From Candidatus Thorarchaeota archaeon (GTDB lineage: Archaea; Asgardarchaeota; Thorarchaeia; Thorarchaeales; Thorarchaeaceae): 64,000 nucleotides of DNA. The position numbers and the translations under genes were made by a program. Under the pieces are notes generated by a model. That model was not told the DNA's origin. It did not search any database and saw only the letters and a program-made list of their open reading frames with translations. Of the stretch, positions 1 through 64,000 are shown in pieces (positions within the stretch are counted from its first letter, which is position 1; each line of letters starts with the position of its first letter). Where the stretch lies: contig DXJO01000008.1 in NCBI GenBank assembly GCA_019057475.1, positions 1-64,000 of the forward strand, written 5' to 3'.

Positions 1-260
1 CGGCGAACAGAAGTAAGTTCTCTCTCGTTCATGCTAGTGATATTGACGCCATCGATTGTGACAGTTCCCGCGGTAGGCCTGTCGAGAGCGCCGATAAGAT
101 TCAACAGTGTTGTTTTACCTGATCCTGATGGCCCCATGATCCCGATGGCATCACCCTGCTTGACCTGCAGGCTTACGCCTCGAAGGGCTGGAACTGAGAG
201 TTCACCCATCCTGTAGATTCGCGTCACTGAATCGAGGTCTACGATGACATGGTCTTTCAT
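1..260 (-). CDS. ABC transporter ATP-binding protein (LolD/MacB-like), 5' part, runs off window
   Basis: Manual translation from ATG at 260: MKDHVIVDLDSVTRIYRMGELSVPALRGVSLQVKQGDAIGIMGPSGSGKTTLLNLIGALDRPTAG; Walker A GPSGSGKT. Confidence 0.9.
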   Translation of the reverse strand, partial: MKDHVIVDLDSVTRIYRMGELSVPALRGVSLQVKQGDAIGIMGPSGSGKTTLLNLIGALDRPTAGTVTIDGVNITSMNERELTSVR

Positions 261-475
261 ATGTTCCTTCTCAGTCACAGGTACTATCTATGAATTGGAG
301 CGCCTATAACGATATCCCTCTCCGTATTATAATCTCTAAGGTTGAAGAAGTGTACTGAACATGAAGAAAAAAAGCGGCGCGATGGAATGTTGGCAGAAAG
401 GGTTCGTATGGAGGGAATGTATCGTATGTAACGGGGGATAAAGAGAGCCCGCCAACCCGCACCATTGTTTTCAAG

Positions 476-543
476 TGCCCCCTGACATGTTTGAGCCCCT
501 GCATTCCTGACAAGGGGCTACAACGACAAGAAAAGAGGGGGCA
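476..543. other. Nested GC-rich stem-loop
   Basis: TGCCCCCT(476-483)/AGGGGGCA(536-543) enclosing AGCCCCT(494-500)/AGGGGCT(513-519). Confidence 0.5.
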
Positions 544-552
544 GGGTCAAAA

Positions 553-1338
553 GAAGTCCTTGCTGGTCGTTGGGATGCTCTGGCCACCTTGGCTATCCCT
601 GACAATGATAAGAGCATTAGAGCTCTCCTGAGGTTTCTGCATCTTATGGATAAGTGGGGCTATACAACATCCTTGATTGAGGTTGCATCTTCTGGAACTG
701 TGAACTGCTTCGACTACTATGACAGTAGGAATGGAGCGTGGGCAATACCGTGGGAACTGCTGGAGATTCAGATTCGCAAGGTATACAACGATGAGCTGGG
801 GTCAGCGTTTCCTCGAATTGACCATCCCACCTCAAGGACACAAATTCATCTTGATCGACTTGATTTGCAGATACTTGGCCAGGTCAGACATGGTAGTTCG
901 TCGATAGCTAAGGTAAGAACTGCACTCCATATTGGACAACAGAGAGCGGCTAAGAAATTGAAGCGGATGAGAGAAGCAGGCTTGATTCTCTCGACTTGGG
1001 AAATTCACAATATTGGCTTGGATGAGAGTGTGATTGTTGTTACTGATGACAAGAGAACCGCTGAGTCGATCACGGCATGGACACAGCGTCTCCCAAGAAG
1101 CATTGTATCGTTCGATGAGAATCGTAGGCTTTGCCTTGTGATGCAGTTGCTCAGTGGTGGAAGCTTTGGAATGGCGAGGGCTCTTTCCTCACTGTCAGGA
1201 AGAGTTACTGTTGATATGCTTGGCATAAAGATCTATGGCGCCTGGGGTTTCCCAACCAGCCTTTGGAATGTAAGCGAGCAAAGATGGCGGACACCCGACG
1301 ACGGACTTAGGGAATGGTTTGAGAAGCTGAATGCTTGA
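553..1338 (+). pseudogene. Winged-helix/Lrp-like regulator, apparently 5'-truncated
   Basis: HTH-like LDRLDLQILGQV...IAKVRTALHIGQQRAAKKLKRMREAGLI. Frame reads protein-like upstream of the TTG at 589 (EVLAGRWDALATLAIP) but is closed by TGA at 508-510 with no ATG after it. Confidence 0.5.
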
Positions 1339-1565
1339 AACTTGTCATGGATGATTTGAACGTATCATGCACAGAAGAAGACTCGATGCACAACGAATTC
1401 CAGTTCTTCCGGGAAGATTCGCATTTACAAGTTCATCATAGATGAGTGGAAACGAGTTCAAGGATGACTCGCAGAAAGCGACATTGTCATGCAAAGCCAG
1501 CAGAGAAGCCGGAATCAAAGGGGACGGGGTCAAGCGTGTGAAAAACATAGTTGCCAGTGGAGATC

Positions 1566-2198
1566 CTAATCCAGTCGCCAGGTGTACCTAGGTTGATCTG
1601 AAGGCCTTAATCTTGTCCAGAGAAGATACAATCCAAAAGGGAATATGTCAACAAGAACTGGCACGACCAAGAACCAAGGGAACACCGACGGACCGGGATC
1701 ATCTGGCTTGTTGTAGAGAATCAACAAGGGATACACCGATGATGAGGACATGTGTCCGAGGGTATCATTCGCAAAGAACTGGACATCAAACCAGGTTTCC
1801 GTTCTGCTGACGTTGACTGTGAACCGACCAACGTAGGTGTTTCCCTCGCCCGGTGGTAGTAGACTCATTGATTGATTCGTCCAGCTAGTTTCATTGGCGC
1901 GCTTATAGCTCAGCCAGACCGCATCCACGCCGTCAGGATCGTAGACATCTATGTCTACTGACGGAGTGCATTGATTGTAAAATGTGGATGTCAGGTCTGT
2001 GCTATAATTCCCAAATACTGGTCCTTCGCTTGAATTCGAAATAAGGGCACTCTGACTATCATTCAGGTTTGGCATGTCACACACAACAGGTGTCTGTGGG
2101 ATTACTAGAAGAATGAACACCAGAAAGACTGTGCGACCATTCAAGCGGTCACAACAGAGTCTGAAAGAGTTCTTCATCATAGCTACCAGCTGTTCCAA
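1566..2198 (-). CDS. Small secreted/membrane-anchored Ig-like protein
   Basis: N-terminal hydrophobic segment; DVYDPDGVDAVWLSY...FFANDTLGH beta-sandwich; C-terminal TM. Confidence 0.7.
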   Translation of the reverse strand: MEQLVAMMKNSFRLCCDRLNGRTVFLVFILLVIPQTPVVCDMPNLNDSQSALISNSSEGPVFGNYSTDLTSTFYNQCTPSVDIDVYDPDGVDAVWLSYKRANETSWTNQSMSLLPPGEGNTYVGRFTVNVSRTETWFDVQFFANDTLGHMSSSSVYPLLILYNKPDDPGPSVFPWFLVVPVLVDIFPFGLYLLWTRLRPSDQPRYTWRLD

Positions 2199-2411
2199 CT
2201 ATAGCTGAACCTAATCCAGGTCGGATGAAGATGATGTTTCTGCTCCCAGTCAGCCGACCAAGCATCACGGAATTCCAGCAGTAGATATACTGTTGAACCG
2301 GTGAGGTATATGTTTCTCATCATATTCTGTACTGTACCGGTTCAATGGGCTCCACACTCACCAGTTCGAGGGGCTCGGTCTCTTCGTTAAGCTTGGACAA
2401 CATGACCCAAC

Positions 2412-3761
2412 TCATTGAAACACATTCCATGGTTTTGGCCTCAAAGTGACTACCAAAGCAACAACAACTATCCCAACCACTCCTGTTAGAATTATGGCAT
2501 TCAGATTTTGATAGTTGATGTCATGAGTAGTAGAAACTTGCCCTCTAAATCGTGTAAGAGTAAGATTGGCATCAGCTTCGGGTAAAGAAAAACTGCCTTC
2601 AGCATAAATCACACCATCACCAACTGCTGCAATAGAGTTGATTCTGTAAGTAGTTTCAATCTCATTCAACACAGGCGACCACTCAGGAATACTGTCTAGA
2701 TTTGCATTAAGTTTCATGATTATGTATGGCTGCTCATAAACAGATAGCAAAGAGTAGACATCACCCTCAGGAGATACAACAAGATCAACTGCTGTAACAT
2801 AGAGAATTTCAGTATCATTCTGAACAATGAGTCTTCTTGTGATGAGTTCATCCCCATCTCGGCTCCATTTTGAGATATTGCAGTAGAAGTTCATCGAAAT
2901 CGCAGAATCTTTCAAAATGGAGTGGGAATTGCCAGTAGCCAAGATGACTATGTCTGGACGGGTCATGGAATATATTGACCCATCTGAAGAGGGTGAGATA
3001 CTGTGAAAGCTACCTTCGATATTCCAAATGACGTTTCCGTCTTCATCCCACTTTGTGAGGTATTGGCTTGTTAGAGTATATACAGACCCATCAGGAGAAA
3101 TGCCGAGCTGTCGACTACTATGAAATTCCGGACTATTTATGATTCTGTCCCAGATGAGGGATCCATTGCTACTCAATTTCACCAGAACCGGAAGTGGTCC
3201 AGTTGGTGCAATGAGTACATACACTGAGCCATCTTCAGACACCACAACATCCCTGGCTGTTTCATATTCTCCATAGTCAAGTGTTTGAATCCACGATACA
3301 GTACCAGATTGATTAACCTTCAACACCAGAGAGTCGCTACCACTTGACGATGGAGTACTTCCTATGAGGTACACGAAATGTGAATCAGCAGTGACAGCAT
3401 GAACGAGACTACTTCCAGCTTCATTGATTGTTTTCCCCCAAATCAGACCAGCAGTTGCGTTCCACTTTGCGAGCAGGATCCCATATGTAACACCTGGCAG
3501 ATATGAAGTCCCAATAGTGAAGATTTGATTCAGGTGAGGAACCGCTATCCCTTTTCCTTGGTCTGAATAATCAGTCCCCCACTCACCAGAATTAGTGATA
3601 TTGAAATCTCCACGCGGGTTTGCTAAATCAAGAACTATATCATCAACAACAGTTGATGAAGATACAGCTCCTCCAGATTGAATATAGAATGGTAGCATAA
3701 GTAATGCACAAAGGAAAACGGTCAGTAATGGTTGACAACCATTCCTCTTCAAAATGGACAA
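2412..3761 (-). CDS. Membrane-anchored beta-propeller surface protein
   Basis: Signal peptide; repeated 'S.DGSVY....VKL..NG..IW' blades; C-terminal TM plus basic tail. Confidence 0.8.
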   Translation of the reverse strand: MSILKRNGCQPLLTVFLCALLMLPFYIQSGGAVSSSTVVDDIVLDLANPRGDFNITNSGEWGTDYSDQGKGIAVPHLNQIFTIGTSYLPGVTYGILLAKWNATAGLIWGKTINEAGSSLVHAVTADSHFVYLIGSTPSSSGSDSLVLKVNQSGTVSWIQTLDYGEYETARDVVVSEDGSVYVLIAPTGPLPVLVKLSSNGSLIWDRIINSPEFHSSRQLGISPDGSVYTLTSQYLTKWDEDGNVIWNIEGSFHSISPSSDGSIYSMTRPDIVILATGNSHSILKDSAISMNFYCNISKWSRDGDELITRRLIVQNDTEILYVTAVDLVVSPEGDVYSLLSVYEQPYIIMKLNANLDSIPEWSPVLNEIETTYRINSIAAVGDGVIYAEGSFSLPEADANLTLTRFRGQVSTTHDINYQNLNAIILTGVVGIVVVALVVTLRPKPWNVFQ

Positions 3762-3961
3762 CTCCTCATATATTGCATCTAACGGTTAAGATTCACTAAA
3801 AATTCAGATATCTTTTTCGATTTCTACAGGCACAGGTGATTAGACCGATAAACGGCAGGACACAAGAGTTCGCAATCGGTGACGATGCGAGGGATTTAAC
3901 AATATTTCTCCCATCACACATCTCTTGCCTGAGACCAGATGACGAACTGAACTGATAGGAG

Positions 3962-4249
3962 GTGATTGAAACGACAGAGATTGATACGACCTCGAAACGT
4001 CCGCCACCAGATAAGGATAAGAGAGAGTTCAGAGCCGCAGTACGCTCTCTCTGTGTCTGGGTCGTTGTATTTGCTTTCTGTTTCGTCTTTGGCTTCATGG
4101 GAGACCTTGTTGTTGACTTTGGCTCAGCAGTTGCCTTCATGGTGATATTGCCTTTCGCGGCAGTCTATCTCTTCGTGTCCATCTACAAGATAGGAAAGGC
4201 AATTTTTAATCTCTACAAACATAGGCGAAGTGATTCTTCGCCTTCGTGA
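3962..4249 (+). CDS. Small 2-TM membrane protein
   Basis: GGAGG directly at the GTG start; two hydrophobic helices. Confidence 0.6.
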   Translation: MIETTEIDTTSKRPPPDKDKREFRAAVRSLCVWVVVFAFCFVFGFMGDLVVDFGSAVAFMVILPFAAVYLFVSIYKIGKAIFNLYKHRRSDSSPS

Positions 4250-4349
4250 TACTGTTTACCCCTGGCTGGAGGACACGAACATGCTCAAGGATTCTCAATC
4301 ACCACTGGGAGAGTCCACGCACAGGGCGAATTGAACAATGTTGAGATGC

Positions 4350-4369
4350 AATCCGTAACGTTACGGATT
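4350..4369. promoter_or_regulatory. Perfect 20-bp palindrome, candidate operator
   Basis: AATCCGTAACGTTACGGATT is its own reverse complement; CTGCACTAGTGCAG at 4391-4404 is a second palindrome. Confidence 0.35.
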
Positions 4370-4804
4370 CTTTCGATTTATCGAGAGACCCTGCACTAGT
4401 GCAGAATGAAAGGACTCATTCACAAAGGCCAGACAGTCTTCTTTGTCTTCTTGGATATTAACACACTGTTAATACTGGGCTTTTTGGGCTCATTCCCCAA
4501 CTCCGATGTGTCTTCCAGACTCCCATATCAGGTGTAAAGTGTGAACTGGGTAAAAACGTGGCAGTCCATTGTAGGTTGAACCAATGATATGCTGCTTTAC
4601 TACTTAGTTTGTAGCAGGGAACCCACAAGACCCTCGAAGAGGGCGTGTCTGGCTCACCTCTGAATTTTTGTATTATCTGACAGGGCCTCGACTTGCAGAA
4701 AAGTTAAAATTCCCAGAGCATAGATGTGGATTATACTGAGTGGCGGCAGAGAACCCGTAGCCGAAGGCTGTCCAGATTTTGAACTGCCGAGAGGGTCTAG
4801 CAGA

Positions 4805-5722
4805 ATGGGTGAGAGTGTTGTTTCTGTTCGAGGACTAACGAAGCATTTCAATGGTGTACAGGCTCTGGCGGATGTTCATCTTGAGGTGGCGCCTGGAGTC
4901 TTTGGACTCATTGGACCCAATGGCGCAGGAAAGACAACCCTTCTTCGAGTACTTCTGGGCCTGATAAGACCAGACAAGGGACAAGCCAAGGTTCTTGGTT
5001 TGGACATATCAAGCCAATCCCTGCAGATTAGGCAGAGAGTAGGTGTGCTACATGAGAAACCCACCTATCCACCATTCATGAGGATTGATAATTACTTGAA
5101 GATGGTGACTGAGCTGTATGGGAGTGCGAAAACAACTCAGAAGCTACTTGACTTGGTGGGCCTTTCCGATGTGGGGTGGAGGCAGATCCGGACCCTCTCA
5201 GCAGGCATGAATCAACGGCTTGGAATAGCTCAGAGTCTTGCTGGAGACCCTGAGTTGGTGTTCATGGACGAACCGACTTCGAACCTTGATGTCATAGGAA
5301 GAGATGAGATTATCAAGCTATTAGTTGAGCTATACCATGAAACAGGGATCAGTTTCTTCATATCTTCACACAATCTCTCACAGCTTGAGAAATTATGTCA
5401 TAATGTTGCCTTCATTGACGCTGGACGTGTGATAGAGAAAGGACCAACTGGTCAGATTATAGATAAGCATACTTCTGGGCTCTACAATGTTGTGTGTTCG
5501 GATCCAAAATCGTTAATCTATGCCTTTGAAAGTGACCCTGACATACTCGTCGTTGGCACATCTGGAATTGATGCCGTCACTCTCTGCGTCAAGAATCTTG
5601 ATTTTACATCAGCGAGAGAACAGATATACCATACTGCAGCACAACACGACATCGAGCTTCGGACCTTCACGAAAGCTAACACCCTTGAAGATGCATATAG
5701 GGAGGTTATCCGTAATGCGTGA
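4805..5722 (+). CDS. ABC-2 type transporter ATP-binding protein
   Basis: GPNGAGKT, LSAGM signature, MDEPT, SSH; start placed at MGESVV. Confidence 0.92.
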   Translation: MGESVVSVRGLTKHFNGVQALADVHLEVAPGVFGLIGPNGAGKTTLLRVLLGLIRPDKGQAKVLGLDISSQSLQIRQRVGVLHEKPTYPPFMRIDNYLKMVTELYGSAKTTQKLLDLVGLSDVGWRQIRTLSAGMNQRLGIAQSLAGDPELVFMDEPTSNLDVIGRDEIIKLLVELYHETGISFFISSHNLSQLEKLCHNVAFIDAGRVIEKGPTGQIIDKHTSGLYNVVCSDPKSLIYAFESDPDILVVGTSGIDAVTLCVKNLDFTSAREQIYHTAAQHDIELRTFTKANTLEDAYREVIRNA

Positions 5723-6524
5723 GCGATTATCTGAACTGAGGAAACTGTCCTGTCTTGAATTGACTCTCTCCTATCGATTCCCGACGATAGAGTTTCTGGT
5801 CGCCATCTTAGTGTTCTCTTCTGGCCTTGGTGTCTTGTCAATCGGCATGACAAGTATTGGAATGAATCTTAATCCCGATCCATACTACAACGCGACACAG
5901 ACAACTGAACATTACACAGAGCACATGGTGCAGAAAAAGACTCTCGCCTATGTTCAGGCCCTTGTAACTTGTACTAACGTACTCTTCTTTCTGATTCCTC
6001 TTTTTGTTGCCTTCACTGTGGCTCGACCCTTTGAAGATGGGACCTTGAAAACTATTCTTTCTTACCCTGTTAATCGCTCCACCTTGATGTCTGTAAGGAC
6101 GCTCTTGCTGCTTTCACTTACGAGTATTCCCACCATTGCATTATCTGCTGTTTGGACGAGTACTCTCATTCCATCTGATCTGAACATTGGTTATGCAATG
6201 ATTGCATCAATCGCCACTCTAGTGTCAATATTGATGATGTATGCAATCTCGCAGTTTGCTGCGATAATCTCCAAGAAGTCATCAGCTACAGTGATCGTTG
6301 GGATGATATTCTGGATTATGGTTACTACACTTATCTATGGCCCATTCTTACCGATCACTCTAGTTGCTACTTTAAATCCAGTCTCTGCAGTTTTCAATTT
6401 TATAGTTGGAGGAGAATATGCTCCAACAATTAGCGATCTGGTAGTAGGCATATCCTCTGCACTAGTAATCGCATTGTGTCTGATTGCGACTAGTCTGAAG
6501 TTATTCTTCAAGGCGGAGGTGTAG
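5715..6524 (+). CDS. ABC-2 type permease
   Basis: About 6 TM helices, 'FEDGTLKTILSYPVNR' motif, overlaps the ATPase stop. Confidence 0.85.
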   Translation: MRERLSELRKLSCLELTLSYRFPTIEFLVAILVFSSGLGVLSIGMTSIGMNLNPDPYYNATQTTEHYTEHMVQKKTLAYVQALVTCTNVLFFLIPLFVAFTVARPFEDGTLKTILSYPVNRSTLMSVRTLLLLSLTSIPTIALSAVWTSTLIPSDLNIGYAMIASIATLVSILMMYAISQFAAIISKKSSATVIVGMIFWIMVTTLIYGPFLPITLVATLNPVSAVFNFIVGGEYAPTISDLVVGISSALVIALCLIATSLKLFFKAEV

Positions 6525-6529
6525 ATGAC

Positions 6530-7024
6530 ATGCGAGTCCTGCGCTTTGGTACTCTGCTGATGGTCATTGGTCTTTCCATTGTGGCTATTGCTGCTTTCCC
6601 TCCTAGAACCGGAATGGGTGGAGGTGGACCATTGGAACCCGGCGGATATCAGGGTGGTCTGTATATGTTCACCAGTAACATCCACGTGACCATTGATGTT
6701 AGAGATAACCTAACAATCTCACTGTACCTCCTTGATTGGGATGATACTCTGACGCTGTTGCAGACAGGTTCCTTGGATCACACAAGTCCCCACATTGCGT
6801 ATCATAACATCACATCATTCAGCGGCATCATAGAGGTTCCTGCTCCGGGAGTTTACTCGCTTGTTGCGGATTCGACACATAACGAAACTGTATTCTTGGA
6901 TATTGATATGTACACGATTCTGCCTCAGACCCACATACTCGCACCTGGATTAGTCTTCATATGCCTTGGAGCATCCATAATTATACTGAGGATAATGTAC
7001 ACTAAATACACCGCCGGTCAATGA
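6530..7024 (+). CDS. Membrane protein with extracellular beta domain, ABC operon partner
   Basis: N- and C-terminal TM; 5 nt after the permease. Confidence 0.7.
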   Translation: MRVLRFGTLLMVIGLSIVAIAAFPPRTGMGGGGPLEPGGYQGGLYMFTSNIHVTIDVRDNLTISLYLLDWDDTLTLLQTGSLDHTSPHIAYHNITSFSGIIEVPAPGVYSLVADSTHNETVFLDIDMYTILPQTHILAPGLVFICLGASIIILRIMYTKYTAGQ

Positions 7025-7111
7025 AATCGTGTAGCCAGAGGAAAACTGCTCTTTGCCTTCTGGCAAGGAGCGTGCGAAAAAACATCTCGACACGCACCAT
7101 TCTAGTTAGCC

Positions 7112-7552
7112 ATGCTCCTCCTGCATGTATGGTATTTCGGTGATACTCCATACGCTATTTGCGACTACCGATATCAGCAAAGCAGCATCTGGATACGCAG
7201 AAACCTGACATGGCTTCTGCGATTCAGAACAACAAGAACGAATATCTTTGGAACAACAGTCATAAGTAATCGCGATTATCTGGTAAGTCTCTTCAAGGAT
7301 GGGGATACACTTGTGGAGTACGAGCACACAGAGGTGATTGGCAACAGCCTGATGGCCCACATAACCGTTCAATTTCCAGTCCTGAAATCTATTGACAAGT
7401 GCCTCACCGTACACGTCATTAACACAAGTTCCGCGACTACTACAGGGGCGGTGTCCAACATAAAGGTGAGCGGCACAGTAGTCGGCTTCACTCTAGAAAA
7501 TCTCGGAATTTCTACGACTCTCTCGTGTAATCTAGCATGCGTCGGATTTTAG
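7112..7552 (+). CDS. Hypothetical beta-rich protein (possibly a fragment)
   Basis: Open frame; C-terminal half is Thr/Val/Gly-rich. Confidence 0.3.
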   Translation: MLLLHVWYFGDTPYAICDYRYQQSSIWIRRNLTWLLRFRTTRTNIFGTTVISNRDYLVSLFKDGDTLVEYEHTEVIGNSLMAHITVQFPVLKSIDKCLTVHVINTSSATTTGAVSNIKVSGTVVGFTLENLGISTTLSCNLACVGF

Positions 7553-7935
7553 ATCTGAGGCGACACTATGGCTAAATCAAGGGTGAGAAAACGGCATAGA
7601 TTAGTTACACCTAACGAGTCGTTTTTTGGCGTTGTTTCACCCACCTTCTGCGGTGATAGAAAATGAAGAAACAAATTGTGCCCATAATCCTTCAGTTACC
7701 CTTTGATGGAAAAATACTTCAAGCAATGAGTCTGTGGAACTTAATGCGTACCATTCGGCTGCTACTGCTAGGGTTGTGAAGACACGCGACAGGCCTTCGA
7801 GCAACCCCCTTTTGGAGATCTAGCTGCATTTTCCTGCATTGCTCTTTGAGAAAGTCGAAGGCCCGCGAAATCTAGGATGATGTACATGCCAATTGTAGTG
7901 AGCAGAGAGAGGAATACGAGAGGTTCACAGCGGCG

Positions 7936-8259
7936 ATGAATAAGAAACGCGGGGTCAGTCCCCAGCCCAAGGCATCTAAGCCTGAACTGAGATATCTGTA
8001 CATAAGATACAAAAAGAATGGTAGGTTTCGGGCCAAGCGGTTGACAGTGAGGGACAAGGGCTTAAGGACCCACCATTGTGAAGTTGTGGGGGACTACAAA
8101 ATGTCTCAGGTGCTTAAAGCACGAAGCCGGCATGGGCTCATTCTGGAATTAGACAAACCCGAACACCTAGAGGTGTTGGTCGAATGCGCGTTTCAGTACC
8201 TAGGAGCAGATCCCGACAATCGGAGATGGTACTGGGATGATGATGCCATCAAGGCATAG
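7936..8259 (+). CDS. Hypothetical basic protein; an HTH-like segment continues in frame after the TAG (8260-8349)
   Basis: 107-aa ORF; after TAG: CIAKETGISEGRVSQVLSDIKINVAKRLL*. Confidence 0.45.
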   Translation: MNKKRGVSPQPKASKPELRYLYIRYKKNGRFRAKRLTVRDKGLRTHHCEVVGDYKMSQVLKARSRHGLILELDKPEHLEVLVECAFQYLGADPDNRRWYWDDDAIKA

Positions 8260-8380
8260 TGCATCGCTAAAGAAACTGGTATTTCTGAGGGTCGAGTCAG
8301 CCAGGTCTTAAGTGATATTAAAATCAATGTTGCTAAAAGATTGTTGTGATTGTTTCATAGTAAAGAAAAAGGTAATTAAA

Positions 8381-8689
8381 ATGGAAAGAAATGAGAAATT
8401 GATATTGGTTTTAATGTTAATTGGTATTATTGGAATTGGCAGTGTGGCGGTAATTCAGAGTAATTATGATTTGTTTGTAGATCTCTTAAAATCTTTGCTT
8501 ACTCCAAATGACATATTGCTTGTAGTGCTTGTTATAATTGGAATACTCCTTGTAAGTCTTGGTATAGCAGTGTGGTATTTGTGGTTAGGAATAGATAAAA
8601 AAAGAAAGGAAAGGCGGGAGACTAATATAGTTACAAAAGTGTTACTAAGGAAACACCATTGCCCCACCAGAATCACTACAGATTTTTGA
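8381..8689 (+). CDS. AT-rich 2-TM membrane protein
   Basis: MERNEKLILVLMLIGIIG...; visibly lower GC than flanks. Confidence 0.55.
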   Translation: MERNEKLILVLMLIGIIGIGSVAVIQSNYDLFVDLLKSLLTPNDILLVVLVIIGILLVSLGIAVWYLWLGIDKKRKERRETNIVTKVLLRKHHCPTRITTDF

Positions 8690-8789
8690 TGGACTTCGAT
8701 CCCCCGCGCTATAGGTAAACCAAGTCACGGGGCGATGAAACGTGAAAGTACTTATTTATGCGGGAGAATGACCTGTCGGAGGAATCAAG

Positions 8790-9008
8790 TTGGTCTGGGT
8801 GCTAATCGCTTTCTTTGGATTAATTGCCATGTTCGCGTATATTCTAGACTGGAAATTAAGCAGGCGAAAACGTTCCTTTCAAACCAGTGTTGCGAGAGAA
8901 ACCAATACCCAAAAACTTTTTGCGTCAAAGACAATTGATTCGGCCTTCTTCGATGGAGAGAGCCCAGACTACGCAGAGGCCCTTTCAAGGGTTCGCGGAA
9001 GATGCTAA
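8790..9008 (+). CDS. Small single-pass membrane protein
   Basis: GGAGG upstream; N-terminal TM followed by basic residues. Confidence 0.5.
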   Translation: MVWVLIAFFGLIAMFAYILDWKLSRRKRSFQTSVARETNTQKLFASKTIDSAFFDGESPDYAEALSRVRGRC

Positions 9009-9305
9009 CGCCTAGAACGGAGCGCCACGGCTTTCACGTGAATCGGTTTACTTGACTATGGGGCTTCTGTGGACCTTCAAGGCCCACACTACTTTTCACG
9101 CTTAGCATTGTATGTCTTTTGGTCGGCGCGCTAGGGTAGACGACATTTCTAGACAATGAATACACCTTTTAGTAACCCGTTACTAAAAGAAGTCCAGCTA
9201 GGCACCATATTAGACCAAGAGAACGTTTCTGCAAATCAAAGCTTAATAGTTTCTAACCTATCATTTAATAGGAACGTGCCTGACGTGCTGCTCGAGTGTT
9301 CACGA

Positions 9306-9689
9306 ATGGAACGACCCGATTACCGCCAACTCGCCAAGCTTTTGGAGGAGATGAACAAGGAAGGCGGTTTCTTTGCATCAATTCTGTCAAGGAATGACGG
9401 TCTTCTGATGGCTTCAGCAGTCGCTCCCACCTCAAACAGAGACCTCATAGCAGCAATGTCGGGTTTTCTCACAGACACGGCAGAGCGAGTGCGCGAGGAG
9501 CTCTCTCTGGGGGCTCTCAAGGACATCAGCATTCGTTGCAATGAGGGGAAAGCTGTTTTCCGGAAAATCGGATCCAAAGCTGAGCAGAGCTTGATACTGG
9601 CTGCACTCATGCCGCGCAATGTTCGCTACCACAACAGGCCTCTCGGCAAGGCCGCCACTCGCATTCGTATCCTCATGGGCTACCGCTGA
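9306..9689 (+). CDS. Roadblock/LC7 domain protein
   Basis: GFFASILSRNDGLLMASA...DLIAAMS pattern; about 127 aa from MERPDY. Confidence 0.88.
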   Translation: MERPDYRQLAKLLEEMNKEGGFFASILSRNDGLLMASAVAPTSNRDLIAAMSGFLTDTAERVREELSLGALKDISIRCNEGKAVFRKIGSKAEQSLILAALMPRNVRYHNRPLGKAATRIRILMGYR

Positions 9690-9790
9690 AGAATCCACGA
9701 CACAACCTTCGCGAGTTGGCAATACAAAACATTCAAGAGATGCGACACATTCTGGACTCTGTCATACCCCTAATTTAGGAGCGCTATCGA

Positions 9791-10126
9791 GTGGCAAACG
9801 CAAAGAGCGAGGATGAATCCAAGTCTGAAGATGACGATGGCTCATCGAAGATTGTGATTGTTCTCTTCAAGTCTGACACATGCGCTTTCTGTCCGCGAGC
9901 TGAAGAGGTTGTACGTGATACTATCCAGAATTTCTCGCCAGAGTCCTTTAAGCTCAGAATCGTCAATGTAAGCGAGAATCCAGAGGTCGCAGAAGAGTTC
10001 GGAATCGTGGCATTGCCTACGACGATGATCGGAGGCGTTTCAATCATAGGTATCCCCGAACCTGAGATGCTGATGAAGATGATTATGGGTGCTGGGGTTT
10101 CGAAGATGAGAGGTGCAAGAAAATGA
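9791..10126 (+). CDS. Thioredoxin-fold protein with CxxC, KaiB-like
   Basis: CAFC; FKLRIVNVSENPEVAEEFGIVALPT resembles KaiB [25 protein letters not shown]; ATGA overlap with the KaiC-like gene. Confidence 0.8.
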   Translation: MANAKSEDESKSEDDDGSSKIVIVLFKSDTCAFCPRAEEVVRDTIQNFSPESFKLRIVNVSENPEVAEEFGIVALPTTMIGGVSIIGIPEPEMLMKMIMGAGVSKMRGARK

Positions 10127-10869
10127 GCAACTTTACCATAGAACGTGTGAATACGGGAGTTCCAGGCTTGGACGAGCTTGTGGAGGGTGGGTTTCCAAAG
10201 GGAGATACCATCCTTGTCGCGGGCAAAGCTGGAACCGGGAAGAGCGCGCTCGCAATCCAGTTTCTGTATAACGGTGCGCTGCAATACGGAGAGGCCGGCG
10301 TTTTAGTGACGTTGGAAGAACCCCCTCATCTCATCAAGCGGAATATGATGATTTTTGGAATGGACCTTGCGAAGCTGGAGAAGGAGCGCAAACTGGCAAT
10401 AGTTGACCTATCACCTTCCAAGGAAGTGACTCCTGTCACCATGGGCGAATTTCCAAGCTTTGACCTCTCGGGCTTGGAAGCAATCATCATGAGTCATGTG
10501 AAGAAACTGAAGGCAACGAGGGTTGTAATCGACACACTCTCAATCTTGGCATACAAATTCCGAAGCAGAGACATTCTTCGTGAGGAATTCTTCAAACTTA
10601 CAGCTAATATAACCAAGAGTGGTGTCACCCTACTCCTGACAAGTGAGATTCCTGAACACCACCTCGGGCTAGGAGTCTTTGATATCGAGGCCTTTATGGC
10701 TAGCGGTGTCTTAGTGCTATACTACGAGAAAATTAGCGATACTCTGCGGTCTAGATCAATAGAGGTGTTGAAGTTAAGAGGATCGAAGCACAGCTCTAGG
10801 ATACACCCGATGAGGATCACAGAAATAGGGGTCAGAGTGTTTCCGGGAGAGATAAGTCCCGGTGTTTAA
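10123..10869 (+). CDS. Single-domain KaiC/RAD55-family ATPase (CI-like)
   Basis: TGVPGLDEL, Walker A GKAGTGKS, catalytic LEE, RVVIDT, KLRG finger, B-loop-like DLSP...FDLSGL. Confidence 0.92.
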   Translation: MSNFTIERVNTGVPGLDELVEGGFPKGDTILVAGKAGTGKSALAIQFLYNGALQYGEAGVLVTLEEPPHLIKRNMMIFGMDLAKLEKERKLAIVDLSPSKEVTPVTMGEFPSFDLSGLEAIIMSHVKKLKATRVVIDTLSILAYKFRSRDILREEFFKLTANITKSGVTLLLTSEIPEHHLGLGVFDIEAFMASGVLVLYYEKISDTLRSRSIEVLKLRGSKHSSRIHPMRITEIGVRVFPGEISPGV

Positions 10870-10888
10870 TGTATAAATCGAGTCTGAG

Positions 10889-11614
10889 GTGCCTATGTTG
10901 GGAAAGAACGAGTCCAAGAGTCCCTGCATTGGTAAGCCCAAAACAGCGCGTCCCATGATGGCTGATTTCGTCCAGTTCGGGCAATTGACACAGGTGTCTT
11001 GCATGCTTGTAGGCCCGCTTGGATCTGGGAAAACTACTTACGCCGAGGCATTTCTGGCAGACGGACTGAAGCTTGGTTTCCCCGCAGTCTACGTGACTAC
11101 TGATGTTTCTCCACGCGTAGTGAGAAATGACATGAGCCGGCATGGTTGGATTATCGAGCGCTGCGAATCATCTGGACATTTCGTATTCATCGATGGATAC
11201 TCGGAGCGGATGGGAGCTCCCATTGCCAGTGGTGCTCGCTCTCTTGCGAAGGTGGAAGACATCACGGAACTGGGTATAGTTCTCTCCGGGGTTCTAGAGA
11301 ACATGGTGTGCGCGCGAGTAGTCATCGACAGCCTCTCAACCTTGATACTGCATTCAAATCCTGCAACAATGCCCAGATCAGTTCAGCGACTTGGCGGACG
11401 TGTTACACAGAACTCTCACAGTATCATGTTCATTCTCGAGGATGGTGTCCACGACGAGAAGACATACGCAACCTACTCGTATCTTGTGGACGCAGTCCTA
11501 CGTTTCAGAATTGATGAAAGCGGCTCCGAACCCGCTCACCAAGTGAGGATGGATCGGATGCGGAGCACTGAAGCCTCAAGAGAATGGCATGACTTCGTTA
11601 TCGGTTCTCCGTGA
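10889..11614 (+). CDS. Second single-domain KaiC/RAD55-family ATPase (CII-like, divergent)
   Basis: GPLGSGKT, RVVIDSLS, YSYLVDAV, RMRST; TTD in place of the catalytic EE. Confidence 0.85.
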   Translation: MPMLGKNESKSPCIGKPKTARPMMADFVQFGQLTQVSCMLVGPLGSGKTTYAEAFLADGLKLGFPAVYVTTDVSPRVVRNDMSRHGWIIERCESSGHFVFIDGYSERMGAPIASGARSLAKVEDITELGIVLSGVLENMVCARVVIDSLSTLILHSNPATMPRSVQRLGGRVTQNSHSIMFILEDGVHDEKTYATYSYLVDAVLRFRIDESGSEPAHQVRMDRMRSTEASREWHDFVIGSP

Positions 11615-11667
11615 AAGCTTTTAATGGTGTAATGCCAGAGTCAGCCTGACCCATGGGAGAGGTGTAA

Positions 11668-13959
11668 GTGGAGTCTATTATAGTCGCTGCACTAAGGGAT
11701 ATTCTGTGTGCATCCATGTCCCTCGACGATGGTCTCTCCACAATTCAACAGATGGTCGGTGATGATGCGGTTACTGCTTTTGAAGTTGCACGTGCGATAG
11801 AGGAGATCATTCTCCGGCGCCCCAGCCTTGCGAGTAACAAACTTATGGAGATATCAATCAAGCTCGCTTCTGACAAGAATACTATGCTTCCGGATATGCT
11901 GATGCTCCTTGACACACGATACGTAAGTGCACACAGTCGTGTCGAAACTGAGATACTTCCCGACAAAGCTGCGATTCCGAAGTTGTTGGACCTCTTGGGA
12001 AACCTCTCGGATGCAATAGAGTCATCACTTAGGTTGAACCTGCGGCCGCTCCTTCCGTTTCTTGCTGATGAATTACTCGCGACACTTAACGCAGTTCATT
12101 CCCGCGCCCACAAGGCGTCAACCGCTCTTGCTCTGAGGGAAATTCATTACTTAACTTGGATTCTGACTAATGCAGGACTATTCGAAGAGGCCGAGGCTCT
12201 CCTGAATCGCCTAACAGTTCTCGCAAAGGAGATGAAAATCCACGACCTCTGGTTTGATGCATCTCTTGATGAGGCTGGAGCTCTTACGGAGTTGGCCATG
12301 TTCAATGAGGCTCGAGAAATTCTGCAGGAACTCAGGTCACTAGCTGATAAACAAAAGGATCCAGTTCGACAAGCCGCAGTTGCGTTGCAGCTCAGCATCA
12401 CCGAAACAAGAGATGATTCAGTTTCTCACGAAGAAGCCCGGAAATCGGGTGATAACGCAGCAGAATTGGTTCAGAAGATTCTGGATTCCGGGAGTGACGG
12501 CAGCGGGGGATTGGGTCTGGCGCAACTCATTATCGGCTCCAACATCTTGGCAAACGGCTGGCGATTAGCAGTTCCACAAGCACTCGAGAGACTTGAATCC
12601 GGACTAGAAGTGTTTGAACAGATTGAAGAACCTGATACAGCGCAGTCACTTCTCTTGGCCAAGTGCTTGTCGGATTTGGGATTCGCTCACGGACTTATGA
12701 GAGACCATGAGAGTGTCACCAAAAGCATAGAATATCTTGAGAGGGCCAAGACATGCCTTCGAAGCCTTGAGAAACACAGCTATGATTCCAGTGTGGATGT
12801 AGCTAGATGCGAGCATGCGATTGGATGGATCTGCCTTGGAACCGACTCTGATGAACTATGGCCAGTAGGACTGAAGGCATTTCAGAACGCAGTCAAAGCC
12901 AGAGAGAATCTACGGGATGAGGGTGCAGTTTCCGAGCTCGAGCTTGTTGGTAGCAAGATGGGACTAGCGCTCTCGCAGATGAGGCTTCTAGAACGTGCTG
13001 AGAGTGATGATGAGGACATCATTCGTGAAACCTTGGTCCAGTACATACCGCTTTTTCCCACAGATACTCGTTCAGTTGCTGAGGCTGCAATTACAACTTA
13101 CAATCTTGTATGGCTAGCAACTAGGCACGGAGCAGCACTGCCTGACAGGCTCCTGAGGTTGCTTGACGATTTGGACCGAATGTTCTCTGATGCGCGGACC
13201 CATTCCGACTCAATTTTCTTCCAAGGTGCTTTCCTCGTGGTGCCTTTCGTGAATGCATCTTGGCAAGCCCTCTATGATCGAGCTAGTCAGATGACCGAGG
13301 ACACATTCGAGCTCTCAGACGCATCTTTTGTCGTGGCAGCGCTGGCGAAATCGAAGATGAATATCGATGCACTGAGTCTTGAGTCAAGTGTTCGCATCCT
13401 GCAGCCCGTGACTGAGGATTTGCAGAGTGCCGACCCCCTCCTCGCGCAATACTGGACTGGTCAGACTTCGTTGGCAAGAACAGTGAAAGCGTTCTATCAA
13501 CAGAAGGATTTCTCAGAGCTTGCTAGTGGTCTTTATGAATCAGCGGTGAACCTAAGGATGGTTGACTTGGTGAAGCCGACCTCCGGAGAATCGGTGGAGT
13601 TCATCCGGGCAACATCACTCTCCCTTTCCAGAGTTTTGATGCGCTTTGCTATCGCCTTGGAGCATCGATACGATGTTAAGATTGACAAGAAGCAATACAA
13701 TGATGTGCCTGATGACGTTGTCTTTGATCAGATTGATTTCGTTCTTGCAGAAGACTGGCTTGGACTTATGAAGATCGCAGAAGCCTATCTTGAGATGGTT
13801 GAAACGTCTGAAACTGTGCGTGCCGAACCCTACCTCAATGCTGTCTTCTCGAACGTGGCCCGCGCGCTTAGAATGATGGACAAGGTAGCACTTGTTGATC
13901 GACGAGTACTTTCGTTTCTAGGCGATGCAATGAACAAACGTTACTACTTGCGAAGTTGA
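11668..13959 (+). CDS. Large all-helical TPR-like protein
   Basis: Repeated 'A...LG..H........A.EY.E.A' helical pairs; Leu/Ala/Glu-rich. Confidence 0.65.
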   Translation: MESIIVAALRDILCASMSLDDGLSTIQQMVGDDAVTAFEVARAIEEIILRRPSLASNKLMEISIKLASDKNTMLPDMLMLLDTRYVSAHSRVETEILPDKAAIPKLLDLLGNLSDAIESSLRLNLRPLLPFLADELLATLNAVHSRAHKASTALALREIHYLTWILTNAGLFEEAEALLNRLTVLAKEMKIHDLWFDASLDEAGALTELAMFNEAREILQELRSLADKQKDPVRQAAVALQLSITETRDDSVSHEEARKSGDNAAELVQKILDSGSDGSGGLGLAQLIIGSNILANGWRLAVPQALERLESGLEVFEQIEEPDTAQSLLLAKCLSDLGFAHGLMRDHESVTKSIEYLERAKTCLRSLEKHSYDSSVDVARCEHAIGWICLGTDSDELWPVGLKAFQNAVKARENLRDEGAVSELELVGSKMGLALSQMRLLERAESDDEDIIRETLVQYIPLFPTDTRSVAEAAITTYNLVWLATRHGAALPDRLLRLLDDLDRMFSDARTHSDSIFFQGAFLVVPFVNASWQALYDRASQMTEDTFELSDASFVVAALAKSKMNIDALSLESSVRILQPVTEDLQSADPLLAQYWTGQTSLARTVKAFYQQKDFSELASGLYESAVNLRMVDLVKPTSGESVEFIRATSLSLSRVLMRFAIALEHRYDVKIDKKQYNDVPDDVVFDQIDFVLAEDWLGLMKIAEAYLEMVETSETVRAEPYLNAVFSNVARALRMMDKVALVDRRVLSFLGDAMNKRYYLRS

Positions 13960-13980
13960 TAACGCAAGTAGATGGAGCAA

Positions 13981-16068
13981 CTAGCTATTATTCATCGTGG
14001 CTTCTCTGTAGCCTCCGCTCTTGGCTCCCCAGGTGGCCCAGCCAGAAGTGGATGTTCTAATTTCGGTTGCCAGACCGAAGGACTCACGCACGGGAATTTC
14101 CGCGGTTATTCTATAGAGGCCCCTCTCCGAGTCTATCTCGAGAACTTGACCCTTGCGCCTTGCCAATATTGCAGTCAGATTACCAACATGTTCCTCCGGC
14201 GCGCTGATCTCTAGACGAGTCCAAGGTTCCAGAACAACTGGGTTTCCTGCTTGAATGCTCTTCCTTGTGGCCTGAAGTAGTGGCTGGGTTATCTCTCGCC
14301 ACGAAGATTCGGGACCTTCGACTCGAATCTTGGCTTCATCAATGACCACTACCAGTCTACGCATTCTCTCCCCTGCCACAGGCCCACTGCGGATGATTGC
14401 TCGGAACCCCTCCCTTATCCATTCCGCTTCGTCGGATGTTGGTTCAATCTTTCCTGTTGAATCAACCAAGTAACACCCAGAGATGTGTTGTGAATCCAGC
14501 AGTGTTCCGTACGCTGCAAGATCTTGTCCTTCCTTGAACAGCAGTGCACGCACGGTGAACTCACTCGTGGTGGCATCTCCATCTGAGCATCCATCTCCGT
14601 CTGCTGTTAGCTGTTCTTTGAGCAGGACCATCGGTTTGCCCAGCACAATTTCTATCCCTACGCGCGTAAGCTTCTCAACACTGATCTCGATGTGAAGCTC
14701 TCCAGCTCCTGACAGAAGCATCTCACCTGTTTCTGGATTCGTTTCGAACACAAGTGCTGGGTCCGTTTCCGCGAACTCAGCGATTGGTTGCTGTATTGAA
14801 CTTAGATTAGCCAGAGCCTTCGGCTCTATGGTATACGTGACCACAGGTTCCGTTGGGTACTGCAGCTCGCTCATCGGAATGATTCCTTCTTGGCCCTTCT
14901 CCACGAGAGTATCTCCGACAGCTAGGTTTCTCACGCCAGTTATGAATGCCAGATTCCCTGCTGGCACTGATGGTAGGGCTATCCGTAGCTTGGACATGAA
15001 GAGACCGACTTGCAGTGTCTTTCCATGTTCTTTTGTCCGAACATTCACGAGTGGACTTCCCCGTTGTAGAGTTCCCGAGAATACCCTAACAGCTGCAACT
15101 AATCCCGCATGTCTATCGGGTTGGACATCTCCTACGAGGAGAACGCAAGGACCTGCAGTGGAACACTTCACGAGACCTGTTCCCACCTTTGTTTTGACAT
15201 CGCCTTTCCAAAAGCTAGGAATGCGATATGCCTGTGCACGAACAGGGTTCGGGCAAACATCAACAACTGAGTCTAGTATAACTTCCGCGACCGGATATTT
15301 CTGAGAGAGGACTTGTCGATCCTCGCCTTGATAGACCTCGACAATCTCCTCAATGATTTCAACAAACGCATCTGCCAAATCTGCAGGCTTCGTGCTCCCT
15401 CCTGCTCTTGACTTCAGTGTGCCAAGACCCACGCCCCACTTGTCTAACGCGGAACCGACGCACAGAGACCCTCTACTGAAAGAGACCTCCCAACTCTCCA
15501 GAAGGTCGTCCCCGAGGTATTTACCGAGCATGGCATTAAACTCTCTGACGGTCTTGTTGATTTCTTCAGCCACTTTTCTGGGTCCGAGCCTTCTTTCTTT
15601 GATGAGTCGGTCAACCTTGTTTACAAACAACGTTGGTCGTACGAGTTCATCCATCGCCTGTCTTGTCACGGTCTCAGTCTGAACCATTATTCCTTCAACA
15701 ACATCGACAACGATGATTGCACCATCCGTCAGCCTCAGTCCTCTAGTGACGTGGCTTGAGAAGTCGATGTGTCCTGGCGTGTCTATCAGGTGGATAAGAT
15801 GCTCTTGGTCTTCCTTCTGGTGTATTAGTGTTATCCCGGATGCCTTGATGGTTATGCCTCTCTCTTGCTCTATCAAGTCGTAGTCCATCAGTCTGGCTGT
15901 TGCCGCGATATCTTTCGAGAGAAGACCGGAGGCTGCTATCAGGGAGTCCGTGAGAGTTGTCTTTCCATGATCGATATGTGCAATGATAGTACAGTTTCGA
16001 ATCTGCTCTGTGCCTTCAATGAGACCAACTGCGCGCTCATTAACGAATTTCTTGTAGATGCGAGACAA
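13981..16068 (-). CDS. Elongation factor 2 paralogue (aEF-2p-like) lacking the diphthamide HRG motif
   Basis: AHIDHGKTT, RGITI, DTPG, NKVD, GAGELH; domain IV loop reads IRVEGPESSWREI instead of ..IHRGP.Q. Confidence 0.88.
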   Translation of the reverse strand: MSRIYKKFVNERAVGLIEGTEQIRNCTIIAHIDHGKTTLTDSLIAASGLLSKDIAATARLMDYDLIEQERGITIKASGITLIHQKEDQEHLIHLIDTPGHIDFSSHVTRGLRLTDGAIIVVDVVEGIMVQTETVTRQAMDELVRPTLFVNKVDRLIKERRLGPRKVAEEINKTVREFNAMLGKYLGDDLLESWEVSFSRGSLCVGSALDKWGVGLGTLKSRAGGSTKPADLADAFVEIIEEIVEVYQGEDRQVLSQKYPVAEVILDSVVDVCPNPVRAQAYRIPSFWKGDVKTKVGTGLVKCSTAGPCVLLVGDVQPDRHAGLVAAVRVFSGTLQRGSPLVNVRTKEHGKTLQVGLFMSKLRIALPSVPAGNLAFITGVRNLAVGDTLVEKGQEGIIPMSELQYPTEPVVTYTIEPKALANLSSIQQPIAEFAETDPALVFETNPETGEMLLSGAGELHIEISVEKLTRVGIEIVLGKPMVLLKEQLTADGDGCSDGDATTSEFTVRALLFKEGQDLAAYGTLLDSQHISGCYLVDSTGKIEPTSDEAEWIREGFRAIIRSGPVAGERMRRLVVVIDEAKIRVEGPESSWREITQPLLQATRKSIQAGNPVVLEPWTRLEISAPEEHVGNLTAILARRKGQVLEIDSERGLYRITAEIPVRESFGLATEIRTSTSGWATWGAKSGGYREATMNNS

Positions 16069-16075
16069 CTAATTT

Positions 16076-16675
16076 CTACCTGACCTTCTTCTCATAGTCC
16101 GAAACCGGTATGATCGTTTCTTCATTGCACTTACTGCATTGAAATGTGACTGCTTTCTTGGTCCTGTTCGCTTCCTTTCGTAGGGGTTGTCCACACTTGC
16201 ACACGAAACCAGCAAGGTATGCAGGATTACCCACGACAAGTCCATGCGGGGGAATATCCTTGGTCACCACTGCTCCACTGCCAATCATGCAGTATTCTCC
16301 CAGAGTTATGTTACAGATAATGACTGCATGAGCACCAATCGAGGCTCCGCGTTTTACCAGTGTCTTCGAGACCTCCCATGACTCGCCGAAGGCTCGAGGA
16401 TACATGTCATTGGTGAAGGTCATGTGAGGTCCAAGGAACACATCGTCTTCAATTGTCACTCCTTGGTACACAGAAACGCCATTCTGAATCTTCACGTTGC
16501 TGCCTATCTTGACTTCCGCATCGATGTACACTCCTTTGCTAAGGATGCAGTTCTGTCCAACAATGGCAGTTCCCCTGACATGTGCGAAGTGCCAGACCTT
16601 AGTTCCCTTTCCAATCTGAGCCCCATCATCGACTACAGCTAAGGGGTGAATGAAGACATCACTCATTTGATTCAC
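16076..16675 (-). CDS. Hexapeptide-repeat N-acyltransferase (WbpD/WlbB-like) with C-terminal Zn ribbon
   Basis: TKVWHFAHV, KIQNGVSVY, FTNDMYPRA, VGNPA, CKCG...CSKC. Confidence 0.88.
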   Translation of the reverse strand: MNQMSDVFIHPLAVVDDGAQIGKGTKVWHFAHVRGTAIVGQNCILSKGVYIDAEVKIGSNVKIQNGVSVYQGVTIEDDVFLGPHMTFTNDMYPRAFGESWEVSKTLVKRGASIGAHAVIICNITLGEYCMIGSGAVVTKDIPPHGLVVGNPAYLAGFVCKCGQPLRKEANRTKKAVTFQCSKCNEETIIPVSDYEKKVR

Positions 16676-16700
16676 AGCGCATGTTCAACCTTGGACGGAG

Positions 16701-17336
16701 TTAACTCTTGCTCTTTTTCTTCTTTTTGCGCTTCTCTTTCGTAAGCGGTGACGCCCAGAGCGTGCCCTTGTACACATCACTCGGGGGGCATCCCACGCAT
16801 TTGTCCGATATGTAGCGGGTACAATCACGGCAAACCCTGCCGCATGGGCTTGCACCGCTCTTCTTGCTCTTCGGTGATAGGTCGATTTGCAGATATTTCG
16901 GAACCACGGGGGCATTGCCGAACCAGCTCTCTGACCTTCTCACTCCGTCCTCCGTCCGCATGCTACAGGTTCCCAGTATTGACTCGAGCGAGAAGGTGTC
17001 CTCTGCCACCATGACCGCGAAGAGATTGTAACGCCCCGTCACTGGAGCAAGCATCAACAGTCGCGGGCAGTGCGCGTACCTCTTCTCTATTCGGTCCGCC
17101 ACTTCCATGCTCTCGGTTTCAAGACCTATGAACAGAACCTTGGCATCAACCTCCTCAGCATTCACTGCCGCAGTGACCTGCACCAGTTTCTTGCCTACTA
17201 GCTTGTCAAGTCGCTTGCTGACTGCGACATGTGACATCCCAAGTTTCTTACCAATCTCAGATAGACTGGTCCTACCGTTCTCCATCAGGATCGAAACCAG
17301 TTTCTTGTCCACGTTATCCATAGAGCTTCTTGGCAT
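16701..17336 (-). CDS. Lrp/AsnC family regulator with C-terminal Cys cluster
   Basis: NGRTSLSEIGKKLGMSHVAVSKRLDKL HTH; VTGRYNL; PCGRVCRDC...KCVGCP. Confidence 0.88.
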   Translation of the reverse strand: MPRSSMDNVDKKLVSILMENGRTSLSEIGKKLGMSHVAVSKRLDKLVGKKLVQVTAAVNAEEVDAKVLFIGLETESMEVADRIEKRYAHCPRLLMLAPVTGRYNLFAVMVAEDTFSLESILGTCSMRTEDGVRRSESWFGNAPVVPKYLQIDLSPKSKKSGASPCGRVCRDCTRYISDKCVGCPPSDVYKGTLWASPLTKEKRKKKKKSKS

Positions 17337-17381
17337 GTGATGTTCCTCTGAGGTTTTTGGGCTGCAAAAGGCAACCCCTTG

Positions 17382-17398
17382 AGTTACAAAGGGTAACT
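17382..17398. promoter_or_regulatory. Palindrome upstream of the Lrp gene (candidate autoregulatory site)
   Basis: AGTTAC-AAAGG-GTAACT, about 45 bp upstream of the start. Confidence 0.35.
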
Positions 17399-17453
17399 AG
17401 CTCTGTATTAATGGTTACGGTGGAATCAAGATTGGGGATATCGTGCTTCCATC

Positions 17454-18101
17454 TCAGAGAGTTCTTGCTTTATCCCAATCGTGGCTATAGACATGGGCGT
17501 TGACGGACAGAGTGGTTATTGTGCCTGTAGGAATTCCTGTTCCTTCAGACACGTGTCGTAGAAGCTCTCCCAATGCATACACATTTGCAGGCCATGCGCC
17601 GTACATGTCGTTGGACCGGATAGTCACAGACAGGTCCAGTACCCCTTCACGTTCCATGAAGACGAAGTGATTCAGACACGGAACCTCGTCAGCCTTGATG
17701 TCCTTCCTTGGGTCCCATGTGGAGGCAACGGCTCTCCTTGAGTGAGGACTCTTCTTGAGCTTGGAAATTATGAAATCAATCTGGTTGATGGTCTCTGAAC
17801 CCCATGCGTTCAGACGCTCACCATAGGTATACTCGAAGTCCATCCTGTCCGGGTTAAGCAATTGCGTGGCATACTTGTCGTGCAGCACTTTCTCGCTGAA
17901 GGGGTAGTCTTCGCTCACTCTCTCAGTGTATGGGTCGACCACATGGATGAGCATGTTCCCGTGCCATCGCGTTTCAATCCCCCTCTCATCAAGACGCGAC
18001 ATACCGCTCTCCATTATTTTCCTGATCGCTCGGCGCCATCCATCAACAGGTGTCTTGACTTTTAGATACACTGGCACAATGCTCATCTCGCTCTCTGACA
18101 T
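17454..18101 (-). CDS. thyA: Thymidylate synthase (archaeal short type)
   Basis: YTYGERL, SRRAVA, VPCL, RSND...WPAN, AHVY. Confidence 0.9.
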   Translation of the reverse strand: MSESEMSIVPVYLKVKTPVDGWRRAIRKIMESGMSRLDERGIETRWHGNMLIHVVDPYTERVSEDYPFSEKVLHDKYATQLLNPDRMDFEYTYGERLNAWGSETINQIDFIISKLKKSPHSRRAVASTWDPRKDIKADEVPCLNHFVFMEREGVLDLSVTIRSNDMYGAWPANVYALGELLRHVSEGTGIPTGTITTLSVNAHVYSHDWDKARTL

Positions 18102-18402
18102 CCGAGTCGCACCCTCTATTCTAGGTTTTGCATCCTGTTTCGAGCTTCGCAAGGATACGATTCGGTCGACCGATAGCATTTCCCAAATCGCGCCAAATCC
18201 CCGGCCACTTCTGTTTCATATGTTGGTACCATTCACTAGAAAGATGTTCGTCTACTGCATCTCAAGTCGAACAAAACGCCCATGTTCGAGTTCACAGCGA
18301 AACAGGAATTTGTAGGAGTTTATGTGTAGCGTGACAGCACAATGGTGTGTGCATCATGACCTGCCCTAGACGCATTAGAATTCCACTAGAAGTTCATTCT
18401 CG

Positions 18403-18780
18403 ATGCGACAAGCTTTTTATTCAGCGCCAACAAATTGGCAATGGCCCGTCGCTCTTGGGAGCGGAGGGTGTGTTGAGCAGCCGCCGGGAGGACTACTGAT
18501 TTCGCCATCTACAGTGTACTTGATAACTCAGGAGAATTGCGCTAACTGCCCAGCAGCAAAAGCGGTTGTTCACGAAGCCTTGTCTGATACTGATGTTCCT
18601 GTGAAGATCATCAATCTAGACGACATGGATCCTGACCTTGAGTTTCGACTTCTTGAGAATCAGTTGTTCGTCGCCTCCACTCCGAGCATCATCATTGAGA
18701 GAGGCAGCACCCTGAAGATGATTCACAGCGGCGAAGTGCCCACGATCGACCAAGTCCGTAGTGCAGCTGGAGTTAGCTAG
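18403..18780 (+). CDS. Thioredoxin/NrdH-like redoxin (true start probably near 18500)
   Basis: CANC, STPSII; 2 nt before nrdD. Confidence 0.8.
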   Translation: MRQAFYSAPTNWQWPVALGSGGCVEQPPGGLLISPSTVYLITQENCANCPAAKAVVHEALSDTDVPVKIINLDDMDPDLEFRLLENQLFVASTPSIIIERGSTLKMIHSGEVPTIDQVRSAAGVS

Positions 18781-18782
18781 GC

Positions 18783-20927
18783 ATGACCGACATCAACACG
18801 TCAATCACAGACGACCTAGCAAATCTTGGCGCTCGTGAGAAGAAGATGCCTAGGGTTCGTACTACTAGCAGTACCATGGAACCCTTTGCGGCACAGCGAA
18901 TCATTGAGAATCTGATGTTGGAGGCACGCCTGCTTCGCGCAGATGCACAGCTTGTGGCCATGAAGGTCATGGACCGAATCGTGGCGTCTGGCATCAAGTT
19001 CCTCTCAGGTCCGCTGATTCGTGAGATGTGCAACAGCGTGCTTGCAGAACTGGGACTTGAGAAGGAGCGCATACTGTACACTCGTGTCGGTATTCCTATG
19101 TATGACCTGAACCTTCTGATCAATGACCCTGGAGCACACACATCAAATGCTAATCTCATGCGAAACCCAGAGACCATCGCTAAACTCGTTCATGACCAGG
19201 TGATGGAGCAGCACACTTACCTCTCGATTCCTCCTCATCTTGCAGATGCGCACCTGAAGGGCGACATATACATCAAGGACCGCGAGTACTTCTCCACGCG
19301 CGATTATTGCGCGACCTGGGACATGAGGCAGGTTCTCCTCCTAGGGATTGCACCCGATGGGCTCGGCGGAATGCATTCCAGTGCTGCAGGACCCGCCCAG
19401 CATCTTCCAGTCGCAGTCAATCATTCAGCTATCTGGCTTGCCGCGGCGCAATCATCGTTTGCTGGCGGCCAAGGTTACTTCTACTTCAACACATTTCTCG
19501 CCCCCTACATGAAGGGCCTTTCCTACAAGAAGATCAAGCAGGCCGCGCAACAGCTAATCTTCACGCTCACGCAGCAGTATGTGGCCCGAGGCGGTCAGGT
19601 CATCTTCTCCAGCGTTGACCTCACACCAGGCATTCCCAAGATAATGAAGGATGTTCCTGCAGTCTTGCCTGGCGGAAAAGTCACCGAGCAGACCTATGGC
19701 GACTTTGAAGACGAGGCTCGCCAGTTCTTCAATGCGTTCATGGAGGTCATGATTAAGGGTGACATGAAGGGCAAGGGCTTCAACTTCCCGAAGCCGAACA
19801 TTGTCCTGCGTAAGGAGTTCATGAAGCCTGAGTTCGACGAGTCGTGGCGGCTTGTGGGCGAGCTGACTGCCAAGTTCGGGAGCCCGTACTTTGAGAACTA
19901 CCTTAACTGGAGATCCACAATTGAGGCTGGGTGCAGCAGTTGTTGTTCGCACCTGTGGACTGCCAGTAGCGACGAGGAGCTTGAGGAGTTCCTTTCAGGG
20001 AATATGGTCTTTGGGGCGTCTCAGATGGTCACGGCAAACTTCGGTCGCGCGGCGTGGGTTGGTCGGAGCGACGAGGACCACTTCTTTGCTAAGGTGGATG
20101 AGTATCTGGAGTTGAGCAAAGAGGTCATTCTGGAAAAGAAGCGCCTGATGGATAAGCTAATCGCCAGCGGAAGTGTGCCGTTCTACACTCAACCGAAACC
20201 CAATGGCGACCCGTTGATTGACATGAGCACGCGGGAGTTCTTGTTGGGAACAGTTGGCTTTACCGAGATGACGGAAATCGCCGTTGGCTCTCCCCTCCAC
20301 GAGCGTGAGGGCACTCGCTTCGGCATCAAGGTCCTGAAACATCTCAAGAAGCGAGCTAAGGAGTTTGAGAAAGAGACCGGTCTGAGCTTTGGGGTAACTC
20401 GTACACCAGCTGAGAGTGCCGCAGGTCGTCTGGCGTTGAAAGACTACAAGGCCTATCCCGGAATCAGGAAGTACCTCAAGGGCGAAAACCCGAATGTCTA
20501 CTACACCAACAGCACAACGTTGGATGTAGCCTCAGACTTGCCGCTGAGTGACCGAATCAAGAAGGAAGGGATGTTCCACCCGTACATGGACGGTGGCGCG
20601 CTGACACATGTCTATCTAGGTGAAGCTAATCCGGATCCCGACGCTCTGTGGGAGCTCACAAAGAAGATTGCCACATCGACACTTTCCTCTTACTGGAGTT
20701 TCACCAAGGATGTTTTGCAATGTCCGATGTGCAATTACCAGTCCGGTATCGACTGGAGAACCATGAAGTTCAACTCCGTTGAGGAACTGAATCAGATTCC
20801 CTGTCCTAGATGCGGATATGTTGGGGTGGAAATCTTCTCCAGAATTACTGGGTACGTCCAAGGAATTTCCACGTTCAACCCAGCAAAACAACAAGAGTTC
20901 CTGGACAGACACAGGTACACCCTCTAG
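18783..20927 (+). CDS. nrdD: Anaerobic (class III) ribonucleoside-triphosphate reductase with N-terminal ATP cone
   Basis: AHLKGDIYIKD, FPKP, TPAES, YYTNS, CPMC...CPRC Zn site, SRITGY glycyl-radical loop. Confidence 0.95.
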   Translation: MTDINTSITDDLANLGAREKKMPRVRTTSSTMEPFAAQRIIENLMLEARLLRADAQLVAMKVMDRIVASGIKFLSGPLIREMCNSVLAELGLEKERILYTRVGIPMYDLNLLINDPGAHTSNANLMRNPETIAKLVHDQVMEQHTYLSIPPHLADAHLKGDIYIKDREYFSTRDYCATWDMRQVLLLGIAPDGLGGMHSSAAGPAQHLPVAVNHSAIWLAAAQSSFAGGQGYFYFNTFLAPYMKGLSYKKIKQAAQQLIFTLTQQYVARGGQVIFSSVDLTPGIPKIMKDVPAVLPGGKVTEQTYGDFEDEARQFFNAFMEVMIKGDMKGKGFNFPKPNIVLRKEFMKPEFDESWRLVGELTAKFGSPYFENYLNWRSTIEAGCSSCCSHLWTASSDEELEEFLSGNMVFGASQMVTANFGRAAWVGRSDEDHFFAKVDEYLELSKEVILEKKRLMDKLIASGSVPFYTQPKPNGDPLIDMSTREFLLGTVGFTEMTEIAVGSPLHEREGTRFGIKVLKHLKKRAKEFEKETGLSFGVTRTPAESAAGRLALKDYKAYPGIRKYLKGENPNVYYTNSTTLDVASDLPLSDRIKKEGMFHPYMDGGALTHVYLGEANPDPDALWELTKKIATSTLSSYWSFTKDVLQCPMCNYQSGIDWRTMKFNSVEELNQIPCPRCGYVGVEIFSRITGYVQGISTFNPAKQQEFLDRHRYTL

Positions 20928-21009
20928 CTCGAGTGCTAAGCTGCAAGTGGGGGCTTATTCGCAGAAAGTCAACAGCAGAAGATTCCCATTCTTCGACAGG
21001 TTGATTCTG

Positions 21010-21173
21010 GTCTTCAGTGGTATCACCTAGATGGTGGGCATGCAGGAATAATCTGCTGCCCTTTCTCTGAGAGTGCGGGTCATCGATGAAAGTCCAAGGG
21101 TTGTGGGAGTGCGCTTCGTGGACGCTACTCCCGCAAGGACTTCCATCTCCAAGGGATGTCATGATTCAACCTT
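21010..21173 (+). repeat. Structured non-coding repeat, copy 1
   Basis: 96-nt core 21078-21173 matches 22235-22330 with 10 differences; long stem GATGAAAGTCC/GGACTTCCATC, inner TGTGGGA/TCCCGCA, upstream hairpin GGGCA/TGCCC. Confidence 0.85.
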
Positions 21174-21328
21174 TCATGCCCATTTCGGAGGTTCTAGTTG
21201 ACAGAGGGCGCATGTGGGTTTTCTAAGGGGTGCAGTTTATCGCATTTGGTTTCAGCTAATCACAACCTCTCTCTTTGGACGATACAAGAAATCTAGCCAA
21301 GAATGCACCGATCACGAGTACCGTGCAA

Positions 21329-21868
21329 CTATGACGGTTCCAATACATCTAGATATGTTAAGAAATGGCTTAGGAGATTCTCCAGGTCCTCTACTTTCTT
21401 TACTCCGGTAAGAACGAGCTTGCCTGAACCAAACGCTAGAACCGTCATTCGCGAGTTTCGCTTGTGGAAAATTAGTCCCGGAAAGGTTTCAGGGATATAG
21501 GTCATTTGATCATAATAGCATTCTGACAGCTTTTCAATGTCTAGCTCCCTTGCCAGGTTTGCAGTGGCTACAATATTCCATACTGCCAGCTTGAAATCGT
21601 ACTGTTCTATAATGCCAGCCTTCTCTAGTTCTCGAAGGACTGCTTTCTTTGCTTCATCTATTTCCTCAAAGCTCTTTGCCCCGGCAAACGCAATAATCCC
21701 GGATTGGTAGAATATGACAGCGATATCTGGACTCTCGAGCCGAAAGGATAGATTGCTGCTTACAAGGCTCTTTCTCTTTACGTGGAACAACCTACTAATA
21801 AGCCCTAAATCGAGTTGAAGCCCTGTCCTTATTGCTCCGAGGATGCTCTGTATCTCACATACAACCAT
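21329..21868 (-). CDS. tbp: TATA-box binding protein paralogue (N-terminal repeat degenerate)
   Basis: Second repeat WNIVAT...YIPETFPGLIF...FGSGKLVLTG; first repeat only partly recognisable (GAKS retained). Confidence 0.85.
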   Translation of the reverse strand: MVVCEIQSILGAIRTGLQLDLGLISRLFHVKRKSLVSSNLSFRLESPDIAVIFYQSGIIAFAGAKSFEEIDEAKKAVLRELEKAGIIEQYDFKLAVWNIVATANLARELDIEKLSECYYDQMTYIPETFPGLIFHKRNSRMTVLAFGSGKLVLTGVKKVEDLENLLSHFLTYLDVLEPS

Positions 21869-22168
21869 GGTGAGAGTTCTCCAATTGGCTGGTCAATCCA
21901 AATATGTTTCTAATAGTCTGCCGGTGAAATGGCATTTTAAGGCGAATGAATGGTTCTGACCATTGATGTTCAGTTCTAGATGCAGGGCATCAGCTTGAAA
22001 AAAAACTCGAAATCGCGTTTCAGACATTCCTATATCAGGCAATGACTGTATCTCAAGAACCACACGCAAAAAGGAGTTTACATCATGGTAAAATGGCATC
22101 GCTGATGCTCCGAAACAGCATAAGCCGTTTATGGACGGATGCAGGAAATGATGAACTTAATGAAACAT

Positions 22169-22330
22169 GTCTTCAAGGAGATTAGCAGATGGGAGCCAAC
22201 AGGGCTGGCTTGGTTCCCGTTTTCTGAGATTGGTGGTCATCGATGAGAGTCCAAGGGTTGTGGGAACGCACTTCGTGAACGCTACTCCCGCATGGACTTT
22301 CATCTCGAAGGGATGTCGTGATTCAGCCTT
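22169..22330 (+). repeat. Structured non-coding repeat, copy 2
   Basis: See copy 1; stem GATGAGAGTCCA/TGGACTTTCATC, upstream hairpin GGGAGCCAA/TTGGTTCCC. Confidence 0.85.
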
Positions 22331-22500
22331 ATGTTCTCATACAATGAAATCGATTTGGTCCTAGACTACTCACTAGACGCCATTCTCATGAAAACGGCCT
22401 AAGCTTGGAATTCTCCGGATCAAATCGGGGCAACAGAGATGCAGGAAGCTCTTTGAAGAAGGAAATCGTCAACAAGCATGCGCGAAAGTAGTGATTGCTG

Positions 22501-23022
22501 ATGAGGATTGAAATCGTCAACGTTGTGGCAACTTCAGACATTGGTGAAAGCATCGATCTTGATGAGATTTCTCGGATGCCACAAGTTATTTACAATCCTT
22601 CAAAGTATCGCTGTGCCTATTTCAAGGATGATGGAATGCAAGCCAAGGTTTCCATATTCCCCTCTGGGAAGATGATTGCGGTAGGAGCGAAGAGTGAAGA
22701 AACTGCGCGAAGAGATCTGCTACACGTAACTCAATTATTGGGCGTCAACATAGGTACGATAAAGGTCGAGATTCGAAATGTCGTTGCTACTGTGGATCTA
22801 GAAACTGCTATCAATCTTGAAGCTCTTCAAGACGTGGTTCCAGGAATTATCTATGAACCAGAACAGTTCCCTGGCGCAATCTTCAGGCCTGCGCGTCATC
22901 CTGTGACAGTCCTGATTTTTGGTTCAGGTAAGCTGGTCCTGGCAGGCTTGAAGACTTCTGAGTCGTTGTCTGATATAGTGCAGAATATTGTTCAAGAACT
23001 AAACCTAAGGGATTTCGCATAA
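22501..23022 (+). CDS. tbp: TATA-box binding protein paralogue
   Basis: IVNVVAT...IFPSGK..GAKS; IRNVVAT...YEPEQFPGAIFR...IFGSGKLVLAG. Confidence 0.92.
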   Translation: MRIEIVNVVATSDIGESIDLDEISRMPQVIYNPSKYRCAYFKDDGMQAKVSIFPSGKMIAVGAKSEETARRDLLHVTQLLGVNIGTIKVEIRNVVATVDLETAINLEALQDVVPGIIYEPEQFPGAIFRPARHPVTVLIFGSGKLVLAGLKTSESLSDIVQNIVQELNLRDFA

Positions 23023-23086
23023 ATTATGACTTGATTCGCGAGATCCCCACACATACTATTCACTTTGACCTGACAGCTAATGTGAA

Positions 23087-24556
23087 CTAATCGTTTGAAA
23101 GTTCTTCTTGAATTGATCTAAACTGATCCAAAGCAGATTCCAGGTTTTCAATAATGTCAGCGGCTATTACCTCAGGTTCAGGTAAGCTATCAATATCCTC
23201 AAGACTCTCATCCTTTATCCAGAGAATGTCAAGGTTCGCCTTGTCTCGTTGGATGATTTCATCATATGTGAATCTTCTAAAGCGTTCTGTTTCAGTACGA
23301 TTATATCTGTTGGATGGATTATAACACTCTATGAACTCTACAAGGTCCTCATACACCAAGGGACTGACTATCAACGTAAAGTGTTTGTTTGTTCTCAAAT
23401 CGTATATCCATAGTTCTTTGGTCCATGGTGTTTCACTAGCTGGTTTTCTATCGAAGAATAGGACATTCGCTTTCACACCTTGCGCATAGAACACCCCTGT
23501 AGGGAGTCTTATCAGCGTATGCACATCACATTCAGCAAGTAATTTGCGTCTGACTGTTTCTCCTGCTCCTCCCTCAAATAGTACGTTATCCGGCACAACA
23601 ATTGCTGCCTTACCCCCTATCTTCAATAAACTCTTGACATGCTGCAGAAAATTGAGTTGCTTATTTGTCGTTGTAGCCCAGAAATCTGGTCTTTCATAAG
23701 TCAGTGATGTCTTAGTGGCCTGCCCTTCTGCATTCATGATTTTGATACTACTTTTTCTACCAAAAGGCGGATTAGTTAGAACGATGTCGAAATGCTCTCC
23801 AGGATGCGACATGAGACTATCCTTAACAGCAATAGGTCCTTTATTCTCATAATACCCACCAATTCCGTGCAAATACAAGTTCATGAGGCAGAGTCTAGCT
23901 GTTTCTGGTACAAGCTCCCATCCCTTGAATGTCTTCATCTTTAAGAACTCTTTCTGGTCCTTGTCTAGCTTATATTGTGAAGAAAGAAATCCATGACCTG
24001 CCAGAAAGAAGCCTCCTGTACCACAAGCTGGATCACATATTGTCCTATTTGGCTCTGGTTGTATTACTTCAACAATGGCTTTAATGAGTGGTCTAGGAGT
24101 GAAATACTGACCTGCCCCACTCTTAATATCCTCTGCATTCTTTTGAAGCAGACCCTCATAGATATCGCCCTTAACATCTACCTTCAAACCCATCCAGACT
24201 TCTCCATCGATTAGATTATTCAGTCGTTTCAACTTTGCTGGATCTTGAATCTTGTTTGATGCACGTCTGAAAATATCTCCTAAAATTCCAGCCTCTTTGC
24301 CTAGTTTGTCAAGAACATGTCTATAATGTTGTTCAAGATCAACACCATCAAGATTTCTTAATGACTCCCAATTAAAACCTGAAGGAATAATGGATTTTCT
24401 ATTGTATGGAGGCTTAGTCTGTTCATCAGCCATCTTGAGGAATAGGAGATACGTCAGTTGTTCCACATAGGCGCCATAACTAACTCCATCATCTCTTAAG
24501 ACATCACAATAATTCCATAATCTTTGAACAATTGAACTCGCATTATTTCGACTCAT
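23087..24556 (-). CDS. hsdM: Type I R-M N6-adenine methyltransferase
   Basis: GQYFTPR, DPACGTGGF, TNPPFG. Confidence 0.96.
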   Translation of the reverse strand: MSRNNASSIVQRLWNYCDVLRDDGVSYGAYVEQLTYLLFLKMADEQTKPPYNRKSIIPSGFNWESLRNLDGVDLEQHYRHVLDKLGKEAGILGDIFRRASNKIQDPAKLKRLNNLIDGEVWMGLKVDVKGDIYEGLLQKNAEDIKSGAGQYFTPRPLIKAIVEVIQPEPNRTICDPACGTGGFFLAGHGFLSSQYKLDKDQKEFLKMKTFKGWELVPETARLCLMNLYLHGIGGYYENKGPIAVKDSLMSHPGEHFDIVLTNPPFGRKSSIKIMNAEGQATKTSLTYERPDFWATTTNKQLNFLQHVKSLLKIGGKAAIVVPDNVLFEGGAGETVRRKLLAECDVHTLIRLPTGVFYAQGVKANVLFFDRKPASETPWTKELWIYDLRTNKHFTLIVSPLVYEDLVEFIECYNPSNRYNRTETERFRRFTYDEIIQRDKANLDILWIKDESLEDIDSLPEPEVIAADIIENLESALDQFRSIQEELSND

Positions 24557-25897
24557 TCACACTAACCTCTTTTGCACCGACTGCTTTTCTTTTTTGATTC
24601 TACTAAGTAAGGCTTCAGCTGGTTCATCCTTTGCATTCTGTTTAACCAACTGCCCTCGAAAAGCTGAGCGGAGAATTGAGTGTTTCAAATTCTCGGCATA
24701 CTGATGACTCTGTTCAAGATTTCTAAGAGAATTAGAGGCTACCGATAAGTGACGATCAAGAGTATCTACAATCACCTGCTGTTCTGCTTGTGGTGGAATT
24801 GGCACTTTCGTGCTACGAAGACGGTTACCTGTAATAGCATTAAATGTGGTTCCTGTGCTTTGTCGAATAAAATTGTTCTTTAGTGCACGAAATAGATTGA
24901 GGGTGAACGAGGTTTGAGTGCTGTCTTTTGGTCTAACAGCAGCTAATCCCCGTCCTATACAGGCTCTTTCAGGACAGATATTTGTATCTCCAACAGGAGC
25001 TCTTACTGAAAGGAGCACATCTCCTTTTTCAGCAATTCTTATCGGTTCACTACACCATCGGTCAATCTTCGGGTATAATAATCCAAATTCTTTGCTTCCT
25101 TGGAAGAAAGGTAGCCCAATCCCATCTTTGTTATAGGTTGAAGATGGTGGCGATTGGCCGAGTATGATATCAAACGCATCGCCAGCTCTTTTCCATTCCC
25201 ATGAATCCGGGAGCCGCTCTGGTGCTGATTCAGAATGCTGAACTGGTGGGTATTGATTCGATTTTCTCCATTTGGCTGTTAAATCTCCTCTGAATGCGCT
25301 TCGAAGAAGAGAACTTCTGTATTGCTCTGCATTCACCTTGCTTGCAGATAGTGATCTCACACCTGCATCCAATCTACCAAAGAGTTCGTCAATTTTGGAA
25401 ACGATGCGTCTTTGTACATTAAGGGGTGCTAAGGGAATTGAAAGGTTTGAGAGTTTTGTGGCATTCACATTGGGCTGTCCAATGCCTACCTTGCTTTGAC
25501 TGATTTGAATCCAATAGAGCTGGGACTGAAAGTAATAATAAACGTATTTTTTGGAAATCAAATCATTTAAGATAACGCGGATAAGATAAGAGGCGAATAC
25601 AGACTCTGGAATGTGTGATGGGATCATATAGCTTTTGCCAACGGTAGCTCCTGTTCTCGCAAATACTATATCCCCTTCATCAAGCAGGTATTTTGAGATT
25701 TTGTCATCATCTATACTGCAATATGGAACAGTTTTCCAATTCACTTTTCCATCTTGGATGTCTGTAATCCTAAGCATATGTGGTCCTATTGGTTTTTCAT
25801 CTGCACTTGCTGTGTAACCATAATGAATCTTATTTGAAATTTCTCCAATGCGTGTCCATATCCATGAATTTGGAATATCATATTCCTCGGAACTCAT
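24557..25897 (-). CDS. hsdS: Type I R-M specificity subunit
   Basis: Two TRDs, each followed by P(L)PPL.(E)Q..IV and L..AFRG.L conserved regions. Confidence 0.95.
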   Translation of the reverse strand: MSSEEYDIPNSWIWTRIGEISNKIHYGYTASADEKPIGPHMLRITDIQDGKVNWKTVPYCSIDDDKISKYLLDEGDIVFARTGATVGKSYMIPSHIPESVFASYLIRVILNDLISKKYVYYYFQSQLYWIQISQSKVGIGQPNVNATKLSNLSIPLAPLNVQRRIVSKIDELFGRLDAGVRSLSASKVNAEQYRSSLLRSAFRGDLTAKWRKSNQYPPVQHSESAPERLPDSWEWKRAGDAFDIILGQSPPSSTYNKDGIGLPFFQGSKEFGLLYPKIDRWCSEPIRIAEKGDVLLSVRAPVGDTNICPERACIGRGLAAVRPKDSTQTSFTLNLFRALKNNFIRQSTGTTFNAITGNRLRSTKVPIPPQAEQQVIVDTLDRHLSVASNSLRNLEQSHQYAENLKHSILRSAFRGQLVKQNAKDEPAEALLSRIKKEKQSVQKRLV

Positions 25898-28695
25898 TGC
25901 ACCAGCACCTCATTAAGGTCTTCCAAAATTCTATTGAACTCCTCGCCAAATATCTGAAAGGCACGATATGCACCGCCTTTATGTTGAAATGGAACATTCT
26001 CGAAATCTTCAATTTCAATACTCAACGATTGAGCGACATGGTCCCTTATCATCTCTAACCATTCCAACTGCTCAGAAGTAAACTCTTTTCCACGACGTTC
26101 TTGCTCAGTCAACCAGTCATTGAACCTCTCTTCAACTCCTTCGTAGAATGGAGCTAAATCTTCACTTTCACCCAATGCATATCTGATGAGCGATATGATA
26201 TCTGTCAATAGCTTCCTAGCACCGGCCCCATGCACTCTTGACTTCTCAATCCTTTCATAAGCATCCCAGAGAAGTTTAGAAGTTAGACTGTATGGAGGCT
26301 TCTGCAATACCTCTGCAAGTTCTTTGATTGCTTCATAGGTCAGGTTTCTCTGTCCATATGGCTTACTGTATATAATCTGAAGTGCAAGTAATTCGTCCTT
26401 GTTTTCTTCAATGAAATTCTTGAAGCTGCTAACGATTTCTTTTGCTCGTTCTGTCGAAGCCTCATTAAATCCTGCATAGAGTACTTCGTCTCGACTTATA
26501 GTGTCAATAGTTTGTTCACTTCGCTTCTTAATCTCAATCAATATATGTCGAAGTTTGGGCCTGTCAAATGGTTTGCACCCTATTTTCACAAGGGCTTCTT
26601 TTGCCGCTTCTTGTTGTCCCTCATCTGGTTCAACTACATCAAACATTTCTTGAGCCTTTTCTATATGCTTGTCAGGGTCTATTGCATCAAGAAGACCATT
26701 AACAAGATCATTGAGGGATCTACCATCAGATGCTTTCGCCATTTCCTTTTCATCATTAGATGAAATCTTCTCATCTAACCGAGAAAGTCTACTTGCTAAT
26801 GATGATATACTGTCTTCATCCCTCTTTCCTAAAGCGATATGATTCAGAAGCTGCTCAAACGAAACATACGGTTTCCTTTCCAAAGAACGTGAATCGGTCT
26901 TATCATGCTCTGTTACTCCCACCGCATCAACTATCACAAAGTGTGTCTTGTGTGAAGTATCAGGTGTCACACTCTTCATTTCAGTGGTTGGTATGACACG
27001 TGTACCTCGCCCTTTCATCTGTTCAAAATACACTCGGGATTTCACATCTCGCATGAATAATAGACACTCAACGGGTTTGATATCAGTCCCAGTTGATATC
27101 ATGTCTACTGAAACAACAATGCGAGGGTTGTATGAATTTCTAAAGCTCGCAATTAATCGCTCAGGGCTTTCTCCTGTTGTCTTGTACGTGATTTTCTTGC
27201 AGAATTCATTCCCCTTTCCGAATTCCTCTCTGACGATATGTAGAATATCTTCAGCATGAGAGTCATCTTTAGCGAAGATGATGGTCTTTGGGACATGAGT
27301 TCTTCCTGGAAAGATCTCAGTGAACAACCTGTCTTTGAATGTCTTGATTATCAAACGAATTTGATCTGGTGCCACCACATCTCTGTCGAGCTGTTTCGAA
27401 TCATATTCTAGGTCTTCATCCAGTTGCTCCCATCTCAATTTCCGTGTCAGTTTATCTCGCTTATCGATATACTGCTTGGCCTCAACCTTACTTCCTTTTT
27501 CAGAGATCTGTGTTGAAATCCTGTAGATATCATAGTCCACATTCACTCCATCGGCGACAGCCCTTTCATGTGAGTATTCAGTAACCAGATTCTGTTTGAA
27601 GAATCCGAGAGTCTGCTTGGAAGGTGTTGCTGTCAATCCGATCAGGAATGCATCAAAGTATTCTAGAACCTGGCGCCAAAGGTTGTAGATTGATCTATGA
27701 CATTCGTCAGTGATAATGAAATCGAAGGTTTCTATTGGAATATCTGGATTGTAGACAACATCTCGTGGATCGCCATCAAGAGCCATTTCGAATTGGGATT
27801 CTTCTTCATTCTCAGGATCCAATTCTTCCCCTCGTAACATCGAGTATACTCTTTGGATGGTTGATATGCATACACGACTCACCTTGTCAATCGTGTTGGA
27901 TTTAAGATGTTGAACATTGTACAGTTCGGTGAACTTTCTCCCATCATCCGGAGTTTTATACTGTTGAAACTCTTGATACGTTTTTATACCCAAATTCGTT
28001 CTGTCAACAAGGAATAGAATTCGTTTCGCTTTAGCGAATTTTACTAGTCGGTAGCATGATGTGACAGCTGCGAAAGTCTTACCACTCCCTGTAGCCATCT
28101 GGATTAATGCTCTGGGTTTGGACTCGGAGAAAGACGTTTCCAAATTTGTTATTGCATCAATCTGGCAGTTCCAAAGGCCAGTTTCGATTAAATCAGGTAG
28201 CTCCTGTAACCTACCTCGAAGTGTGTCCTCTTGGGAAACCCATTCCTGGAGAGTTGCAGGTCTGTGAAATGCAAAAACTCGTCGTGATCGTGATTCAGGG
28301 TCTCGGATATCCCGGAAGAAGGTTTCTACACCTGTACTCTCGTAAGAGATGGGTAAGGGCTTTTGAAGGCAAGCAACATAATCTGGAATATTGTCCATGT
28401 ACTTCTTGGACTGGATTGCTACTCCCCCAAGAGTAGTACCAACGGGCTTGGCCTCCACTACTCCGACAGCCTTGCGTTCGACGAAGAGCAAGTAGTCTGC
28501 GGCATCCCTGCCGAGTGGAAACTCCCTGACTGCAACTCCTAGGGCGGCTCCCAGGTTTAATTCCCTGTAATCCTGAATGACCCACCCCGCGGTTGCTAGG
28601 AGTGTGTCAATATTTTGCCTTGCCTTCTCTTCGGGTTTCAGTGTTTTGCCATCCCCCGTATGGAGATACTCTCGTTTACCTATGTCTGAGAACAC
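25894..28695 (-). CDS. hsdR: Type I R-M restriction subunit (EcoEI-like; start may be near 28640)
   Basis: ADYLL...VEAK nuclease, MATGSGKT, DECHRS, GLTATP, QMKGRGTR. Confidence 0.95.
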   Translation of the reverse strand: MFSDIGKREYLHTGDGKTLKPEEKARQNIDTLLATAGWVIQDYRELNLGAALGVAVREFPLGRDAADYLLFVERKAVGVVEAKPVGTTLGGVAIQSKKYMDNIPDYVACLQKPLPISYESTGVETFFRDIRDPESRSRRVFAFHRPATLQEWVSQEDTLRGRLQELPDLIETGLWNCQIDAITNLETSFSESKPRALIQMATGSGKTFAAVTSCYRLVKFAKAKRILFLVDRTNLGIKTYQEFQQYKTPDDGRKFTELYNVQHLKSNTIDKVSRVCISTIQRVYSMLRGEELDPENEEESQFEMALDGDPRDVVYNPDIPIETFDFIITDECHRSIYNLWRQVLEYFDAFLIGLTATPSKQTLGFFKQNLVTEYSHERAVADGVNVDYDIYRISTQISEKGSKVEAKQYIDKRDKLTRKLRWEQLDEDLEYDSKQLDRDVVAPDQIRLIIKTFKDRLFTEIFPGRTHVPKTIIFAKDDSHAEDILHIVREEFGKGNEFCKKITYKTTGESPERLIASFRNSYNPRIVVSVDMISTGTDIKPVECLLFMRDVKSRVYFEQMKGRGTRVIPTTEMKSVTPDTSHKTHFVIVDAVGVTEHDKTDSRSLERKPYVSFEQLLNHIALGKRDEDSISSLASRLSRLDEKISSNDEKEMAKASDGRSLNDLVNGLLDAIDPDKHIEKAQEMFDVVEPDEGQQEAAKEALVKIGCKPFDRPKLRHILIEIKKRSEQTIDTISRDEVLYAGFNEASTERAKEIVSSFKNFIEENKDELLALQIIYSKPYGQRNLTYEAIKELAEVLQKPPYSLTSKLLWDAYERIEKSRVHGAGARKLLTDIISLIRYALGESEDLAPFYEGVEERFNDWLTEQERRGKEFTSEQLEWLEMIRDHVAQSLSIEIEDFENVPFQHKGGAYRAFQIFGEEFNRILEDLNEVLVQ

Positions 28696-28848
28696 ATTGC
28701 TTTGCCTTTAATATATCTGGGATTCTTTGGAGTAATGATTTGGTTGTTAACTGCAGGTCTGGGAGTAGGTGATGCTCGCATCGAATTCCTGGAATAATTC
28801 GGTTGATGCGCTGCTCTGGTCCAAGTCTACCACGCCCTGTGTTCCTAA

Positions 28849-29169
28849 TTCACCACGAAGGCGGACAAACGACTGAGGGAGAGAGTTGAACTGCATTTCC
28901 CAAGGGTCGGCAACGAACCGGCTGGGTTTATTGTCAAGAACCAGATGAAGAGATGGGGGAGCTGCACGAAGGACGGAATCCTTAATCTGAACTGGAAGAT
29001 AATCATGGCGCCGATGTCCGTTGTGGACTATGTGGTAGTTCATGAGTTGGTCCATCTTGGTGTACAGGATCACTCGCGGGAGTTTTGGCAGAAGATGAGA
29101 GTTGTGCTTCCTGACTATGAACGCAGGAAGGAATGGCTTCGTATACGTGGACCAACATTGGAGTTCTAA
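28849..29169 (+). pseudogene. 3' fragment of M48/YgjP (DUF45) metallopeptidase
   Basis: ADKRLRERVELHFPRVGNEP...KRWGSC...NLNWKIIMAP..VVDYVVVHELVH...HSREFW; in-frame TAA at 28846-28848; N-terminal half missing. Confidence 0.8.
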
Positions 29170-29334
29170 GAATTCCCTCCTCTCAGAGTACGAAAAACAT
29201 TGTTGAATTCAGCACGTAGGCATACTCTGTAGTGGTTCATGTTTCTTCCTCCAAGTTTCTGTCAAGTGATGATTCGAGGGGGCCTGCAGAGACGATGTAG
29301 AAGACCTTGCGAAACATGTGCTTCAAGAGAATTG

Positions 29335-31017
29335 CTAGATTCGGATGTATCCGGAATACCACAGCAGGAAGAGTGACACTAGTGACAGGATTATCATTAT
29401 GGCCATGACAATTAGGTTCGTAAACTTCTTGTCCATGAACTCTTTTTTGATTTCATCCTTGCTGACAATCCCTGCAATAGCCTTGACTGCGTCTTCACCT
29501 AGCACTGCTCCGTAGTACGCAATGCTTCGCATATGCTGCTCAAGATATGATTGAAACACTCCGGTCAAATGAGATATCCTTATGATACCAAGCACCAGGT
29601 AAAGAATGAACAAGACCGGAAACGAAATTAGAATGATGTTCGCCGTAGCAGGACTTAGCGGTTGCGCGACTATTCCGACCAATGCGCCTAGAATTGCTCC
29701 GAAACCACCGTATGTCGCGCTATAGAGAACCTGGTTTAGGCTTAGTCTCAAATTAATATCCTTGTCAGTCCAGTCCTGCAGGAATTCCATGAACTTCTGC
29801 CTTGTTTCCAAGATTGCGGATACGACCCGTTCGACATATAGATTGAAGGCTGCTTCGGCTGACTTCCTCACGGATTCGACGTTATTCAAGAAGTCTAGAA
29901 TGGACGAGGAGTTGAGTGCAACGGTCTTCCTCGACATCAGCACCTTGGCCGCGTTCATGTCGTCAAATGTCCAGTGATAGAAATCGATGACAGGTTTGAG
30001 GATATCTTCAACATGTCGACCTTCAGCTTTGACTTCTCCATCTTCAAAGACCACAATACCTTCAATGGTCTTTGCGCCGATGAATTTGATGTTCCAGCTA
30101 TTCCAGTCCCCTGTGTTTGCCCTATATGAGGCTAGAGCCAGGAGAGCATAGAGCATTTCCAAGGATTGGAATAGATCCTTAACGGCGTTGAGGTCGTCCC
30201 TTGTTTCGTCGAAATCAACCTCGAACAGGTCCGGAATCACAGCGCCTTCCTGGAGGTTGGCTGAAACGACCTGTGAGAAAAATCGGTACCTCTCATGCAT
30301 TTCTTCCAAGGGTCCCAATCTAATAACTTCAGCCTTGACCTCTTCGTCTGTCAACCAGATGTCTGTAACAATGAGGTGTCTGCTGGCTCCTGTGTATTCC
30401 AACTCACCAACCGCTAGGATTAGTTTTCCCGATCCATTCAGAGATCGAGATGCTATCTCAGTATGCCTGCTTGATTTCATATACTGCAGAAGACCATCCA
30501 CTGAAACGAATGTAAGGACCTCTGCATTAATTCCAGCGGATTCCCAGCGTTCCTTGACAAAGTCCTCAATTGGCTTCTTGGATATTGAAGTCACGACTCT
30601 CCATTCCACTCCAAGACCTGACAGCTGGCTTGAATCGTTCCTAAGCAAGTTTGCCCATTTCTGAGGCCTATGAATAGCTCGCCTGTCAACCACTGAAAGC
30701 AGCAGTTTTACTGAATCGAATCCTACAGCATCACTGATATCTTCTCTTGCCCGTGCTGACAGTGTATCGACACTGATGGCATTGAGTGTTGGAGTTAGAG
30801 AAACAGTAAGTACTATGTTTTGATCGAGTATCATGTGCGCGTTGAATTCAACGCTTAGTTCGTCCATCTCCTTGTGCAACGATAATAGCCCATCCACTTG
30901 GTCGGCTAGAGTCATGGAGTCAGCTTCAAGCACGGCTGTGAACCTCTTGTCATCTTCTGTTAGTTCGGCCCATTCAATTGCGATATACTCGCGAATCGCC
31001 TCCAGTTTCGTCATCAT
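29335..31017 (-). CDS. Hypothetical protein: large soluble N-terminus, helical region, 3 C-terminal TM helices
   Basis: 560 aa; TMs YGGFGAILGALVGIV, IILISFPVLFILYLVLGII, LIVMAIMIILSLVSLFLLW; starts 5 nt after the NdpA-like gene. Confidence 0.75.
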   Translation of the reverse strand: MMTKLEAIREYIAIEWAELTEDDKRFTAVLEADSMTLADQVDGLLSLHKEMDELSVEFNAHMILDQNIVLTVSLTPTLNAISVDTLSARAREDISDAVGFDSVKLLLSVVDRRAIHRPQKWANLLRNDSSQLSGLGVEWRVVTSISKKPIEDFVKERWESAGINAEVLTFVSVDGLLQYMKSSRHTEIASRSLNGSGKLILAVGELEYTGASRHLIVTDIWLTDEEVKAEVIRLGPLEEMHERYRFFSQVVSANLQEGAVIPDLFEVDFDETRDDLNAVKDLFQSLEMLYALLALASYRANTGDWNSWNIKFIGAKTIEGIVVFEDGEVKAEGRHVEDILKPVIDFYHWTFDDMNAAKVLMSRKTVALNSSSILDFLNNVESVRKSAEAAFNLYVERVVSAILETRQKFMEFLQDWTDKDINLRLSLNQVLYSATYGGFGAILGALVGIVAQPLSPATANIILISFPVLFILYLVLGIIRISHLTGVFQSYLEQHMRSIAYYGAVLGEDAVKAIAGIVSKDEIKKEFMDKKFTNLIVMAIMIILSLVSLFLLWYSGYIRI

Positions 31018-31022
31018 TTAGT

Positions 31023-32027
31023 TTACTCCAGTGTGAACTCCCTTACCTCTCCCTCTATGACATGTCTATGAGGTCCCATTTCGTTCTCATTGAATCTATC
31101 TGAGAAGCTTCTGAAAGACCCGAAAAGCCGAATGTCGCCAACATAGAATTTCGCTCTCAACCCGTCAACATCGTCCGCCCGCACAAGCCCTTTTAAATTC
31201 AGGTCACCTCGAACAAGATCACGTATTTGGGGTTGAGGTGTTCGTACAACTTGGGCTATGATTTCAGTCACCTGTTCCTCTTCGATGACCCTTTGCGAAT
31301 CACCTACATGACTCGAGAACGCCTCGTACAGGCTTATGCTCTGGTCCACGGGCAGTGTTCCTCCCGTTAGTTTCAAGGCAAGCCGTCTAATCTCCGCCAT
31401 CATGTCTCTGGCGTCAACTGGTGGAACGCCTCCGAGGAAGCCGTTGAAGTACTTGGAATACGAGTTCTCTTGATACACCTTCATGTAGTAGTGAGTTGGT
31501 GCGGTTGGATGTGGATATATAGCTCCCTTCTGGTGTTTTCCAGCAAGTGGCAGCTTCTCAACTAAGTGCTCTGCTGTCAGTTCCGCGTTGTCGCCCATTA
31601 ACTCGGCGTATGATTCATCCACCCATCTAAGTTTGAAGAGTCCGATATGTCTTCGCCCAGAACGTTCAAAGCGTCCGACGAATAGGACCCCCGGGTAATT
31701 TCCTCTCATCTTCTCCGTCAGATTCTGTGCCAACCATTGACCTGTGTCGCGAAACTCCTCGGATTGATCTGGAATTATGAACCGCTGCAGCTGCTCCAGT
31801 CTGGTTCTAACACTGTTTCCATATGCATCTATAGGGTCAGATAAACCATAGGCTTTCCGAGATATGGACTGGTCAACTACTTCGGAGAAGTAGTCACTAT
31901 ATGCTTCGATTATGCTAGCATCAGATAGGAGATGCGTTCCACCGTGCTGGAGATTGTCGAAATCCCTGTTCTTATCTATGTAGTGGAAGTATAGGTACTC
32001 TATGTTCAACGAGTTCTGATTGGCCAT
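31023..32027 (-). CDS. NdpA/YejK (NA37) nucleoid-associated-like protein
   Basis: IEYLYFHYID; F..TG..LA..L...M...PG.LFV......IGLFKL; LP....HQKGAI; YSKYFNGFLG. Confidence 0.7.
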   Translation of the reverse strand: MANQNSLNIEYLYFHYIDKNRDFDNLQHGGTHLLSDASIIEAYSDYFSEVVDQSISRKAYGLSDPIDAYGNSVRTRLEQLQRFIIPDQSEEFRDTGQWLAQNLTEKMRGNYPGVLFVGRFERSGRRHIGLFKLRWVDESYAELMGDNAELTAEHLVEKLPLAGKHQKGAIYPHPTAPTHYYMKVYQENSYSKYFNGFLGGVPPVDARDMMAEIRRLALKLTGGTLPVDQSISLYEAFSSHVGDSQRVIEEEQVTEIIAQVVRTPQPQIRDLVRGDLNLKGLVRADDVDGLRAKFYVGDIRLFGSFRSFSDRFNENEMGPHRHVIEGEVREFTLE

Positions 32028-32442
32028 TCATGCGCCCCCAATTGCATTCTTTCGTGTCACACACGACAGTGTCTAAATACTCAAAGAACTGTCTTATCAA
32101 CATTTCGAAGGTTCGCGAGTACCTTTTCTTATAGAATGGGATCAACCTCCAAATTGTGCAGATTCAGGGACTTCTGCTTTTCCAAGAGCAAGCTTTGGTT
32201 GACCTCCAACCAAATGGATGTTAAGCTGCCAGTGGGGACGCCCTCGTACCAAGCCAGCAGAAGAAGTTTCCCTTTCGCCCGCGGGCGGATTCTGGTCTTT
32301 AGCATCCTAGCTCCATCCGCAGACATATTGCGGGCACTCCTTTTCGTGCGAATTTGCAGCTAGACTTCTGTGCTCATATTCAAGCACAAAGATTGCATCA
32401 GGAGTCGCCAGCGTTATTAGGGCCCCCTGCAGATATGACCTA

Positions 32443-33063
32443 ATGCCAAACATCCTCAGTGCAAGGGTTCTCAATCGGTTCGCAAAGCAAGTTCCTGAAC
32501 TCAGAGAGGCACTACAAGCGGCAAGAATGGAACTAGAGCACACGATGACACCGCCATTCGAGATGCTGATCAGATCAATCGTCTACCAGCAGTTGTCAGG
32601 AAAAGCCGCACGAACAATCCACGACCGAATGCTCGAACTCATTGGCAACCTGACACCCAAATCCGTTCTCGCGAAGACGCAAGAAGAGCTTCGAAGCGTG
32701 GGTCTCTCTAGGCAGAAGGCTTCCTACCTCCACAACATAGCTGAAGCGTTCGACAAGAAGGGGTTCCTTGAGAAGTACAAGAACGCTGAATCACTTAACG
32801 GACTGTCATCAGACGAGATCGTCAAGCTCTTTGTTGACATCAAGGGCGTGGGCGAGTGGACCGTGCAGATGTACATGATATTCGCGCTCGGGCGACTTGA
32901 TGTACTGGCTCCAAATGATCTTGGTGTACGCAAGGGGGTCATGAATCTCTATGGGCTGGAGGAGATGCCGAACCCGAAACAGGTCAAGAATCTAGCTGAG
33001 AAGTGGCATCCATTGGAAACCGTTGGCACGATTCTTGCTTGGCGTGTGCTGGAATTTGAGTAG
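32443..33063 (+). CDS. alkA: DNA-3-methyladenine glycosylase II (HhH-GPD)
   Basis: SIVYQQLSGKAA, GLSRQKASY, IKGVGEWT HhH, DVL.P.DLGVRKG, W.P. Confidence 0.92.
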   Translation: MPNILSARVLNRFAKQVPELREALQAARMELEHTMTPPFEMLIRSIVYQQLSGKAARTIHDRMLELIGNLTPKSVLAKTQEELRSVGLSRQKASYLHNIAEAFDKKGFLEKYKNAESLNGLSSDEIVKLFVDIKGVGEWTVQMYMIFALGRLDVLAPNDLGVRKGVMNLYGLEEMPNPKQVKNLAEKWHPLETVGTILAWRVLEFE

Positions 33064-33176
33064 TACACATCTAGTCTGACTGATACCAGCAGGACCTCGT
33101 CTAGGGGGACTGTAGTCGCACATAGTGACTTCTTGGGGCTTACGATGATGCCAAGGGACATGGAAATATCATCTAA

Positions 33177-34289
33177 TTAATACTCAAGATGGAGAAGGTC
33201 ACCAGAATACGCATACTTCTCAAGAAGTCTTCTTGCCATACGTTCTGTTTCGCCTATGTTATAGCTAGTTTCGATATAGAGTTCATTAGTTAGCCTTTGT
33301 GGGCCTCTGAATTTCTCACCATTTTGATGGACTGGTTTGGTGTTTACCAAATATCGTATTTGACCTGTGGTTACTCTCACGGGGCAGTCCCTTTTAGTAA
33401 GATGGCCTCTTTTGATGAGCCACTCTGCAGTACAAGTAAGTATTCTATGCACACGCCCCCCTTCGAACTTTTCAGAATCAACTCGAATGATCTTTGGAGG
33501 GTTGCTTGATTTCGGTGTTTTTCTTCTGCCAGATGACATCCTTTGAGTTTCTTCCGTCATAGGCTGCATCCTTGCAAACAATGGAGTGCCTTTGTAGCGC
33601 TTAAGAAGAAAATGCTTGGTTTCCTCAACTTGAATATCAAGATCTTGAAATGACATCTTCACCTCATCTTGTAGGATTCTAGATGCTGCGAGAACCTGCC
33701 TTTCTTCATCAGCAATCAATGCCTGCCAAGTGGAATGGATTGCGCCTTGCTTCCTCTTCGTTAATTCGATCTGCCTTTCTAAATGCTCAATACTCTCACT
33801 ACGTATCTGCATCATTTTCTCAGCGCATTCTTCAGGATTCATGTCTATAAGGCTAATACTCCAAATAGGATCTCTAGACCATCCCTGAAACCTGTACAGA
33901 TTCCAGCACGCACCATCGGTCGTTATACCAAGATTGATGTCAAGGGCAATCAAATAGTCAGCCAATTGCATGGTTGCATTGGAATCAATGTCAACTCTTT
34001 CTCCAAGGCGTTTTACTTCAAATGCAAGGAGATTTGTTTTCCCCTTACTGAGAGTTATGTCAATCTCACCTTTTGAATTCTTCAGCTTCACTTCAATCTC
34101 TTTCATAGAGATGTATGGTGGAGAATTCCATCCAAGTTTGTGTAGAAGGGGAATGACGAGATTATCTCTTACATTATCCTCTCGTTTTTTGCCTTTTCTG
34201 AAATCATTGGGGCGCTGCTTGATCAACTCTCTGATTTTCCTAATCTCACCAACAAGTTCTGCTTTCAAGTTTCGGGATCTCCTAAACAA
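33177..34289 (-). CDS. HsdR-N-type PD-(D/E)xK nuclease with C-terminal putative DNA-reader domain
   Basis: EDNVRDNLVIPLLHKLGW, IDITL...FEVKR, QLADY, ITTDG..W; C-terminal RYLVNTKPVH...PQRLTNELYIETS. Confidence 0.75.
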   Translation of the reverse strand: MFRRSRNLKAELVGEIRKIRELIKQRPNDFRKGKKREDNVRDNLVIPLLHKLGWNSPPYISMKEIEVKLKNSKGEIDITLSKGKTNLLAFEVKRLGERVDIDSNATMQLADYLIALDINLGITTDGACWNLYRFQGWSRDPIWSISLIDMNPEECAEKMMQIRSESIEHLERQIELTKRKQGAIHSTWQALIADEERQVLAASRILQDEVKMSFQDLDIQVEETKHFLLKRYKGTPLFARMQPMTEETQRMSSGRRKTPKSSNPPKIIRVDSEKFEGGRVHRILTCTAEWLIKRGHLTKRDCPVRVTTGQIRYLVNTKPVHQNGEKFRGPQRLTNELYIETSYNIGETERMARRLLEKYAYSGDLLHLEY

Positions 34290-34356
34290 TGAATTCCCAA
34301 ATACGCACTAATCAGTTCAAATAGATATGTCTTATTCTTATTCAAATTTCCTTGGA

Positions 34357-34452
34357 GCGGGAACGGCCTAGGACCATCAAGGAGAATTGCATCAGACATG
34401 GAAAAAGTGTTTCCACAAGATGGACATTCTGCAACAAGCCTTGGAGATTTCA
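34357..34452 (-). pseudogene. Diverged copy of the 5' (Zn-ribbon) part of the 36368-36850 gene
   Basis: 13 differences in 96 nt vs 36724-36819; KSPRLVAECPSCGNTFSMSDAIL vs KSPELVAECPSCGDTFSMSDAVL. Confidence 0.85.
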
Positions 34453-34798
34453 GTTCTATCTCTTGATGTTGGCGGCAACCACGGTCATTACACTGGTCGC
34501 TGTAGCGTGTATCGAGGACTAATATCGAGAATCTCAGTACGGCTGCCAGAAAGACAAATATGCCGCCTAGGACTACGTTGACGGAGAGGTTAGAGGACAG
34601 TGAGCGAAGTCCCAATGTCTGGCGGTCTCGAAATTCCCGAACTGCCGAAGGAAAAGCGTCCTTGTTTCAGAAACCCGATTGTCTGTGTGGCGCTTATTAT
34701 CATTGTACCTATTGGAGGTAAGAGATGAAAAATGCCAGAGAGAAAACGCGCTTATCATGGTTTTGTTATCCCATCAAGGGTTTATGTGGGTGAGAAAA

Positions 34799-35836
34799 AT
34801 GTCATATGACGGCAGCGGTTTGACTCCCTTATTCCATGCAGAGATCTCTTCTTCACATCTTTTGTATGACATTTTCGATAAGCATAAAGCTGTTACTGCA
34901 GCTTTTATCAAAGAGTATTATGGTTTGGAGGCGGATATTCTTCTGGTAATCAGGGAGAAGTTTTATCCGAAGAAAGGCTCAATAGACTTGTTCATAACGT
35001 TCAATGCCAACGACCGCAGGTGTGCCCTTCTAATTGAAGCCAAAGTTCACGACTATTCAAGCGTAACAGATTATCAGATCAGCACTTATTATCAGGCGGT
35101 TTCAGAAGACCAAAGCTATGATGAACTCTACTTCATTTACCTGACCCAATTCAATGAAAAAACGAATTTCGATGAAACTGTGCCACCGAAGAGCCTGGTT
35201 GAAGCGGCCAGAGGTAGGGAGTTGATTGGAGAACGTTTTCTTCATCTGACCTGGGTAGATGTGCATGCGTTTCTAGAGAAACATCGAGCCAAGCTCAGCA
35301 AGGAACAGCAGCTAATGGTTGATTTGCATAGAAGTTGGATTGTAGACAAAGGGAGGACCGATTTGGCTACGAATGTAGTTGAAACAGGTGAAAGAAGCTT
35401 GGAAGATTATCTGGGTGATGTGTCGGTAGCTCTTACAGTGCTTGAACCTCTGAGGAAGAAAGTACCGAAAAAAGGGGGGCTTAGGTTGCGCATCGATTTG
35501 ACTGGATTGGATGATGCAAAACGCGATGCCGTGCTTAAGGTAATTCGCGATCTTGCCAATTCGGAATCTGTGAACCGAAAAAAGCAATTTCGGACTGATG
35601 AACTTACCCGGCAGGCTGCGGCTGATTTTTTGTCGGAAATGGCGGTCAAGTATGAATGGGATCTTCTAAGATTTTACACTGGTTTGTTTCATTTCGCTTA
35701 TGAAACGAGCTTTCTGCGGTTGTATGGAAAAGGAACCAGGGGTTTTTCAATCAAGCTGGAAGTGATTGACAAGGGCGAGATCAGCCTCTGCACGCTTTGG
35801 AGGAATAAGCTTGTTGAGTTTATGTTGAGAAGGTAA
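34799..35836 (+). CDS. PD-(D/E)xK superfamily nuclease
   Basis: E.SSS, REKFY...GSIDLFI...LLIEAKV...QISTYY, FIYLT, LTWVDV. Confidence 0.75.
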   Translation: MSYDGSGLTPLFHAEISSSHLLYDIFDKHKAVTAAFIKEYYGLEADILLVIREKFYPKKGSIDLFITFNANDRRCALLIEAKVHDYSSVTDYQISTYYQAVSEDQSYDELYFIYLTQFNEKTNFDETVPPKSLVEAARGRELIGERFLHLTWVDVHAFLEKHRAKLSKEQQLMVDLHRSWIVDKGRTDLATNVVETGERSLEDYLGDVSVALTVLEPLRKKVPKKGGLRLRIDLTGLDDAKRDAVLKVIRDLANSESVNRKKQFRTDELTRQAAADFLSEMAVKYEWDLLRFYTGLFHFAYETSFLRLYGKGTRGFSIKLEVIDKGEISLCTLWRNKLVEFMLRR

Positions 35837-35855
35837 GTATTGACCTCTTCGAGTA

Positions 35856-36365
35856 CTATCCTAGGTCAATCTCCCCCGCGGACGAAACCCGAGCCAATTG
35901 CCAGTCATAGTCCCCTCTTTCAATTGTCTTCCTGATAGATTGACGGAGTTTCCCATAACCCGGCAGTTTCGACTGGTTGGAAAGCATCACAATCTTGTCA
36001 ATACGGTCTTTCCTCGCCATTCCGGAAAACACCACACAATCCACAGGGTAAAGGAGTGCCTTGATATCTTTCGGATGATAGCTACATCCCGGGAAAGTTT
36101 CCTTGATGACCTTGCGAACCTTTCTTGCGGCAAGTCTTCGGCCCTTTTCTCTTGAAGCTTCTCTGATTTCAGACTCCTTGTCCTTGAAAGATTCCAACCT
36201 CTTATCAAACAAATCTACTCGGTGTTCGTATTCGTCAAGCCACGTTCGTGGAGTTTCTCCCTCATAGTGAAGAGTTAGATCACTAAGACGAACAATGTCG
36301 CCACAACAAGGACAGAGGCAAAGGATCGTTCGCCCATACTGGAATAGCTGAACAGGCTTAACCAC
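35856..36365 (-). CDS. Holliday-junction-resolvase-like (Endonuc_Holl) paralogue, predicted inactive
   Basis: CPCCG, coiled coil, KDIKALLYPVDCVVFSG, but the ExK motif is replaced by MLSNQS. Confidence 0.75.
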   Translation of the reverse strand: MVKPVQLFQYGRTILCLCPCCGDIVRLSDLTLHYEGETPRTWLDEYEHRVDLFDKRLESFKDKESEIREASREKGRRLAARKVRKVIKETFPGCSYHPKDIKALLYPVDCVVFSGMARKDRIDKIVMLSNQSKLPGYGKLRQSIRKTIERGDYDWQLARVSSAGEIDLG

Positions 36366-36367
36366 TG

Positions 36368-36850
36368 TCAGACCTCCTCAAAGAAGACCCTCTCCCGGTC
36401 TATTGCCTCGAATACCATCTTCTGGTGCCGATTTGCACGAGCTTGTCCAGTCTTAATCTCCAAGAAGGTAATCGAATCAACTTTGGATTGCGTCAAACCT
36501 TTGAAGATAATAACGTCAATCGGGTCGAATAGGGCACGGCAGTCAGCAGTTTCATAGCTGAATCCTTCGAGCACGGGGACAATGTGCTCAATCATCTGTC
36601 CGATGTTCACCGCTTCCGCTGTCTTAGCAGCCCTTTTAGTAGCCCTGTCCTTCTTCTTTTTCAAGTCATCATGAGAATCTATTAGATCTTGCTCACGCTC
36701 ATCTCTTCTACCTTCAGCTTCGGGCGGGAACGGTTTTGTCCCATCAAAGAGAACCGCATCAGACATAGAAAAAGTGTCTCCACAAGATGGACATTCTGCA
36801 ACGAGCTCTGGAGATTTCATCGAACGAATTAGGCGCTCCATTTTACACAT
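36368..36850 (-). CDS. Holliday-junction-resolvase-like (Endonuc_Holl) nuclease
   Basis: CPSCG, GQMIEHIVP, DCRALFDPIDVIIFKG, FLEIKTG, Q..V. Confidence 0.85.
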   Translation of the reverse strand: MCKMERLIRSMKSPELVAECPSCGDTFSMSDAVLFDGTKPFPPEAEGRRDEREQDLIDSHDDLKKKKDRATKRAAKTAEAVNIGQMIEHIVPVLEGFSYETADCRALFDPIDVIIFKGLTQSKVDSITFLEIKTGQARANRHQKMVFEAIDRERVFFEEV

Positions 36851-36884
36851 CCTCCTCTAGCCTGAGTCCTCCTCTGTATTAACT

Positions 36885-37052
36885 CTTGATGCGCCTGTTC
36901 CAAATGACCTTGGTGTACGCAAGGGAGTCATGAATCTCTATGGACTGGACGAGATGCCGACCCCGAAACAGGTCAAGAATCTGGCTAAGAAGTGGCATCC
37001 ATTGGAGACCGTTGGCACAGTTCTTGCCTGGCGTGTGCTGGAGTCTGAGTAG
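36885..37052 (+). pseudogene. Duplicated 3' end of alkA
   Basis: Aligns with 32896-33063 through the TAG; 13 differences in the last 153 nt, 8 of them synonymous. Confidence 0.92.
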
Positions 37053-37351
37053 GTCGCTATTGGCTCTATTAATCTGGCACATGGGTGACCAATGTGTTGT
37101 CCGGCCGTTGTTGAGATGGAATCCTTCCATGCGCTAGGAGTTCTTGGACAGACACAGGTATTCACTTTGATTCGCTATTCGCTGAAATCTCCTAACTTGG
37201 ACCACCTGTGCTGATTTATAAGTAAGCAGAGCTACAATTTGGGGCGTGCTGCGAGGGAGATTATAAACAGCGTCGTTACATCGATTTCATTTAACTGGAC
37301 TTGCATGAGCAGACCTCGACCGCGTTCGTCGCAGCGGAGGAGAGAGTGTTC

Positions 37352-39796
37352 ATGCGTAAGAAGAATGGTGTCAATTGGCTTGTTGTTTTTCTCAGTTTCA
37401 TCCTGTTTCTATTGTGTTTAACACCAGTAGCTGAATTAGATGATACTGACTTGCATTCAACTATGAGTGGTACAGAGCCGTTCAGAAATATACTTCATGG
37501 CGGTATTCCGCATGCCCCCATAGTTATCGATGGGGACACCGACTTCTCTGCTACAGCATCAAATGAGAGCTGGATAGGAGATGGCTCATCAGGAAATCCA
37601 TACATCATCACTGGGTTTGACATCGACCGTGGTGGTGCCGCCGGATCCTGCATAAACATCACCAACACACGAGTGAATTTCACCGTCAGCAACTGCAATC
37701 TCACAAGTGCAAATGTGAATCCGGGTTCGGGGATCTGGTTGAGCAATGTCACTAATGGCAAGATCATCGACAATATCTTCCTAAGTGATTCCTATGCCAT
37801 CCGCCTCATTGATTCTGACAACAACACAATATCAGACAATATATGCGATGCAAACACCTGGGGCATCGCTCTTCATGCTTCTGATAGCAACCTGGTGAAT
37901 AACAACACCTGCAGCAACAACACCGATTATGGCATTTACATCACGTCCTCTAGTTCCAATACTTTAGCTAACAACACCTGCAACAGCAACAGCTATGGCA
38001 TCTTCATCATGTCCTCTAGTTCCAACACATTGGAAAACAACACCTGCAACAGCAACAGCGATCTTGGCATCTACATCACGTCCTCTAGTTCCAACACATT
38101 GGAAAACAACACCTGCTACAGCAACGGCAATTATGGCATCTTCCTTAGATACTCTGATTCCAGCACATTGAAAAACAACACCTGCAGCAGCAACAGCTAT
38201 GGCATCTACTTCCACCAATCAGATTCCAACAACGTGACCAACAACATCTGCAGTAGTAACAGATATGGTATCAGCCTGAAATATTCCTCATCTAACAATA
38301 TCATAGCTGGCAACAACTGCTCACTCAATACCAACAGAGGAATCAATCTTGAATTCGGATCAATACTCAACACAGTGGTGAACAACACCTGCAGCAGCAA
38401 CATCTATGGTATCGTTCTTTTCCGAGCTAATAACAACACCGTTGTGGACAACATGTTCACTGACAATGGTGAAGATGGCATTCATGCTAATGATGCGGAT
38501 TATAATTCATTTACCAACAACACCTGCAACACATGCCGTCAGGGCATCTATATCTTCTCTTTGTCCATCTTCAACACTGTAACCAACAACACCTGCACAA
38601 ACAATGAATGCGGGATCCACATCGGTCCGGGTGCTGACAACAATGACCTCCTGTGGAACGTCTTCGTGAACAACACTGAGAATGCTTTAGACAATGCTTC
38701 GAACAATTTCTTCGACTATAACTACTGGTCAGACTACGCTGGTTATGATGCAGACGAGGATGGTATCGGCGACATTCCTTACTTATTTCTAGGAAATCAA
38801 GACCCACATCCTCTCATGGCTCCCCCAGGTTCACTCCCTTTTTGGTTGGAATCTCCAATCGACCAAGTTATTCTTATTGGTGAAACCTTCCGTTATGATT
38901 TGAATGCTTCAGTATATGGTGGTTTTGATTATTGGTGGATAGATGACACAGTGAACTTTGCTGTCGATCAATCAGGAGTTATTACAAACATCACGTTCTT
39001 GCTTTCAGTAGACTATGGTCTTTGTGTATTTGTTAATGATACAGAGGGCAATATTCTATCGGGCAGTTTTACGGTGATTGTTGAGGATTGGTCTATCCCT
39101 ATTTGGCTCGAAGCGCCTAATGATCAGCTTGTTGAGTGTGGAGTGATGCTACATTATTACCTGAATGCTTCAGACGTTTCTGGATTGGACTATTGGTGGT
39201 TGAATGATACTGTTCGCTTTTCAATTGATGAGGATGGACATGTTACCACAATAGGTATAGTTCCAGTTGGAACCTATGGAGTACAGGTCTGGGTGAATGA
39301 CACGTGGGGAAACACTCTAACTGATGCCTTCACGGTGACTGTAGTCGACACCTTGGCTCCCACTTGGGTTGAACAACCGCAAAATCAGACAATTGAGCAC
39401 GGTACCACCTTCATTTGCGATTTGAATGCTACAGACCCTTCAGGAATTGGAGTGTGGTGGGTTGATGACACTCTTCGGTTCACAGTCGACTGGACCGGGA
39501 GAGTCCGCACAGTAGATATTCTTGCTCCAGGGACTTATGGACTGCGAGTCTACGTCAGTGACATCCATGGAAACACACTGTCGGTGGCCATTCTCGTTGA
39601 GGTGACACCTGCCACTACGACAACAACAACAACTACAACAACAACTACAACAACAACTACAACAACAACTACAACAACGACCACCACTACAACGGCTGAT
39701 GAAATGGATCCGCTCCTTGCGCTTGTTTTGGGTGCAGGAATCGGAGGTGCAGCTGTGGTCGTCATTATCATTGTATATCTAAGGAAGCGGTCGTGA
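37352..39796 (+). CDS. Surface protein: NosD/right-handed beta-helix, three cadherin-like repeats, poly-Thr, TM anchor
   Basis: PHAPIVIDGD...GNPYII, NNTC..N.YGI repeats, DYNYWSDY...D.DGIGDIPY, W...P.DQ...YDLNAS repeats. Confidence 0.88.
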   Translation: MRKKNGVNWLVVFLSFILFLLCLTPVAELDDTDLHSTMSGTEPFRNILHGGIPHAPIVIDGDTDFSATASNESWIGDGSSGNPYIITGFDIDRGGAAGSCINITNTRVNFTVSNCNLTSANVNPGSGIWLSNVTNGKIIDNIFLSDSYAIRLIDSDNNTISDNICDANTWGIALHASDSNLVNNNTCSNNTDYGIYITSSSSNTLANNTCNSNSYGIFIMSSSSNTLENNTCNSNSDLGIYITSSSSNTLENNTCYSNGNYGIFLRYSDSSTLKNNTCSSNSYGIYFHQSDSNNVTNNICSSNRYGISLKYSSSNNIIAGNNCSLNTNRGINLEFGSILNTVVNNTCSSNIYGIVLFRANNNTVVDNMFTDNGEDGIHANDADYNSFTNNTCNTCRQGIYIFSLSIFNTVTNNTCTNNECGIHIGPGADNNDLLWNVFVNNTENALDNASNNFFDYNYWSDYAGYDADEDGIGDIPYLFLGNQDPHPLMAPPGSLPFWLESPIDQVILIGETFRYDLNASVYGGFDYWWIDDTVNFAVDQSGVITNITFLLSVDYGLCVFVNDTEGNILSGSFTVIVEDWSIPIWLEAPNDQLVECGVMLHYYLNASDVSGLDYWWLNDTVRFSIDEDGHVTTIGIVPVGTYGVQVWVNDTWGNTLTDAFTVTVVDTLAPTWVEQPQNQTIEHGTTFICDLNATDPSGIGVWWVDDTLRFTVDWTGRVRTVDILAPGTYGLRVYVSDIHGNTLSVAILVEVTPATTTTTTTTTTTTTTTTTTTTTTTTTTTADEMDPLLALVLGAGIGGAAVVVIIIVYLRKRS
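37897..38205 (+). repeat. Near-identical 66-69 bp tandem coding repeats (beta-helix coils)
   Basis: Repeated AACAACACCTGC...GGCAT...TCCTCTAGTTCCAACACATTGGAA. Confidence 0.8.
39614..39694 (+). repeat. ACN microsatellite encoding 27 consecutive Thr
   Basis: (ACAACAACAACT)n core. Confidence 0.95.
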
Positions 39797-39888
39797 CATC
39801 TACAGCAGCTTTCTAAATGGCAAAAACAGTCGCGGCAAATGTGCGTCGGGAAAGCCTGGGACTTTCCTTCGATGAGATGCATTAGTCC

Positions 39889-39921
39889 AAAAAAGAAGGG
39901 GTGGCCCCCCGAAGGGGGCAC
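39889..39921 (-). terminator. Hairpin + U-tract terminator-like element
   Basis: Minus-strand RNA GUGCCCCC-UUCG-GGGGGC...CUUCUUUUUU (cUUCGg tetraloop). Confidence 0.7.
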
Positions 39922-39923
39922 AA

Positions 39924-40153
39924 TTAGAATCTGCTTTCGTCGTTTAATCACTATGATATTACAACAACAGCTAATCCAAGTCCACCCAGAATGACTATGG
40001 TCATTGGGATCTCTTGTACTCCATCAGGACCTGTCGTCGTCGGTGTTGTGTCAGTTGGTGTTGCTGGTTCAGTGACTACTTCCTCTAGTACTGTCACAAT
40101 GACAGTATCAGAAACGCTGTTTCCTCCCGCATCTGTTACAATTATGGTGAAGC
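39924..40153 (-). pseudogene. 3' fragment of a membrane-anchored surface protein
   Basis: FTIIVTDAGGNSVSDTVIVTVLEEVVTEPATPTDTTPTTTGPDG...IVILGGLGLAVVVI, then a frameshift before IKRRKQ; no upstream gene body. Confidence 0.75.
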
Positions 40154-40301
40154 TGCAAATTGGATTTTATTGTTGACGAAATCATTCAACTATCATTTAA
40201 TTTTTAGAATATACAAAAAAAAATCATTAAAAAGACAAAGATATCGCTAAAAGACTTCGATATGGATTGCTAAATTAGAGTCTGCTTCCTCACGATATTC
40301 C

Positions 40302-40937
40302 CTATTCTTGTGAATGGTCCAGAAATGTCACTACTTTATCAAGCAGATAGCATGGTGTCTTACTCAGCGACTTGCTGATATTCCCCTTTGAAGTCTTTAC
40401 AGCTTCCGCAATCTCGGAAATTCGTTTTTTCTCCCAAATGTAATAAAAGCAATGTCGCAATTGTGCTGGACTTAGACCCAAAAGAGTCGTGAGAAAGAGG
40501 ATAGAATTGATCACAGCATTGGTTTCATTGCTTGAGGTCTTCTTGTCAAGTTTAAAACCTACAAGGCTTTTCATGTATTTTGCCCGTTTTATCTCATCTA
40601 TGGCTTGTCTTGCATTCCAGAAGACCGGTCCATCACACTCATCTGCGCTCTCATTGTGGACTATGACCTTTCCTGTCCCAAGTCCAACTCGCAAGTCAAA
40701 GTTCTCCATTAGAAGACTATGAAAGACAAATATAATTGGAAGCCAATTGGTGACCAGCAGCTCGACACTATCGCCTTGGGTGAGAGTGGGGATGGCTGGA
40801 CAGTATTCTTTGAAGCGATCATATGCTTTGAGCAACAGATTCCGTATCTCTCTATCCATTTTTTTCCTATCGCGAGCAGTGACCTCTCTTGATGCCACGA
40901 TGTCAATAACGGCAGCAATCATTGCCAACTCACCCAA
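40302..40937 (-). CDS. SatD-family protein (nucleotidyl-cyclase-like fold + C-terminal HTH)
   Basis: DIVASR, TQGD, LRVGLGTG, DGPVFWNAR.AID; ISEIAEAVKTSKGNISKSL. Confidence 0.8.
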   Translation of the reverse strand: MGELAMIAAVIDIVASREVTARDRKKMDREIRNLLLKAYDRFKEYCPAIPTLTQGDSVELLVTNWLPIIFVFHSLLMENFDLRVGLGTGKVIVHNESADECDGPVFWNARQAIDEIKRAKYMKSLVGFKLDKKTSSNETNAVINSILFLTTLLGLSPAQLRHCFYYIWEKKRISEIAEAVKTSKGNISKSLSKTPCYLLDKVVTFLDHSQE

Positions 40938-41421
40938 TTAGCAGAAATCTGAAGATTCCCCATGTCAACGCCAGAGCCATGCCAATGCTCATGAGCGTGC
41001 CTAGAATATACCAGTCGGCACAGGCACGATCATTTGTTTCCTTGCTCGAATACCGGAAAATCGCTTTTCCAGCAACAATAACCGAGAGAAAGCTAAGAAT
41101 TGACGCATATGATAACGCACTGTCATAGTAAGTGATCATAAGGGACAGAAAGACCAAACTCCTCTCTGTATATCCAATGAGATAGCCTCCGGATGGCAAG
41201 CCGCCGCAGAGAATCCCAATGTCATCCTCACTCCCTTCTCCAAGCTGTGCAAAAACCAAATCAATAAGCAAGCCTGGCAAGAATAGGGTCAATAGGTAGC
41301 CAAAGAGAATTGTGAAGAACTGAACATACAAAGTGGGTATTGGAACGACCTGTATTAGATACAGAGCAATGATGCTGGTCAGTATTATTAGCAGCCCGAG
41401 AATTCTTAGAAGCCTCTTCAT
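40930..41421 (-). CDS. DUF3307-like membrane protein, SatD partner
   Basis: GGYLIGYTERSL, AGKAIFRY, ADWYILGTLMS; multiple TMs; overlaps the satD start. Confidence 0.75.
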   Translation of the reverse strand: MKRLLRILGLLIILTSIIALYLIQVVPIPTLYVQFFTILFGYLLTLFLPGLLIDLVFAQLGEGSEDDIGILCGGLPSGGYLIGYTERSLVFLSLMITYYDSALSYASILSFLSVIVAGKAIFRYSSKETNDRACADWYILGTLMSIGMALALTWGIFRFLLIG

Positions 41422-41463
41422 TGGAACACCACGTACAAGTATGAGATTAAATCCTCATAATAA

Positions 41464-41540
41464 GTTTACCATTATCATTAACAATGGACATTGTTCACCA
41501 AATTCGTTAACAATAAGTTATGTTTACTAATACGGTTGAA
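41464..41540. promoter_or_regulatory. Three imperfect repeats at exact 29-bp period upstream of the DUF3307-satD operon
   Basis: GTTTAC-CATTATCA-TTAAC (41464), GTTCAC-CAAATTCG-TTAAC (41493), GTTTAC-TAATACGG-TTGAA (41522). Confidence 0.55.
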
Positions 41541-41650
41541 ATTATCGCGGCTGTGTTCTAAACCACAATAGGTGCCTTAGAAAACGTGCCATTCGACTTT
41601 TATCCTAAATGTCATATTACTCTGTATAGCTCTGTAAGAAACATGAATGA

Positions 41651-43183
41651 GTGTGCCTTCTTGTGAGAGTCAAAACAGCTCTGCTCCTGTTCCTCCTATC
41701 TATGTCGTTTTCAGTCATAATAGCTTCTGATGCATCTGCAGCCGCTACGACCGATGTTCTTCCTGTTACGGTCATTGACATAAGCAGCGATATTCCAACG
41801 TACTACGCTGTAGATATTCCTTGGTTCGAACAAGAAACGCCGGGTAGTTGTGGTGCGGCAGCTCTGAGGACTGCTTTTGGACAGCTAGGCGACCATCTGA
41901 TTGAAGGCGAGATACGAACAGCGGCACAGACCACTAGTACAACCACGCTCTCAGGCGACATGATTAGGGCTGCACATTTCAGCAATGCAAGTGAGGAGGG
42001 TAGTGGTACTCCGATACAGGGATACACGGGAAAGCCATTTGGGACAGACTCTTATGAAATTGCATTTTATGTCGGTACTCCAAGTGGTAAAACTGCGGCG
42101 AATGAGTTCCTCAAACAGCGTCTATTGGAGGGTAAACCTGTAATCCTCTTGATGTCATATGGTTCAGGAGGCAGTTCGGGACACTACCGCGTTCTGAGAG
42201 GCTACGATGACCGCAAAGGGACCGTCATATTTACGGACTCATTAGGATCCCACCCTGTTTCGGGGTCTCAGTGGACTGTTCATTCAGACACGCTGTATGC
42301 AAACTTCTGGGACTACTCAGGTTGTTGGGCACAAATCATCAGCCCCTGGAGCATATCATTGACTCCTGCTGAGAGTCCAACTCCTGGAGGCGATTTCCAG
42401 CTGGACGCACTCATTGACTCAGGAGTTCCAAGTAGCGGCAGGTCTGCTCCGTGGAGTCTTCAGAATGCCTCGATTAGTCTTGAGCTCCCAGAGGGCTACT
42501 CCTTGTCAAGCGGCACTGGGAATACCGTATTCGGATTCAATTCATCTGGTCAAGCCTTGGTATCATGGCAGATCCAAGTACCATTGACAATTGAGAACAC
42601 CGACATGATCACTGCAGGCGTCACCGGATGGATTAATGGCACTGGGACTCATCCATGGCAGGTCAAACCATACGGCTATTGTGATGTTGTCTATCATGAA
42701 ACAAATCTGAACCTGACAGATTGGAGTCCACCTGAGATGGCCGAATTTGTAGTGTCATCAGATGATGAAGGGGTATTGACAGTGAATGCCTCATTGACTG
42801 ACGACGGGTCTCTACAGAATGTTAGGCTTCACTGGCGGATGTCAGCAACGAACTGGACAGTCGCTAACATGCAGTATGTCGATGGGTCAACGTGGCAAAC
42901 TAGGGGAATTGCTCCTATTAATCCCTCAGGAGATGAGGTACTTCAATTCCAGGTCCATGCTGACGACGATTCTGGAAATTCACTTGTTAGTTCCATCTAT
43001 GAGTGTGATTATGATTATACTACCGAAACATCCACAACCGGAACTGTCACTGAAACACAGACCACTACAACAGGGCCTACGTCAAGTCCTCCAGAACCTA
43101 TCCCTTTCGAAGTGATGGTTCTTGTGATACTCGGAGCTGTTTCCGTCATCATAATAGTTGTGATAATTCAGAGGCGCCAATAG
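41651..43183 (+). CDS. Membrane-anchored C39-like cysteine peptidase with Ig-like domains
   Basis: QETPGSCGAAAL, GHYRVLRGYD, FTDS (Cys-His-Asp); signal peptide; Thr linker; TM. Confidence 0.85.
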   Translation: MCLLVRVKTALLLFLLSMSFSVIIASDASAAATTDVLPVTVIDISSDIPTYYAVDIPWFEQETPGSCGAAALRTAFGQLGDHLIEGEIRTAAQTTSTTTLSGDMIRAAHFSNASEEGSGTPIQGYTGKPFGTDSYEIAFYVGTPSGKTAANEFLKQRLLEGKPVILLMSYGSGGSSGHYRVLRGYDDRKGTVIFTDSLGSHPVSGSQWTVHSDTLYANFWDYSGCWAQIISPWSISLTPAESPTPGGDFQLDALIDSGVPSSGRSAPWSLQNASISLELPEGYSLSSGTGNTVFGFNSSGQALVSWQIQVPLTIENTDMITAGVTGWINGTGTHPWQVKPYGYCDVVYHETNLNLTDWSPPEMAEFVVSSDDEGVLTVNASLTDDGSLQNVRLHWRMSATNWTVANMQYVDGSTWQTRGIAPINPSGDEVLQFQVHADDDSGNSLVSSIYECDYDYTTETSTTGTVTETQTTTTGPTSSPPEPIPFEVMVLVILGAVSVIIIVVIIQRRQ

Positions 43184-43188
43184 GTCGA

Positions 43189-43350
43189 TTATGACAGCTT
43201 ATCTAGCTCTGAAGCCATCTCATTATGGTCGTAAGCCCATCCACAGATACTTGGATCGAAGAGCCTCTCATAGTCGAAGGGGACAATCCGTGTAGTAGTA
43301 ACTAAGTGCATCGACTTGAAGCAGTCAAAGAAATAGAGCTTCTCAACATC
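43189..43350 (-). pseudogene. Possible 3' gene fragment
   Basis: PFDYERLFDPSICGWAYDHNEMASELDKLS* reads like a protein C-terminus; upstream frame is not protein-like. Confidence 0.3.
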
Positions 43351-43493
43351 TGATTCAGCTAATGAGGACTCGTCAGAGTGTGCAAGGTGGTGACACCAGG
43401 CAGGGGTGGAATACAGGAGTTTCTTGCAGTTGAGGTTCACTCACCATCATATGTAGGAAATGGGTTGTTCTCAAGCCTTATCTACGGGGATAT

Positions 43494-44312
43494 ATGCCGT
43501 CATATCCACCCAATGAACAGGAGAACCAGCATTTGCAGACAATTTGCCTCATGAATGACGATGGCCCGCAAAGTGCAGGTCTGCTGCAGCTAGCGGACGC
43601 CTTGGCCGACTTCGCGAACCTGACTGTGATTGTCCCTGATGGCCAGCGCAGCGGAACCGGGAAGGCTCTGACGTTGGACCGACCAATTAGGATTACAGAG
43701 AGCACTGATTCCGATAACTACAAGCTCATTGTCCATGATGGGCTTCCAGCAGACTCTGTCATAATCGCCCTATCCATGATTGAGAATGTGGATCTGTTCG
43801 TTTCCGGGATAAATGCCGGAGCCAATCTCGGCTATCATCGAATGCTGACTAGTGGAACGGTCGGAGCGGTGTTCGAGGCCGCTCTTCAGGGATATCCTGC
43901 GGTTGCAGTCTCCATGGTTGTTAGCCCGGAATACTGGTTCGCTAACATGAAGAATGACATTGACTTGGAGCAGACTTGCACCATCACAAAAGGTATCATT
44001 GAACGAGTGCTCGATAAGGGCCTACCCCGGGGGATAAGTGCACTGAACGTCAATTTTCCCGCGAAACTGCTCAAGGAGAGCAGGCTGGTTGTTTCAGAGC
44101 CCACTACAGTTGCAGTTTCGAATCGCTTGGAAGAGAGAACCGATCCTTACGGTAGCTCGTACTACTGGATTTGTGGCGGTGAGGTTGAGTCACAAGTTTC
44201 TGGCGATGCCCTTGAGGTCATGGAGCGCGGCAACATCTCAATCTCACCCATTGTGATTGAGGGCGTCAGGAAAGAAGACATGGAGCACCTACGTCAGTTC
44301 TTGGAGGACTGA
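43494..44312 (+). CDS. surE: 5'/3'-nucleotidase SurE
   Basis: NDDG, QRSG, DG.PAD, SGINAGANLG, SGTVGA. Confidence 0.93.
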   Translation: MPSYPPNEQENQHLQTICLMNDDGPQSAGLLQLADALADFANLTVIVPDGQRSGTGKALTLDRPIRITESTDSDNYKLIVHDGLPADSVIIALSMIENVDLFVSGINAGANLGYHRMLTSGTVGAVFEAALQGYPAVAVSMVVSPEYWFANMKNDIDLEQTCTITKGIIERVLDKGLPRGISALNVNFPAKLLKESRLVVSEPTTVAVSNRLEERTDPYGSSYYWICGGEVESQVSGDALEVMERGNISISPIVIEGVRKEDMEHLRQFLED

Positions 44313-44376
44313 AAGGTGACCTTTTATGCGACCTGACCAATCGTCCATCACATCACTTGTGTGAGAGGTCTGTGCG

Positions 44377-45894
44377 GTGGTAGAGCTTACATTCTATGGC
44401 GGAGTGAACGAGATTGGTGGAAACAAGATCCTGTTGAAGGATCAGGACACACGGATATTCCTCGACTTCGGAAAGAGCTTTCAGATTCAAAAAAAGTATT
44501 TCGACAGTTTTCTGAACCCGCGAAAGCTGAACATGATTGACGAGCTGGTGAGTTTTGGTCAAATCCCCAGAATCAAAGGGCTCTATCGTGAGGACTACTT
44601 GAAACACGTTGACCCTAACCATTCTCTCCTCAGCGGTGGAAATGAACCGCCTACCGATGCTGTACTAATAACTCACTCCCACCAAGACCATATCGGGATG
44701 ATCCCATGGCTTCGACCAGACATACATCTTCTTGGGTCGGAAACTACAAAGAACATACTGCAATACTGGCAGGTCACCACTAGTGGCGATGGGAGCGAGT
44801 ATCTTGATTGGTATCCTTCATTCCAGACAAAACCTAGGAAGACCAAGCCCAAGAAGGGACAATCCTCATTCATCCGGGTCAGAACAAAGGCGAAATATCT
44901 GAAGGATGAGAAGAGGACACGCGAGTTCACATGTCTATCACCCCAAAAAACGGTTCAAGTCGGTGACGTAGAGGTCGAGTCATATCCGGTTGACCATAGT
45001 CTACCTGGAGCATATGCCTACATCGTTAAGACAAGCTCAGGAAACATAGGATACACGGGAGACCTACGGTTTCATGGTCATGCCCCGGAGCTGTCAAATC
45101 GGTTTGTCAAGGCCCTTGAGGACACAGACATCAAGGTGCTACTCTGTGAAGGCACAAGGGCGGAAGATAAGAAGAGCTTTGGAGAATCGAAGCTGAAAGA
45201 GAAACTGGCCACTGCTTTTGCTTCGACAAAGGGCCTCATCCTTGTCAACTACCCCGCTCGTGATGTCAGCCGAGTCTCCACCATGTGCAGAGCGGCCGCA
45301 GAATCTGGAAGAACTCTGCTCGTGAGTCCGAAGCAAGCATACTATTTCAGTGTCATTGCAGGCGAAAAGGACTTGCCCGTTCCTTCTGATGATGACTTCC
45401 GTGTTCTATTGCCTCGAAAGGATTGGGGAATCTGGGGCAATCAGAGATTCGATGAACTTCTGTGGGCGCAAGACTACAGATATCCCGACCCAGTGGAGAA
45501 AATTATCTTCGAGGGGTCTGACTTACTAACACCCTCAGACGTAGTAAAATCGCCATCTGAATACGTCGTCACATGCAGTTTCTTCGAGTTTGGCCTTCTG
45601 CACGACCTGAATCCCCAATCAGATACATCCTACATCTGGTCACGTTCAGAACCGTTTGATGAAGAAGGCCAGATTGAGTATGATAGAGTATTGAACTGGC
45701 TGTCGCATTTCGGAATAGACGAGCCTGTCACGATGCACTGCTCCGGACACTTGGCTGGGTCAGAAATCCAAGACCTAATCGAGAGAGCGCAGCCAGAGAT
45801 TGTTGTCCCAATTCATACTGAACGACCTGATCTATTCACTGACTGGCACAAGGACGTGAGAATCCTCGAGCAGAATGACACGCTGTCGCTTTAG
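44377..45894 (+). CDS. Metallo-beta-lactamase/beta-CASP ribonuclease (RNase J-like)
   Basis: GGVNEIGGNK, LDFG, THSHQDH, VDHS, YTGDLR, CEGT, HCSGH, PIHTE. Confidence 0.9.
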   Translation: MVELTFYGGVNEIGGNKILLKDQDTRIFLDFGKSFQIQKKYFDSFLNPRKLNMIDELVSFGQIPRIKGLYREDYLKHVDPNHSLLSGGNEPPTDAVLITHSHQDHIGMIPWLRPDIHLLGSETTKNILQYWQVTTSGDGSEYLDWYPSFQTKPRKTKPKKGQSSFIRVRTKAKYLKDEKRTREFTCLSPQKTVQVGDVEVESYPVDHSLPGAYAYIVKTSSGNIGYTGDLRFHGHAPELSNRFVKALEDTDIKVLLCEGTRAEDKKSFGESKLKEKLATAFASTKGLILVNYPARDVSRVSTMCRAAAESGRTLLVSPKQAYYFSVIAGEKDLPVPSDDDFRVLLPRKDWGIWGNQRFDELLWAQDYRYPDPVEKIIFEGSDLLTPSDVVKSPSEYVVTCSFFEFGLLHDLNPQSDTSYIWSRSEPFDEEGQIEYDRVLNWLSHFGIDEPVTMHCSGHLAGSEIQDLIERAQPEIVVPIHTERPDLFTDWHKDVRILEQNDTLSL

Positions 45895-45970
45895 TATGAA
45901 GATGACCTTACGCGATTCCAGGTGAGAACAGAATGCGCGACCCGGACGAATGCACAGGGAGGTTCGAGCC

Positions 45971-47560
45971 ATGAGCAATAGCCAGGCATACATTACACTG
46001 ATGGGGCGCAGCGGATGGGCTGTCGTCAACTCGTTCCATGCGTCTGTGATTGAAACTGATTATCGGCCAGAGGAAGTCATCCTTCTCTACGAGGCTCAGT
46101 ACACCGACGGGATCAAGCCAGTTGTGGAGGGCTTAGAAATAGTACAGGGGACATACTCCACTCCAAACGTCGTACAAGTTGAGGTTCCCACCTCGGATGC
46201 GCATGCCGCTGGCCAAGTGGCACTGGATCTTGTGCGACAGCTGAAGACGAAAGGCTCCAAAGTTGCGCTAGATATCACAGGCGGACGAAAGGCGCTTGTG
46301 GCTGGCAGTCTACTCGCTCTGAAAGACCAAGGTCTTGACCATGTCTACTATCTTGCAATCGAAACAGTTGAGGGAGTAGCTAAGCCCTATCTGATGATTC
46401 CAAAAAGAATCCAGAAACTCATTGACCTAGTCACAAATGAAGTCCAGAGCGCTACTGTTGAATTCGAGTCCGAGAGCAAGCTCACCGATGTGCTCTTGTC
46501 AAGGGATTGTGTCATGATTGTTCTCAATCAGGCCTACAGGCGCGGCGAGCCGATCAGAGTGAAGGCACCATTGATTGGTGTCGACCTTCTCGAACTGAAC
46601 CTTCGGGATGGTAAAGTCACGATGCTGACAGACTCGATGGACTACGGTGAGAAGCGCGACACTAGTGGCTATCGCGGATGGGATCATCCGACCTACTCGG
46701 ACCTCCGAAGATGCCTGTGCTTCTGTGGTCTCGTAGACTATCAGAACAGAGATAGATTTGACAATCTATTGACGAAGAAACTCTGCAAGTCCCGCGACCT
46801 CACTAGTGGAGCACGAAAATCCGTTCTCTCGCTTGACTCAAATATGTACTACAATGGATTTCCCTCCTACTTGGAGAAACTGGAAATACAGTTTGGTATA
46901 CCACCGAAAGATGTAGTCTGCATTACTCCCTTCCCAGTTGTGAAGGAGATTCAGAATAAAATCAAATGGAAATACAAGTTGCAAGAAATCCGTGACGCGC
47001 AGAACCACTATGATTCTTACCAGCTGGGCTCCATAATTGATGAGTTCATTGGTCAGAATACTCTCGAAACAAGGGTTGCCAAGATGGCCAAGTCCGAACT
47101 GACCAAATTCATGAGAAGGCCAACACACGAGAAGACGCGCCGAGTAGATCTCCCCAAGGACAAGGAAGATGTTGACCATCTGATCGTCGATGAACTGGAG
47201 AAATTTGCTGATGAACGTGGTGTGAGCGTGAATCTTGTATCCGCGGACAAGAACATGCACGATTTCTGTGAGTTGGCCCGAGATGTAGGCGTGCAGATTC
47301 TTGTGCTTCCTAGTAAGATACCCCGGACCATGGAGGTGACAGACAGAACTTTCGTTAACCTTCTAGTTGGCCTGTCATTGCTGTACGGGGTTGTGGAGCT
47401 TGAGAAGATCGGGTACCTGTTCGGTGAGTACAGAGGGAAAAGGTCCGAGGTGTACACAGATGAGGTTAAGCTTCGTTTCAGAAATTCACACCGTGCGAGG
47501 ATAGTTGAGGAACGGACTGAAACATGCATGAAACTTAAGCAGCTTGACATAATCAGGTAG
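45971..47560 (+). CDS. CARF domain - PIN nuclease fusion
   Basis: YITLMGRS...ALDITGGRKAL (CARF); LSLDSN...VVKEI...DHLIVDEL...LVSADKNM (PIN). Confidence 0.8.
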   Translation: MSNSQAYITLMGRSGWAVVNSFHASVIETDYRPEEVILLYEAQYTDGIKPVVEGLEIVQGTYSTPNVVQVEVPTSDAHAAGQVALDLVRQLKTKGSKVALDITGGRKALVAGSLLALKDQGLDHVYYLAIETVEGVAKPYLMIPKRIQKLIDLVTNEVQSATVEFESESKLTDVLLSRDCVMIVLNQAYRRGEPIRVKAPLIGVDLLELNLRDGKVTMLTDSMDYGEKRDTSGYRGWDHPTYSDLRRCLCFCGLVDYQNRDRFDNLLTKKLCKSRDLTSGARKSVLSLDSNMYYNGFPSYLEKLEIQFGIPPKDVVCITPFPVVKEIQNKIKWKYKLQEIRDAQNHYDSYQLGSIIDEFIGQNTLETRVAKMAKSELTKFMRRPTHEKTRRVDLPKDKEDVDHLIVDELEKFADERGVSVNLVSADKNMHDFCELARDVGVQILVLPSKIPRTMEVTDRTFVNLLVGLSLLYGVVELEKIGYLFGEYRGKRSEVYTDEVKLRFRNSHRARIVEERTETCMKLKQLDIIR

Positions 47561-47786
47561 AGCCTAAGGACCCACTCCGGACCAGTGAACGCAGAACGCC
47601 AGTAAGGGGTTCAAGTTGATTCAACGGACGAGAAGTCAGTCGGGGATGCAAGATGAGTAACTACCCGGACTACGACGAGAGGCTGAGAAGGCCATAGAAA
47701 CTGGTTTCAGACTTGCAGGATGAGATTAGCAATCTATCTCAGAAGTAAGACATATTAGACTTTTTTGTATGTGCGGCATAAATGAC

Positions 47787-50700
47787 TTATTGAGATGCCT
47801 GTTTCTTAGCCCGAAATTGGGCGAAGAGGAAGCCAATAGCAATTCCACCAACGATACCAATTCCAAGTAGACTCACTATTACAATTAATGAGTCAGAAGT
47901 TATCGGTTCGTAATGAGATGGTGGACTTGGATACACAATCACATTGGAGTCAGACATTCCTGGCCAGATGAACCTATCAAATTCCAAATAGAATTGTAAA
48001 GATGTGTTCCATGGAATGACGAAACAAAATGTTGCATTGTCAATGGTGGAATATGGCTGTACAAATATCCAAGTACTACTATTTTCAGCTCTCCAAACCA
48101 GAACCATTTCGCTTTCCAACACTGGTTCTATCGAAACAATAACTTCCAATGTGTTGTTCCATTCATGTGGGATCAGAATGAGTTTAGGTGAGCTAAATAC
48201 TACGACTTCGATATCAGACCTAGTCGCTGGGCAATTTGATGCATCAGTTTCAAGAGTAAGAACATACTTACCTGAATTCCAAAATGTGATGTTCCACGTC
48301 TTAGTCTTCATCGATTCAGGACTAATGTCTCCCCATTCTACGATTGGATCTGGGGAAATCTCAACTCCTTGCGGAACTAGAAGTGTGGATACCACATCTT
48401 CGGCATATGCTGATCCTCGTGAATCAAGATTGAGCTGCAAGTTTGTGGACTCACCTACCATGAAAGTGGTGTGAGCGATTGACAACGAAGATTCCACCAC
48501 AACATCCACTATCCGAATCTCTAGGTCTACTACGACCATATAGTCATCACCTGAAAAGACCGTCAGATGATACCAACCCACTTCACCCGGCACAGGGTCA
48601 GTTAGATGTACTTCCAGCCCCACATGTGTCACTTCTCCAGGGACAATTAGATTACTCAGATTGAGCACCCATCCAGGATTGCCCCACACATACCCCCACA
48701 CAAGATGATCTACGGAAACTGTTTCAATAGGATGTTGCCCATAACAGTTGATATACAAATCAATCGTGACCGGGTTTCCGGGCAATACATGAACGACTGA
48801 TTCCTTCACACTAGCAGATAGTCTTCCTGGATTAACACCTATTTTCAGTGTCGCGTTGTAAATTGGACAGTTTGTACCTGTCGCATGGATTGCAATCTCA
48901 AAATTTCCTGACTGTAACGCTTGGACCAACCATGCATAGTTCTTTGGTTGGTTAGGAGCCAAATTTCCTAGATTGGACAACTGGTATGGATTGCTATCCA
49001 CGATTTCTATATTATTCGGCAATGAAATGCTCACATTCAAGTTGGCAATCTCTGTACCTCCCAGTTCACAGAAGAACTGCACTCCAACTGGAAAAGTTTC
49101 GCCAACAGCAATTGTGTAATCAATCTGCTGAGGGACTACTCTGATTCTTGGCATTGGTTCTTCAGGGCCCAACATTAGATATGCGATTGAGTCAGCGAAG
49201 AACTCGTCAGCTGTATGAAAGAATCCATCAATGTTAGAAGTCGTGTCGAGATATATAGCTGAAGTTGTATCAAGGTACCTGACACGATAAGTATTCAATC
49301 GGGATGGAACTGCTCCACCCCAATAGTTCTCAGAGATAGGCACACTAATTATTCGCTGTTCAGCCTCGTTGATTATGCCGCATATCACTTCATCGAATGA
49401 ATTTTTCCCAATACCAATAATCATCTCCCTTGTGTCATCACTCGATATCCCCTCTTGTAACCCTCTGCTATGAGCAAAGGCAGCAACCAGCTTATCTAGA
49501 AAGAGTTCTTCTGTGCTACTCAAACCACAATAGAACACCTGTCCCGCCATGGGGTTGGATTGGTTTTGGTAAATGAACATCGAATATTGACCATCAGTAT
49601 CTTCTTCCGGGAAAGATGTGTCTAGCAATGTGAAATCCTCTGTCAACGTGAAATTCACAGCAGTACGCAAGACACCTTCTTCTGATTCAACATGAAGGTC
49701 AAACGCGTTGGGTCTATCCAGATAGAGTCTTTCTCCATCGTGATACGCTTGATAGGTGACATCAAAGGTCTCATACTCCAAGAGGTTCTTACGTAGGTGT
49801 CCAGTTTCATTTTCCAATGAGCCACTTGTTGACCCGAGAAGTACTAGGTTTCCGCCACTTGCGACATACTCGTTTAACTCAGCTACTAAGTTCTCCCAAA
49901 GAAGGACTTGGTGGTCTACAACCACGAGGTCGTAGTCACTAAGATTAACACTCCCTGATATCACGAGGCGTTGGTTGGTGATGTCCCATGAAGTAAGTCC
50001 AGCACCCTTAGTTGTAGCAAATCCTCGTTCTGCACCTATCACTAGTATCGGGGGACTGCAATCAATAGGTCTAAGATTCTTTCCTTCCTCATACAATTGG
50101 GAGATAAAATCGTAGTACTGTGCCTCAAGATTCTGATCAGTTGACCCGCTTTGTGCAATGTTTTCCCATCCCTGATTAAAGAATGAAATCATATCTGCTC
50201 CGGCGAAGTATGATAACCAAAAGCTCTTTTCTAGGTCATCAGGCGAGGTATATCCTCCTAAAAGATATGGATAGCCAAAAAGCCCAGCCTCAACAGGGGT
50301 TTCAGGTGCATAAGTTTTGTAGAATCGAATGGTTGAGTATGCGTGCATCGGAACAGAAGAGAAAGATTGCGCATAGATCCTATCACTCTTCCATAGTCCT
50401 GGCTCATTTCCCACCCATGGTATGGTACTCCAAAGGACCTCTCTCGATGGATTAATGCCCTTCACATAGTCGTAAATCGTGTTCATCGCACTGGCAGTGC
50501 GGTTACAAATCCACTCATGGAACCAGAAGAGTTCTGTACGATTCATCTCAAAGATGCTCTTGAACCAGAAGCCAGTCTCAGAATGGTAAGTAGAATTATA
50601 CTTGGTTAAGTGCAAAGGCCATGTATTACTTCCGAAGGAGAACCAATCATAAGCTCCACTGGCTGGTTCTTCATCACCCAATATCACACTGTCCATATGC

Positions 50701-51194
50701 TCAGACCATGAGTGATTCTCTATGTCATTGCCTAATATTGCAAGCTGTTCTGCTCTAAAGCTTGTATTATAGTAACTGTCCAGAGGGGAGTTGCCGTAGC
50801 GCCAGGGCCAGAATACGCCTCCCAAACTTACTCCTCGATCATGAAGCCAACGGAATTGGAAAATGGAGTTATGAGCTCCATACGAAGTATACTCAGCTGC
50901 AGACGGTCCCCAGATTACAAGGTCTGATACGTAGTTGGGTAGCTCTTCCCAGCGATGTCTAAGCTGACTTGCCCAGCAAGCAAAAGATGTTCTAAGGAAT
51001 TGGTCAGGATTATTGCCGTCTGCCAGTGAATCCAGAGCTCTCATTTTAGGGAATTGCTCTGTACCCATTCTCAAGTCTACAGATTCAGCCAAATCAGTCC
51101 GGACATTCTGCTCTGGGCTACAGGAGGGCTTAGTGGTGAGGAAGAGTATGATTGCAAGTGTTATGACCAGAATAACTCTGAACTGACGCTGCAT
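47787..51194 (-). CDS. Large membrane-anchored putative glycoside hydrolase (GH42-like barrel, trimerisation-like domain, Ig-like domains)
   Basis: LGDEEP, WLSYFAGAD, LNEYVASGGNLVL; signal peptide; C-terminal TM. Confidence 0.6.
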   Translation of the reverse strand: MQRQFRVILVITLAIILFLTTKPSCSPEQNVRTDLAESVDLRMGTEQFPKMRALDSLADGNNPDQFLRTSFACWASQLRHRWEELPNYVSDLVIWGPSAAEYTSYGAHNSIFQFRWLHDRGVSLGGVFWPWRYGNSPLDSYYNTSFRAEQLAILGNDIENHSWSEHMDSVILGDEEPASGAYDWFSFGSNTWPLHLTKYNSTYHSETGFWFKSIFEMNRTELFWFHEWICNRTASAMNTIYDYVKGINPSREVLWSTIPWVGNEPGLWKSDRIYAQSFSSVPMHAYSTIRFYKTYAPETPVEAGLFGYPYLLGGYTSPDDLEKSFWLSYFAGADMISFFNQGWENIAQSGSTDQNLEAQYYDFISQLYEEGKNLRPIDCSPPILVIGAERGFATTKGAGLTSWDITNQRLVISGSVNLSDYDLVVVDHQVLLWENLVAELNEYVASGGNLVLLGSTSGSLENETGHLRKNLLEYETFDVTYQAYHDGERLYLDRPNAFDLHVESEEGVLRTAVNFTLTEDFTLLDTSFPEEDTDGQYSMFIYQNQSNPMAGQVFYCGLSSTEELFLDKLVAAFAHSRGLQEGISSDDTREMIIGIGKNSFDEVICGIINEAEQRIISVPISENYWGGAVPSRLNTYRVRYLDTTSAIYLDTTSNIDGFFHTADEFFADSIAYLMLGPEEPMPRIRVVPQQIDYTIAVGETFPVGVQFFCELGGTEIANLNVSISLPNNIEIVDSNPYQLSNLGNLAPNQPKNYAWLVQALQSGNFEIAIHATGTNCPIYNATLKIGVNPGRLSASVKESVVHVLPGNPVTIDLYINCYGQHPIETVSVDHLVWGYVWGNPGWVLNLSNLIVPGEVTHVGLEVHLTDPVPGEVGWYHLTVFSGDDYMVVVDLEIRIVDVVVESSLSIAHTTFMVGESTNLQLNLDSRGSAYAEDVVSTLLVPQGVEISPDPIVEWGDISPESMKTKTWNITFWNSGKYVLTLETDASNCPATRSDIEVVVFSSPKLILIPHEWNNTLEVIVSIEPVLESEMVLVWRAENSSTWIFVQPYSTIDNATFCFVIPWNTSLQFYLEFDRFIWPGMSDSNVIVYPSPPSHYEPITSDSLIVIVSLLGIGIVGGIAIGFLFAQFRAKKQASQ

Positions 51195-51306
51195 GTATTA
51201 TCATACGCGTAATCTTTTGATATACTCTTGCAGAAAACAATTCCCCGCTACTGAGGTCTGCGAAGTCTTAAATTCATCAGAATGCTATACTAAAAGGGGT
51301 TCAAGG

Positions 51307-53586
51307 TTGCGGAGATTTGCTCTTGCTCTATTCTTGGTTGTTGTCATAGCTTCTATGCCGGTTGCAGTAGTGCAGGCTATTCCCACATGGCAAGGTGGCG
51401 AGCCGGGTGTTCGGTGGTATATCTTAATGGGATATGACCCCACTCATTTTGCAACCAGCACTATTTTGCGGCAAGATGTGAGAGCACTCCACCAGTTCGC
51501 GGAGAGAGGTGTTAAGATTGGTGTTGGAGTGGGTATATGGGATGCATTTCCCAGTGAGAGTATACTTGACATATACTACGATGAGTCATGTCTGAGAAGA
51601 CTAGAGCGTCTTATAGATACAGTCTTCGAAGTGGATCCTGGACAGGGACCTGGAGTGAACCCAGAGAGAGTGTGGAGTATGACTCTCGGTGGGGAAGAAC
51701 CATACTGGCCAGCAGGTTACCCTGGTGAGAATCCGATATTCTTCCGTTTCAACGAAACATACCATACTGAGGTGGGATTCTGGTTCAAGCCTTTCGACGA
51801 CATGAATGCTACAGAGAGAATGGTTTTAGTGGAATGGACGAACGAGAAAGGAAATTGGGTTTTCAATCATATGTACGACTATGTCAAGGCAAAGTGGCCT
51901 CACATAGTGGTGTTCCAGTCCTTTTTCCCACCACACCCGATGAACTTTGGTGCAGTTATATTTGAGTTGAAAGCGGATGCTCTATCAATAGATGCCTACC
52001 TAGCTGGAGAGCGTGACAATCCTTGGTTAATCTACAATCCCCATCGGTGGTATACTACATTTGCCCCGGACAAAGAGTTTCACATGGTGCTTTGGGGGCA
52101 AGAAGCAGATGCGCCTCCATGGCTCTTCGAGGGAGAGCTTGGAGGATTTGAGCACATCAGGCGCAATGCTTGGGTTTCCTATCTTGCTGGAGCAAATGCA
52201 CTTGCATGGTTCGATTGGCACCCCTTATACGGGAATGGTTGGCTGAGGACTGATACAATGGGCAAAAGACTGTTCCTGTATGTGAACAGAATTGCTAATG
52301 AGTTACACAAACTGCCACTCTTCAGGGCAAGACCGAAAGTCCTCGTAATTGGTACAGATAATGAGTTCACTGGTCCAGAGGTTGGATGGCCCACTGAGCT
52401 TGGACTATTCACCGAGTATGATATAATGGATCATAGATACTTTGCAAAAGAGGAAGTCGACCTATCACAATATGAACTAGTGATTCATGGTGCCATAACA
52501 CGACGCGAAGAGTTCGTCGAAAAACTCAATGACTATGTGAGTGCTGGTGGTAATGTCGTTTTTTTGGGTGGCATTGGAAGTCGGCTGAATATCTATGAGA
52601 ATGCTACACGTGAAACACTAATTTCCATTGAAGAAGATTCAACAGAATACTGGATTGGAGAACACGTCAATATCAGCATTTCACTCCCGAATCTACTTGG
52701 ACTAGAACTAGAGTATGATGCTCACGATTTCGAGGGAAAAAAGCTCAAGACCCTTAATCTGACTGGAGACTACCATCCGGTTGGCGAATTCCACAGAATC
52801 TTGCCTGATAACAGCACAATACCAGTTGATGGATATCCTCTATTACTATATCATAACTCGTCACAACCAAACTCGGGATGGATTCTCTATTGGGGGATGC
52901 TTAAGGCTTCAGATAATGCAAAGTTCAACTGGATGAACAAGAACGATACGGCTCTTGTGAGGTTTCTAATACATGAAGTGGTCCAATCTTATGCGGTGAA
53001 CTTCCTAAACATGAATGGGTCGGTTTCGACTCCTGATACGGAACAGATGCTAATTACCCAATCGATGGTGGAGGAAGGGACAATCTTAGCGGCTCTCTCA
53101 AACTTCATGGTTGATTCATGGGAACAATACATGCCAGTGGACAAGGATGTGAATTACACTCTGGACTTAGAGCAATTCGACTTACCTGATGGAGAATACT
53201 GGGTTCATTCAGTGGACAAGAATCAATCGCTTGGTAGCTTCACATCAGACAATGCATTACTTGAGATTCCAGTTCATGTGGCTGCGAACGACACACGCCT
53301 CCTTCTAATATCCCAAGATAGACCACAACCGAATTACACTATCAACATTTTTCCACCTGTTCCTACACCTGAAGAAGTGGAACCCGCCACGTTGCTCTCT
53401 GAAGATACAGAAATCGTCAAATCTCCTTACACACGTCCTGTGGCTGGTGAAGCGGATCTATCAGATGCCGCAGTCAATAATCCAGTAATTGATGCCTTAA
53501 GGAACCCCGGTGTCGTCGTACTTATCGCCACTTTCTTGCTAGTTCAGCAACATTACCGTAAGAAACGGTTGGGAGTGGGGCGATGA
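51307..53586 (+). CDS. Paralogue of the 47787-51194 putative glycoside hydrolase
   Basis: LGGEEP, FNETYHTEVGFWFK, WVSYLAGAN, LNDYVSAGGNVVFL; TTG start before the signal peptide. Confidence 0.6.
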   Translation: MRRFALALFLVVVIASMPVAVVQAIPTWQGGEPGVRWYILMGYDPTHFATSTILRQDVRALHQFAERGVKIGVGVGIWDAFPSESILDIYYDESCLRRLERLIDTVFEVDPGQGPGVNPERVWSMTLGGEEPYWPAGYPGENPIFFRFNETYHTEVGFWFKPFDDMNATERMVLVEWTNEKGNWVFNHMYDYVKAKWPHIVVFQSFFPPHPMNFGAVIFELKADALSIDAYLAGERDNPWLIYNPHRWYTTFAPDKEFHMVLWGQEADAPPWLFEGELGGFEHIRRNAWVSYLAGANALAWFDWHPLYGNGWLRTDTMGKRLFLYVNRIANELHKLPLFRARPKVLVIGTDNEFTGPEVGWPTELGLFTEYDIMDHRYFAKEEVDLSQYELVIHGAITRREEFVEKLNDYVSAGGNVVFLGGIGSRLNIYENATRETLISIEEDSTEYWIGEHVNISISLPNLLGLELEYDAHDFEGKKLKTLNLTGDYHPVGEFHRILPDNSTIPVDGYPLLLYHNSSQPNSGWILYWGMLKASDNAKFNWMNKNDTALVRFLIHEVVQSYAVNFLNMNGSVSTPDTEQMLITQSMVEEGTILAALSNFMVDSWEQYMPVDKDVNYTLDLEQFDLPDGEYWVHSVDKNQSLGSFTSDNALLEIPVHVAANDTRLLLISQDRPQPNYTINIFPPVPTPEEVEPATLLSEDTEIVKSPYTRPVAGEADLSDAAVNNPVIDALRNPGVVVLIATFLLVQQHYRKKRLGVGR

Positions 53587-55484
53587 GGTTGAGGGTTTCA
53601 GGTCCGTTGATTGCAATCCTTGCGATTCTGCTATTCGGGCAAGTCGTGACGCTATTTGCTTTGTCCACCGATAGCAACGAATCTTCCTCTTCTGATTCCC
53701 AGTTGACAGCATACTCCCTACCTGATTTGAATCTACGAATCCCCTCTCTTTCAGAGGGTGATTGGAGTCCTATCTGGAACTCCACCTACGGAGGCTCAGA
53801 TTGGGAGGAAGCTTACTCAGTTGTAGAATGCGCTGGGGGCGGCTATGCAATGGCGGGCTATACATACAGCTATGCTGCCGGTGGATGTGATATGTGGCTG
53901 CTAAGAGTTGACGCGGCTGGTCGTCTTCTGTGGAATCGTACATTTGGTGGGACCAATGATGAAAGGGCTTACGATTTAGTAGAATGTAGTGACGGCGGCT
54001 TTGCACTAATAGGAATCACTGCCAGCTATGGACAAGGCGGCTGGGATGCTTGGTTATTGCGTACAGATTCAACGGGTACTAGTCTGTGGAACAAGACATT
54101 CGGTGGGGAGAACTATGATGAAGCTCGGTCCATAGTTCTGTGTGATGATGGAGGTTTTGCCATCGCTGGTACATACAGTCATGGTGTTGCTGGCTGGGAC
54201 TTCTGGTTGATACGTACGGATGTAAGTGGCAACCATATGTGGAACCGTACTTACGGTGGAATGTGGGACGATATGGGCTATTCATTGGTGGAGTGTAGTG
54301 ACGGTGGTTTTGCGGTTGCAGGAAGCACCGAGAGCTACGGTGCTGGAGAGTACGATTACTGGCTTGTAAGAACAGGTCCCAGTGGAGAACATGTTTGGAA
54401 TCAAACATATGGAGGGTTGGGTTATGAGGAATGCTGGTCAGTGCTGGAAAGCAAAGGTGGTGGCTTCGTCTTGACAGGAGATACAACAAGCTTTGCTACC
54501 CTTGACCCCTGTCCTTGGGTGGTTCGTACTGATGCAAGTGGGAATCACTTTTGGAATTACACTTATACATCTGGCCGACGGAGCCTCTCTCTAACCGAAA
54601 CTGGAAACGGGCACATTATCTTCACAACTACACGCGCTGGTGTAACGTTGGTTCGCCTTGACTTGGAAGGTCACCTTGTGTGGGATCATGATTCTTTCGA
54701 ATATACTTGGCCTCAGTCGTTGATTGAGTGTTCTAACGGAGGATTCGTAGTCGCAGGGCACAACGTCATTCACTTAGGTGGACCAAAGAACTACGAGTAC
54801 AACTTGTCGCTAGTACGGCTCTCTGACCCACCTTTTTGGGCTGAAAAACCCTGCAACCAAACAGTTGAGCTCGGCGATGTTTTTGAATATGAATTGAATG
54901 TTTCCGCAACTCATGGGGTCGATGCATGGTGGTTGGAGGAAGGAGAATCCCGCTTCTCCATTGATAACGAAGGCATAATAACCAATTATACTCAGCTTGG
55001 GATTGCAGGCTTCACAATCATAGCAGTTGTTAATGACACCCTAGGAAATGTGCTTAAGGGGAAATTTGACGTTCTAGTACAGGACACTACTCCACCTCTT
55101 TGGATAGAAACTCCAACAGACCAGACCATGGAACAGGGTCAGAGATTCTATTATGACCTAAATGCAACAGATCTAGCAGACCTGGATTCTTGGTGGGTGA
55201 ACGATTCCGCTCACTTCATTGTAGATCACTTAGGAGTCATTAGAGATAACGATGTACTAGATGTAGGAATTTATGGTCTTGAAGTATCTGTGAATGACAC
55301 TAGTGGTAATACGTTGTCAGCGAGTTTTGCCCTTGAAGTGCTTGAGATTACTACCCCCACGCCTACGACAACCACCATAACAATAGAGGATGAAGGCTTT
55401 TTGCTAGTAATCGCTGTCGTGTTAATCTCTTTCATTGCGATTGTCATTATATCGTCTTTCCTTCGTAAGAAACGGATTTCATGA
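53583..55484 (+). CDS. Surface protein: beta-propeller (WN.TYGG repeats), cadherin-like repeats, TM
   Basis: Repeated WNRTFGG..D..Y.LVEC.DGGFA..G; stalk repeats shared with 37352-39796. Confidence 0.85.
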   Translation: MRLRVSGPLIAILAILLFGQVVTLFALSTDSNESSSSDSQLTAYSLPDLNLRIPSLSEGDWSPIWNSTYGGSDWEEAYSVVECAGGGYAMAGYTYSYAAGGCDMWLLRVDAAGRLLWNRTFGGTNDERAYDLVECSDGGFALIGITASYGQGGWDAWLLRTDSTGTSLWNKTFGGENYDEARSIVLCDDGGFAIAGTYSHGVAGWDFWLIRTDVSGNHMWNRTYGGMWDDMGYSLVECSDGGFAVAGSTESYGAGEYDYWLVRTGPSGEHVWNQTYGGLGYEECWSVLESKGGGFVLTGDTTSFATLDPCPWVVRTDASGNHFWNYTYTSGRRSLSLTETGNGHIIFTTTRAGVTLVRLDLEGHLVWDHDSFEYTWPQSLIECSNGGFVVAGHNVIHLGGPKNYEYNLSLVRLSDPPFWAEKPCNQTVELGDVFEYELNVSATHGVDAWWLEEGESRFSIDNEGIITNYTQLGIAGFTIIAVVNDTLGNVLKGKFDVLVQDTTPPLWIETPTDQTMEQGQRFYYDLNATDLADLDSWWVNDSAHFIVDHLGVIRDNDVLDVGIYGLEVSVNDTSGNTLSASFALEVLEITTPTPTTTTITIEDEGFLLVIAVVLISFIAIVIISSFLRKKRIS

Positions 55485-55646
55485 ACAACCACGCAGAGTT
55501 CTCAAGTCTGGTTTCTACTCTTTCATCTCTCCGTAGGTCCTCTCATACGTTGAGGAGTCTGAGTTGAAGAATGCCACATTGAAGACCATGTTATCAAGAA
55601 CAGACATGACTGCTGGAGACGCACTGTTCGCTGAACTGCAGGTAAA

Positions 55647-58600
55647 TTAGACTAGGTACTTCAACATCTTCTGTAAATCTTCAAGTACGTCATAGCTTGG
55701 TGGGTCAACAAAGAGACACATGCGAACAGTATGTCCTTCACCCGGTTTCAACCATGTCGAGAAGTCCATTGCTCCACCGATAATCATTGTATTAAGATGA
55801 AGAGCTAATGACTTGTTGACTGGACTGTCCACGAGAATTCCGACACCATCTTCACCTCTGTTAAGCAGAATTGCATTCGATTTAGGCATAATCACAGCAG
55901 GAACAGGACTAGGACGAGTTGTAGTTACCCTGTCGTTCCATCTTGCAGTCATAATTGTGTCCTTAAGGTCACTACCAATGACAGGATCTACAAGAAGCGA
56001 AGGAAAGAACCTCATTGGTGCCTTGGTGTCGTTACGGATATTCAAGTCAATCAAAATGAGAGGGCTACCCGGCGCGGTGAGATACCTAAGTCTGAAATCA
56101 GCACCACGACAAGTCTGCTGGATTGTCCCCTTCCATCGAAGTTCCACACCTTTCCAGGTGCCTCTAATCTCGCATGATTTCGCATCCATTTCTTCATGGT
56201 TTGTCAGAGCTTTGGTGAGATCCTCGTCCATGTCTTCATCCCAAGCAAGGGGCTGCACACCACCAAAGTAGTTCTCAAGAAACTCCTTTGGTCTTGGTGT
56301 TGGAAAACTCGATGCAAGAAGGTCAACTGACCGGCTATTCTTCAAAGAGAAAAGGCACCCACCGTAATCCGGGGACACCTTGAATTCACATTCCCCATTA
56401 GAGACTCTGAAGACCTTGAGCCCCTCTTCCTCGGTCTCCTCTATGCTAATGGATTTACTTGAGTCACCAAGTTGTATCAATGCGAATTGACCCACAACGT
56501 CAGTCGCTGTGAAGAAACGCAGAGTACCCTTGTGAATTCCAAACCCAGATGGGATATGTTTTGCAGGCCTCAAACCTATTGAATATGTGAGTTCATCATC
56601 CACGACTATTTCATGTACACCCGATACTGGGGCCGCATCACCTAGGCTCTTACCGTCAGGTCCTTTGAGCTCGACAAGCCAACCATCTGGTGCCTCAACC
56701 ATTAGACCTCCAGGAATTGGTGGAACAGGAATCTTTCTGATTCTGAATTCGCCAGCAGCCTCCATTGCATGTGGAAGAACTATTGGCTTGGCTTCAAAAC
56801 CAAGGGGGTCATTTGCTTCGACATAATCTGACATCTCAGAAGGAATCATCACGCGACCGTCAACGAGTGACATCCAAGCACGACGGATAGCTCGCCAATG
56901 AGGTGCACCTAAGATGTTCCAGACTCGTGATACACATCTGGACTCACCAGGTTCGATTATGACTGGCTTGTATAGAATCCGATTGATCTGACCACTTGAG
57001 ATGTTTATTTCTTCGATTCCCTCTGGACTCCAGATTTGACCCACAGTGGTCATTTCATCCTGAATAGCTACCCATTGTTCTCTGAAAGAATCAGGACTGT
57101 TCGAGATACTTGGATAATTTAGCATGAAACTTGTTCCTGGAGCTCTAGCAATTCCAGTTTCTAGAGGTATGTAAACACTGGCTGTACCTCCAGCTAAAGA
57201 GAAACCACCGCCACCACCATTCATCCTTTGCTGCATTAAATGACTCTCAGTACTTGTATTAGTGACCCAAATTTCATGCGTTACAATATCTGAATCGTGT
57301 CTGAAGATTATCCGGTCTTCAACAGTCAAGGGGCGTTCTGGATGTTCAGCTTTCAAGGAAACATATGTTTTAAGGCTATCAGCATCAACACTGACTTCAC
57401 GCTCAGCATCTCTGAAGGGATTGAGACCGAAAGGTGGACCTATCTCACCAGCCATTCGGAGTGTAAGTACCACACCTCCACTCTGTCTATCGGATAGCCG
57501 CACGTAACCACCCTCACGAGAGATCGATGCTGTATACTTGTTTCCAACAACGACAACTCGCTTAAGCCGATCATCATGACCCACTGCCACATGGTTCCCC
57601 TCAATGCAATAAACAGGAACTCTAAACTTCCTGGTTGTGAGATCAACACTTTTCCCACTATCATCCTTAAAATCCAGAGTCATTGAAACCCAGAGATCGT
57701 GTGCTCCAACGCCTAGAGATTCATCAGCTTCTACATCTAGAATAACACCACTCAGACCCTCAGGTGACATCTCAATATTGATTTCTGCAGGAGTCACTTC
57801 GAGTGGTACACCATCTTTCTCAACACGAAGCTTGCCCTTCATCGGTTTCCCAAATCTACTGACTACTGTGATGGGTAAGGAAGCCCGCCCACCAGGATTT
57901 ACCACACACTGGCCCCAGCGTGTACGGATCTCAGCAGCAGGACGTATCTTGAGTCCAGTTGTGAGTGTGGAGTCATTGCCATTCACATTCAATCTGGTAG
58001 TAATTGCAGGAGTCTTTAGCTCCTTTCTGAACAGCTCTGCTGTTGAGTCAAGATGAAATGGCACAGACCATTCTGCTGAATCAGATGCTGCAAGTTTGAT
58101 CTTTTTCTTGGGAGCTGCTCCAAAGCGTAGACCAGAGAAGCCTTCCAGTTCGACCTCAATCGCAAGGGCATCATCAGTTTCATTCTCTATTTGCAGTGTA
58201 TAAACAGATGGAACACCACAAACTGTGAGGTGTTCTTTCACTCTTGCCTGAACTTTGAGTCGTTTCCCATCTATAGTGCGGCAAATTCCAGCTATTGATT
58301 TGCAGAGTCTGTCTATCGTGACTTCTAACGAATTCTCTCCGTCCTGAAACTCATATTTGTAGACTAGCATCCCGTCTTCGTTGATATCATCAGGAGCCTG
58401 TGCAAGGTCACGCTTTTGCAGGTCATACCAGACATTTGGTCGGTTGTATTTTGAGAAGAATGGCTCACTCAGAGGATGCTTCAGGATTTGAGGAATGAAT
58501 CCCTCAAGATGTACACCATCAGCTTCGGGGTTCCACATGAGACCTATCTTCTTGTACAACGGAACAGCACGGATATTGCCTGCCCATGTGTGGAGGTCTA

Positions 58601-58970
58601 CTCTGGTGAATCCTCTCTCTATAGCAATGGACATTGCCTCTAGCAGTAGCCGCTTACCAACCTTCTTGCCAATTGCTTCAGGCGAAACTCCGAGTAATCC
58701 GACATATGCAGCCTCAGTGTCCACCCAATGTTGAAGGAGCGAACATAACCCAACAGGGTGCTTGGATTGTGTATCCACAGCAACCAGGATTGCCTCTGAT
58801 CTCATCTTACTATAGGTCTTCTTGACACGCTCCTCGGTGTAGGGAACACCCTGTGTGAATCCACCAATCCATAATTCATCCCACGAATTGAACATAGCAG
58901 CAATTCCTGCTGCAATACCGTCAGAGTATTCCACAATCTCAATGTCTGACTCTTCGCTCATCTTATTCAC
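55647..58970 (-). CDS. Large GNAT-domain protein
   Basis: YVGLLGVSPEAIGKKVGKRLL...DLHTWAGNIRAVPLYKKIG; long beta-rich C-terminus. Confidence 0.8.
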   Translation of the reverse strand: MNKMSEESDIEIVEYSDGIAAGIAAMFNSWDELWIGGFTQGVPYTEERVKKTYSKMRSEAILVAVDTQSKHPVGLCSLLQHWVDTEAAYVGLLGVSPEAIGKKVGKRLLLEAMSIAIERGFTRVDLHTWAGNIRAVPLYKKIGLMWNPEADGVHLEGFIPQILKHPLSEPFFSKYNRPNVWYDLQKRDLAQAPDDINEDGMLVYKYEFQDGENSLEVTIDRLCKSIAGICRTIDGKRLKVQARVKEHLTVCGVPSVYTLQIENETDDALAIEVELEGFSGLRFGAAPKKKIKLAASDSAEWSVPFHLDSTAELFRKELKTPAITTRLNVNGNDSTLTTGLKIRPAAEIRTRWGQCVVNPGGRASLPITVVSRFGKPMKGKLRVEKDGVPLEVTPAEINIEMSPEGLSGVILDVEADESLGVGAHDLWVSMTLDFKDDSGKSVDLTTRKFRVPVYCIEGNHVAVGHDDRLKRVVVVGNKYTASISREGGYVRLSDRQSGGVVLTLRMAGEIGPPFGLNPFRDAEREVSVDADSLKTYVSLKAEHPERPLTVEDRIIFRHDSDIVTHEIWVTNTSTESHLMQQRMNGGGGGFSLAGGTASVYIPLETGIARAPGTSFMLNYPSISNSPDSFREQWVAIQDEMTTVGQIWSPEGIEEINISSGQINRILYKPVIIEPGESRCVSRVWNILGAPHWRAIRRAWMSLVDGRVMIPSEMSDYVEANDPLGFEAKPIVLPHAMEAAGEFRIRKIPVPPIPGGLMVEAPDGWLVELKGPDGKSLGDAAPVSGVHEIVVDDELTYSIGLRPAKHIPSGFGIHKGTLRFFTATDVVGQFALIQLGDSSKSISIEETEEEGLKVFRVSNGECEFKVSPDYGGCLFSLKNSRSVDLLASSFPTPRPKEFLENYFGGVQPLAWDEDMDEDLTKALTNHEEMDAKSCEIRGTWKGVELRWKGTIQQTCRGADFRLRYLTAPGSPLILIDLNIRNDTKAPMRFFPSLLVDPVIGSDLKDTIMTARWNDRVTTTRPSPVPAVIMPKSNAILLNRGEDGVGILVDSPVNKSLALHLNTMIIGGAMDFSTWLKPGEGHTVRMCLFVDPPSYDVLEDLQKMLKYLV

Positions 58971-59233
58971 TCCGATGTCAAAGCCCCAGTTGGCACGAAG
59001 GTTGAGTAGATATAGGTTGGATGGTCACAGCATATTATAGTTATGAAAACTTGTGACCAGAAGAGTGACCACAATAAAGATTCAGGCACACACTATAGGC
59101 GGCCCAACGGAGCTATTCCCATCCCTGGCTCCGCTCCCTCTCCAAGATGCCCATGGGAAACCTTCTTGACTATCGGACGGTATTGAAGTTGCGGCGCTCG
59201 CAGTGAGCAGCGTGTCTAGAAGAGGGATAGGCG

Positions 59234-60199
59234 TTGTCTAGTAGTAAGTTGATGTCGGCATCCGAATCCGTGAAGCGTTTCGTCAATGGTGGCGACTGTC
59301 TTTCCGTTGGAGGCTTCACGATAAACCGAAACCCAATGGCCTTGGTCTATGAAGTACTCAGACAACGGACCAAGGACCTCCACGTTGTGATGCACTCCGG
59401 TAGTCAGGCACTGGACCTGCTCATAGGTGCCGGTCGAGTCAGTCTACTGGAGATTGCATATGGGGCAAATGGGCGGTTGGCACCCACTTGTGTCAGATTC
59501 AGGAAAGCCATAGAGCAAGGAACTCTGAAGGTCGAGGATTACACCAACTACCAGATGACTCTCAGGTTCATGGCTGGAGTCATGGGTGTTCCCTTCCTTC
59601 CAACCTATTCCTCCTTGGGCACGGACATCATAGAACGATGGGGGTTCAGTACCGACATGAGGTCGTCCAATCCTCAGCTTCCAAGGAAGAAGCTCGCCGT
59701 TACTGAAGATCCCTTCAGCGATAAGGCCAGTCAAGTTGTCCTTGTGCCAGCGGTGAACCCTGATGTCGCTCTAATCCATGCACAGAAGGCAGCTGAGGAT
59801 GGCACAGTCCGTCTGGAGGGATTGACCTTTGCAGACATTGAGCAGGCGAGGGCATCGAAGCATGTGATAGTATCGTGTGAGGAACTGGTATCTCCTGCTG
59901 AGCTCCGCAAGGAGCCGTGGAACAACAGCATTCCGCATGTTCTAGTCGATGCTGTGGTGCATCAACCCCTTGGAGCACATCCCACTGCATGCTACCTGCA
60001 TTATGACTACGACATGGAGCATCTCCTCAAATACAAGGAACTTGCAGACGATGATTACCAGTTCGAGAACTACCTGAAGGAGTTCGTGCTCGATGTCGAC
60101 TGCCATGATGACTATCTGAAACTGATAGGAACCAAGCGGCTGAAGAGCATCAAAGCTACTCCAGAACTGGGCTATGCGAGGAGGGACAGCGACCTTTGA
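59234..60199 (+). CDS. CoA-transferase subunit A (glutaconate CoA-transferase-like)
   Basis: VGGFT..RNPMALV.E, LDLLIGAG, PDVALIHAQKA..DG, GAHPT. Confidence 0.9.
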   Translation: MSSSKLMSASESVKRFVNGGDCLSVGGFTINRNPMALVYEVLRQRTKDLHVVMHSGSQALDLLIGAGRVSLLEIAYGANGRLAPTCVRFRKAIEQGTLKVEDYTNYQMTLRFMAGVMGVPFLPTYSSLGTDIIERWGFSTDMRSSNPQLPRKKLAVTEDPFSDKASQVVLVPAVNPDVALIHAQKAAEDGTVRLEGLTFADIEQARASKHVIVSCEELVSPAELRKEPWNNSIPHVLVDAVVHQPLGAHPTACYLHYDYDMEHLLKYKELADDDYQFENYLKEFVLDVDCHDDYLKLIGTKRLKSIKATPELGYARRDSDL

Positions 60200-60966
60200 A
60201 GATAGAATACTCGCCGCTTGAGATGATGGCCATTGCCTGTTCGCGCAGAATCCAGGACGACGATATCGTGTTCTGTGGAACTGGCCTTCCTCTTCTGGGG
60301 GCCATGACTGCGAAGAAGACGCACGCACCCAACTGTGTCGTGTTCTTCGAAACCGGTGCCTTGGATCCTGTACTGCTTGAGATTCCGCTGTCGGTGGCTG
60401 ATTCCAGAGTTATGCACGGAGCATCCCATAACGGGGGTCTCGCAGATGCGTTCGCTTTCATGCAGAATCGATTCTCTGGTCCCAAGGTCTTAGGGTTGCT
60501 TTCAGGGGCGCAAATCGACATGTATGGCAACCTGAACAGCACGGTCATTGGTGATTCCAACAAACCTACAACTCGCTTGCCCGGAAGCGGTGGTGCTTGC
60601 GATGTTGCCAGCCTTGTGGGCCGCACAATGATCTTTATGAAACATGAGCGAAGGCGATTTGTCGAACACCTTGATTACTTGACGAGCCCCGGCTGGTTGC
60701 AAGGAGGCACCTCACGTCAAGAAGCAGGTCTCATCCGCGGAGGTCCTGTGGCTGTAGTCACCACGCTCGGTGTCTTGGAGTTCGATGAGAAGACAAAGCG
60801 AATGTATCTCTCGACGTACTACGCGAATGCGTCTGTTGAAGAGACCGTTAAGAACACGGGCTTCAAGCTGAGTGTTTCAAGAGCCAGACAAGAACCAAGT
60901 CCAACTCCCGAAGAGCTGGATGTTCTCAGGACCGCGGTGGATCCCTTTGGACTGATTCTTGATTAA
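60196..60966 (+). CDS. CoA-transferase subunit B
   Basis: GTGLP, HAPN..VFFETG (catalytic Glu), GAQIDMYGNLNST, LPGSGG, VVTTLG. Confidence 0.9.
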   Translation: MKIEYSPLEMMAIACSRRIQDDDIVFCGTGLPLLGAMTAKKTHAPNCVVFFETGALDPVLLEIPLSVADSRVMHGASHNGGLADAFAFMQNRFSGPKVLGLLSGAQIDMYGNLNSTVIGDSNKPTTRLPGSGGACDVASLVGRTMIFMKHERRRFVEHLDYLTSPGWLQGGTSRQEAGLIRGGPVAVVTTLGVLEFDEKTKRMYLSTYYANASVEETVKNTGFKLSVSRARQEPSPTPEELDVLRTAVDPFGLILD

Positions 60967-61008
60967 TAGTCCTGCACGCCTTGTAATCTGACAGGGGGTC
61001 ACTGGACA

Positions 61009-61170
61009 GATACAAGTGCAGCCTGTATGGACTGTGGAATGTACGAACACATGTATCTGGTTGGAGCTATCCATCTTATCGATCGAACTCCTCGCGTCAA
61101 CGCTCATCAATACATCAGATGTAGAACCCGTGTGACCGCTTGTCCGCAGGGAGCAATCCGTGTCGGGGAA
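61009..61170 (+). pseudogene. Decayed 2[4Fe-4S] ferredoxin-like remnant
   Basis: CMDCGMYEHMYLVGAI...YIRCRTRVTACPQGAI; several ligand Cys replaced by Tyr/Arg. Confidence 0.55.
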
Positions 61171-61278
61171 TGCGACAGGAATGCTTCGTTTGGTAAAGGC
61201 GCAGGCACGGATTGAAGCGGCTTCTCTCAAGCGAAACATCACGAATGTTTTTTACGCATACAATCCAGGACTGACAGC

Positions 61279-61950
61279 ATGGCTGATGACTTTGGATTGA
61301 ATGTCAATCCCGAGGACGAATTGCAGGATGGCATCGTAACAGAAGACGAGCTCAGGAATCAAATGCAAAGAAAGCGAAACCGCAGCATACCTTTGGTCTT
61401 TGCTCTCGTACTGGTTTTTATTACGCCGTTTCTAGTCCCGCCTGTAGCAAGTGACATTACGTTCATCAGCACGATAGTTGTCGCTTACCCGATTTTCATG
61501 GTGGGCGTCTATCGACTAGCGAAGAGCTCGATTCTAAAGAACTTCCTTTTTGGTATCAAGATTCTGCGACGTGTGGGCCTCCCAGAACCGGTGATCACAG
61601 AGCAGTACGCCGCGACAAAGCGAGGAGCTACCCATCTGTTTGTTCTCCAGAATACGAGTTGTCTATACTTCGTCACGTTCACGCAGACTGAAATGGCTCT
61701 AACAGGGAAGATTGACGTACCCAAAACATTCTGGAAGTGGAATCCAACCGTGAGTATTGCTGGTCTGAAACTCCACAAGAGAGAAGGCCTTTTCTCAATT
61801 CCTACCCTTGAAAGGCAGTGCATCTCCGGTGAAGGGATTCTCTATGCTAGTCCATACTTGGGTACGGCGTACATGCTGCACGTTCCTGAATTCTCAAGGG
61901 AACAGCTTCTCGCCGTCGCGGAATATGTTTCTCAGCAGGTTTCAAGCTAG
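61279..61950 (+). CDS. 2-TM membrane protein, paralogue 1
   Basis: KREGLFSIPT...ISGEGILY...FSREQLL. Confidence 0.75.
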   Translation: MADDFGLNVNPEDELQDGIVTEDELRNQMQRKRNRSIPLVFALVLVFITPFLVPPVASDITFISTIVVAYPIFMVGVYRLAKSSILKNFLFGIKILRRVGLPEPVITEQYAATKRGATHLFVLQNTSCLYFVTFTQTEMALTGKIDVPKTFWKWNPTVSIAGLKLHKREGLFSIPTLERQCISGEGILYASPYLGTAYMLHVPEFSREQLLAVAEYVSQQVSS

Positions 61951-62041
61951 GAAGATTTGCCGAATTCAACGAGTTCGATTGGACCGCGAGGTGATGTACT
62001 ATTCATTCTCAGGTGCATAGAGCAGTCGAGGGTTTGAAATC

Positions 62042-62257
62042 GGTCTCATTCGGGGCGGCCCCGTAACATTGGTCACCACACTCGGTGTCTTGGAATTCGA
62101 TGGGACGACAAATCGAATGCATCTCTCGACGTACTATGAGAATGTGTCTGTTGAAGAGATTGCAAGGAACACGGGATTCAAGCTGGATGTAACAAGGGCC
62201 AAGCAGGAGCCAAGTCCAACCCCCGAAGAGGTGGATGTTCTCAGAACCGATGTGGAC
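62042..62257 (+). pseudogene. Duplicated 3' part of CoA-transferase subunit B
   Basis: Aligns without gaps to 60727-60942; 40 differences in 216 nt, many synonymous. Confidence 0.9.
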
Positions 62258-62632
62258 CGTTGCCCGAAACTTATACAATCCTGGACATCAATATCATTGA
62301 CTGATGTTCGGTTCCTGATTCATTGAGGTCTGCTCTGCAGATCCTACTGAATCTGCGACAAGTCTTACGTCCTCTCCACAGGCGTTTTCTGTCTCCGTCC
62401 AACTGGCGGCGACCAAATTACATGGAGGCCCTAGCACTCTGCATTGAACATCCACACCACTCAATCCTGAGCATATGTTATAACCACCTACAAAATGTCA
62501 AGAAGATTGTACAAGTTCTTGGCAACTGTTGCATACCCTCTTTTAGGAGGGCCTTGTGACCTCATCCATATCGACCACCTCCAGACACGCTTTTGTATTC
62601 ATTGCGTAGATGGATTAAGAGAGGGAACAGCT

Positions 62633-63301
62633 ATGCACGATTTTTCAGATTCTTCATTCTCCCCCAAGGAGCAGGAGATTCGAAATGGATTACGATTAAG
62701 ACTTCGCTTGGGCCTTCTCTTGACTATCTTCGCAATCGCGTTGTTCGCTTCTCTCAACCTGATTCACGGTTTGGTTCCAGAGGCGATTGAGCTCTTGCTG
62801 TTTGTAGCATTCATGGTGATGATCCTTGTCGGATTCCTTGTCAGCGGTTACTACGGACTAGGCCGTATCCTCTTCTTCCATAGTCTAGACCTGATCAGGA
62901 TGATTGCCCCTGACGAGATGGTGGTGACTAGTAGATATGGAGTAGTCAGAAGAGGATCTGTTTACATCTTGGCGAAATGGGGTGCAGATGTCCTCACGTT
63001 CATCGCGTTCTTGCACTCTGAACCAGCTCTTACCCCGAAGATCAAGATACCGTCAATTATCTGGCGTTGGGAACACACAATTCCCATTGACAGTCTGAAA
63101 GTCACGCGACGAGAAGGGCACTTCACTGTGCCGACTTCAGAGAATTCATTCATCAGTGGAGAAGGCATCCTCTATTCGCTAATAATCGATCCTAGTCGGC
63201 ATTCTAGACAGACATCGGGCTTCTCGAGAGACCAGCTCCTGCGTATTGTCGATACGCTTAGTGAGGAAACGACAAGCTATGGCAGTGGCAGAGTAGAATG
63301 A
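62633..63301 (+). CDS. 2-TM membrane protein, paralogue 2
   Basis: RREGHFTVPT...ISGEGILY...FSRDQLL; start placed at MHDFSD. Confidence 0.75.
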   Translation: MHDFSDSSFSPKEQEIRNGLRLRLRLGLLLTIFAIALFASLNLIHGLVPEAIELLLFVAFMVMILVGFLVSGYYGLGRILFFHSLDLIRMIAPDEMVVTSRYGVVRRGSVYILAKWGADVLTFIAFLHSEPALTPKIKIPSIIWRWEHTIPIDSLKVTRREGHFTVPTSENSFISGEGILYSLIIDPSRHSRQTSGFSRDQLLRIVDTLSEETTSYGSGRVE

Positions 63302-63534
63302 TATTTCCACAAAGGGTGGAGAGTTTGGTGTAACTTCCTGCAGCTTCATGATTCTCAGGGAAGAGGTGTAACTGCATTGAAACCACTCTCTCCCACCGTG
63401 GCATTTGATGCTGCAGTTACCAGTAGTGCCGTTCTCTCTCAGTATTGAAACGGAGCATAACATGAAGTTCGAAACACTAAATAGCTCAAACAGACATATG
63501 AATAGTGTTGCAGATTCCAGGGTTGAAATTGCTG

Positions 63535-64000
63535 ATGCAGAAACAGGCTGCCAGTCTAAAGGTTGAAAAGAAGTCGACATATCTATGGGTTCTCTTCGCG
63601 GTTTGTCTCCTCACTCTTACGGTCCCACCAGCAGGTAGTCTGGCTACACGCAGTCATGAGAGCGACGATCAGAATCCCCTGATCTGGCAGGGCCCGGGCA
63701 TGCCGGTGCAGAGAAGCGCCCCCTTGGCGGAAAGGCCAAGCTTTGAGTTGCTGAGAAGCTCTCTGCGTCAGCGCAGCAGACTTGAAGCCACTGTATCACT
63801 ATCTGGGTTTCATGGAAGCAGCCCAGGACGTTCACTAAGGGCGACGCAGCAGCAGGCCTTGCCGACCAGCTCGATGCTGGCTATGGCTGGATTGACACCA
63901 CATGGTCCCATTGTCATACTTAGCGACTCGGATTTCGCGGCTCAAGGATGGCCCGGCTCAGGCACATCGGGTGATCCGTATAGGATTGAGCATCTAGCAA
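63535..64000 (+). CDS. 5' part of a NosD/beta-helix-type surface protein (runs off window)
   Basis: Open frame from ATG 63535; hydrophobic LWVLFAVCLLTL; TPHGPIVILSDSDFAAQGWPGSGTSGDPYRIE resembles the 37352 head. Confidence 0.7.
   Translation, partial: MQKQAASLKVEKKSTYLWVLFAVCLLTLTVPPAGSLATRSHESDDQNPLIWQGPGMPVQRSAPLAERPSFELLRSSLRQRSRLEATVSLSGFHGSSPGRSLRATQQQALPTSSMLAMAGLTPHGPIVILSDSDFAAQGWPGSGTSGDPYRIEHLA

Follow-up and report, generated by a model that had tools for sequence, protein, structure and literature searches.

A CxxC thioredoxin encoded with a KaiC CI-like ATPase in Thorarchaeota is predicted to dock at the KaiB/SasA site

In a Candidatus Thorarchaeota genome (GenBank assembly GCA_019057475.1), the gene for a small thioredoxin-fold protein runs directly into that of an ATPase resembling the CI domain of KaiC. 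The locus lies in the window analyzed here, which is the whole stretch of 64,000 nucleotides at positions 1 to 64,000 of contig DXJO01000008.1. It raises the question whether the small protein is a KaiB, an ordinary thioredoxin or a dedicated partner of the ATPase, and whether the two proteins form a timer or a switch. The general pairing is already known, as Makarova, Koonin and Albers (2016) state that arCOG01174 KaiC genes are paired with a KaiB-like thioredoxin-family component in many archaeal genomes (PMC4858521). The sentence in question makes no mention of CxxC, Asgard archaea or the B-loop. In our literature search no description of the Thorarchaeota or Asgard operon, of the retained CxxC or of a cysteine-free intermediate was found; most subscription papers were out of reach, and Makarova 2017 (mBio) may describe more. 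The Asgard origin of the locus agrees with the close homologs of the ATPase, which are named Candidatus Thorarchaeota.

The thioredoxin gene (positions 9791-10126, plus strand, GTG start) encodes 111 amino acids with an acidic N-terminal tail, a CAFC dithiol (residues 31-34, codons at 9881-9892, plus strand), a cis-Pro loop reading ALP (residues 74-76) and a GIPEP motif; it is the predicted B-loop binder. Its stop codon overlaps the start codon of the ATPase gene (10123-10869, plus strand) in an ATGA at 10123-10126 on the same strand, a probable case of translational coupling. The ATPase is a single-domain protein of 248 amino acids with the Walker A motif GxxGTGKS, the catalytic residues E65-E66, a K217-L-R219 finger, an acidic loop without Ser-Thr and no cysteine. 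Its B-loop (residues 94-118, 10402-10476, plus strand) includes the segment P111-L118, which is invariant in all 62 aligned orthologs, in support of the B-loop that had been proposed, and F113/D114 correspond to F121/D122 of S. elongatus KaiC. The overlap and both reading frames are as described in the initial annotation, and all motifs quoted there (CAFC, a thioredoxin segment, a B-loop segment, RVVID and the KLRGSKH end) are found in the translations. The KaiB and KaiC sequences which it had given also agree with the fetched ones, with GIVALPT opposite KILATPT and a TPNS stretch opposite the CxxC in the case of KaiB; the alignment with S. elongatus KaiC CI extends over 233 columns, and FDLS is in register in it. 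While the gene pair is thus real, its limits had been drawn too narrowly, as they leave out the Roadblock gene upstream and the degenerate KaiC and TPR-like genes downstream.

The complete operon lies on one strand in the order Roadblock, CAFC thioredoxin, CI-like ATPase, degenerate KaiC-like protein and TPR-like solenoid. The Roadblock/LC7 protein (9306-9689, plus strand, 127 amino acids) has one cysteine in 63 of 64 orthologs; a longer Roadblock reading frame starting at 9156 extends into inserted DNA. The degenerate KaiC-like protein (10889-11614, plus strand, 241 amino acids, exact start uncertain) retains the P-loop and an R223/R225 finger, and its catalytic EE is replaced by DV. The last gene (11668-13959, plus strand) encodes an all-helical TPR-like solenoid of 763 amino acids that is found in the Thorarchaeota family loci reaching far enough and has two cysteines in 47 of 57 orthologs. 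A fold search with it returned only generic TPR/solenoid matches, e.g. LGN and Ctr9, at 9-15% identity. An EF-2 paralog (13981-16068, minus strand) is convergent on the operon and occupies the same place in loci L201, L203 and L034.

The order Roadblock, thioredoxin, ATPase is present in 30 of 30 Thorarchaeota family loci (our genome included; one locus ends at a contig edge), and the five-gene order is retained in loci L071-L134 as far as their DNA goes, the two sets sharing genomes. Together with the occurrence of the pair in other Asgard lineages, this bears out the conservation for which the initial annotation had proposed a synteny check. At the thioredoxin/ATPase junction of 29 family loci, stop and start overlap by 1-8 nt in 22 and are separated by a gap of 3-7 nt in five; in two the start is ambiguous. 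The overlap recurs across the family loci more often than expected by chance.

The usual neighbor of the operon is a divergently oriented Rab-like GTPase gene, which adjoins the Roadblock gene in 54 of the 58 loci having enough DNA. In the source genome an insertion parts the two. This integrative element was noted at positions 1-9270 of the window and 1-19526 of contig C24 (locus L204) of the same genome (G000), with a 13-bp core at both junctions (9258-9270 in the window, no strand assigned, and 19514-19526 on C24). It has a lower GC content (0.45) and carries a gene for a tyrosine-integrase-like protein of 375 amino acids (C24 18317-19444) as well as, by eye, similar-looking small membrane-protein genes on its two arms (window 3962-4249 and C24 15233-15505). 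The same-genus loci L071, L073 and L004 are intact at the insertion point. In loci L072 and L003, DNA akin to contig C11 of G000 seemingly interrupts the sequence at almost the same place, which suggests an insertion hotspot.

The initial annotation had read the small protein as KaiB-like. However, its closest solved relative is the MJ0307 thioredoxin (PDB 1fo5, E 1e-14), and the MJ0307-like thioredoxin model TIGR00411 gives 57 bits, under its equivalog cut-off of 92.75, as compared to 14 bits (cut-off 145) and 15 bits (cut-off 110) for the NCBIfam KaiB models TIGR02654 and PRK09301. With Pfam, thioredoxin scores 29.7-29.8 bits and KaiB (PF07689) 29 bits against a cut-off of 27, the latter match covering only model positions 16-54 of 82. 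Proteins not linked to KaiC genes reach Pfam KaiB scores of 20-34 bits too, and an hhalign comparison of KaiB with the thioredoxin ends at the PT motif. As had been proposed, the protein is confidently modeled as a minimal thioredoxin fold by AF2 (pLDDT 94.8), its strands and helices following one another as in thioredoxins; AF2 is a program which predicts only the thioredoxin fold for true KaiB as well (PMC10808063). The CxxC at helix 1 and the cis-Pro loop are both present, the cis geometry being taken from the alignment. Fold searches are topped by generic thioredoxins, with KaiB of Legionella (4kun, Z 12.0) and SasA (1t4z, Z 11.3) not above them, and an atlas search returned thioredoxin/glutaredoxin clusters only.

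The CxxC of the 111-residue protein lies where KaiB has a TP[KN]S-type stretch. C31 and C34 are present in all 65 aligned thioredoxin loci, i.e. 64 Thorarchaeota family loci and one further locus of the same order; the exact CAFC is found in 62-63 of the 64 Thorarchaeota loci and CxxC in all of them. The proline-rich (PPP) insert and the IIGDLS-type C-terminal motif of KaiB were not found in the alignment, nor was any fold-switch hallmark of KaiB detected in the thioredoxin sequence. Since the profile and PDB matches favor the MJ0307 type, the fold ranks do not favor KaiB, the CxxC is invariant and the proline insert is missing, the protein is, judging by its sequence, a thioredoxin and not a member of the KaiB family. 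By the same standard it is not a generic copy either, because among the four thioredoxin paralogs of the genome only the operon copy, and none of the three unlinked ones, is matched by the Pfam KaiB model, and because related domains of Asgard proteins occur as fusions with PAS histidine kinases and with V4R domains, much like SasA-type signaling modules. In the PAS histidine kinases (L142-L144 and L146, family f27, and L141), a CxxC thioredoxin domain belonging to this broad group lies internally or at the C-terminus, which gives a layout like that of SasA with a redox motif added. In several Asgard families (L140, L147, L149-L152, L156, L188-L192) such a domain is located N-terminal to V4R domains.

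In the thioredoxin tree, which is based on 91 columns and contains long branches, the KaiB clade (99/97) leaves the Thorarchaeota protein outside. The protein forms a clade of its own, which the free tree also places outside the MJ0307-type clade; AU tests reject neither a grouping with KaiB (p 0.51) nor one with the MJ0307 group (p 0.41). The phylogenetic check suggested earlier can thus neither place the protein with KaiB nor rule this out. In the same tree, a cysteine-free protein from Freyarchaeia is sister to KaiB (98/91; long branches, 91 columns). The thioredoxins encoded next to KaiC-like genes are not a single clade (3 changes), hence the pairing may have more than one origin. The deep nodes of the thioredoxin tree and of the ATPase trees are unresolved, and the latter were built without the single-domain KaiCs of Euryarchaeota and TACK archaea. 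In a careful ATPase tree with a bacterial CI clade of 90/94, the thioredoxin-linked Asgard ATPases fall into a polytomy outside both CI and the main Asgard RAD55-like clade; in a quick tree they group with CI (SH 85). The AU test does not reject a grouping of these ATPases with CI (p 0.47), but as the support for it in the careful tree is below 80, we make no claim of a sister relationship.

By profile score the ATPase is CI-like rather than CII-like (323 vs 146), which, together with its acidic CI-type loop, agrees with the initial assignment. The KaiC CI domain 8ZN5 gives the highest score (177 bits), followed by the single-domain archaeal homolog PH0186 (163), S. elongatus CI (155-158) and PH0284 (116). 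The circadian KaiC model TIGR02655 reaches 162 vs 546 bits on the 248-residue protein, which has one domain and not two in tandem (~500 amino acids), and all four archaeal KaiC TIGRFAMs stay under their cut-offs. The catalytic motifs of CI and the B-loop are both present. Neither ATPase of the operon holds a well-conserved cysteine. As the first has none here and none in 26 of 64 orthologs, it was ruled out as a disulfide substrate of the thioredoxin.

The second KaiC-like protein was considered as the CII half of a split CI + CII pair. An invariant S197 aligns with KaiC S431, and the next residue is Tyr and not Thr. BLAST scores are higher with CI than with CII (48.9 vs 25.0 bits), and in the quick ATPase tree the protein clusters with degenerate archaeal copies and not with CII. 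Together with DV in place of EE, these features rule out this assignment. The two proteins are the only full KaiC-type domains of the genome. No match to KaiA (PF07688) was found in this genome, which is 96% complete, nor does any CII kinase domain in it combine EE with the adjacent Ser-Thr. In view of the missing KaiA match and of the lack of a complete Ser-Thr kinase domain, the sequences make a clock unlikely. Thus, there is little support for the timer which the initial annotation had envisaged, also because the thioredoxin has no fold-switch hallmark.

Outside Thorarchaeota, a CxxC thioredoxin gene is located directly 5' of a KaiC-like gene in Atabeyarchaeia and in family f18, and in Heimdallarchaeaceae the thioredoxin gene directly follows, in 24 of 25 loci, a fused two-domain KaiC with an FDLS-bearing first and a dead second domain. 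In Freyarchaeia (6/6 genomes) and Jordarchaeales (5/5) the thioredoxin partner is cysteine-free and its gene is followed by an active and a dead KaiC. This partner reads TP[KRG]Y at the CxxC position (TPKY in the Freyarchaeia homologs). The dead KaiC of Freyarchaeia is fused to a small GTPase (Freyarchaeum) and followed by a Roadblock-like reading frame. For three further cysteine-free matches (P0215, P0270, P0149) the contigs are too short to reveal a KaiC neighbor. The thioredoxin-to-KaiB-like series foreseen at the outset is thus seen across Asgard lineages, in CxxC as well as in cysteine-free forms. A B-loop motif, [FY][DN][LF]x[GAP][LI], is found in 14/14 thioredoxin-adjacent ATPases, 14/18 bacterial-type CI domains, 0/6 CII domains and 1/27 Asgard KaiC-like proteins without a thioredoxin neighbor, all from the tree set. 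As this motif was drawn up post hoc from the alignment, the scored rows are related and five Jordarchaeales ATPases, which read F[TA]LDGL, fail it at the second position, the way it tracks thioredoxin adjacency is to be read as a sequence-level association over about five lineages and not as a statistic.

Docking on the B-loop, as the initial annotation had suggested, is also predicted by a model of the thioredoxin-ATPase complex. It scored 0.82 as compared to 0.00 for the best control, in a control set without a generic thioredoxin; 58 of 80 solved complexes attain that mark, as do two of 110 mismatched pairs. The runs agree in 99% of contacts and the pLDDT of the partner is 87. In the model, the V73-P76 strand, I86-G87 and T30-F33 of the thioredoxin contact B-loop residues 102-118 and F146 of the ATPase, with D114, L115 and F113 as the top contacts. 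F146 aligns with Y154/155 of helix alpha-6, the tyrosine of the interface between fold-switched KaiB and CI. F122 and D123 of KaiC matter for the binding of KaiB and SasA, their substitution reducing affinity (bioRxiv 10.1101/2020.06.17.158394); we take F121/D122 of S. elongatus to be these residues in T. elongatus numbering. The groove formed by the cis-Pro loop and the CxxC is therefore predicted to dock on F113/D114/L115 at what is the KaiB/SasA site. Columns of the predicted interface are 92% conserved as compared to 72% elsewhere; they include the active site and the cis-Pro, which are conserved in any thioredoxin, and the modeled surface is the ordinary thioredoxin substrate groove. As similar complexes (KaiB-CI and SasA-CI) have been solved, the model may recall these, and its pass may reflect likeness and not binding.

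On balance we favor, as a moderately probable reading, that the thioredoxin acts as an adaptor of the KaiB/SasA kind, dedicated to its partner and constitutively folded, that senses via the B-loop which nucleotide state the CI-like ring is in. The system would be an archaeal switch of the KaiC type and not a clock. In such a scheme the ATPase would form a hexamer, alone or mixed or stacked with the degenerate subunit, the latter still being able to contribute an arginine finger. Hydrolysis of ATP would expose the B-loop, and up to six thioredoxins would dock on the ring, non-covalently since the ATPase has no cysteine. The bound ring could then signal via Roadblock, the TPR scaffold and the neighboring Rab-like GTPase. 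We infer that docking is the core job of the thioredoxin, because Freyarchaeia and Jordarchaeales keep the pair without cysteines. In Thorarchaeota, where the dithiol is invariant and sits at the modeled interface, its redox state may tune binding, as in the redox gating put forward by the initial annotation, a reading that we rate at somewhat less than even.

The invariant dithiol could also mean that the protein is a working oxidoreductase which the KaiC ring sequesters or positions. Depending on the nucleotide state, the B-loop would then either close off the active-site groove or set the enzyme free, and the enzyme's targets would be cysteines of Roadblock, the TPR protein or others elsewhere. 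The modeled B-loop does cover C31-F33 and the cis-Pro groove, and the cysteines of both candidate targets are widely retained. Nevertheless, the cysteine-free partner in the same gene order in 11 of 11 Freyarchaeia/Jordarchaeales genomes and the lack of a well-conserved cysteine in either ATPase make this improbable. We regard as just as improbable that an ordinary MJ0307-type thioredoxin is merely co-transcribed with a KaiC/RAD55 signaling operon and makes no contact, its KaiB likeness being that of a shared fold. This would fit the MJ0307 best match, the lead of generic thioredoxins in the fold searches, the Pfam KaiB scores of unlinked proteins and the AU test for the MJ0307 grouping. It does not explain why the adjacency occurs in five Asgard lineages and is retained after cysteine loss, why the B-loop motif tracks it or why the modeled interface falls on a known site, and the free tree places the protein outside the MJ0307-type clade.

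A split KaiBC timer, with the active ATPase as CI, the second gene as a CII-like half phosphorylated in trans at S197 and thiol oxidation replacing the fold switch to give an hourglass or a redox-entrained oscillator, could draw on the succession of a CI-like and a second KaiC-like gene, their fusion in Heimdallarchaeaceae, the invariant S197 and the retained arginine finger. We consider it highly improbable, given that the second protein has neither EE nor an equivalent of T432 and is nearer to CI and to degenerate archaeal copies than to CII, that no KaiA match was found and that the thioredoxin has no fold-switch hallmark. The boldest extension, that Asgard archaea preserve the ancestral KaiB-KaiC state, appears unlikely to us. 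Here a redox-active thioredoxin would bind a single CI-type ring via its substrate groove, with thiol-set binding relayed to the Rab-like GTPase; the cysteine-free Freyarchaeia/Jordarchaeales protein would be a true intermediate and the sister of KaiB, while two-domain KaiC would have its parallel in the Heimdallarchaeaceae fusion.

The adaptor reading can be placed among known systems. With fold-switched KaiB on the CI B-loop (PDB 5JWO, 5JWQ) the Thorarchaeota protein shares the thioredoxin fold, the LxPT cis-Pro strand, the KaiC-adjacent gene and the predicted docking on an F-D-L B-loop and alpha-6, but it retains the CxxC, has no PPP insert or KaiB C-terminal motif and gives no sign of a ground-state fold; its partner, moreover, is single-domain and comes without a detectable KaiA. 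SasA's N-terminal domain on CI (PDB 6X61, 1T4Z) is similar in its constitutive thioredoxin fold and the same predicted B-loop site, and related Asgard domains sit inside PAS histidine kinases; in contrast to SasA, the Thorarchaeota thioredoxin is standalone and redox-competent by sequence, and its operon has no kinase. Thioredoxins of the MJ0307 family (TIGR00411, PDB 1FO5, 1NHO) have the same minimal fold, CxxC-P, cis-Pro and G-x-P before the last helix, whereas the Thorarchaeota protein has CAFC instead of CPxC, forms a separate clade, scores below the cut-off and belongs to a fixed operon with KaiC. The ATPase resembles PH0186 (2ZTS) and PH0284 (2DR3) in having one RecA/KaiC domain of ~250 amino acids, but it scores highest with the KaiC CI domain 8ZN5 and has a CI-type FDLS loop. 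The archaeal KaiC hub of Makarova 2016 likewise combines a KaiC-like gene with a thioredoxin-family gene, and in it a single-domain KaiC that is active is accompanied by an inactivated copy and by partner genes. In a 2017 survey, KaiB was found only with full-length KaiC (PMC5520375); in Thorarchaeota, on sequence grounds, a KaiB-like partner is paired with a single-domain KaiC.

If binding holds, the CxxC thioredoxin, the cysteine-free thioredoxin and KaiB would form a natural series on one conserved docking site, so that small soluble proteins would suffice to test how KaiB and its fold switch originated. An uncharacterised archaeal KaiC hub would furthermore gain a defined input and, in the closest archaeal relatives of eukaryotes, a link to genes for Roadblock and a Rab-like GTPase. 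The pair is a candidate, testable model for the way in which thioredoxins give rise to regulators of the KaiB type, and it is probably a switch rather than a clock.

Several further arrangements were observed among the Asgard loci. In two Lokiarchaeota genomes (L237, L238) a true kaiB comes after a two-domain kaiC of the bacterial type; these genes probably arrived by transfer and are separate from the Asgard thioredoxin-KaiC pairing. In Ca. Heimdallarchaeum aukensis (L154, 2253-7025) the KaiC-thioredoxin block is doubled, 3 kb apart, and a PLP decarboxylase and a partial KaiC are run together in one reading frame of 874 amino acids, which reflects a tandem duplication or an assembly artefact. 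Thioredoxin-like genes without CxxC occur in L242, L253 and L252 (family f16) and in L032 (4674-5027); some of them adjoin small GTPase genes and form a tandem with a CxxC copy. Loss of the dithiol recurs within this group. In L050 and L038, KaiC-like genes have a small GTPase gene and a Roadblock or longin-like gene as neighbors, but there is no thioredoxin gene within ~3.5 kb; the KaiC-like gene of L050 retains a CI-type loop despite the lack of a thioredoxin neighbor.

Follow-up and report, generated by a model that had tools for sequence, protein, structure and literature searches.

In this Asgard (Thor-group) archaeon, blocks of accessory genes are flanked on one side by a gene end, or by the spacer that follows it, and on the other by a diverged extra copy of that end derived from another lineage; these arrangements are real and recurrent insertion scars. 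The scars have no integrase of their own and are of a kind already known from bacterial toxin loci and from decayed integrative elements. We give somewhat better than even odds (about 0.55) to the reading that the repeat pairs are the marks of additive, non-replacing recombination at accessory-gene hot spots, likely of the Campbell type.

Direct repeat pairs in the window

A repeat search of the window, the whole 64,000-nucleotide stretch that was analyzed, recovered the four direct repeat pairs of the preliminary description (A to D), all far beyond chance. BLAST confirmed each with E-values of 1e-25 to 1e-57, and the mismatch counts given earlier were reproduced exactly (10/96 for A, 13/153 for B, 13/96 for C, and 40/216 for D). 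Pair A (21054-21173/22211-22330) is a direct repeat of 86% identity, pair B (32896-33063/36885-37052; 89%) is the tail of alkA, pair C (34351-34452/36718-36819; 85%) is nested in the cargo of B, and pair D (60727-60941/62042-62256; 82%) is the tail of CoA-transferase subunit B. An additional pair, E (20934-21017/32219-32302; 73%), has its two copies at the borders of the whole island that separates nrdD from alkA. The four cases had been described as one architecture; this held for B and D, which are true scars of tail, cargo, and diverged tail, but not for A and C; as a set, the four are heterogeneous. Exact runs shared by the two copies of a pair reach at most 12-24 bp. On the right, the copies end at or close to stop codons, where sequence conservation between lineages ends; on the left, their boundaries are sharp, with no motif common to different loci.

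The alkA locus

The anchor gene of pair B encodes an alkA-like HhH-GPD glycosylase (32443..33063, + strand; Pfam HhH-GPD), and the last base of B1 (32896-33063) is the end of its stop codon. Behind it lies the gene for a 370-aa cargo protein (33177..34289, - strand), whose match to the HSDR_N nuclease domain is weak and below the curated cut-off and which has only two distant homologues among 86 family genomes. C1 (34351..34452, - strand) is an orphan 5' fragment of a Holliday-resolvase-like gene, 85% identical to C2, and marks a mosaic breakpoint in the cargo; homology with G067:C60 begins at 34476, 24 bp to the right of C1. Next are a PD-(D/E)XK nuclease gene (Pfam PDDEXK_4; 34679..35836, + strand), patchily distributed in 5 of 86 genomes at 71-86% identity with several copies broken, and two tandem Endonuc_Holl genes (Pfam; 35856..36850, - strand), which are 93-98% identical (protein) in G067:C60. 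C2 (36718-36819) falls within the 5' part of the second of these genes. Pair C, previously counted as a tail pair, thus spans residues 11-43 in the 5' region of the Holliday-resolvase-like gene and is a head fragment, not a 3' end. The nuclease genes that follow alkA resemble the content of defence islands. The module recurs in G067:C60, where it adjoins an ATPase matching the AriA/PtuA defence models.

The displaced alkA tail, B2 (36885..37052, + strand), runs into the native alkA flank (37053 to ~37154). This flank directly follows alkA in G067:C138 and in Ga0114919_10283143, two independent empty-site alleles. B1, B2, and the two empty-site alleles are roughly equidistant (89-91%) in a star-like pattern that favors neither polarity for B inside the window. 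When the window alkA was compared to the G067 allele, synonymous divergence was ~3-fold higher in the tail (11/39 sites) than in the body (12/105 sites; p = 0.02).

The nrdD-alkA hot spot

The upstream anchor gene of this hot spot is nrdD (18783..20927, + strand; Pfam NRDD 2.9e-131), encoding an anaerobic ribonucleotide reductase. Other genera keep the order from nrdD to alkA; the two genes are 0.18, 2.5, or 6 kb apart there, as compared to 11.5 kb here. Directly behind nrdD is E1 (20934..21017, + strand), a non-coding spacer module whose displaced copy, E2 (32219..32302, + strand), lies just upstream of alkA; the two enclose an 11-kb defence island. The E module accompanies the A module in C51 and in G045:C223.

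A1 (21054..21173, + strand) and A2 (22211..22330, + strand) are copies of a non-coding, hairpin-forming module with no compensatory changes and no Rfam match. Pair A had been presented as a gene-end anchor, but the module is a dispersed flank element found behind nrdD and at four sites of the genome in all (A1, A2, C51:20549-20750, and C32:19118-19263), with one further copy in another genus. A2 is 92.9% identical to the C51 copy versus 86-87% to A1 and is therefore not a local duplicate of A1. No empty site for pair A was present among the genomes compared. Its cargo is a divergent TBP paralogue (21329..21868, - strand; Pfam TBP 1.5e-28), 31% identical to the next TBP, a second paralogue (22495..23022, + strand; Pfam TBP 1.2e-39) that starts the older island segment. 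The cargo between E1 and E2 further includes type I restriction-modification genes hsdM, hsdS, and hsdR (23087..28695, - strand; Pfam N6_Mtase/HsdM_N, Methylase_S, ResIII/EcoEI_R_C), with a GC content of ~0.41 versus 0.48 for the genome, and genes for a 560-aa protein matching no Pfam family and an NA37/NdpA-like protein (29335..32027, - strand; Pfam NA37 weak, 4e-5, below the curated cut-off).

The CoA-transferase locus

CoA-transferase subunits A and B are encoded at 59234..60966 (+ strand; Pfam CoA_trans), and D1 (60727-60941) is the tail of subunit B. The cargo is M1 (61279..61950, + strand), a membrane-protein gene with no family in Pfam, NCBIfam, or PADLOC. It is followed by the displaced tail D2 (62042..62256, + strand) and by M2 (62495..63301, + strand), the resident positional homologue of M1 (34% identical, E = 4e-31); a third copy of the gene is at C40:66399-67297. 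Formally, D is a tandem of two units of tail plus membrane gene with a period of 1315 bp, in which the tails are 82% identical (DNA) versus 34% (protein) for M1 and M2. Such positional homologues are expected if a donor tail with its downstream gene was stacked ahead of the resident one. The arrangement is common to the window genome, G000, and its congener G004, in which D2 continues to its own stop codon. The D2 copies of these two genomes gave a dN/dS of 0.33 rather than ~1, and mosaicism is seen among the copies of the D tail, so ongoing conversion blurs their histories.

No transposase or terminal inverted repeat had been noticed in the window. No transposase or integrase open reading frame is indeed present, but a non-autonomous TnpB/IS605 derivative of 283 bp (62257..62540, - strand) abuts D2. 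This is a later insertion that removed the last 25 bases of D2 and is absent from the D2 site in G004. More than 40 copies occur in the genome. The tnpB genes C18:13675-14889 and C31:37213-38427, which carry Pfam OrfB_IS605 and Cas12f1-like_TNB, match the derivative over their 3'-terminal 170 bp and at their 5' end.

Selection on the duplicated gene ends

Between copies, dN/dS was 0.21 for B and 0.20-0.21 for D in frame and 0.7-1.7 in the two other frames, with the off-frame controls pooling to 0.98. Along the branch to the displaced copies, 38 synonymous and 34 non-synonymous changes were counted versus a neutral ratio of 1:3.3 (p = 6e-8). The synonymous excess reported for the alkA and CoA-transferase pairs is therefore real, and the in-frame ratio of ~0.2 bears out the suggestion that the copies are formerly functional alleles rather than a fresh duplication. 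On these substitution patterns, both copies diverged under purifying selection and behave like alleles of different lineages. The bin also holds second versions, 85-92% identical, of some segments (C33, C32, and C22), and some "third copies" may thus belong to a co-binned sister strain.

Recurrence across the genome

Self-comparison of the genome, a check proposed beforehand, revealed that the architecture of tail, cargo, and tail recurs genome-wide. There are 26 tail-fragment, 9 head-fragment, and 35 internal-fragment genes, an enrichment of tails (binomial p <= 5e-6). Seven further same-contig tail pairs at six loci have dN/dS of 0.12-0.32, and LarA and a hexapeptide transferase are among the additional anchors. 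Repeats are 100-330 bp at 82-93% identity (7-18% diverged). Cargo has a GC content of 0.44 versus 0.51-0.53 for the anchors and is heterogeneous, in some cases consisting of just one ordinary gene (0.55-1.1 kb). No nuclease is encoded in the cargo at D, A, LarA, C6, C21, C23, and C40:113-119 kb, where the products are a membrane protein, a TBP, proteins of no assigned function, a NosD beta-helix protein, an epimerase, and an aminotransferase fusion.

The empty sites predicted earlier were found, for alkA in the two independent contigs and at four further loci in congeners (all five congeners for C6, G001 for C23, G003 for LarA, and G006 for C21). Junctions were reproduced in independent assemblies as well: D in G004, hjr160-B2 in G067:C60, and LarA in G001 and G004. 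Consistent with the first description, the 146-kb contig C40 carries no integrase gene, and neither does any of the cargo that was inspected. Other parts of G000 encode eight tyrosine recombinases, which could act in trans; the C51 pair has one of them ~1.3 kb away, and a tail fragment also exists for one integrase gene.

It had been proposed that an incoming gene end replaces and displaces the old one. This fails at LarA, where the attached tail is native-like, being 92.5% identical to the empty-site congener versus 81.6% for the distal copy, and clusters with congeners rather than with the neighboring copy. Of 34 informative sites, 30 single out the distal copy as the odd one, and this copy is foreign along its whole length, yet it adjoins the native flank. 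The sole long identical stretch, 26 bp, is at the stop-codon end, where it would be expected from a homologous crossover. The C6 tails appear marginally to be reciprocally chimeric, with a switch of the odd copy (Fisher p = 0.009 for the best split, 0.047 after permutation correction), and the displaced copy has a left half that resembles foreign sequence. At C21, the two copies share 92.5% identity and are equally distant from the congener.

Discussion

Integrons and integrase-less attC cassette clusters resemble these loci in having stacked promoter-proximal cassettes separated by repeats. Here, however, there is no IntI, and the repeats are gene tails or spacers, with a separate repeat for each locus, rather than attC hairpins. 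Both the architecture and the mechanism have published bacterial precedents. In the C-terminal displacement arrays of rhs, CDI, and T6SS effector-immunity loci (Kirchberger et al. 2017, PMC5361080, which cites Jackson et al. 2009, PMC2935791), an intact gene is likewise followed by cargo and then by orphaned, diverged 3' fragments. New modules adjoin the gene while older ones are shifted downstream, no integrase is involved, a horizontal origin was deduced, and recombination anchored in the conserved part has been proposed. The stacking of M1 and M2 at D is like that of immunity genes. The loci here differ in that their anchors are ordinary genes (alkA, CoA-transferase, LarA, and hexapeptide transferase) or a non-coding spacer, the cargo is not toxin-immunity pairs, the host is an Asgard archaeon, and at least at one locus the distal rather than the attached copy is foreign.

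Among other origins, decayed site-specific integrative elements that insert at the 3' end of a gene and bring a substitute end with them, and whose integrase was later lost or acts in trans, are the least improbable but still a doubtful source. The geometry is that of e14, flanked by icd and the C-terminal pseudogene icdC (PMC13626634), with the gene intact, the pseudogene copy at the far end of the insert, and differences that are largely synonymous. IMEs, and the CIMEs that remain from IMEs and ICEs once the integrase is gone, also lie at the 3' ends of housekeeping genes and can accumulate there in tandem (Guedon et al. 2017, PMC5704250). The exact stretch of each pair (16-26 bp) could be a core, and the tyrosine recombinases of G000, including the one near the C51 pair, fit such a history. 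Against it, no integrase is found in cis, on the contig, or in the cargo, which may be one gene. The long, diverged repeats are unlike att cores of 8-60 bp that are nearly identical, no site or motif is shared between loci, and the polarity at LarA is the reverse of that of e14.

Less likely still is that linear DNA entered by one-sided homology-facilitated illegitimate recombination (HFIR), the model proposed for T6SS effector-immunity arrays and rhs loci (PMC5361080). A crossover in the gene would import a foreign tail with cargo, and the far end would join illegitimately in the resident tail and displace it. The architecture without integrase, the sharp, motif-free left boundaries, and the raised synonymous divergence of the alkA tail relative to the G067 allele all fit, but the displaced copy should then be wholly resident-type and the attached tail foreign. 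LarA is the opposite (30 versus 4 informative sites), and the left half of the displaced C6 copy is foreign-like. Measured frequencies of HFIR are orders of magnitude below those of homologous recombination (PMC5361080).

Nuclease-driven homing with a carried gene end, in which a selfish cargo nuclease would cut naive alleles and repair would copy it along with a tail that resists cutting, is improbable. Insertion of a foreign C-terminus with displacement of the native one, and with mostly silent differences, is nevertheless documented for mobile endonuclease ORFs found in the mitochondria of fungi (Allomyces atp6; Glomus atp6, atp9, cox2, and nad3; PMC3630166). Four nuclease-family genes, one by a weak match, immediately follow the new alkA tail, this tail has elevated synonymous divergence among all alleles, and an element derived from the RNA-guided TnpB abuts D2. 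In the fungal cases, however, the endonuclease is always present and was shown to drive mobility, whereas most cargo here has no nuclease, and the alkA-side genes resemble defence genes, with an ATPase neighbor in G067:C60. The TnpB derivative is missing from G004, which already has the D arrangement, and LarA retains its native tail.

Local tandem or segmental duplication with divergence in place, which had been named as a refutation, is itself largely refuted. The period of D and the equidistant C21 copies would suit it, but the dN/dS of ~0.2 between an intact end and its non-functional counterpart is lower than in-place decay would give. The D tails are far more alike than M1 and M2, A2 is nearer to the copy on another contig, the attached LarA tail groups with congeners, and the genes next to the cargo bear no relation to it at B, LarA, C6, C21, and C23. 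An assembly chimera joining strains across a shared gene end, the other refutation foreseen, is the least credible explanation: second versions of nrdD, alkA, and other segments do occur on short contigs and many contigs end in repeats, but exact matches within pairs are short, the junctions recur in the independent MAGs G004, G001, and G067:C60, and the anchor genes keep intact reading frames that stop where those of relatives do.

Of the two routes in the preliminary description, the native-like tail on LarA and the marginal reciprocal chimera at C6 together favor a single crossover of the Campbell type over one-sided HFIR. Incoming DNA of a related lineage would carry a homologous anchor (the last 40-110 codons of a conserved gene or the spacer behind it) along with that lineage's downstream genes, and a crossover within the anchor would integrate it with no need for a cargo-encoded recombinase. 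Against this reading, repeats of 100-200 bp at 82-89% identity offer homologous recombination a poor substrate, pair A lacks an empty site, pair C lacks the tail geometry, and the tyrosine recombinases encoded elsewhere in the genome could act in trans. Most likely, a circle of anchor plus cargo would recombine reciprocally with the chromosomal anchor, presumably by means of the host's homologous recombination, and this single event would duplicate the anchor, leave the gene intact, and place the second copy beside the native flank. Repeated events would move older copies outward, as in the order nrdD-E1-A1-TBP-A2-...-E2-alkA and in the nested alkA mosaic.

Direct-repeat pairs in the window and across the genome

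The four direct-repeat pairs of the preliminary description were all recovered where it had placed them: A (21054-21173/22211-22330), B, the alkA tail (32896-33063/36885-37052), C (34351-34452/36718-36819), and D, the tail of CoA-transferase B (60727-60941/62042-62256). The mismatch counts reported there (10 in 96, 13 in 153, 13 in 96, and 40 in 216, respectively) were each matched exactly, and BLAST E-values of 1e-25 to 1e-57 exclude chance as the source of the pairs. A fifth pair that had not been listed, E (20934-21017/32219-32302), is 73% identical. The copies of a pair are designated A1, A2, and so on.

The source MAG comprises 3.34 Mb in 56 contigs, and the window is the first 64 kb of the 146-kb contig C40. 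Comparison of this genome with itself revealed diverged fragments of 70 genes, 26 represented by their tail (the fragment ending no more than 40 bp from the stop codon), 9 by their start, and 35 by an internal part. Tail fragments are in excess (binomial p <= 5e-6) over the ~8-15% expected at either end, an expectation that describes position by chance within this genome alone. Orphan 3' fragments lie downstream of an intact gene, in direct orientation and with cargo between, at pairs B and D and at the loci designated LarA, C44 (two fragments), C6, C21, and C23. Beyond B and D, seven pairs, each within one contig and spread over six loci (LarA, C44 twice, C6, C21, C23, and C51), have the same geometry. 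Their cargo is varied, and across loci includes proteins of unknown function, a NosD beta-helix protein, an epimerase, GmrSD, and an aminotransferase fusion. The right boundaries of the repeats are at or close to stop codons, and no common junction motif was seen across eight loci. Empty sites, in which a congener carries a single tail and no insert, were found for C6 in all five congeners, for C23 in G001, for C21 in G006, and for LarA in G003, the LarA sites of G001 and G004 being occupied.

At C44:23873-26411 (stretch L082), a two-cassette array stands behind a gene for a 355-residue protein. In the congeners G004 (its contig C108) and G006 (C371), displaced tails of this gene lie 3.4-3.5 kb downstream and the contents differ, so this slot turns over between species. 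The C51 tail pair (C51:96425-108459) encloses ~10 kb of cargo and lies ~1.3 kb from a tyrosine recombinase gene; it may be an ordinary integrase-borne element and serves as a useful internal contrast to the integrase-free cases.

A large flexible region

DNA of the window matched the five congeners only at 9.2-17.3 kb and 43.5-47.6 kb, and the CoA-transferase locus (59.2-63.4 kb) matched G004 only. A search for nrdD in five congeners and for alkA in six found neither gene, although these MAGs are only 52-92% complete. The scarcity of matches places the repeat pairs in a large flexible region, where calling a sequence "native" has only relative meaning. Other genera keep nrdD and alkA in synteny, although neither gene was found in the congeners searched; the block may have been imported whole, or it may have been lost or left unassembled in the other congeners.

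Some segments occur twice in the bin, the second version being 85-92% identical (C33, C32, C22, C20, and C24); these second versions may derive from a co-binned sister strain. C33 (L017) is a patchwork, 87-93% identical to C40, C49, C21, C38, and C55, with 6.5 kb matching C55 at 91%, and it carries a third alkA allele having a different 3' end and downstream region. Either C33 comes from a sister strain binned with this genome, or it represents a set of large, diverged duplications.

The island between nrdD and alkA

From nrdD, the order is E1, A1, a divergent TBP gene on the minus strand (21329-21868), A2, and a second TBP gene on the plus strand (22495-23022). These are followed by the type I restriction-modification genes hsdM, hsdS, and hsdR, genes for a 560-residue protein without known family and a weakly NdpA-like protein, E2, and alkA. 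The two TBP paralogues, both inside the flexible island and beside the restriction-modification genes, are 31% identical to each other and ~33-34% identical to the TBP encoded on C50.

Pair A is non-coding and present in four copies in this genome, A2 being nearer to the copy on C51 (92.9%) than to A1 (87%). Genome G045, of another genus, contains E and A together with the final 22 bases of nrdD at 86% identity, without adjoining nrdD, and on C32, E and A come after a truncated piece of nrdD. The gap from nrdD to alkA is 11.5 kb here versus 0.18, 2.5, or 6 kb in other genera. From these copies and gap lengths, E and A look like the native nrdD trailer, and E2 and A2 look like trailer copies displaced by successive insertions between nrdD and alkA. 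No empty site was found for A, and similarity to E was not recognizable in the nrdD-alkA spacer of genome G016.

Partial nrdD copies, 80-92% identical and homologous to window positions 19044-19789, lie at contig ends (C24:1-150, C20:9535-9636, C22:1-576, and C32:19346-19971). Two of them have a common left boundary at 19044 with a ~12-nt motif, common to both, just outside, and in the C32 copy nrdD position 19789 is joined directly to E and A. Pair A was also considered as an RNA gene. Searches of the window and the A region returned no tRNAs and no Rfam match at the gathering score, with one chance snoRNA-like match. RNAalifold on the four copies gave a hairpin with no compensatory pairs and the single-sequence z-score was -2.4, and A was not called an RNA gene.

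The alkA tail and the region behind it

B1 is the last 168 bp of alkA, ending exactly at the stop codon, and alkA keeps its full-length frame. Behind it are a gene for a 370-residue protein (weak nuclease-domain match), C1, a PD-(D/E)XK nuclease gene, two Holliday-resolvase-like genes, B2, and a NosD/beta-helix gene; C2 lies within the 5' part of the second Holliday-resolvase-like gene. B2 continues into a flank (37053 to ~37154) that is found directly behind alkA on contig C138 of G067, a bin of another genus (92%), and on the metagenome contig Ga0114919_10283143 (91%), and these are two independent empty alkA sites. A second G067 contig, C60, has the right half of the cargo, together with the junction of the resolvase-like gene with B2, at 92-97% identity. 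The match ends at 34476, 24 bp short of C1, and to the left of this point C60 has instead an ATPase gene matching the AriA/PtuA defence models and a second gene. With the right half of the cargo shared and the left part different, the region behind alkA is a mosaic defence island, and C1 is an orphan 5' fragment at one breakpoint.

The C60 segment (L076:8-2313) encodes the ATPase (best AriA/PtuA match, 2.5e-21) and then a 356-residue partner without family match; the two stand in place of the 370-residue protein in an otherwise shared alkA-downstream island. G067 has its own alkA (71% identity) as well as the empty site on C138 (L021) and the occupied site on C60, both 92-97% identical to the window. 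These two contigs are probably mis-binned from an organism like the present one, in which case empty and occupied states coexist in one sample.

Between B1 and B2, dN/dS was 0.21 in frame and 0.7-1.1 off frame. The distances among B1, B2, and the two empty-site alleles are all similar (89-91% identity) in a star-like pattern, so that either B1 or B2 could be the native copy, and the crossover site pattern in B was not significant. Between this alkA and the G067 allele, the tail has ~3 times the synonymous divergence of the gene body (p = 0.02), which fits recurrent recombination at the alkA end. No alkA tail duplicates were found at 22 loci from other genera and metagenomes. Two candidates were set aside: exact 77-bp repeats spaced by 177 bp near alkA in genome G069 look like an assembly artefact, and an apparent third alkA tail in genome G094 looks like one split gene, its pieces on C111 and C241 overlapping, each at a contig end. 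The NosD/right-handed beta-helix genes (37301-39796, 63505 to beyond the window end, and at the alkA loci of relatives) have an internal periodicity of 66-69 bp and form variable arrays around alkA across the family.

The CoA-transferase locus

At pair D, the order is CoA-transferase A, CoA-transferase B with D1 as its tail, the membrane gene M1, D2, a 283-bp repeat, and the membrane gene M2. CoA-transferase B keeps its full-length frame. M1 and M2 are 34% identical (E = 4e-31) and stand in equivalent position and orientation behind D1 and D2, which makes D a stack of two diverged units, each a tail plus a membrane gene. Tandem duplication in place is hard to reconcile with tails that are 82% identical (dN/dS ~0.21) when the M proteins are only 34% identical. 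The whole arrangement is present in the congener G004 at 89% identity, where D2 extends to its own stop codon. The four tails are mosaic, the D1 of G004 being equally close to D2 and D1 of this genome. The outgroups G011 and G017 (~53% identity) are too diverged for comparison, and the stretch of each that was examined lacks a downstream M gene.

The 283-bp element (62257-62540) recurs at C40:82913-83196 and in more than 40 copies in this genome, many at contig ends. Full tnpB elements on C18 and C31, with the Pfam families OrfB_IS605 and Cas12f1-like_TNB, account for both of its parts: their final ~170 bp and their initial ~115 bp. The element, overlooked in the preliminary description, is by its composition assigned as a non-autonomous IS200/IS605 (TnpB) derivative. 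In this genome it cut off the last 25 bases of D2. Because G004 has D without the element at this site, the element did not cause D. It is likewise frequent in every one of the five congeners. The displaced CoA-transferase tail directly adjoins the element's tnpB-3' end, so that any guide RNA read out of the element would start in the CoA-transferase pseudogene.

Origin of the tail copies and mode of insertion

The proposal that the copies are formerly functional alleles, and not products of local decay, was borne out. At the seven further tail pairs, dN/dS was 0.12-0.32 in frame, and off-frame controls pooled to 0.98. With empty-site congeners as third sequence, private changes numbered 72 in displaced copies and 37 in attached copies; the 72 divide into 38 synonymous and 34 non-synonymous, where the neutral ratio is 1:3.3 (p = 6e-8).

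The polarity of insertion is another matter. It had been proposed that a foreign end replaces the gene end and displaces the old one, and LarA contradicts this. Relative to the empty-site allele, the attached LarA tail is 92.5% identical and the distal copy 81.6%, and of 34 informative sites, spread along the whole distal copy, 30 have that copy as the odd one. The distal copy adjoins a native-like flank (~92% identity, estimated), and the sole long identical stretch, 26 bp, is at the stop-codon end. These features fit a single reciprocal crossover within that stretch. At C6, the copy that stands out changes near mid-repeat, being the distal one in the left half and the attached one in the right. 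The signal is marginal (Fisher p = 0.009 at the best split, 0.047 after permutation correction), and may mark the reciprocal chimera predicted by a Campbell-type event, that is, a single crossover of a circle into the chromosome. The data for C21 and alkA do not discriminate polarity.

Two mechanisms had been offered. Homology-facilitated illegitimate recombination (HFIR) needs a displaced copy wholly of recipient type and an attached copy of donor type, and neither LarA nor C6 has this arrangement. A Campbell-type crossover is compatible with the LarA polarity and with the marginal C6 switch, and is the better fit of the two. Alternatively, a recombinase could act in trans: this genome has eight tyrosine recombinases, all on contigs other than C40. 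No match to the integrase family PF00589 was found on C40 or in the cargo. The earlier interpretation is well supported in holding that allelic DNA was inserted by homology-guided recombination with no recombinase encoded in cis; its HFIR-type polarity is not retained. A Campbell-type route would have a small circle carrying anchor and cargo integrate at a gene end by a homology-guided crossover run by the host.

Extended further, Thorarchaeota, and Asgard archaea more widely, would routinely gain accessory genes by way of small circles at ordinary gene ends, building integron-like stacks of excisable tail-plus-cargo cassettes with no dedicated integrase, a general recombinase-free cassette system. 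We regard this as tentative, with a probability of roughly 0.3.

Comparison with known systems

The "C-terminal displacement" of rhs genes and the effector-immunity arrays of T6SS are published cases of this architecture, with recombination anchored in a conserved gene (PMC5361080). Like the present loci, rhs, CDI, and T6SS arrays have orphan 3' fragments with cargo, the fragments deriving from other functional alleles. Their gene is a polymorphic toxin with an immunity-paired tip, whereas the anchors here are HhH-GPD, CoA_trans, LarA, and Hexapep proteins, and the cargo of the loci examined yielded no family of toxins or of immunity proteins.

Matching geometry, with an integrase, is found in e14 within icd and its icdC remnant (PMC13626634), and, with tandem accretion, in IMEs and their integrase-less remnants, CIMEs (PMC5704250). 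These elements share the 3'-end insertion that here leaves alkA and CoA-transferase B intact. Integrative elements have a short identical core of 8-60 bp within flanking direct repeats; the repeats here are 84-336 bp at 73-93% identity, with longest exact runs of 12-26 bp and no motif in common. They also have an integrase at one end (or, for CIMEs, a cognate integrase elsewhere that acts on the att sites); C40 and the cargo lack PF00589, and the eight tyrosine recombinases on other contigs may act in trans. Integrons have IntI, attI, and attC hairpins; C40 has no integrase, and here it is gene tails that are repeated.

Mobile ORFs of fungal mitochondria again have this geometry, with an endonuclease (PMC3630166) beside the inserted tail. 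Here nuclease folds (PD-(D/E)XK and Endonuc_Holl) occur in B only, and a homing-type endonuclease is absent from D, A, and the other loci. Those ORFs have a foreign tail attached to the gene and a native one displaced, but the polarity is reversed at LarA, chimeric at C6, and ambiguous at alkA. HFIR, e14, and the mitochondrial ORFs share the foreign-attached polarity, to which LarA is opposite. The integrations described for Heimdallarchaeal mobile elements are at tRNA sites, and a keyword search of that report found nothing on direct repeats or target sites (PMC8813620). The present loci differ from the known systems in their anchors in ordinary genes and non-coding spacer, the varied cargo, the lack of a cis recombinase, the Asgard host, and the reversed or chimeric polarity.

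An architecture so far known from toxin loci of bacteria and from integrative elements in decay is here extended to everyday genes of metabolism and repair, in archaea for which little is known of how genes flow. In annotation, the loci account for many short "pseudogene" tails, and gene ends beside islands can be mosaics. If the proposed route is true, Asgard archaea would have a testable way to add defence and accessory genes beside conserved genes, leaving those genes unbroken and using no mobile-element machinery, and the displaced tails would be datable scars recording donor lineages and the order of events.

Follow-up and report, generated by a model that had tools for sequence, protein, structure and literature searches.

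The 64-kb window, by which we mean the whole stretch of thorarchaeotal DNA analyzed, carries on its plus strand a complete nrdD gene for an anaerobic ribonucleotide reductase (18783..20927; Pfam NRDD, 2.9e-131), followed by two direct copies of a structured repeat that we call E. Between the copies lie a TBP paralogue (21329-21868; Pfam TBP, 1.5e-28) and a 68-aa ORF (21893-22099), both on the minus strand, and on the sense side downstream of copy 2 lies a second TBP paralogue on the plus strand (22495..23022; Pfam TBP, 1.2e-39). Copy 1 starts 55-90 nt past the nrdD stop (20927), and 155 nt separate the end of copy 2 from the plus-strand TBP gene (22495-23022). Copy 2 is thus in the divergent intergenic (promoter) position between the two TBP paralogues. 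The outer flanks, nrdD before copy 1 and the plus-strand TBP gene after copy 2, are those of the original prediction, whereas the contents of the interval, with its minus-strand TBP gene and 68-aa ORF, depart from it.

The two copies are 86% identical without gaps over 120 nt (21054-21173 and 22211-22330). By alignment they are wider, about 21010-21185 and 22169-22343, and the unit is about 165 nt long, in keeping with the claim of a twice-repeated element. One further full copy on contig C51 and one on C32 bring the genome total to four (E-values from 1e-34 to 1e-82, n=4), a repetition beyond chance by far. Copy 1 is full length (21017..21185, plus strand; covariance model match at 21017-21183 with 172-192 bits, besides the repeat and the folds). 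It comprises a 5' hairpin (21036-21061, +) and a long central hairpin (21085-21147, +), both seen in folds, and a 3' terminal T-rich motif (21170-21183, +). Copy 2 (22169..22343, plus strand; covariance model match at 22176-22340 with 145-164 bits) has a 5' hairpin at 22191-22218, a central hairpin at 22242-22304 and a 3' motif that ends in CTCAT at 22340, all on the plus strand. The motifs follow one another in both copies in the order first described, and several single-stranded motifs are conserved between them. The 5' hairpin has kept its position while its sequence has changed, also as described.

The core of E is considered non-coding because substitutions among the four genomic copies are spread evenly over the three codon positions (9/7/6 over 105 nt). 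This even spread, together with reading frames that are interrupted in homologues, speaks against a coding core or a pseudogene; no third-position or synonymous excess was found in the core. The interval originally taken as non-coding is so in its core, but its first ~15 nt are the relic start of a minus-strand gene, p89, to which we return below. A search of the whole window against Rfam release 15 at gathering thresholds gave no match, and in 20900-22450, with E-values up to 10 allowed, there were only two chance-level matches, both outside the hairpins: SNORD43 at 20 bits (cut-off 45) and SpR19 at 19 bits (cut-off 79). A known RNA family was rejected on this basis, the C/D-box-like match (22143-22175) being outside the repeat and far below threshold. 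Three further candidates were tried and rejected: a hammerhead-like reading of CTGAGAG...GAAA, because the core does not fit and Rfam gives no match; a MITE or IS-derived miniature element, because the ends of E are not complementary and the flanks are without a short direct duplication (by inspection); and a DGR-type template/variable repeat, because the substitutions in E are not adenine-specific (by inspection of the alignment). E is an unrecognized, structured, non-coding cis-element, and its 3' boundary is sharp in nearly all copies, directly after TTCTC(G/A)T.

BLASTN with E against 60 relatives returned no homologue. A first covariance model, made from the four genomic copies, gave full-length matches in other genera, and a second, built from 10 diverse copies, gave 47 matches. 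These come from 30 of 86 genomes of the archaeal family to which the window belongs, whereas 125 genomes from 26 other families in the phylum yielded none. A scan of viral contigs with the core motif of E produced 120+ hits, none upheld by the covariance model. E is thereby defined as a structured cis-element specific to the family, for which a usable covariance model now exists.

In the alignment of the 47 sequences, which is fitted to the model, double-sided changes are present in 43 of the 48 modeled pairs, and cells with double changes number 301, against 48-67 in controls where the partners were slid by 1-3 columns. Paired cells make up 79%, against 36-45% in the slid controls, and the observed covariation values were reached in 0 of 500 shuffles. 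Some pairs are split nearly evenly, for example U-A in 19 sequences and C-G in 17. The central hairpin was also recovered de novo with MAFFT/RNAalifold from 15 diverse copies, with compensatory changes in 13 of 14 pairs; it has a conserved asymmetric loop and two segments conserved in sequence, GGGAACG and CTAGTCCC. Because the model-fitted covariation is accompanied by this independent recovery, the hairpins of E are conserved features, and two of them are backed by many compensatory changes. The initial impression from two copies was that most outer-stem changes preserve pairing, and the covariation of E is real. Single copies folded at minimum free energy do not agree with one another, that of C51 forming no hairpin (z +0.7), and single-sequence energies were therefore not used as evidence on E.

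In an RNA that functions as a single strand, G·U pairs are normally tolerated and A·C pairs are avoided. Helices 3-7 of E, which are well supported, do not follow this pattern: they contain 988 Watson-Crick cells, 59 G·U, 83 A·C and 95 with other mismatches. Since G·U and A·C cells are about equal, neither strand is favored, and the Watson-Crick complementarity of E is kept without strand preference. The claim that G-U pairs favor the plus strand is not borne out by the 47 homologues; the bias in the two copies is what neutral transitions produce. Of the readings then offered, among them an unrecognized ncRNA and a cis-element, it is the structured cis-element that has stood, and nothing supports a free-standing ncRNA.

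In more distant homologues, the similarity runs past the 5' end of E into a stretch that codes on the opposite strand, with the coding signal beginning exactly at that end. Read in reverse complement, the conserved 5' motif of E, GTCTTCA(T), gives ATGAAGAC, the M-K-T start of p89, an 89-aa protein encoded on the minus strand relative to E and 46-57% identical among homologues. At six genome loci the order is E, p89, a PriS-like primase, a protein of ~570 aa (p600) and an HTH-HNH endonuclease. The PriS-like protein (326 aa) matches PDB 1zt2 with an E-value of 9e-4 and Pfam DNA_primase_S below the cut-off, which weakly suggests a primase of the AEP type. p600 (565-602 aa) has no Pfam match and contains a CxCxxC...H motif; the atlas leads (score 0.85) hint weakly at a TGT/DpdA-like protein. 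The nuclease (274-329 aa) joins a resolvase-type HTH (HTH_7) to an HNH nuclease domain. The predicted model of p89 (pLDDT 89) has a three-stranded sheet and then long helices, and so lends no support to a ribbon-helix-helix protein, which the sequence had first suggested. Its weak fold matches (E-values 0.17-0.3) are to sheet-helix domains that bind nucleic acids, the PUR repeat and AP2, and they provide a lead that p89 may be nucleic-acid-binding.

Among metagenome loci found through the PriS-like protein alone, E is present in all 11 that have upstream sequence, its distance and orientation unchanged, and likewise in two further short contigs. The p89-primase operon belongs to a mobile element, and the region upstream of that operon is invariably E. 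The PriS-like protein has 53 relatives, all unannotated, and those with a named source come from Candidatus Thorarchaeota. The owner of E is a previously undescribed, small, primase-encoding mobile element restricted to Thorarchaeota, here defined by its primase, TGT-like and HNH genes. In the searchable part of the literature on Asgard mobile elements we found no description of E or of the module, and to our knowledge very few mobile elements have been characterized in Asgard archaea.

The module sits among unrelated housekeeping genes in different genomes, and two sites recur, one convergent with nrdD and the other upstream of rpl10e. An integrated module, L072, is flanked by 170-nt direct repeats that are 96% identical and 4,225 nt apart. 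A contig of 4,367 nt (G012:C59, L078) consists of E and the module only, and its ends are identical over 47 nt, spanning the end of E and 20 nt of flank. It is apparently a 4,320-bp circle, a tandem array being less likely; direct support for a free circular module comes from this one contig. Its genes are tightly packed, and E is the only sizeable intergenic stretch of the unit. The view that the short contigs are free plasmids was in part rejected: in L211 and L227 the nrdD C-terminus stands at the contig end, convergent with the HNH gene (8 nt apart in L227), so that these two are insertions that stop in nrdD. Further short module contigs are probably likewise insertions, broken off at repeats, and terminal overlap is absent from L212 and L213. 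L215 runs from E through ~2 kb of other DNA to the module (HNH, p600, PriS, p89), a second E and rpl10e, with the module genes read against the sense of E. This layout is the product expected when an E-carrying circle recombines with a resident E.

The genome of the window has no PriS-like or p600 gene anywhere. Because it holds only E and stubs of p89 without the module genes, the copies in the window are gene-less relics of the module and not an independent repeat family. Beside copy 1 is a minus-strand p89 relic (20928..21026; 44% over 39 aa by tblastn to intact p89, and alignment with intact loci), with 23 open codons (21026 down to 20955, VIPLKTRINLSKNGNLLLLTFCE*) and degenerate sequence onward to the nrdD stop. 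By comparison with L211 and L227, copy 1 is a deletion derivative of a module that was inserted convergent with nrdD. G062 has the same nrdD junction as copy 1, and the C32 copy follows a truncated nrdD paralogue of 85% nucleotide identity. At copy 2, p89 is absent beyond its first ~3 codons, and the 68-aa ORF with the minus-strand TBP gene (21329..22099) fills the slot of p89. A third, reduced relic (32219..32385), found by tblastn and sequence inspection, is below the threshold of the covariance model. It has an N-terminal remnant of p89 on the minus strand (32219-32299, LKTRIRPRAKGKLLLLAWYEG) and a shortened E in plus sense (~32300-32385), which has lost the central hairpin but retains the 3' end GTGCTCATA and, in degenerate form, the 5' hairpin, and it lies 58 nt upstream of a plus-strand ORF (32443-33063). 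The hairpins of the relic copies, nearly intact without a module, could reflect an independent function.

A displaced 3' end of nrdD lies on the plus strand at 37138..37160 (22 of 23 nt identical to 20895-20917; blastn-short E-value 6e-5 within the window; also tblastn) and reads EFLDRHRY. Together with nrdD itself it brackets a 16-kb island that contains all three relics of E. In L217 there are four nrdD-end fragments in tandem, and contig C17 has an integrase with an nrdD-end fragment. The 3' end of nrdD is a site of repeated integration, which is probably the work of a separate, integrase-bearing element. The module and other cargo thus gather at two chromosomal hotspots, one at the 3' end of nrdD and the other upstream of rpl10e; in the window the cargo includes the divergent TBP paralogues and a defence island.

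The positions of the 47 copies are informative in other ways. Either p89 or a p89 stub accompanies 13 or 14 of them. Among the p89-linked copies 13 of 14 have an intact 5' hairpin, against 14 of the 33 others (the copies are not independent), while the central hairpin is retained in both groups. A gene on the same strand lies downstream in 28 of 41 copies. At 15 loci rpl10e is downstream on the same strand, in eight of them at 100-145 nt and in seven at 0.7-5.8 kb, with variable genes and sometimes more copies of E in between. The recurrent downstream ORF of ~180 aa, at one time taken for TBP by its size, is ribosomal protein uL16/L10e. No TBP gene was found beside any other copy of E, and for this reason a functional link between E and TBP was rejected and their association considered incidental. 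Seven contigs have same-strand arrays of two or three copies spaced 1.1-6.2 kb apart (the window, G069 x3, G108, G104, G080, G025 and L215). A two-gene cassette is common to G069 and G079, and its homology begins exactly at the 3' boundary of E. Many copies are at contig ends. E regularly borders variable genes, often as same-strand arrays, as had been proposed for checking; it is probably a recombination landmark, and in Thorarchaeota genomes it can serve as a practical marker of island boundaries and relic insertions.

What E does is suggested by its place in the module. On balance we favor the reading that E is the relic control region of a Thorarchaeota mobile element of ~4.3 kb, carrying promoters, an operator and probably an origin, and acting mainly at the DNA level. 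Obligatory linkage to the primase (11/11) and its place as the main non-coding region of L078 are properties of a plasmid control region. Since E is the only sizeable non-coding stretch of the 4.3-kb unit, it should contain the origin as well as the promoters, that of p89 and probably one serving the other side; both roles are inferred from position. Retention of the 5' hairpin where p89 is retained suggests that this hairpin is a palindromic promoter/operator of the gene. By inspection, an A/T-rich motif, TCAAATAA on the p89 strand, is 43 nt upstream of the p89 ATG and GGGTG is 8 nt upstream; from the positions of the two, the hairpin would extend across the likely start site of p89, as an operator might. 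The central hairpin is the best candidate for the replication origin, or else for another folded-DNA site used by the primase or nuclease of the module. The two hairpins, from either strand and as DNA or RNA, are substrates for the biochemistry of the unusual PriS-like enzyme. At loci that have both, the promoter region of rpl10e (CCTTTTATTC) is similar to the 3' end of E (TTTTATTCTCGT), and this T-rich end of E may be an outward promoter able to drive whichever gene lies downstream. Recombination of E with E, between plasmid and chromosome or within the chromosome, would generate same-strand arrays that bracket variable genes, and also solo copies, comparable to the origin of solo LTRs.

In a rival reading, which overlaps the favored one, the main function of E is recombination and not replication or expression: E itself would be an att-like or attC-like site, perhaps folded as ssDNA, E-bearing circles would integrate through it, and the arrays would be cassette arrays. 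The arrays in seven contigs, the module held between two copies of E beside rpl10e in L215, the G069/G079 cassette that starts at the 3' boundary, the sharpness of that boundary and the many copies at contig ends all agree with this, and hairpins neutral to strand suit folded or cruciform DNA. However, no tyrosine or serine recombinase adjoins any copy: Pfam scans of the neighbors at nine loci found no integrase or recombinase of either type, and PF00589 gave no match on the contig of the window, the nearest, on C51, being 11 kb away and below the cut-off. Moreover, clear repeats flank only one integrated copy, L072, and they are 170 nt of another sequence and not E; L076 carries a single E; and the same arrays would also arise if repeats of 165 nt underwent ordinary homologous recombination. 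The sequences that mark attC are missing as well: in the 47-sequence alignment, inspection of the palindrome ends found neither RYYYAAC nor GTTRRRY. The stem ends instead read GA(G/T)(A/G)A... and ...(T/C)TCTC, and the 3' boundary is TTCTC(G/A)T. We consider it unlikely that recombination is the main function. Of the earlier suggestion of an attC-like site delimiting cassettes, then, the arrays have been confirmed, whereas the attC boxes and an adjoining integrase are absent.

Somewhat less likely still is a role for E as RNA, in which the p89-primase mRNA would begin with E as a long, structured 5' leader; a complementary countertranscript might in addition set copy number, as happens in many small plasmids. 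E would then stand downstream of a possible promoter and ahead of the p89 start. Compared with shuffled sequences, copy 1 folds more stably on its minus strand (z -3.8) than on its plus strand (z -2.0); the asymmetric internal loop and a bulge hold their positions, a feature easier to reconcile with a folded single strand than with duplex DNA; and a sense/antisense pair would account for equal G·U and A·C. But long 5' leaders are uncommon in archaea, and the TATA-like A/T-rich motif ~43 nt before the p89 ATG is inside E, which would leave the central hairpin untranscribed. About 30 solo copies retain that hairpin with no p89 downstream, and no Rfam family matches.

A bolder form of the recombination argument is more doubtful again. 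E would be the folded-DNA recombination site of an integrase-less Asgard cassette system, a functional analogue of integrons made from unrelated enzymes. Resident copies of E beside housekeeping genes (rpl10e, nrdD) would capture and exchange small circles in which E is joined to a single gene or a few (for TBP paralogues, LRR proteins or defence), with capture brought about by the HNH nuclease, p89 and the PriS-like primase-polymerase of the module. If recombination of E with E were site-specific, it would be a new way to assemble gene cassettes.

Mobile elements use tRNA genes as integration targets, and E could in like manner be the gene of a trans-acting host ncRNA whose extra copies are target duplications, but, although E is upstream of rpl10e in one orientation at 15 loci, eight of them at a fixed 100-145 nt, and its terminal T-run could end transcription in archaea, we hold this to be very improbable: E is in only 30 of 86 family genomes and not upstream of the rpl10e of this genome, intact modules, whatever their insertion site, invariably have E joined to the start of p89, the pairing of E is without strand bias, and the copies proximal to rpl10e are often truncated, without the 5' hairpin.

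The favored reading, of E as the control region of a small replicon, can be set beside known systems. Archaeal primase plasmids of the pRN1 type have an operon of a CopG-like repressor and a prim-pol, and a stem-loop origin. The E module resembles them in being a small replicon, with the gene of a short, putatively DNA-binding protein followed by that of an AEP-type primase, in having one compact non-coding hairpin region beside the operon, and in its integrative lifestyle with chromosomal relics. It differs in that there is no sequence similarity, the primase is PriS-like and not of the ORF904 type, no helicase domain was found, and the primase is partnered by a TGT/DpdA-like protein and an HNH nuclease. 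In the E module the hairpins are upstream of the operon, there is no integrase, and solo copies of the control region are many. The sso of rolling-circle plasmids is also a non-coding region of ~150-200 nt with long imperfect hairpins and short conserved unpaired motifs, used as folded DNA for priming; however, the E module has no rolling-circle Rep (HUH) gene, its host is archaeal and there is no sequence relation. The attC sites of integrons and the Vibrio cholerae repeats are likewise imperfect palindromes conserved in structure, of ~60-140 nt, in same-orientation arrays that border short, variable and often unannotated genes, and E does form arrays of this kind that separate short cassettes. 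Unlike attC, E has a long conserved primary sequence outside the stem, lacks the R''/L''-L'/R' boxes, has no IntI-type integrase or attI nearby, contains a gene start and promoter-like motifs, and forms short arrays (2-3 copies). Solo LTRs differ from E in that the parent element of E has one copy and not two, duplication occurs only on integration into a resident E, and the host is a prokaryote. In common with solo LTRs, E is present as many gene-less copies of the regulatory region of a mobile element, direct pairs of it flank the element genes (L215), and its promoter-like ends face outward.

The last ~25 nt of nrdD (18783-20927, + strand), the anaerobic ribonucleotide reductase gene, recur at 37138-37160, 16.2 kb beyond the complete gene; this displaced 3' end matches 20895-20917 and reads EFLDRHRY. 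The entire island of TBP, Type I R-M and nuclease genes is bracketed by nrdD and this displaced end, and the two ends, one on either side of the island, resemble attL and attR. In the metagenome contig Ga0114923_10000459 (L217), four nrdD 3'-end fragments spanning about aa 690-714 lie in tandem and in a single orientation at 600-3669, downstream of the module of E (the hairpin-rich repeat), p89 and primase. These four ends are the signature of repeated site-specific insertion at the nrdD 3' end. Elsewhere in the window's own genome (G000), another nrdD-end fragment is found at C17:11438-11469, on a contig with a tyrosine integrase gene at its start (C17:87-575). Partial nrdD copies are present at C32:19270-19971, C22:3-599, C24:1-150 and C20:9535-9636, most of them at contig ends, with 83-92% amino-acid identity to the window NrdD. 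These copies suggest strain heterogeneity or paralogous relics, plus assembly breaks around the nrdD hotspot.

A second hotspot is the region upstream of the ribosomal protein gene rpl10e (uL16), represented by 15 loci from genera g3, g5 and g7 (e.g., L083 7038-7847 and L033 2173-10221). E lies 100-145 nt upstream of rpl10e in eight of the 15; in the other seven, the interval from E to rpl10e contains a stack of variable genes (LRR proteins and small membrane proteins) and additional E copies.

Within the window, a third, reduced relic of the E/p89 element (32219-32385) consists of a minus-strand stub of the p89 N-terminus together with a shortened E from which the central hairpin is missing; a + strand gene (32443-33063) begins just 3' of it. 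The two TBP paralogues (21329-21868, - strand; 22495-23022, + strand) are transcribed divergently, away from E copy 2, and both are set in mobile-element debris. Their mutual identity is only ~31%, and a third TBP, on contig C50, shares 33-34% identity with them. Both may be element-derived transcription factors.

The module's 565-602-aa protein (p600; L031 2141-3949, L072 8473-10170, with homologues at further loci) has no match in Pfam. It carries a CxCxxC...H zinc motif similar to that of tRNA-guanine transglycosylases, and atlas leads point weakly to DpdA/TGT. The protein may be a guanine transglycosylase that acts on DNA or RNA and is carried by a mobile element. On contig C51 (L018), the stretch 9152-14921, downstream of E on its sense side, encodes two proteins that may form a defence pair: one of 1337 aa has a helicase domain, and the other, of 593 aa, has an MrfA zinc-binding domain.
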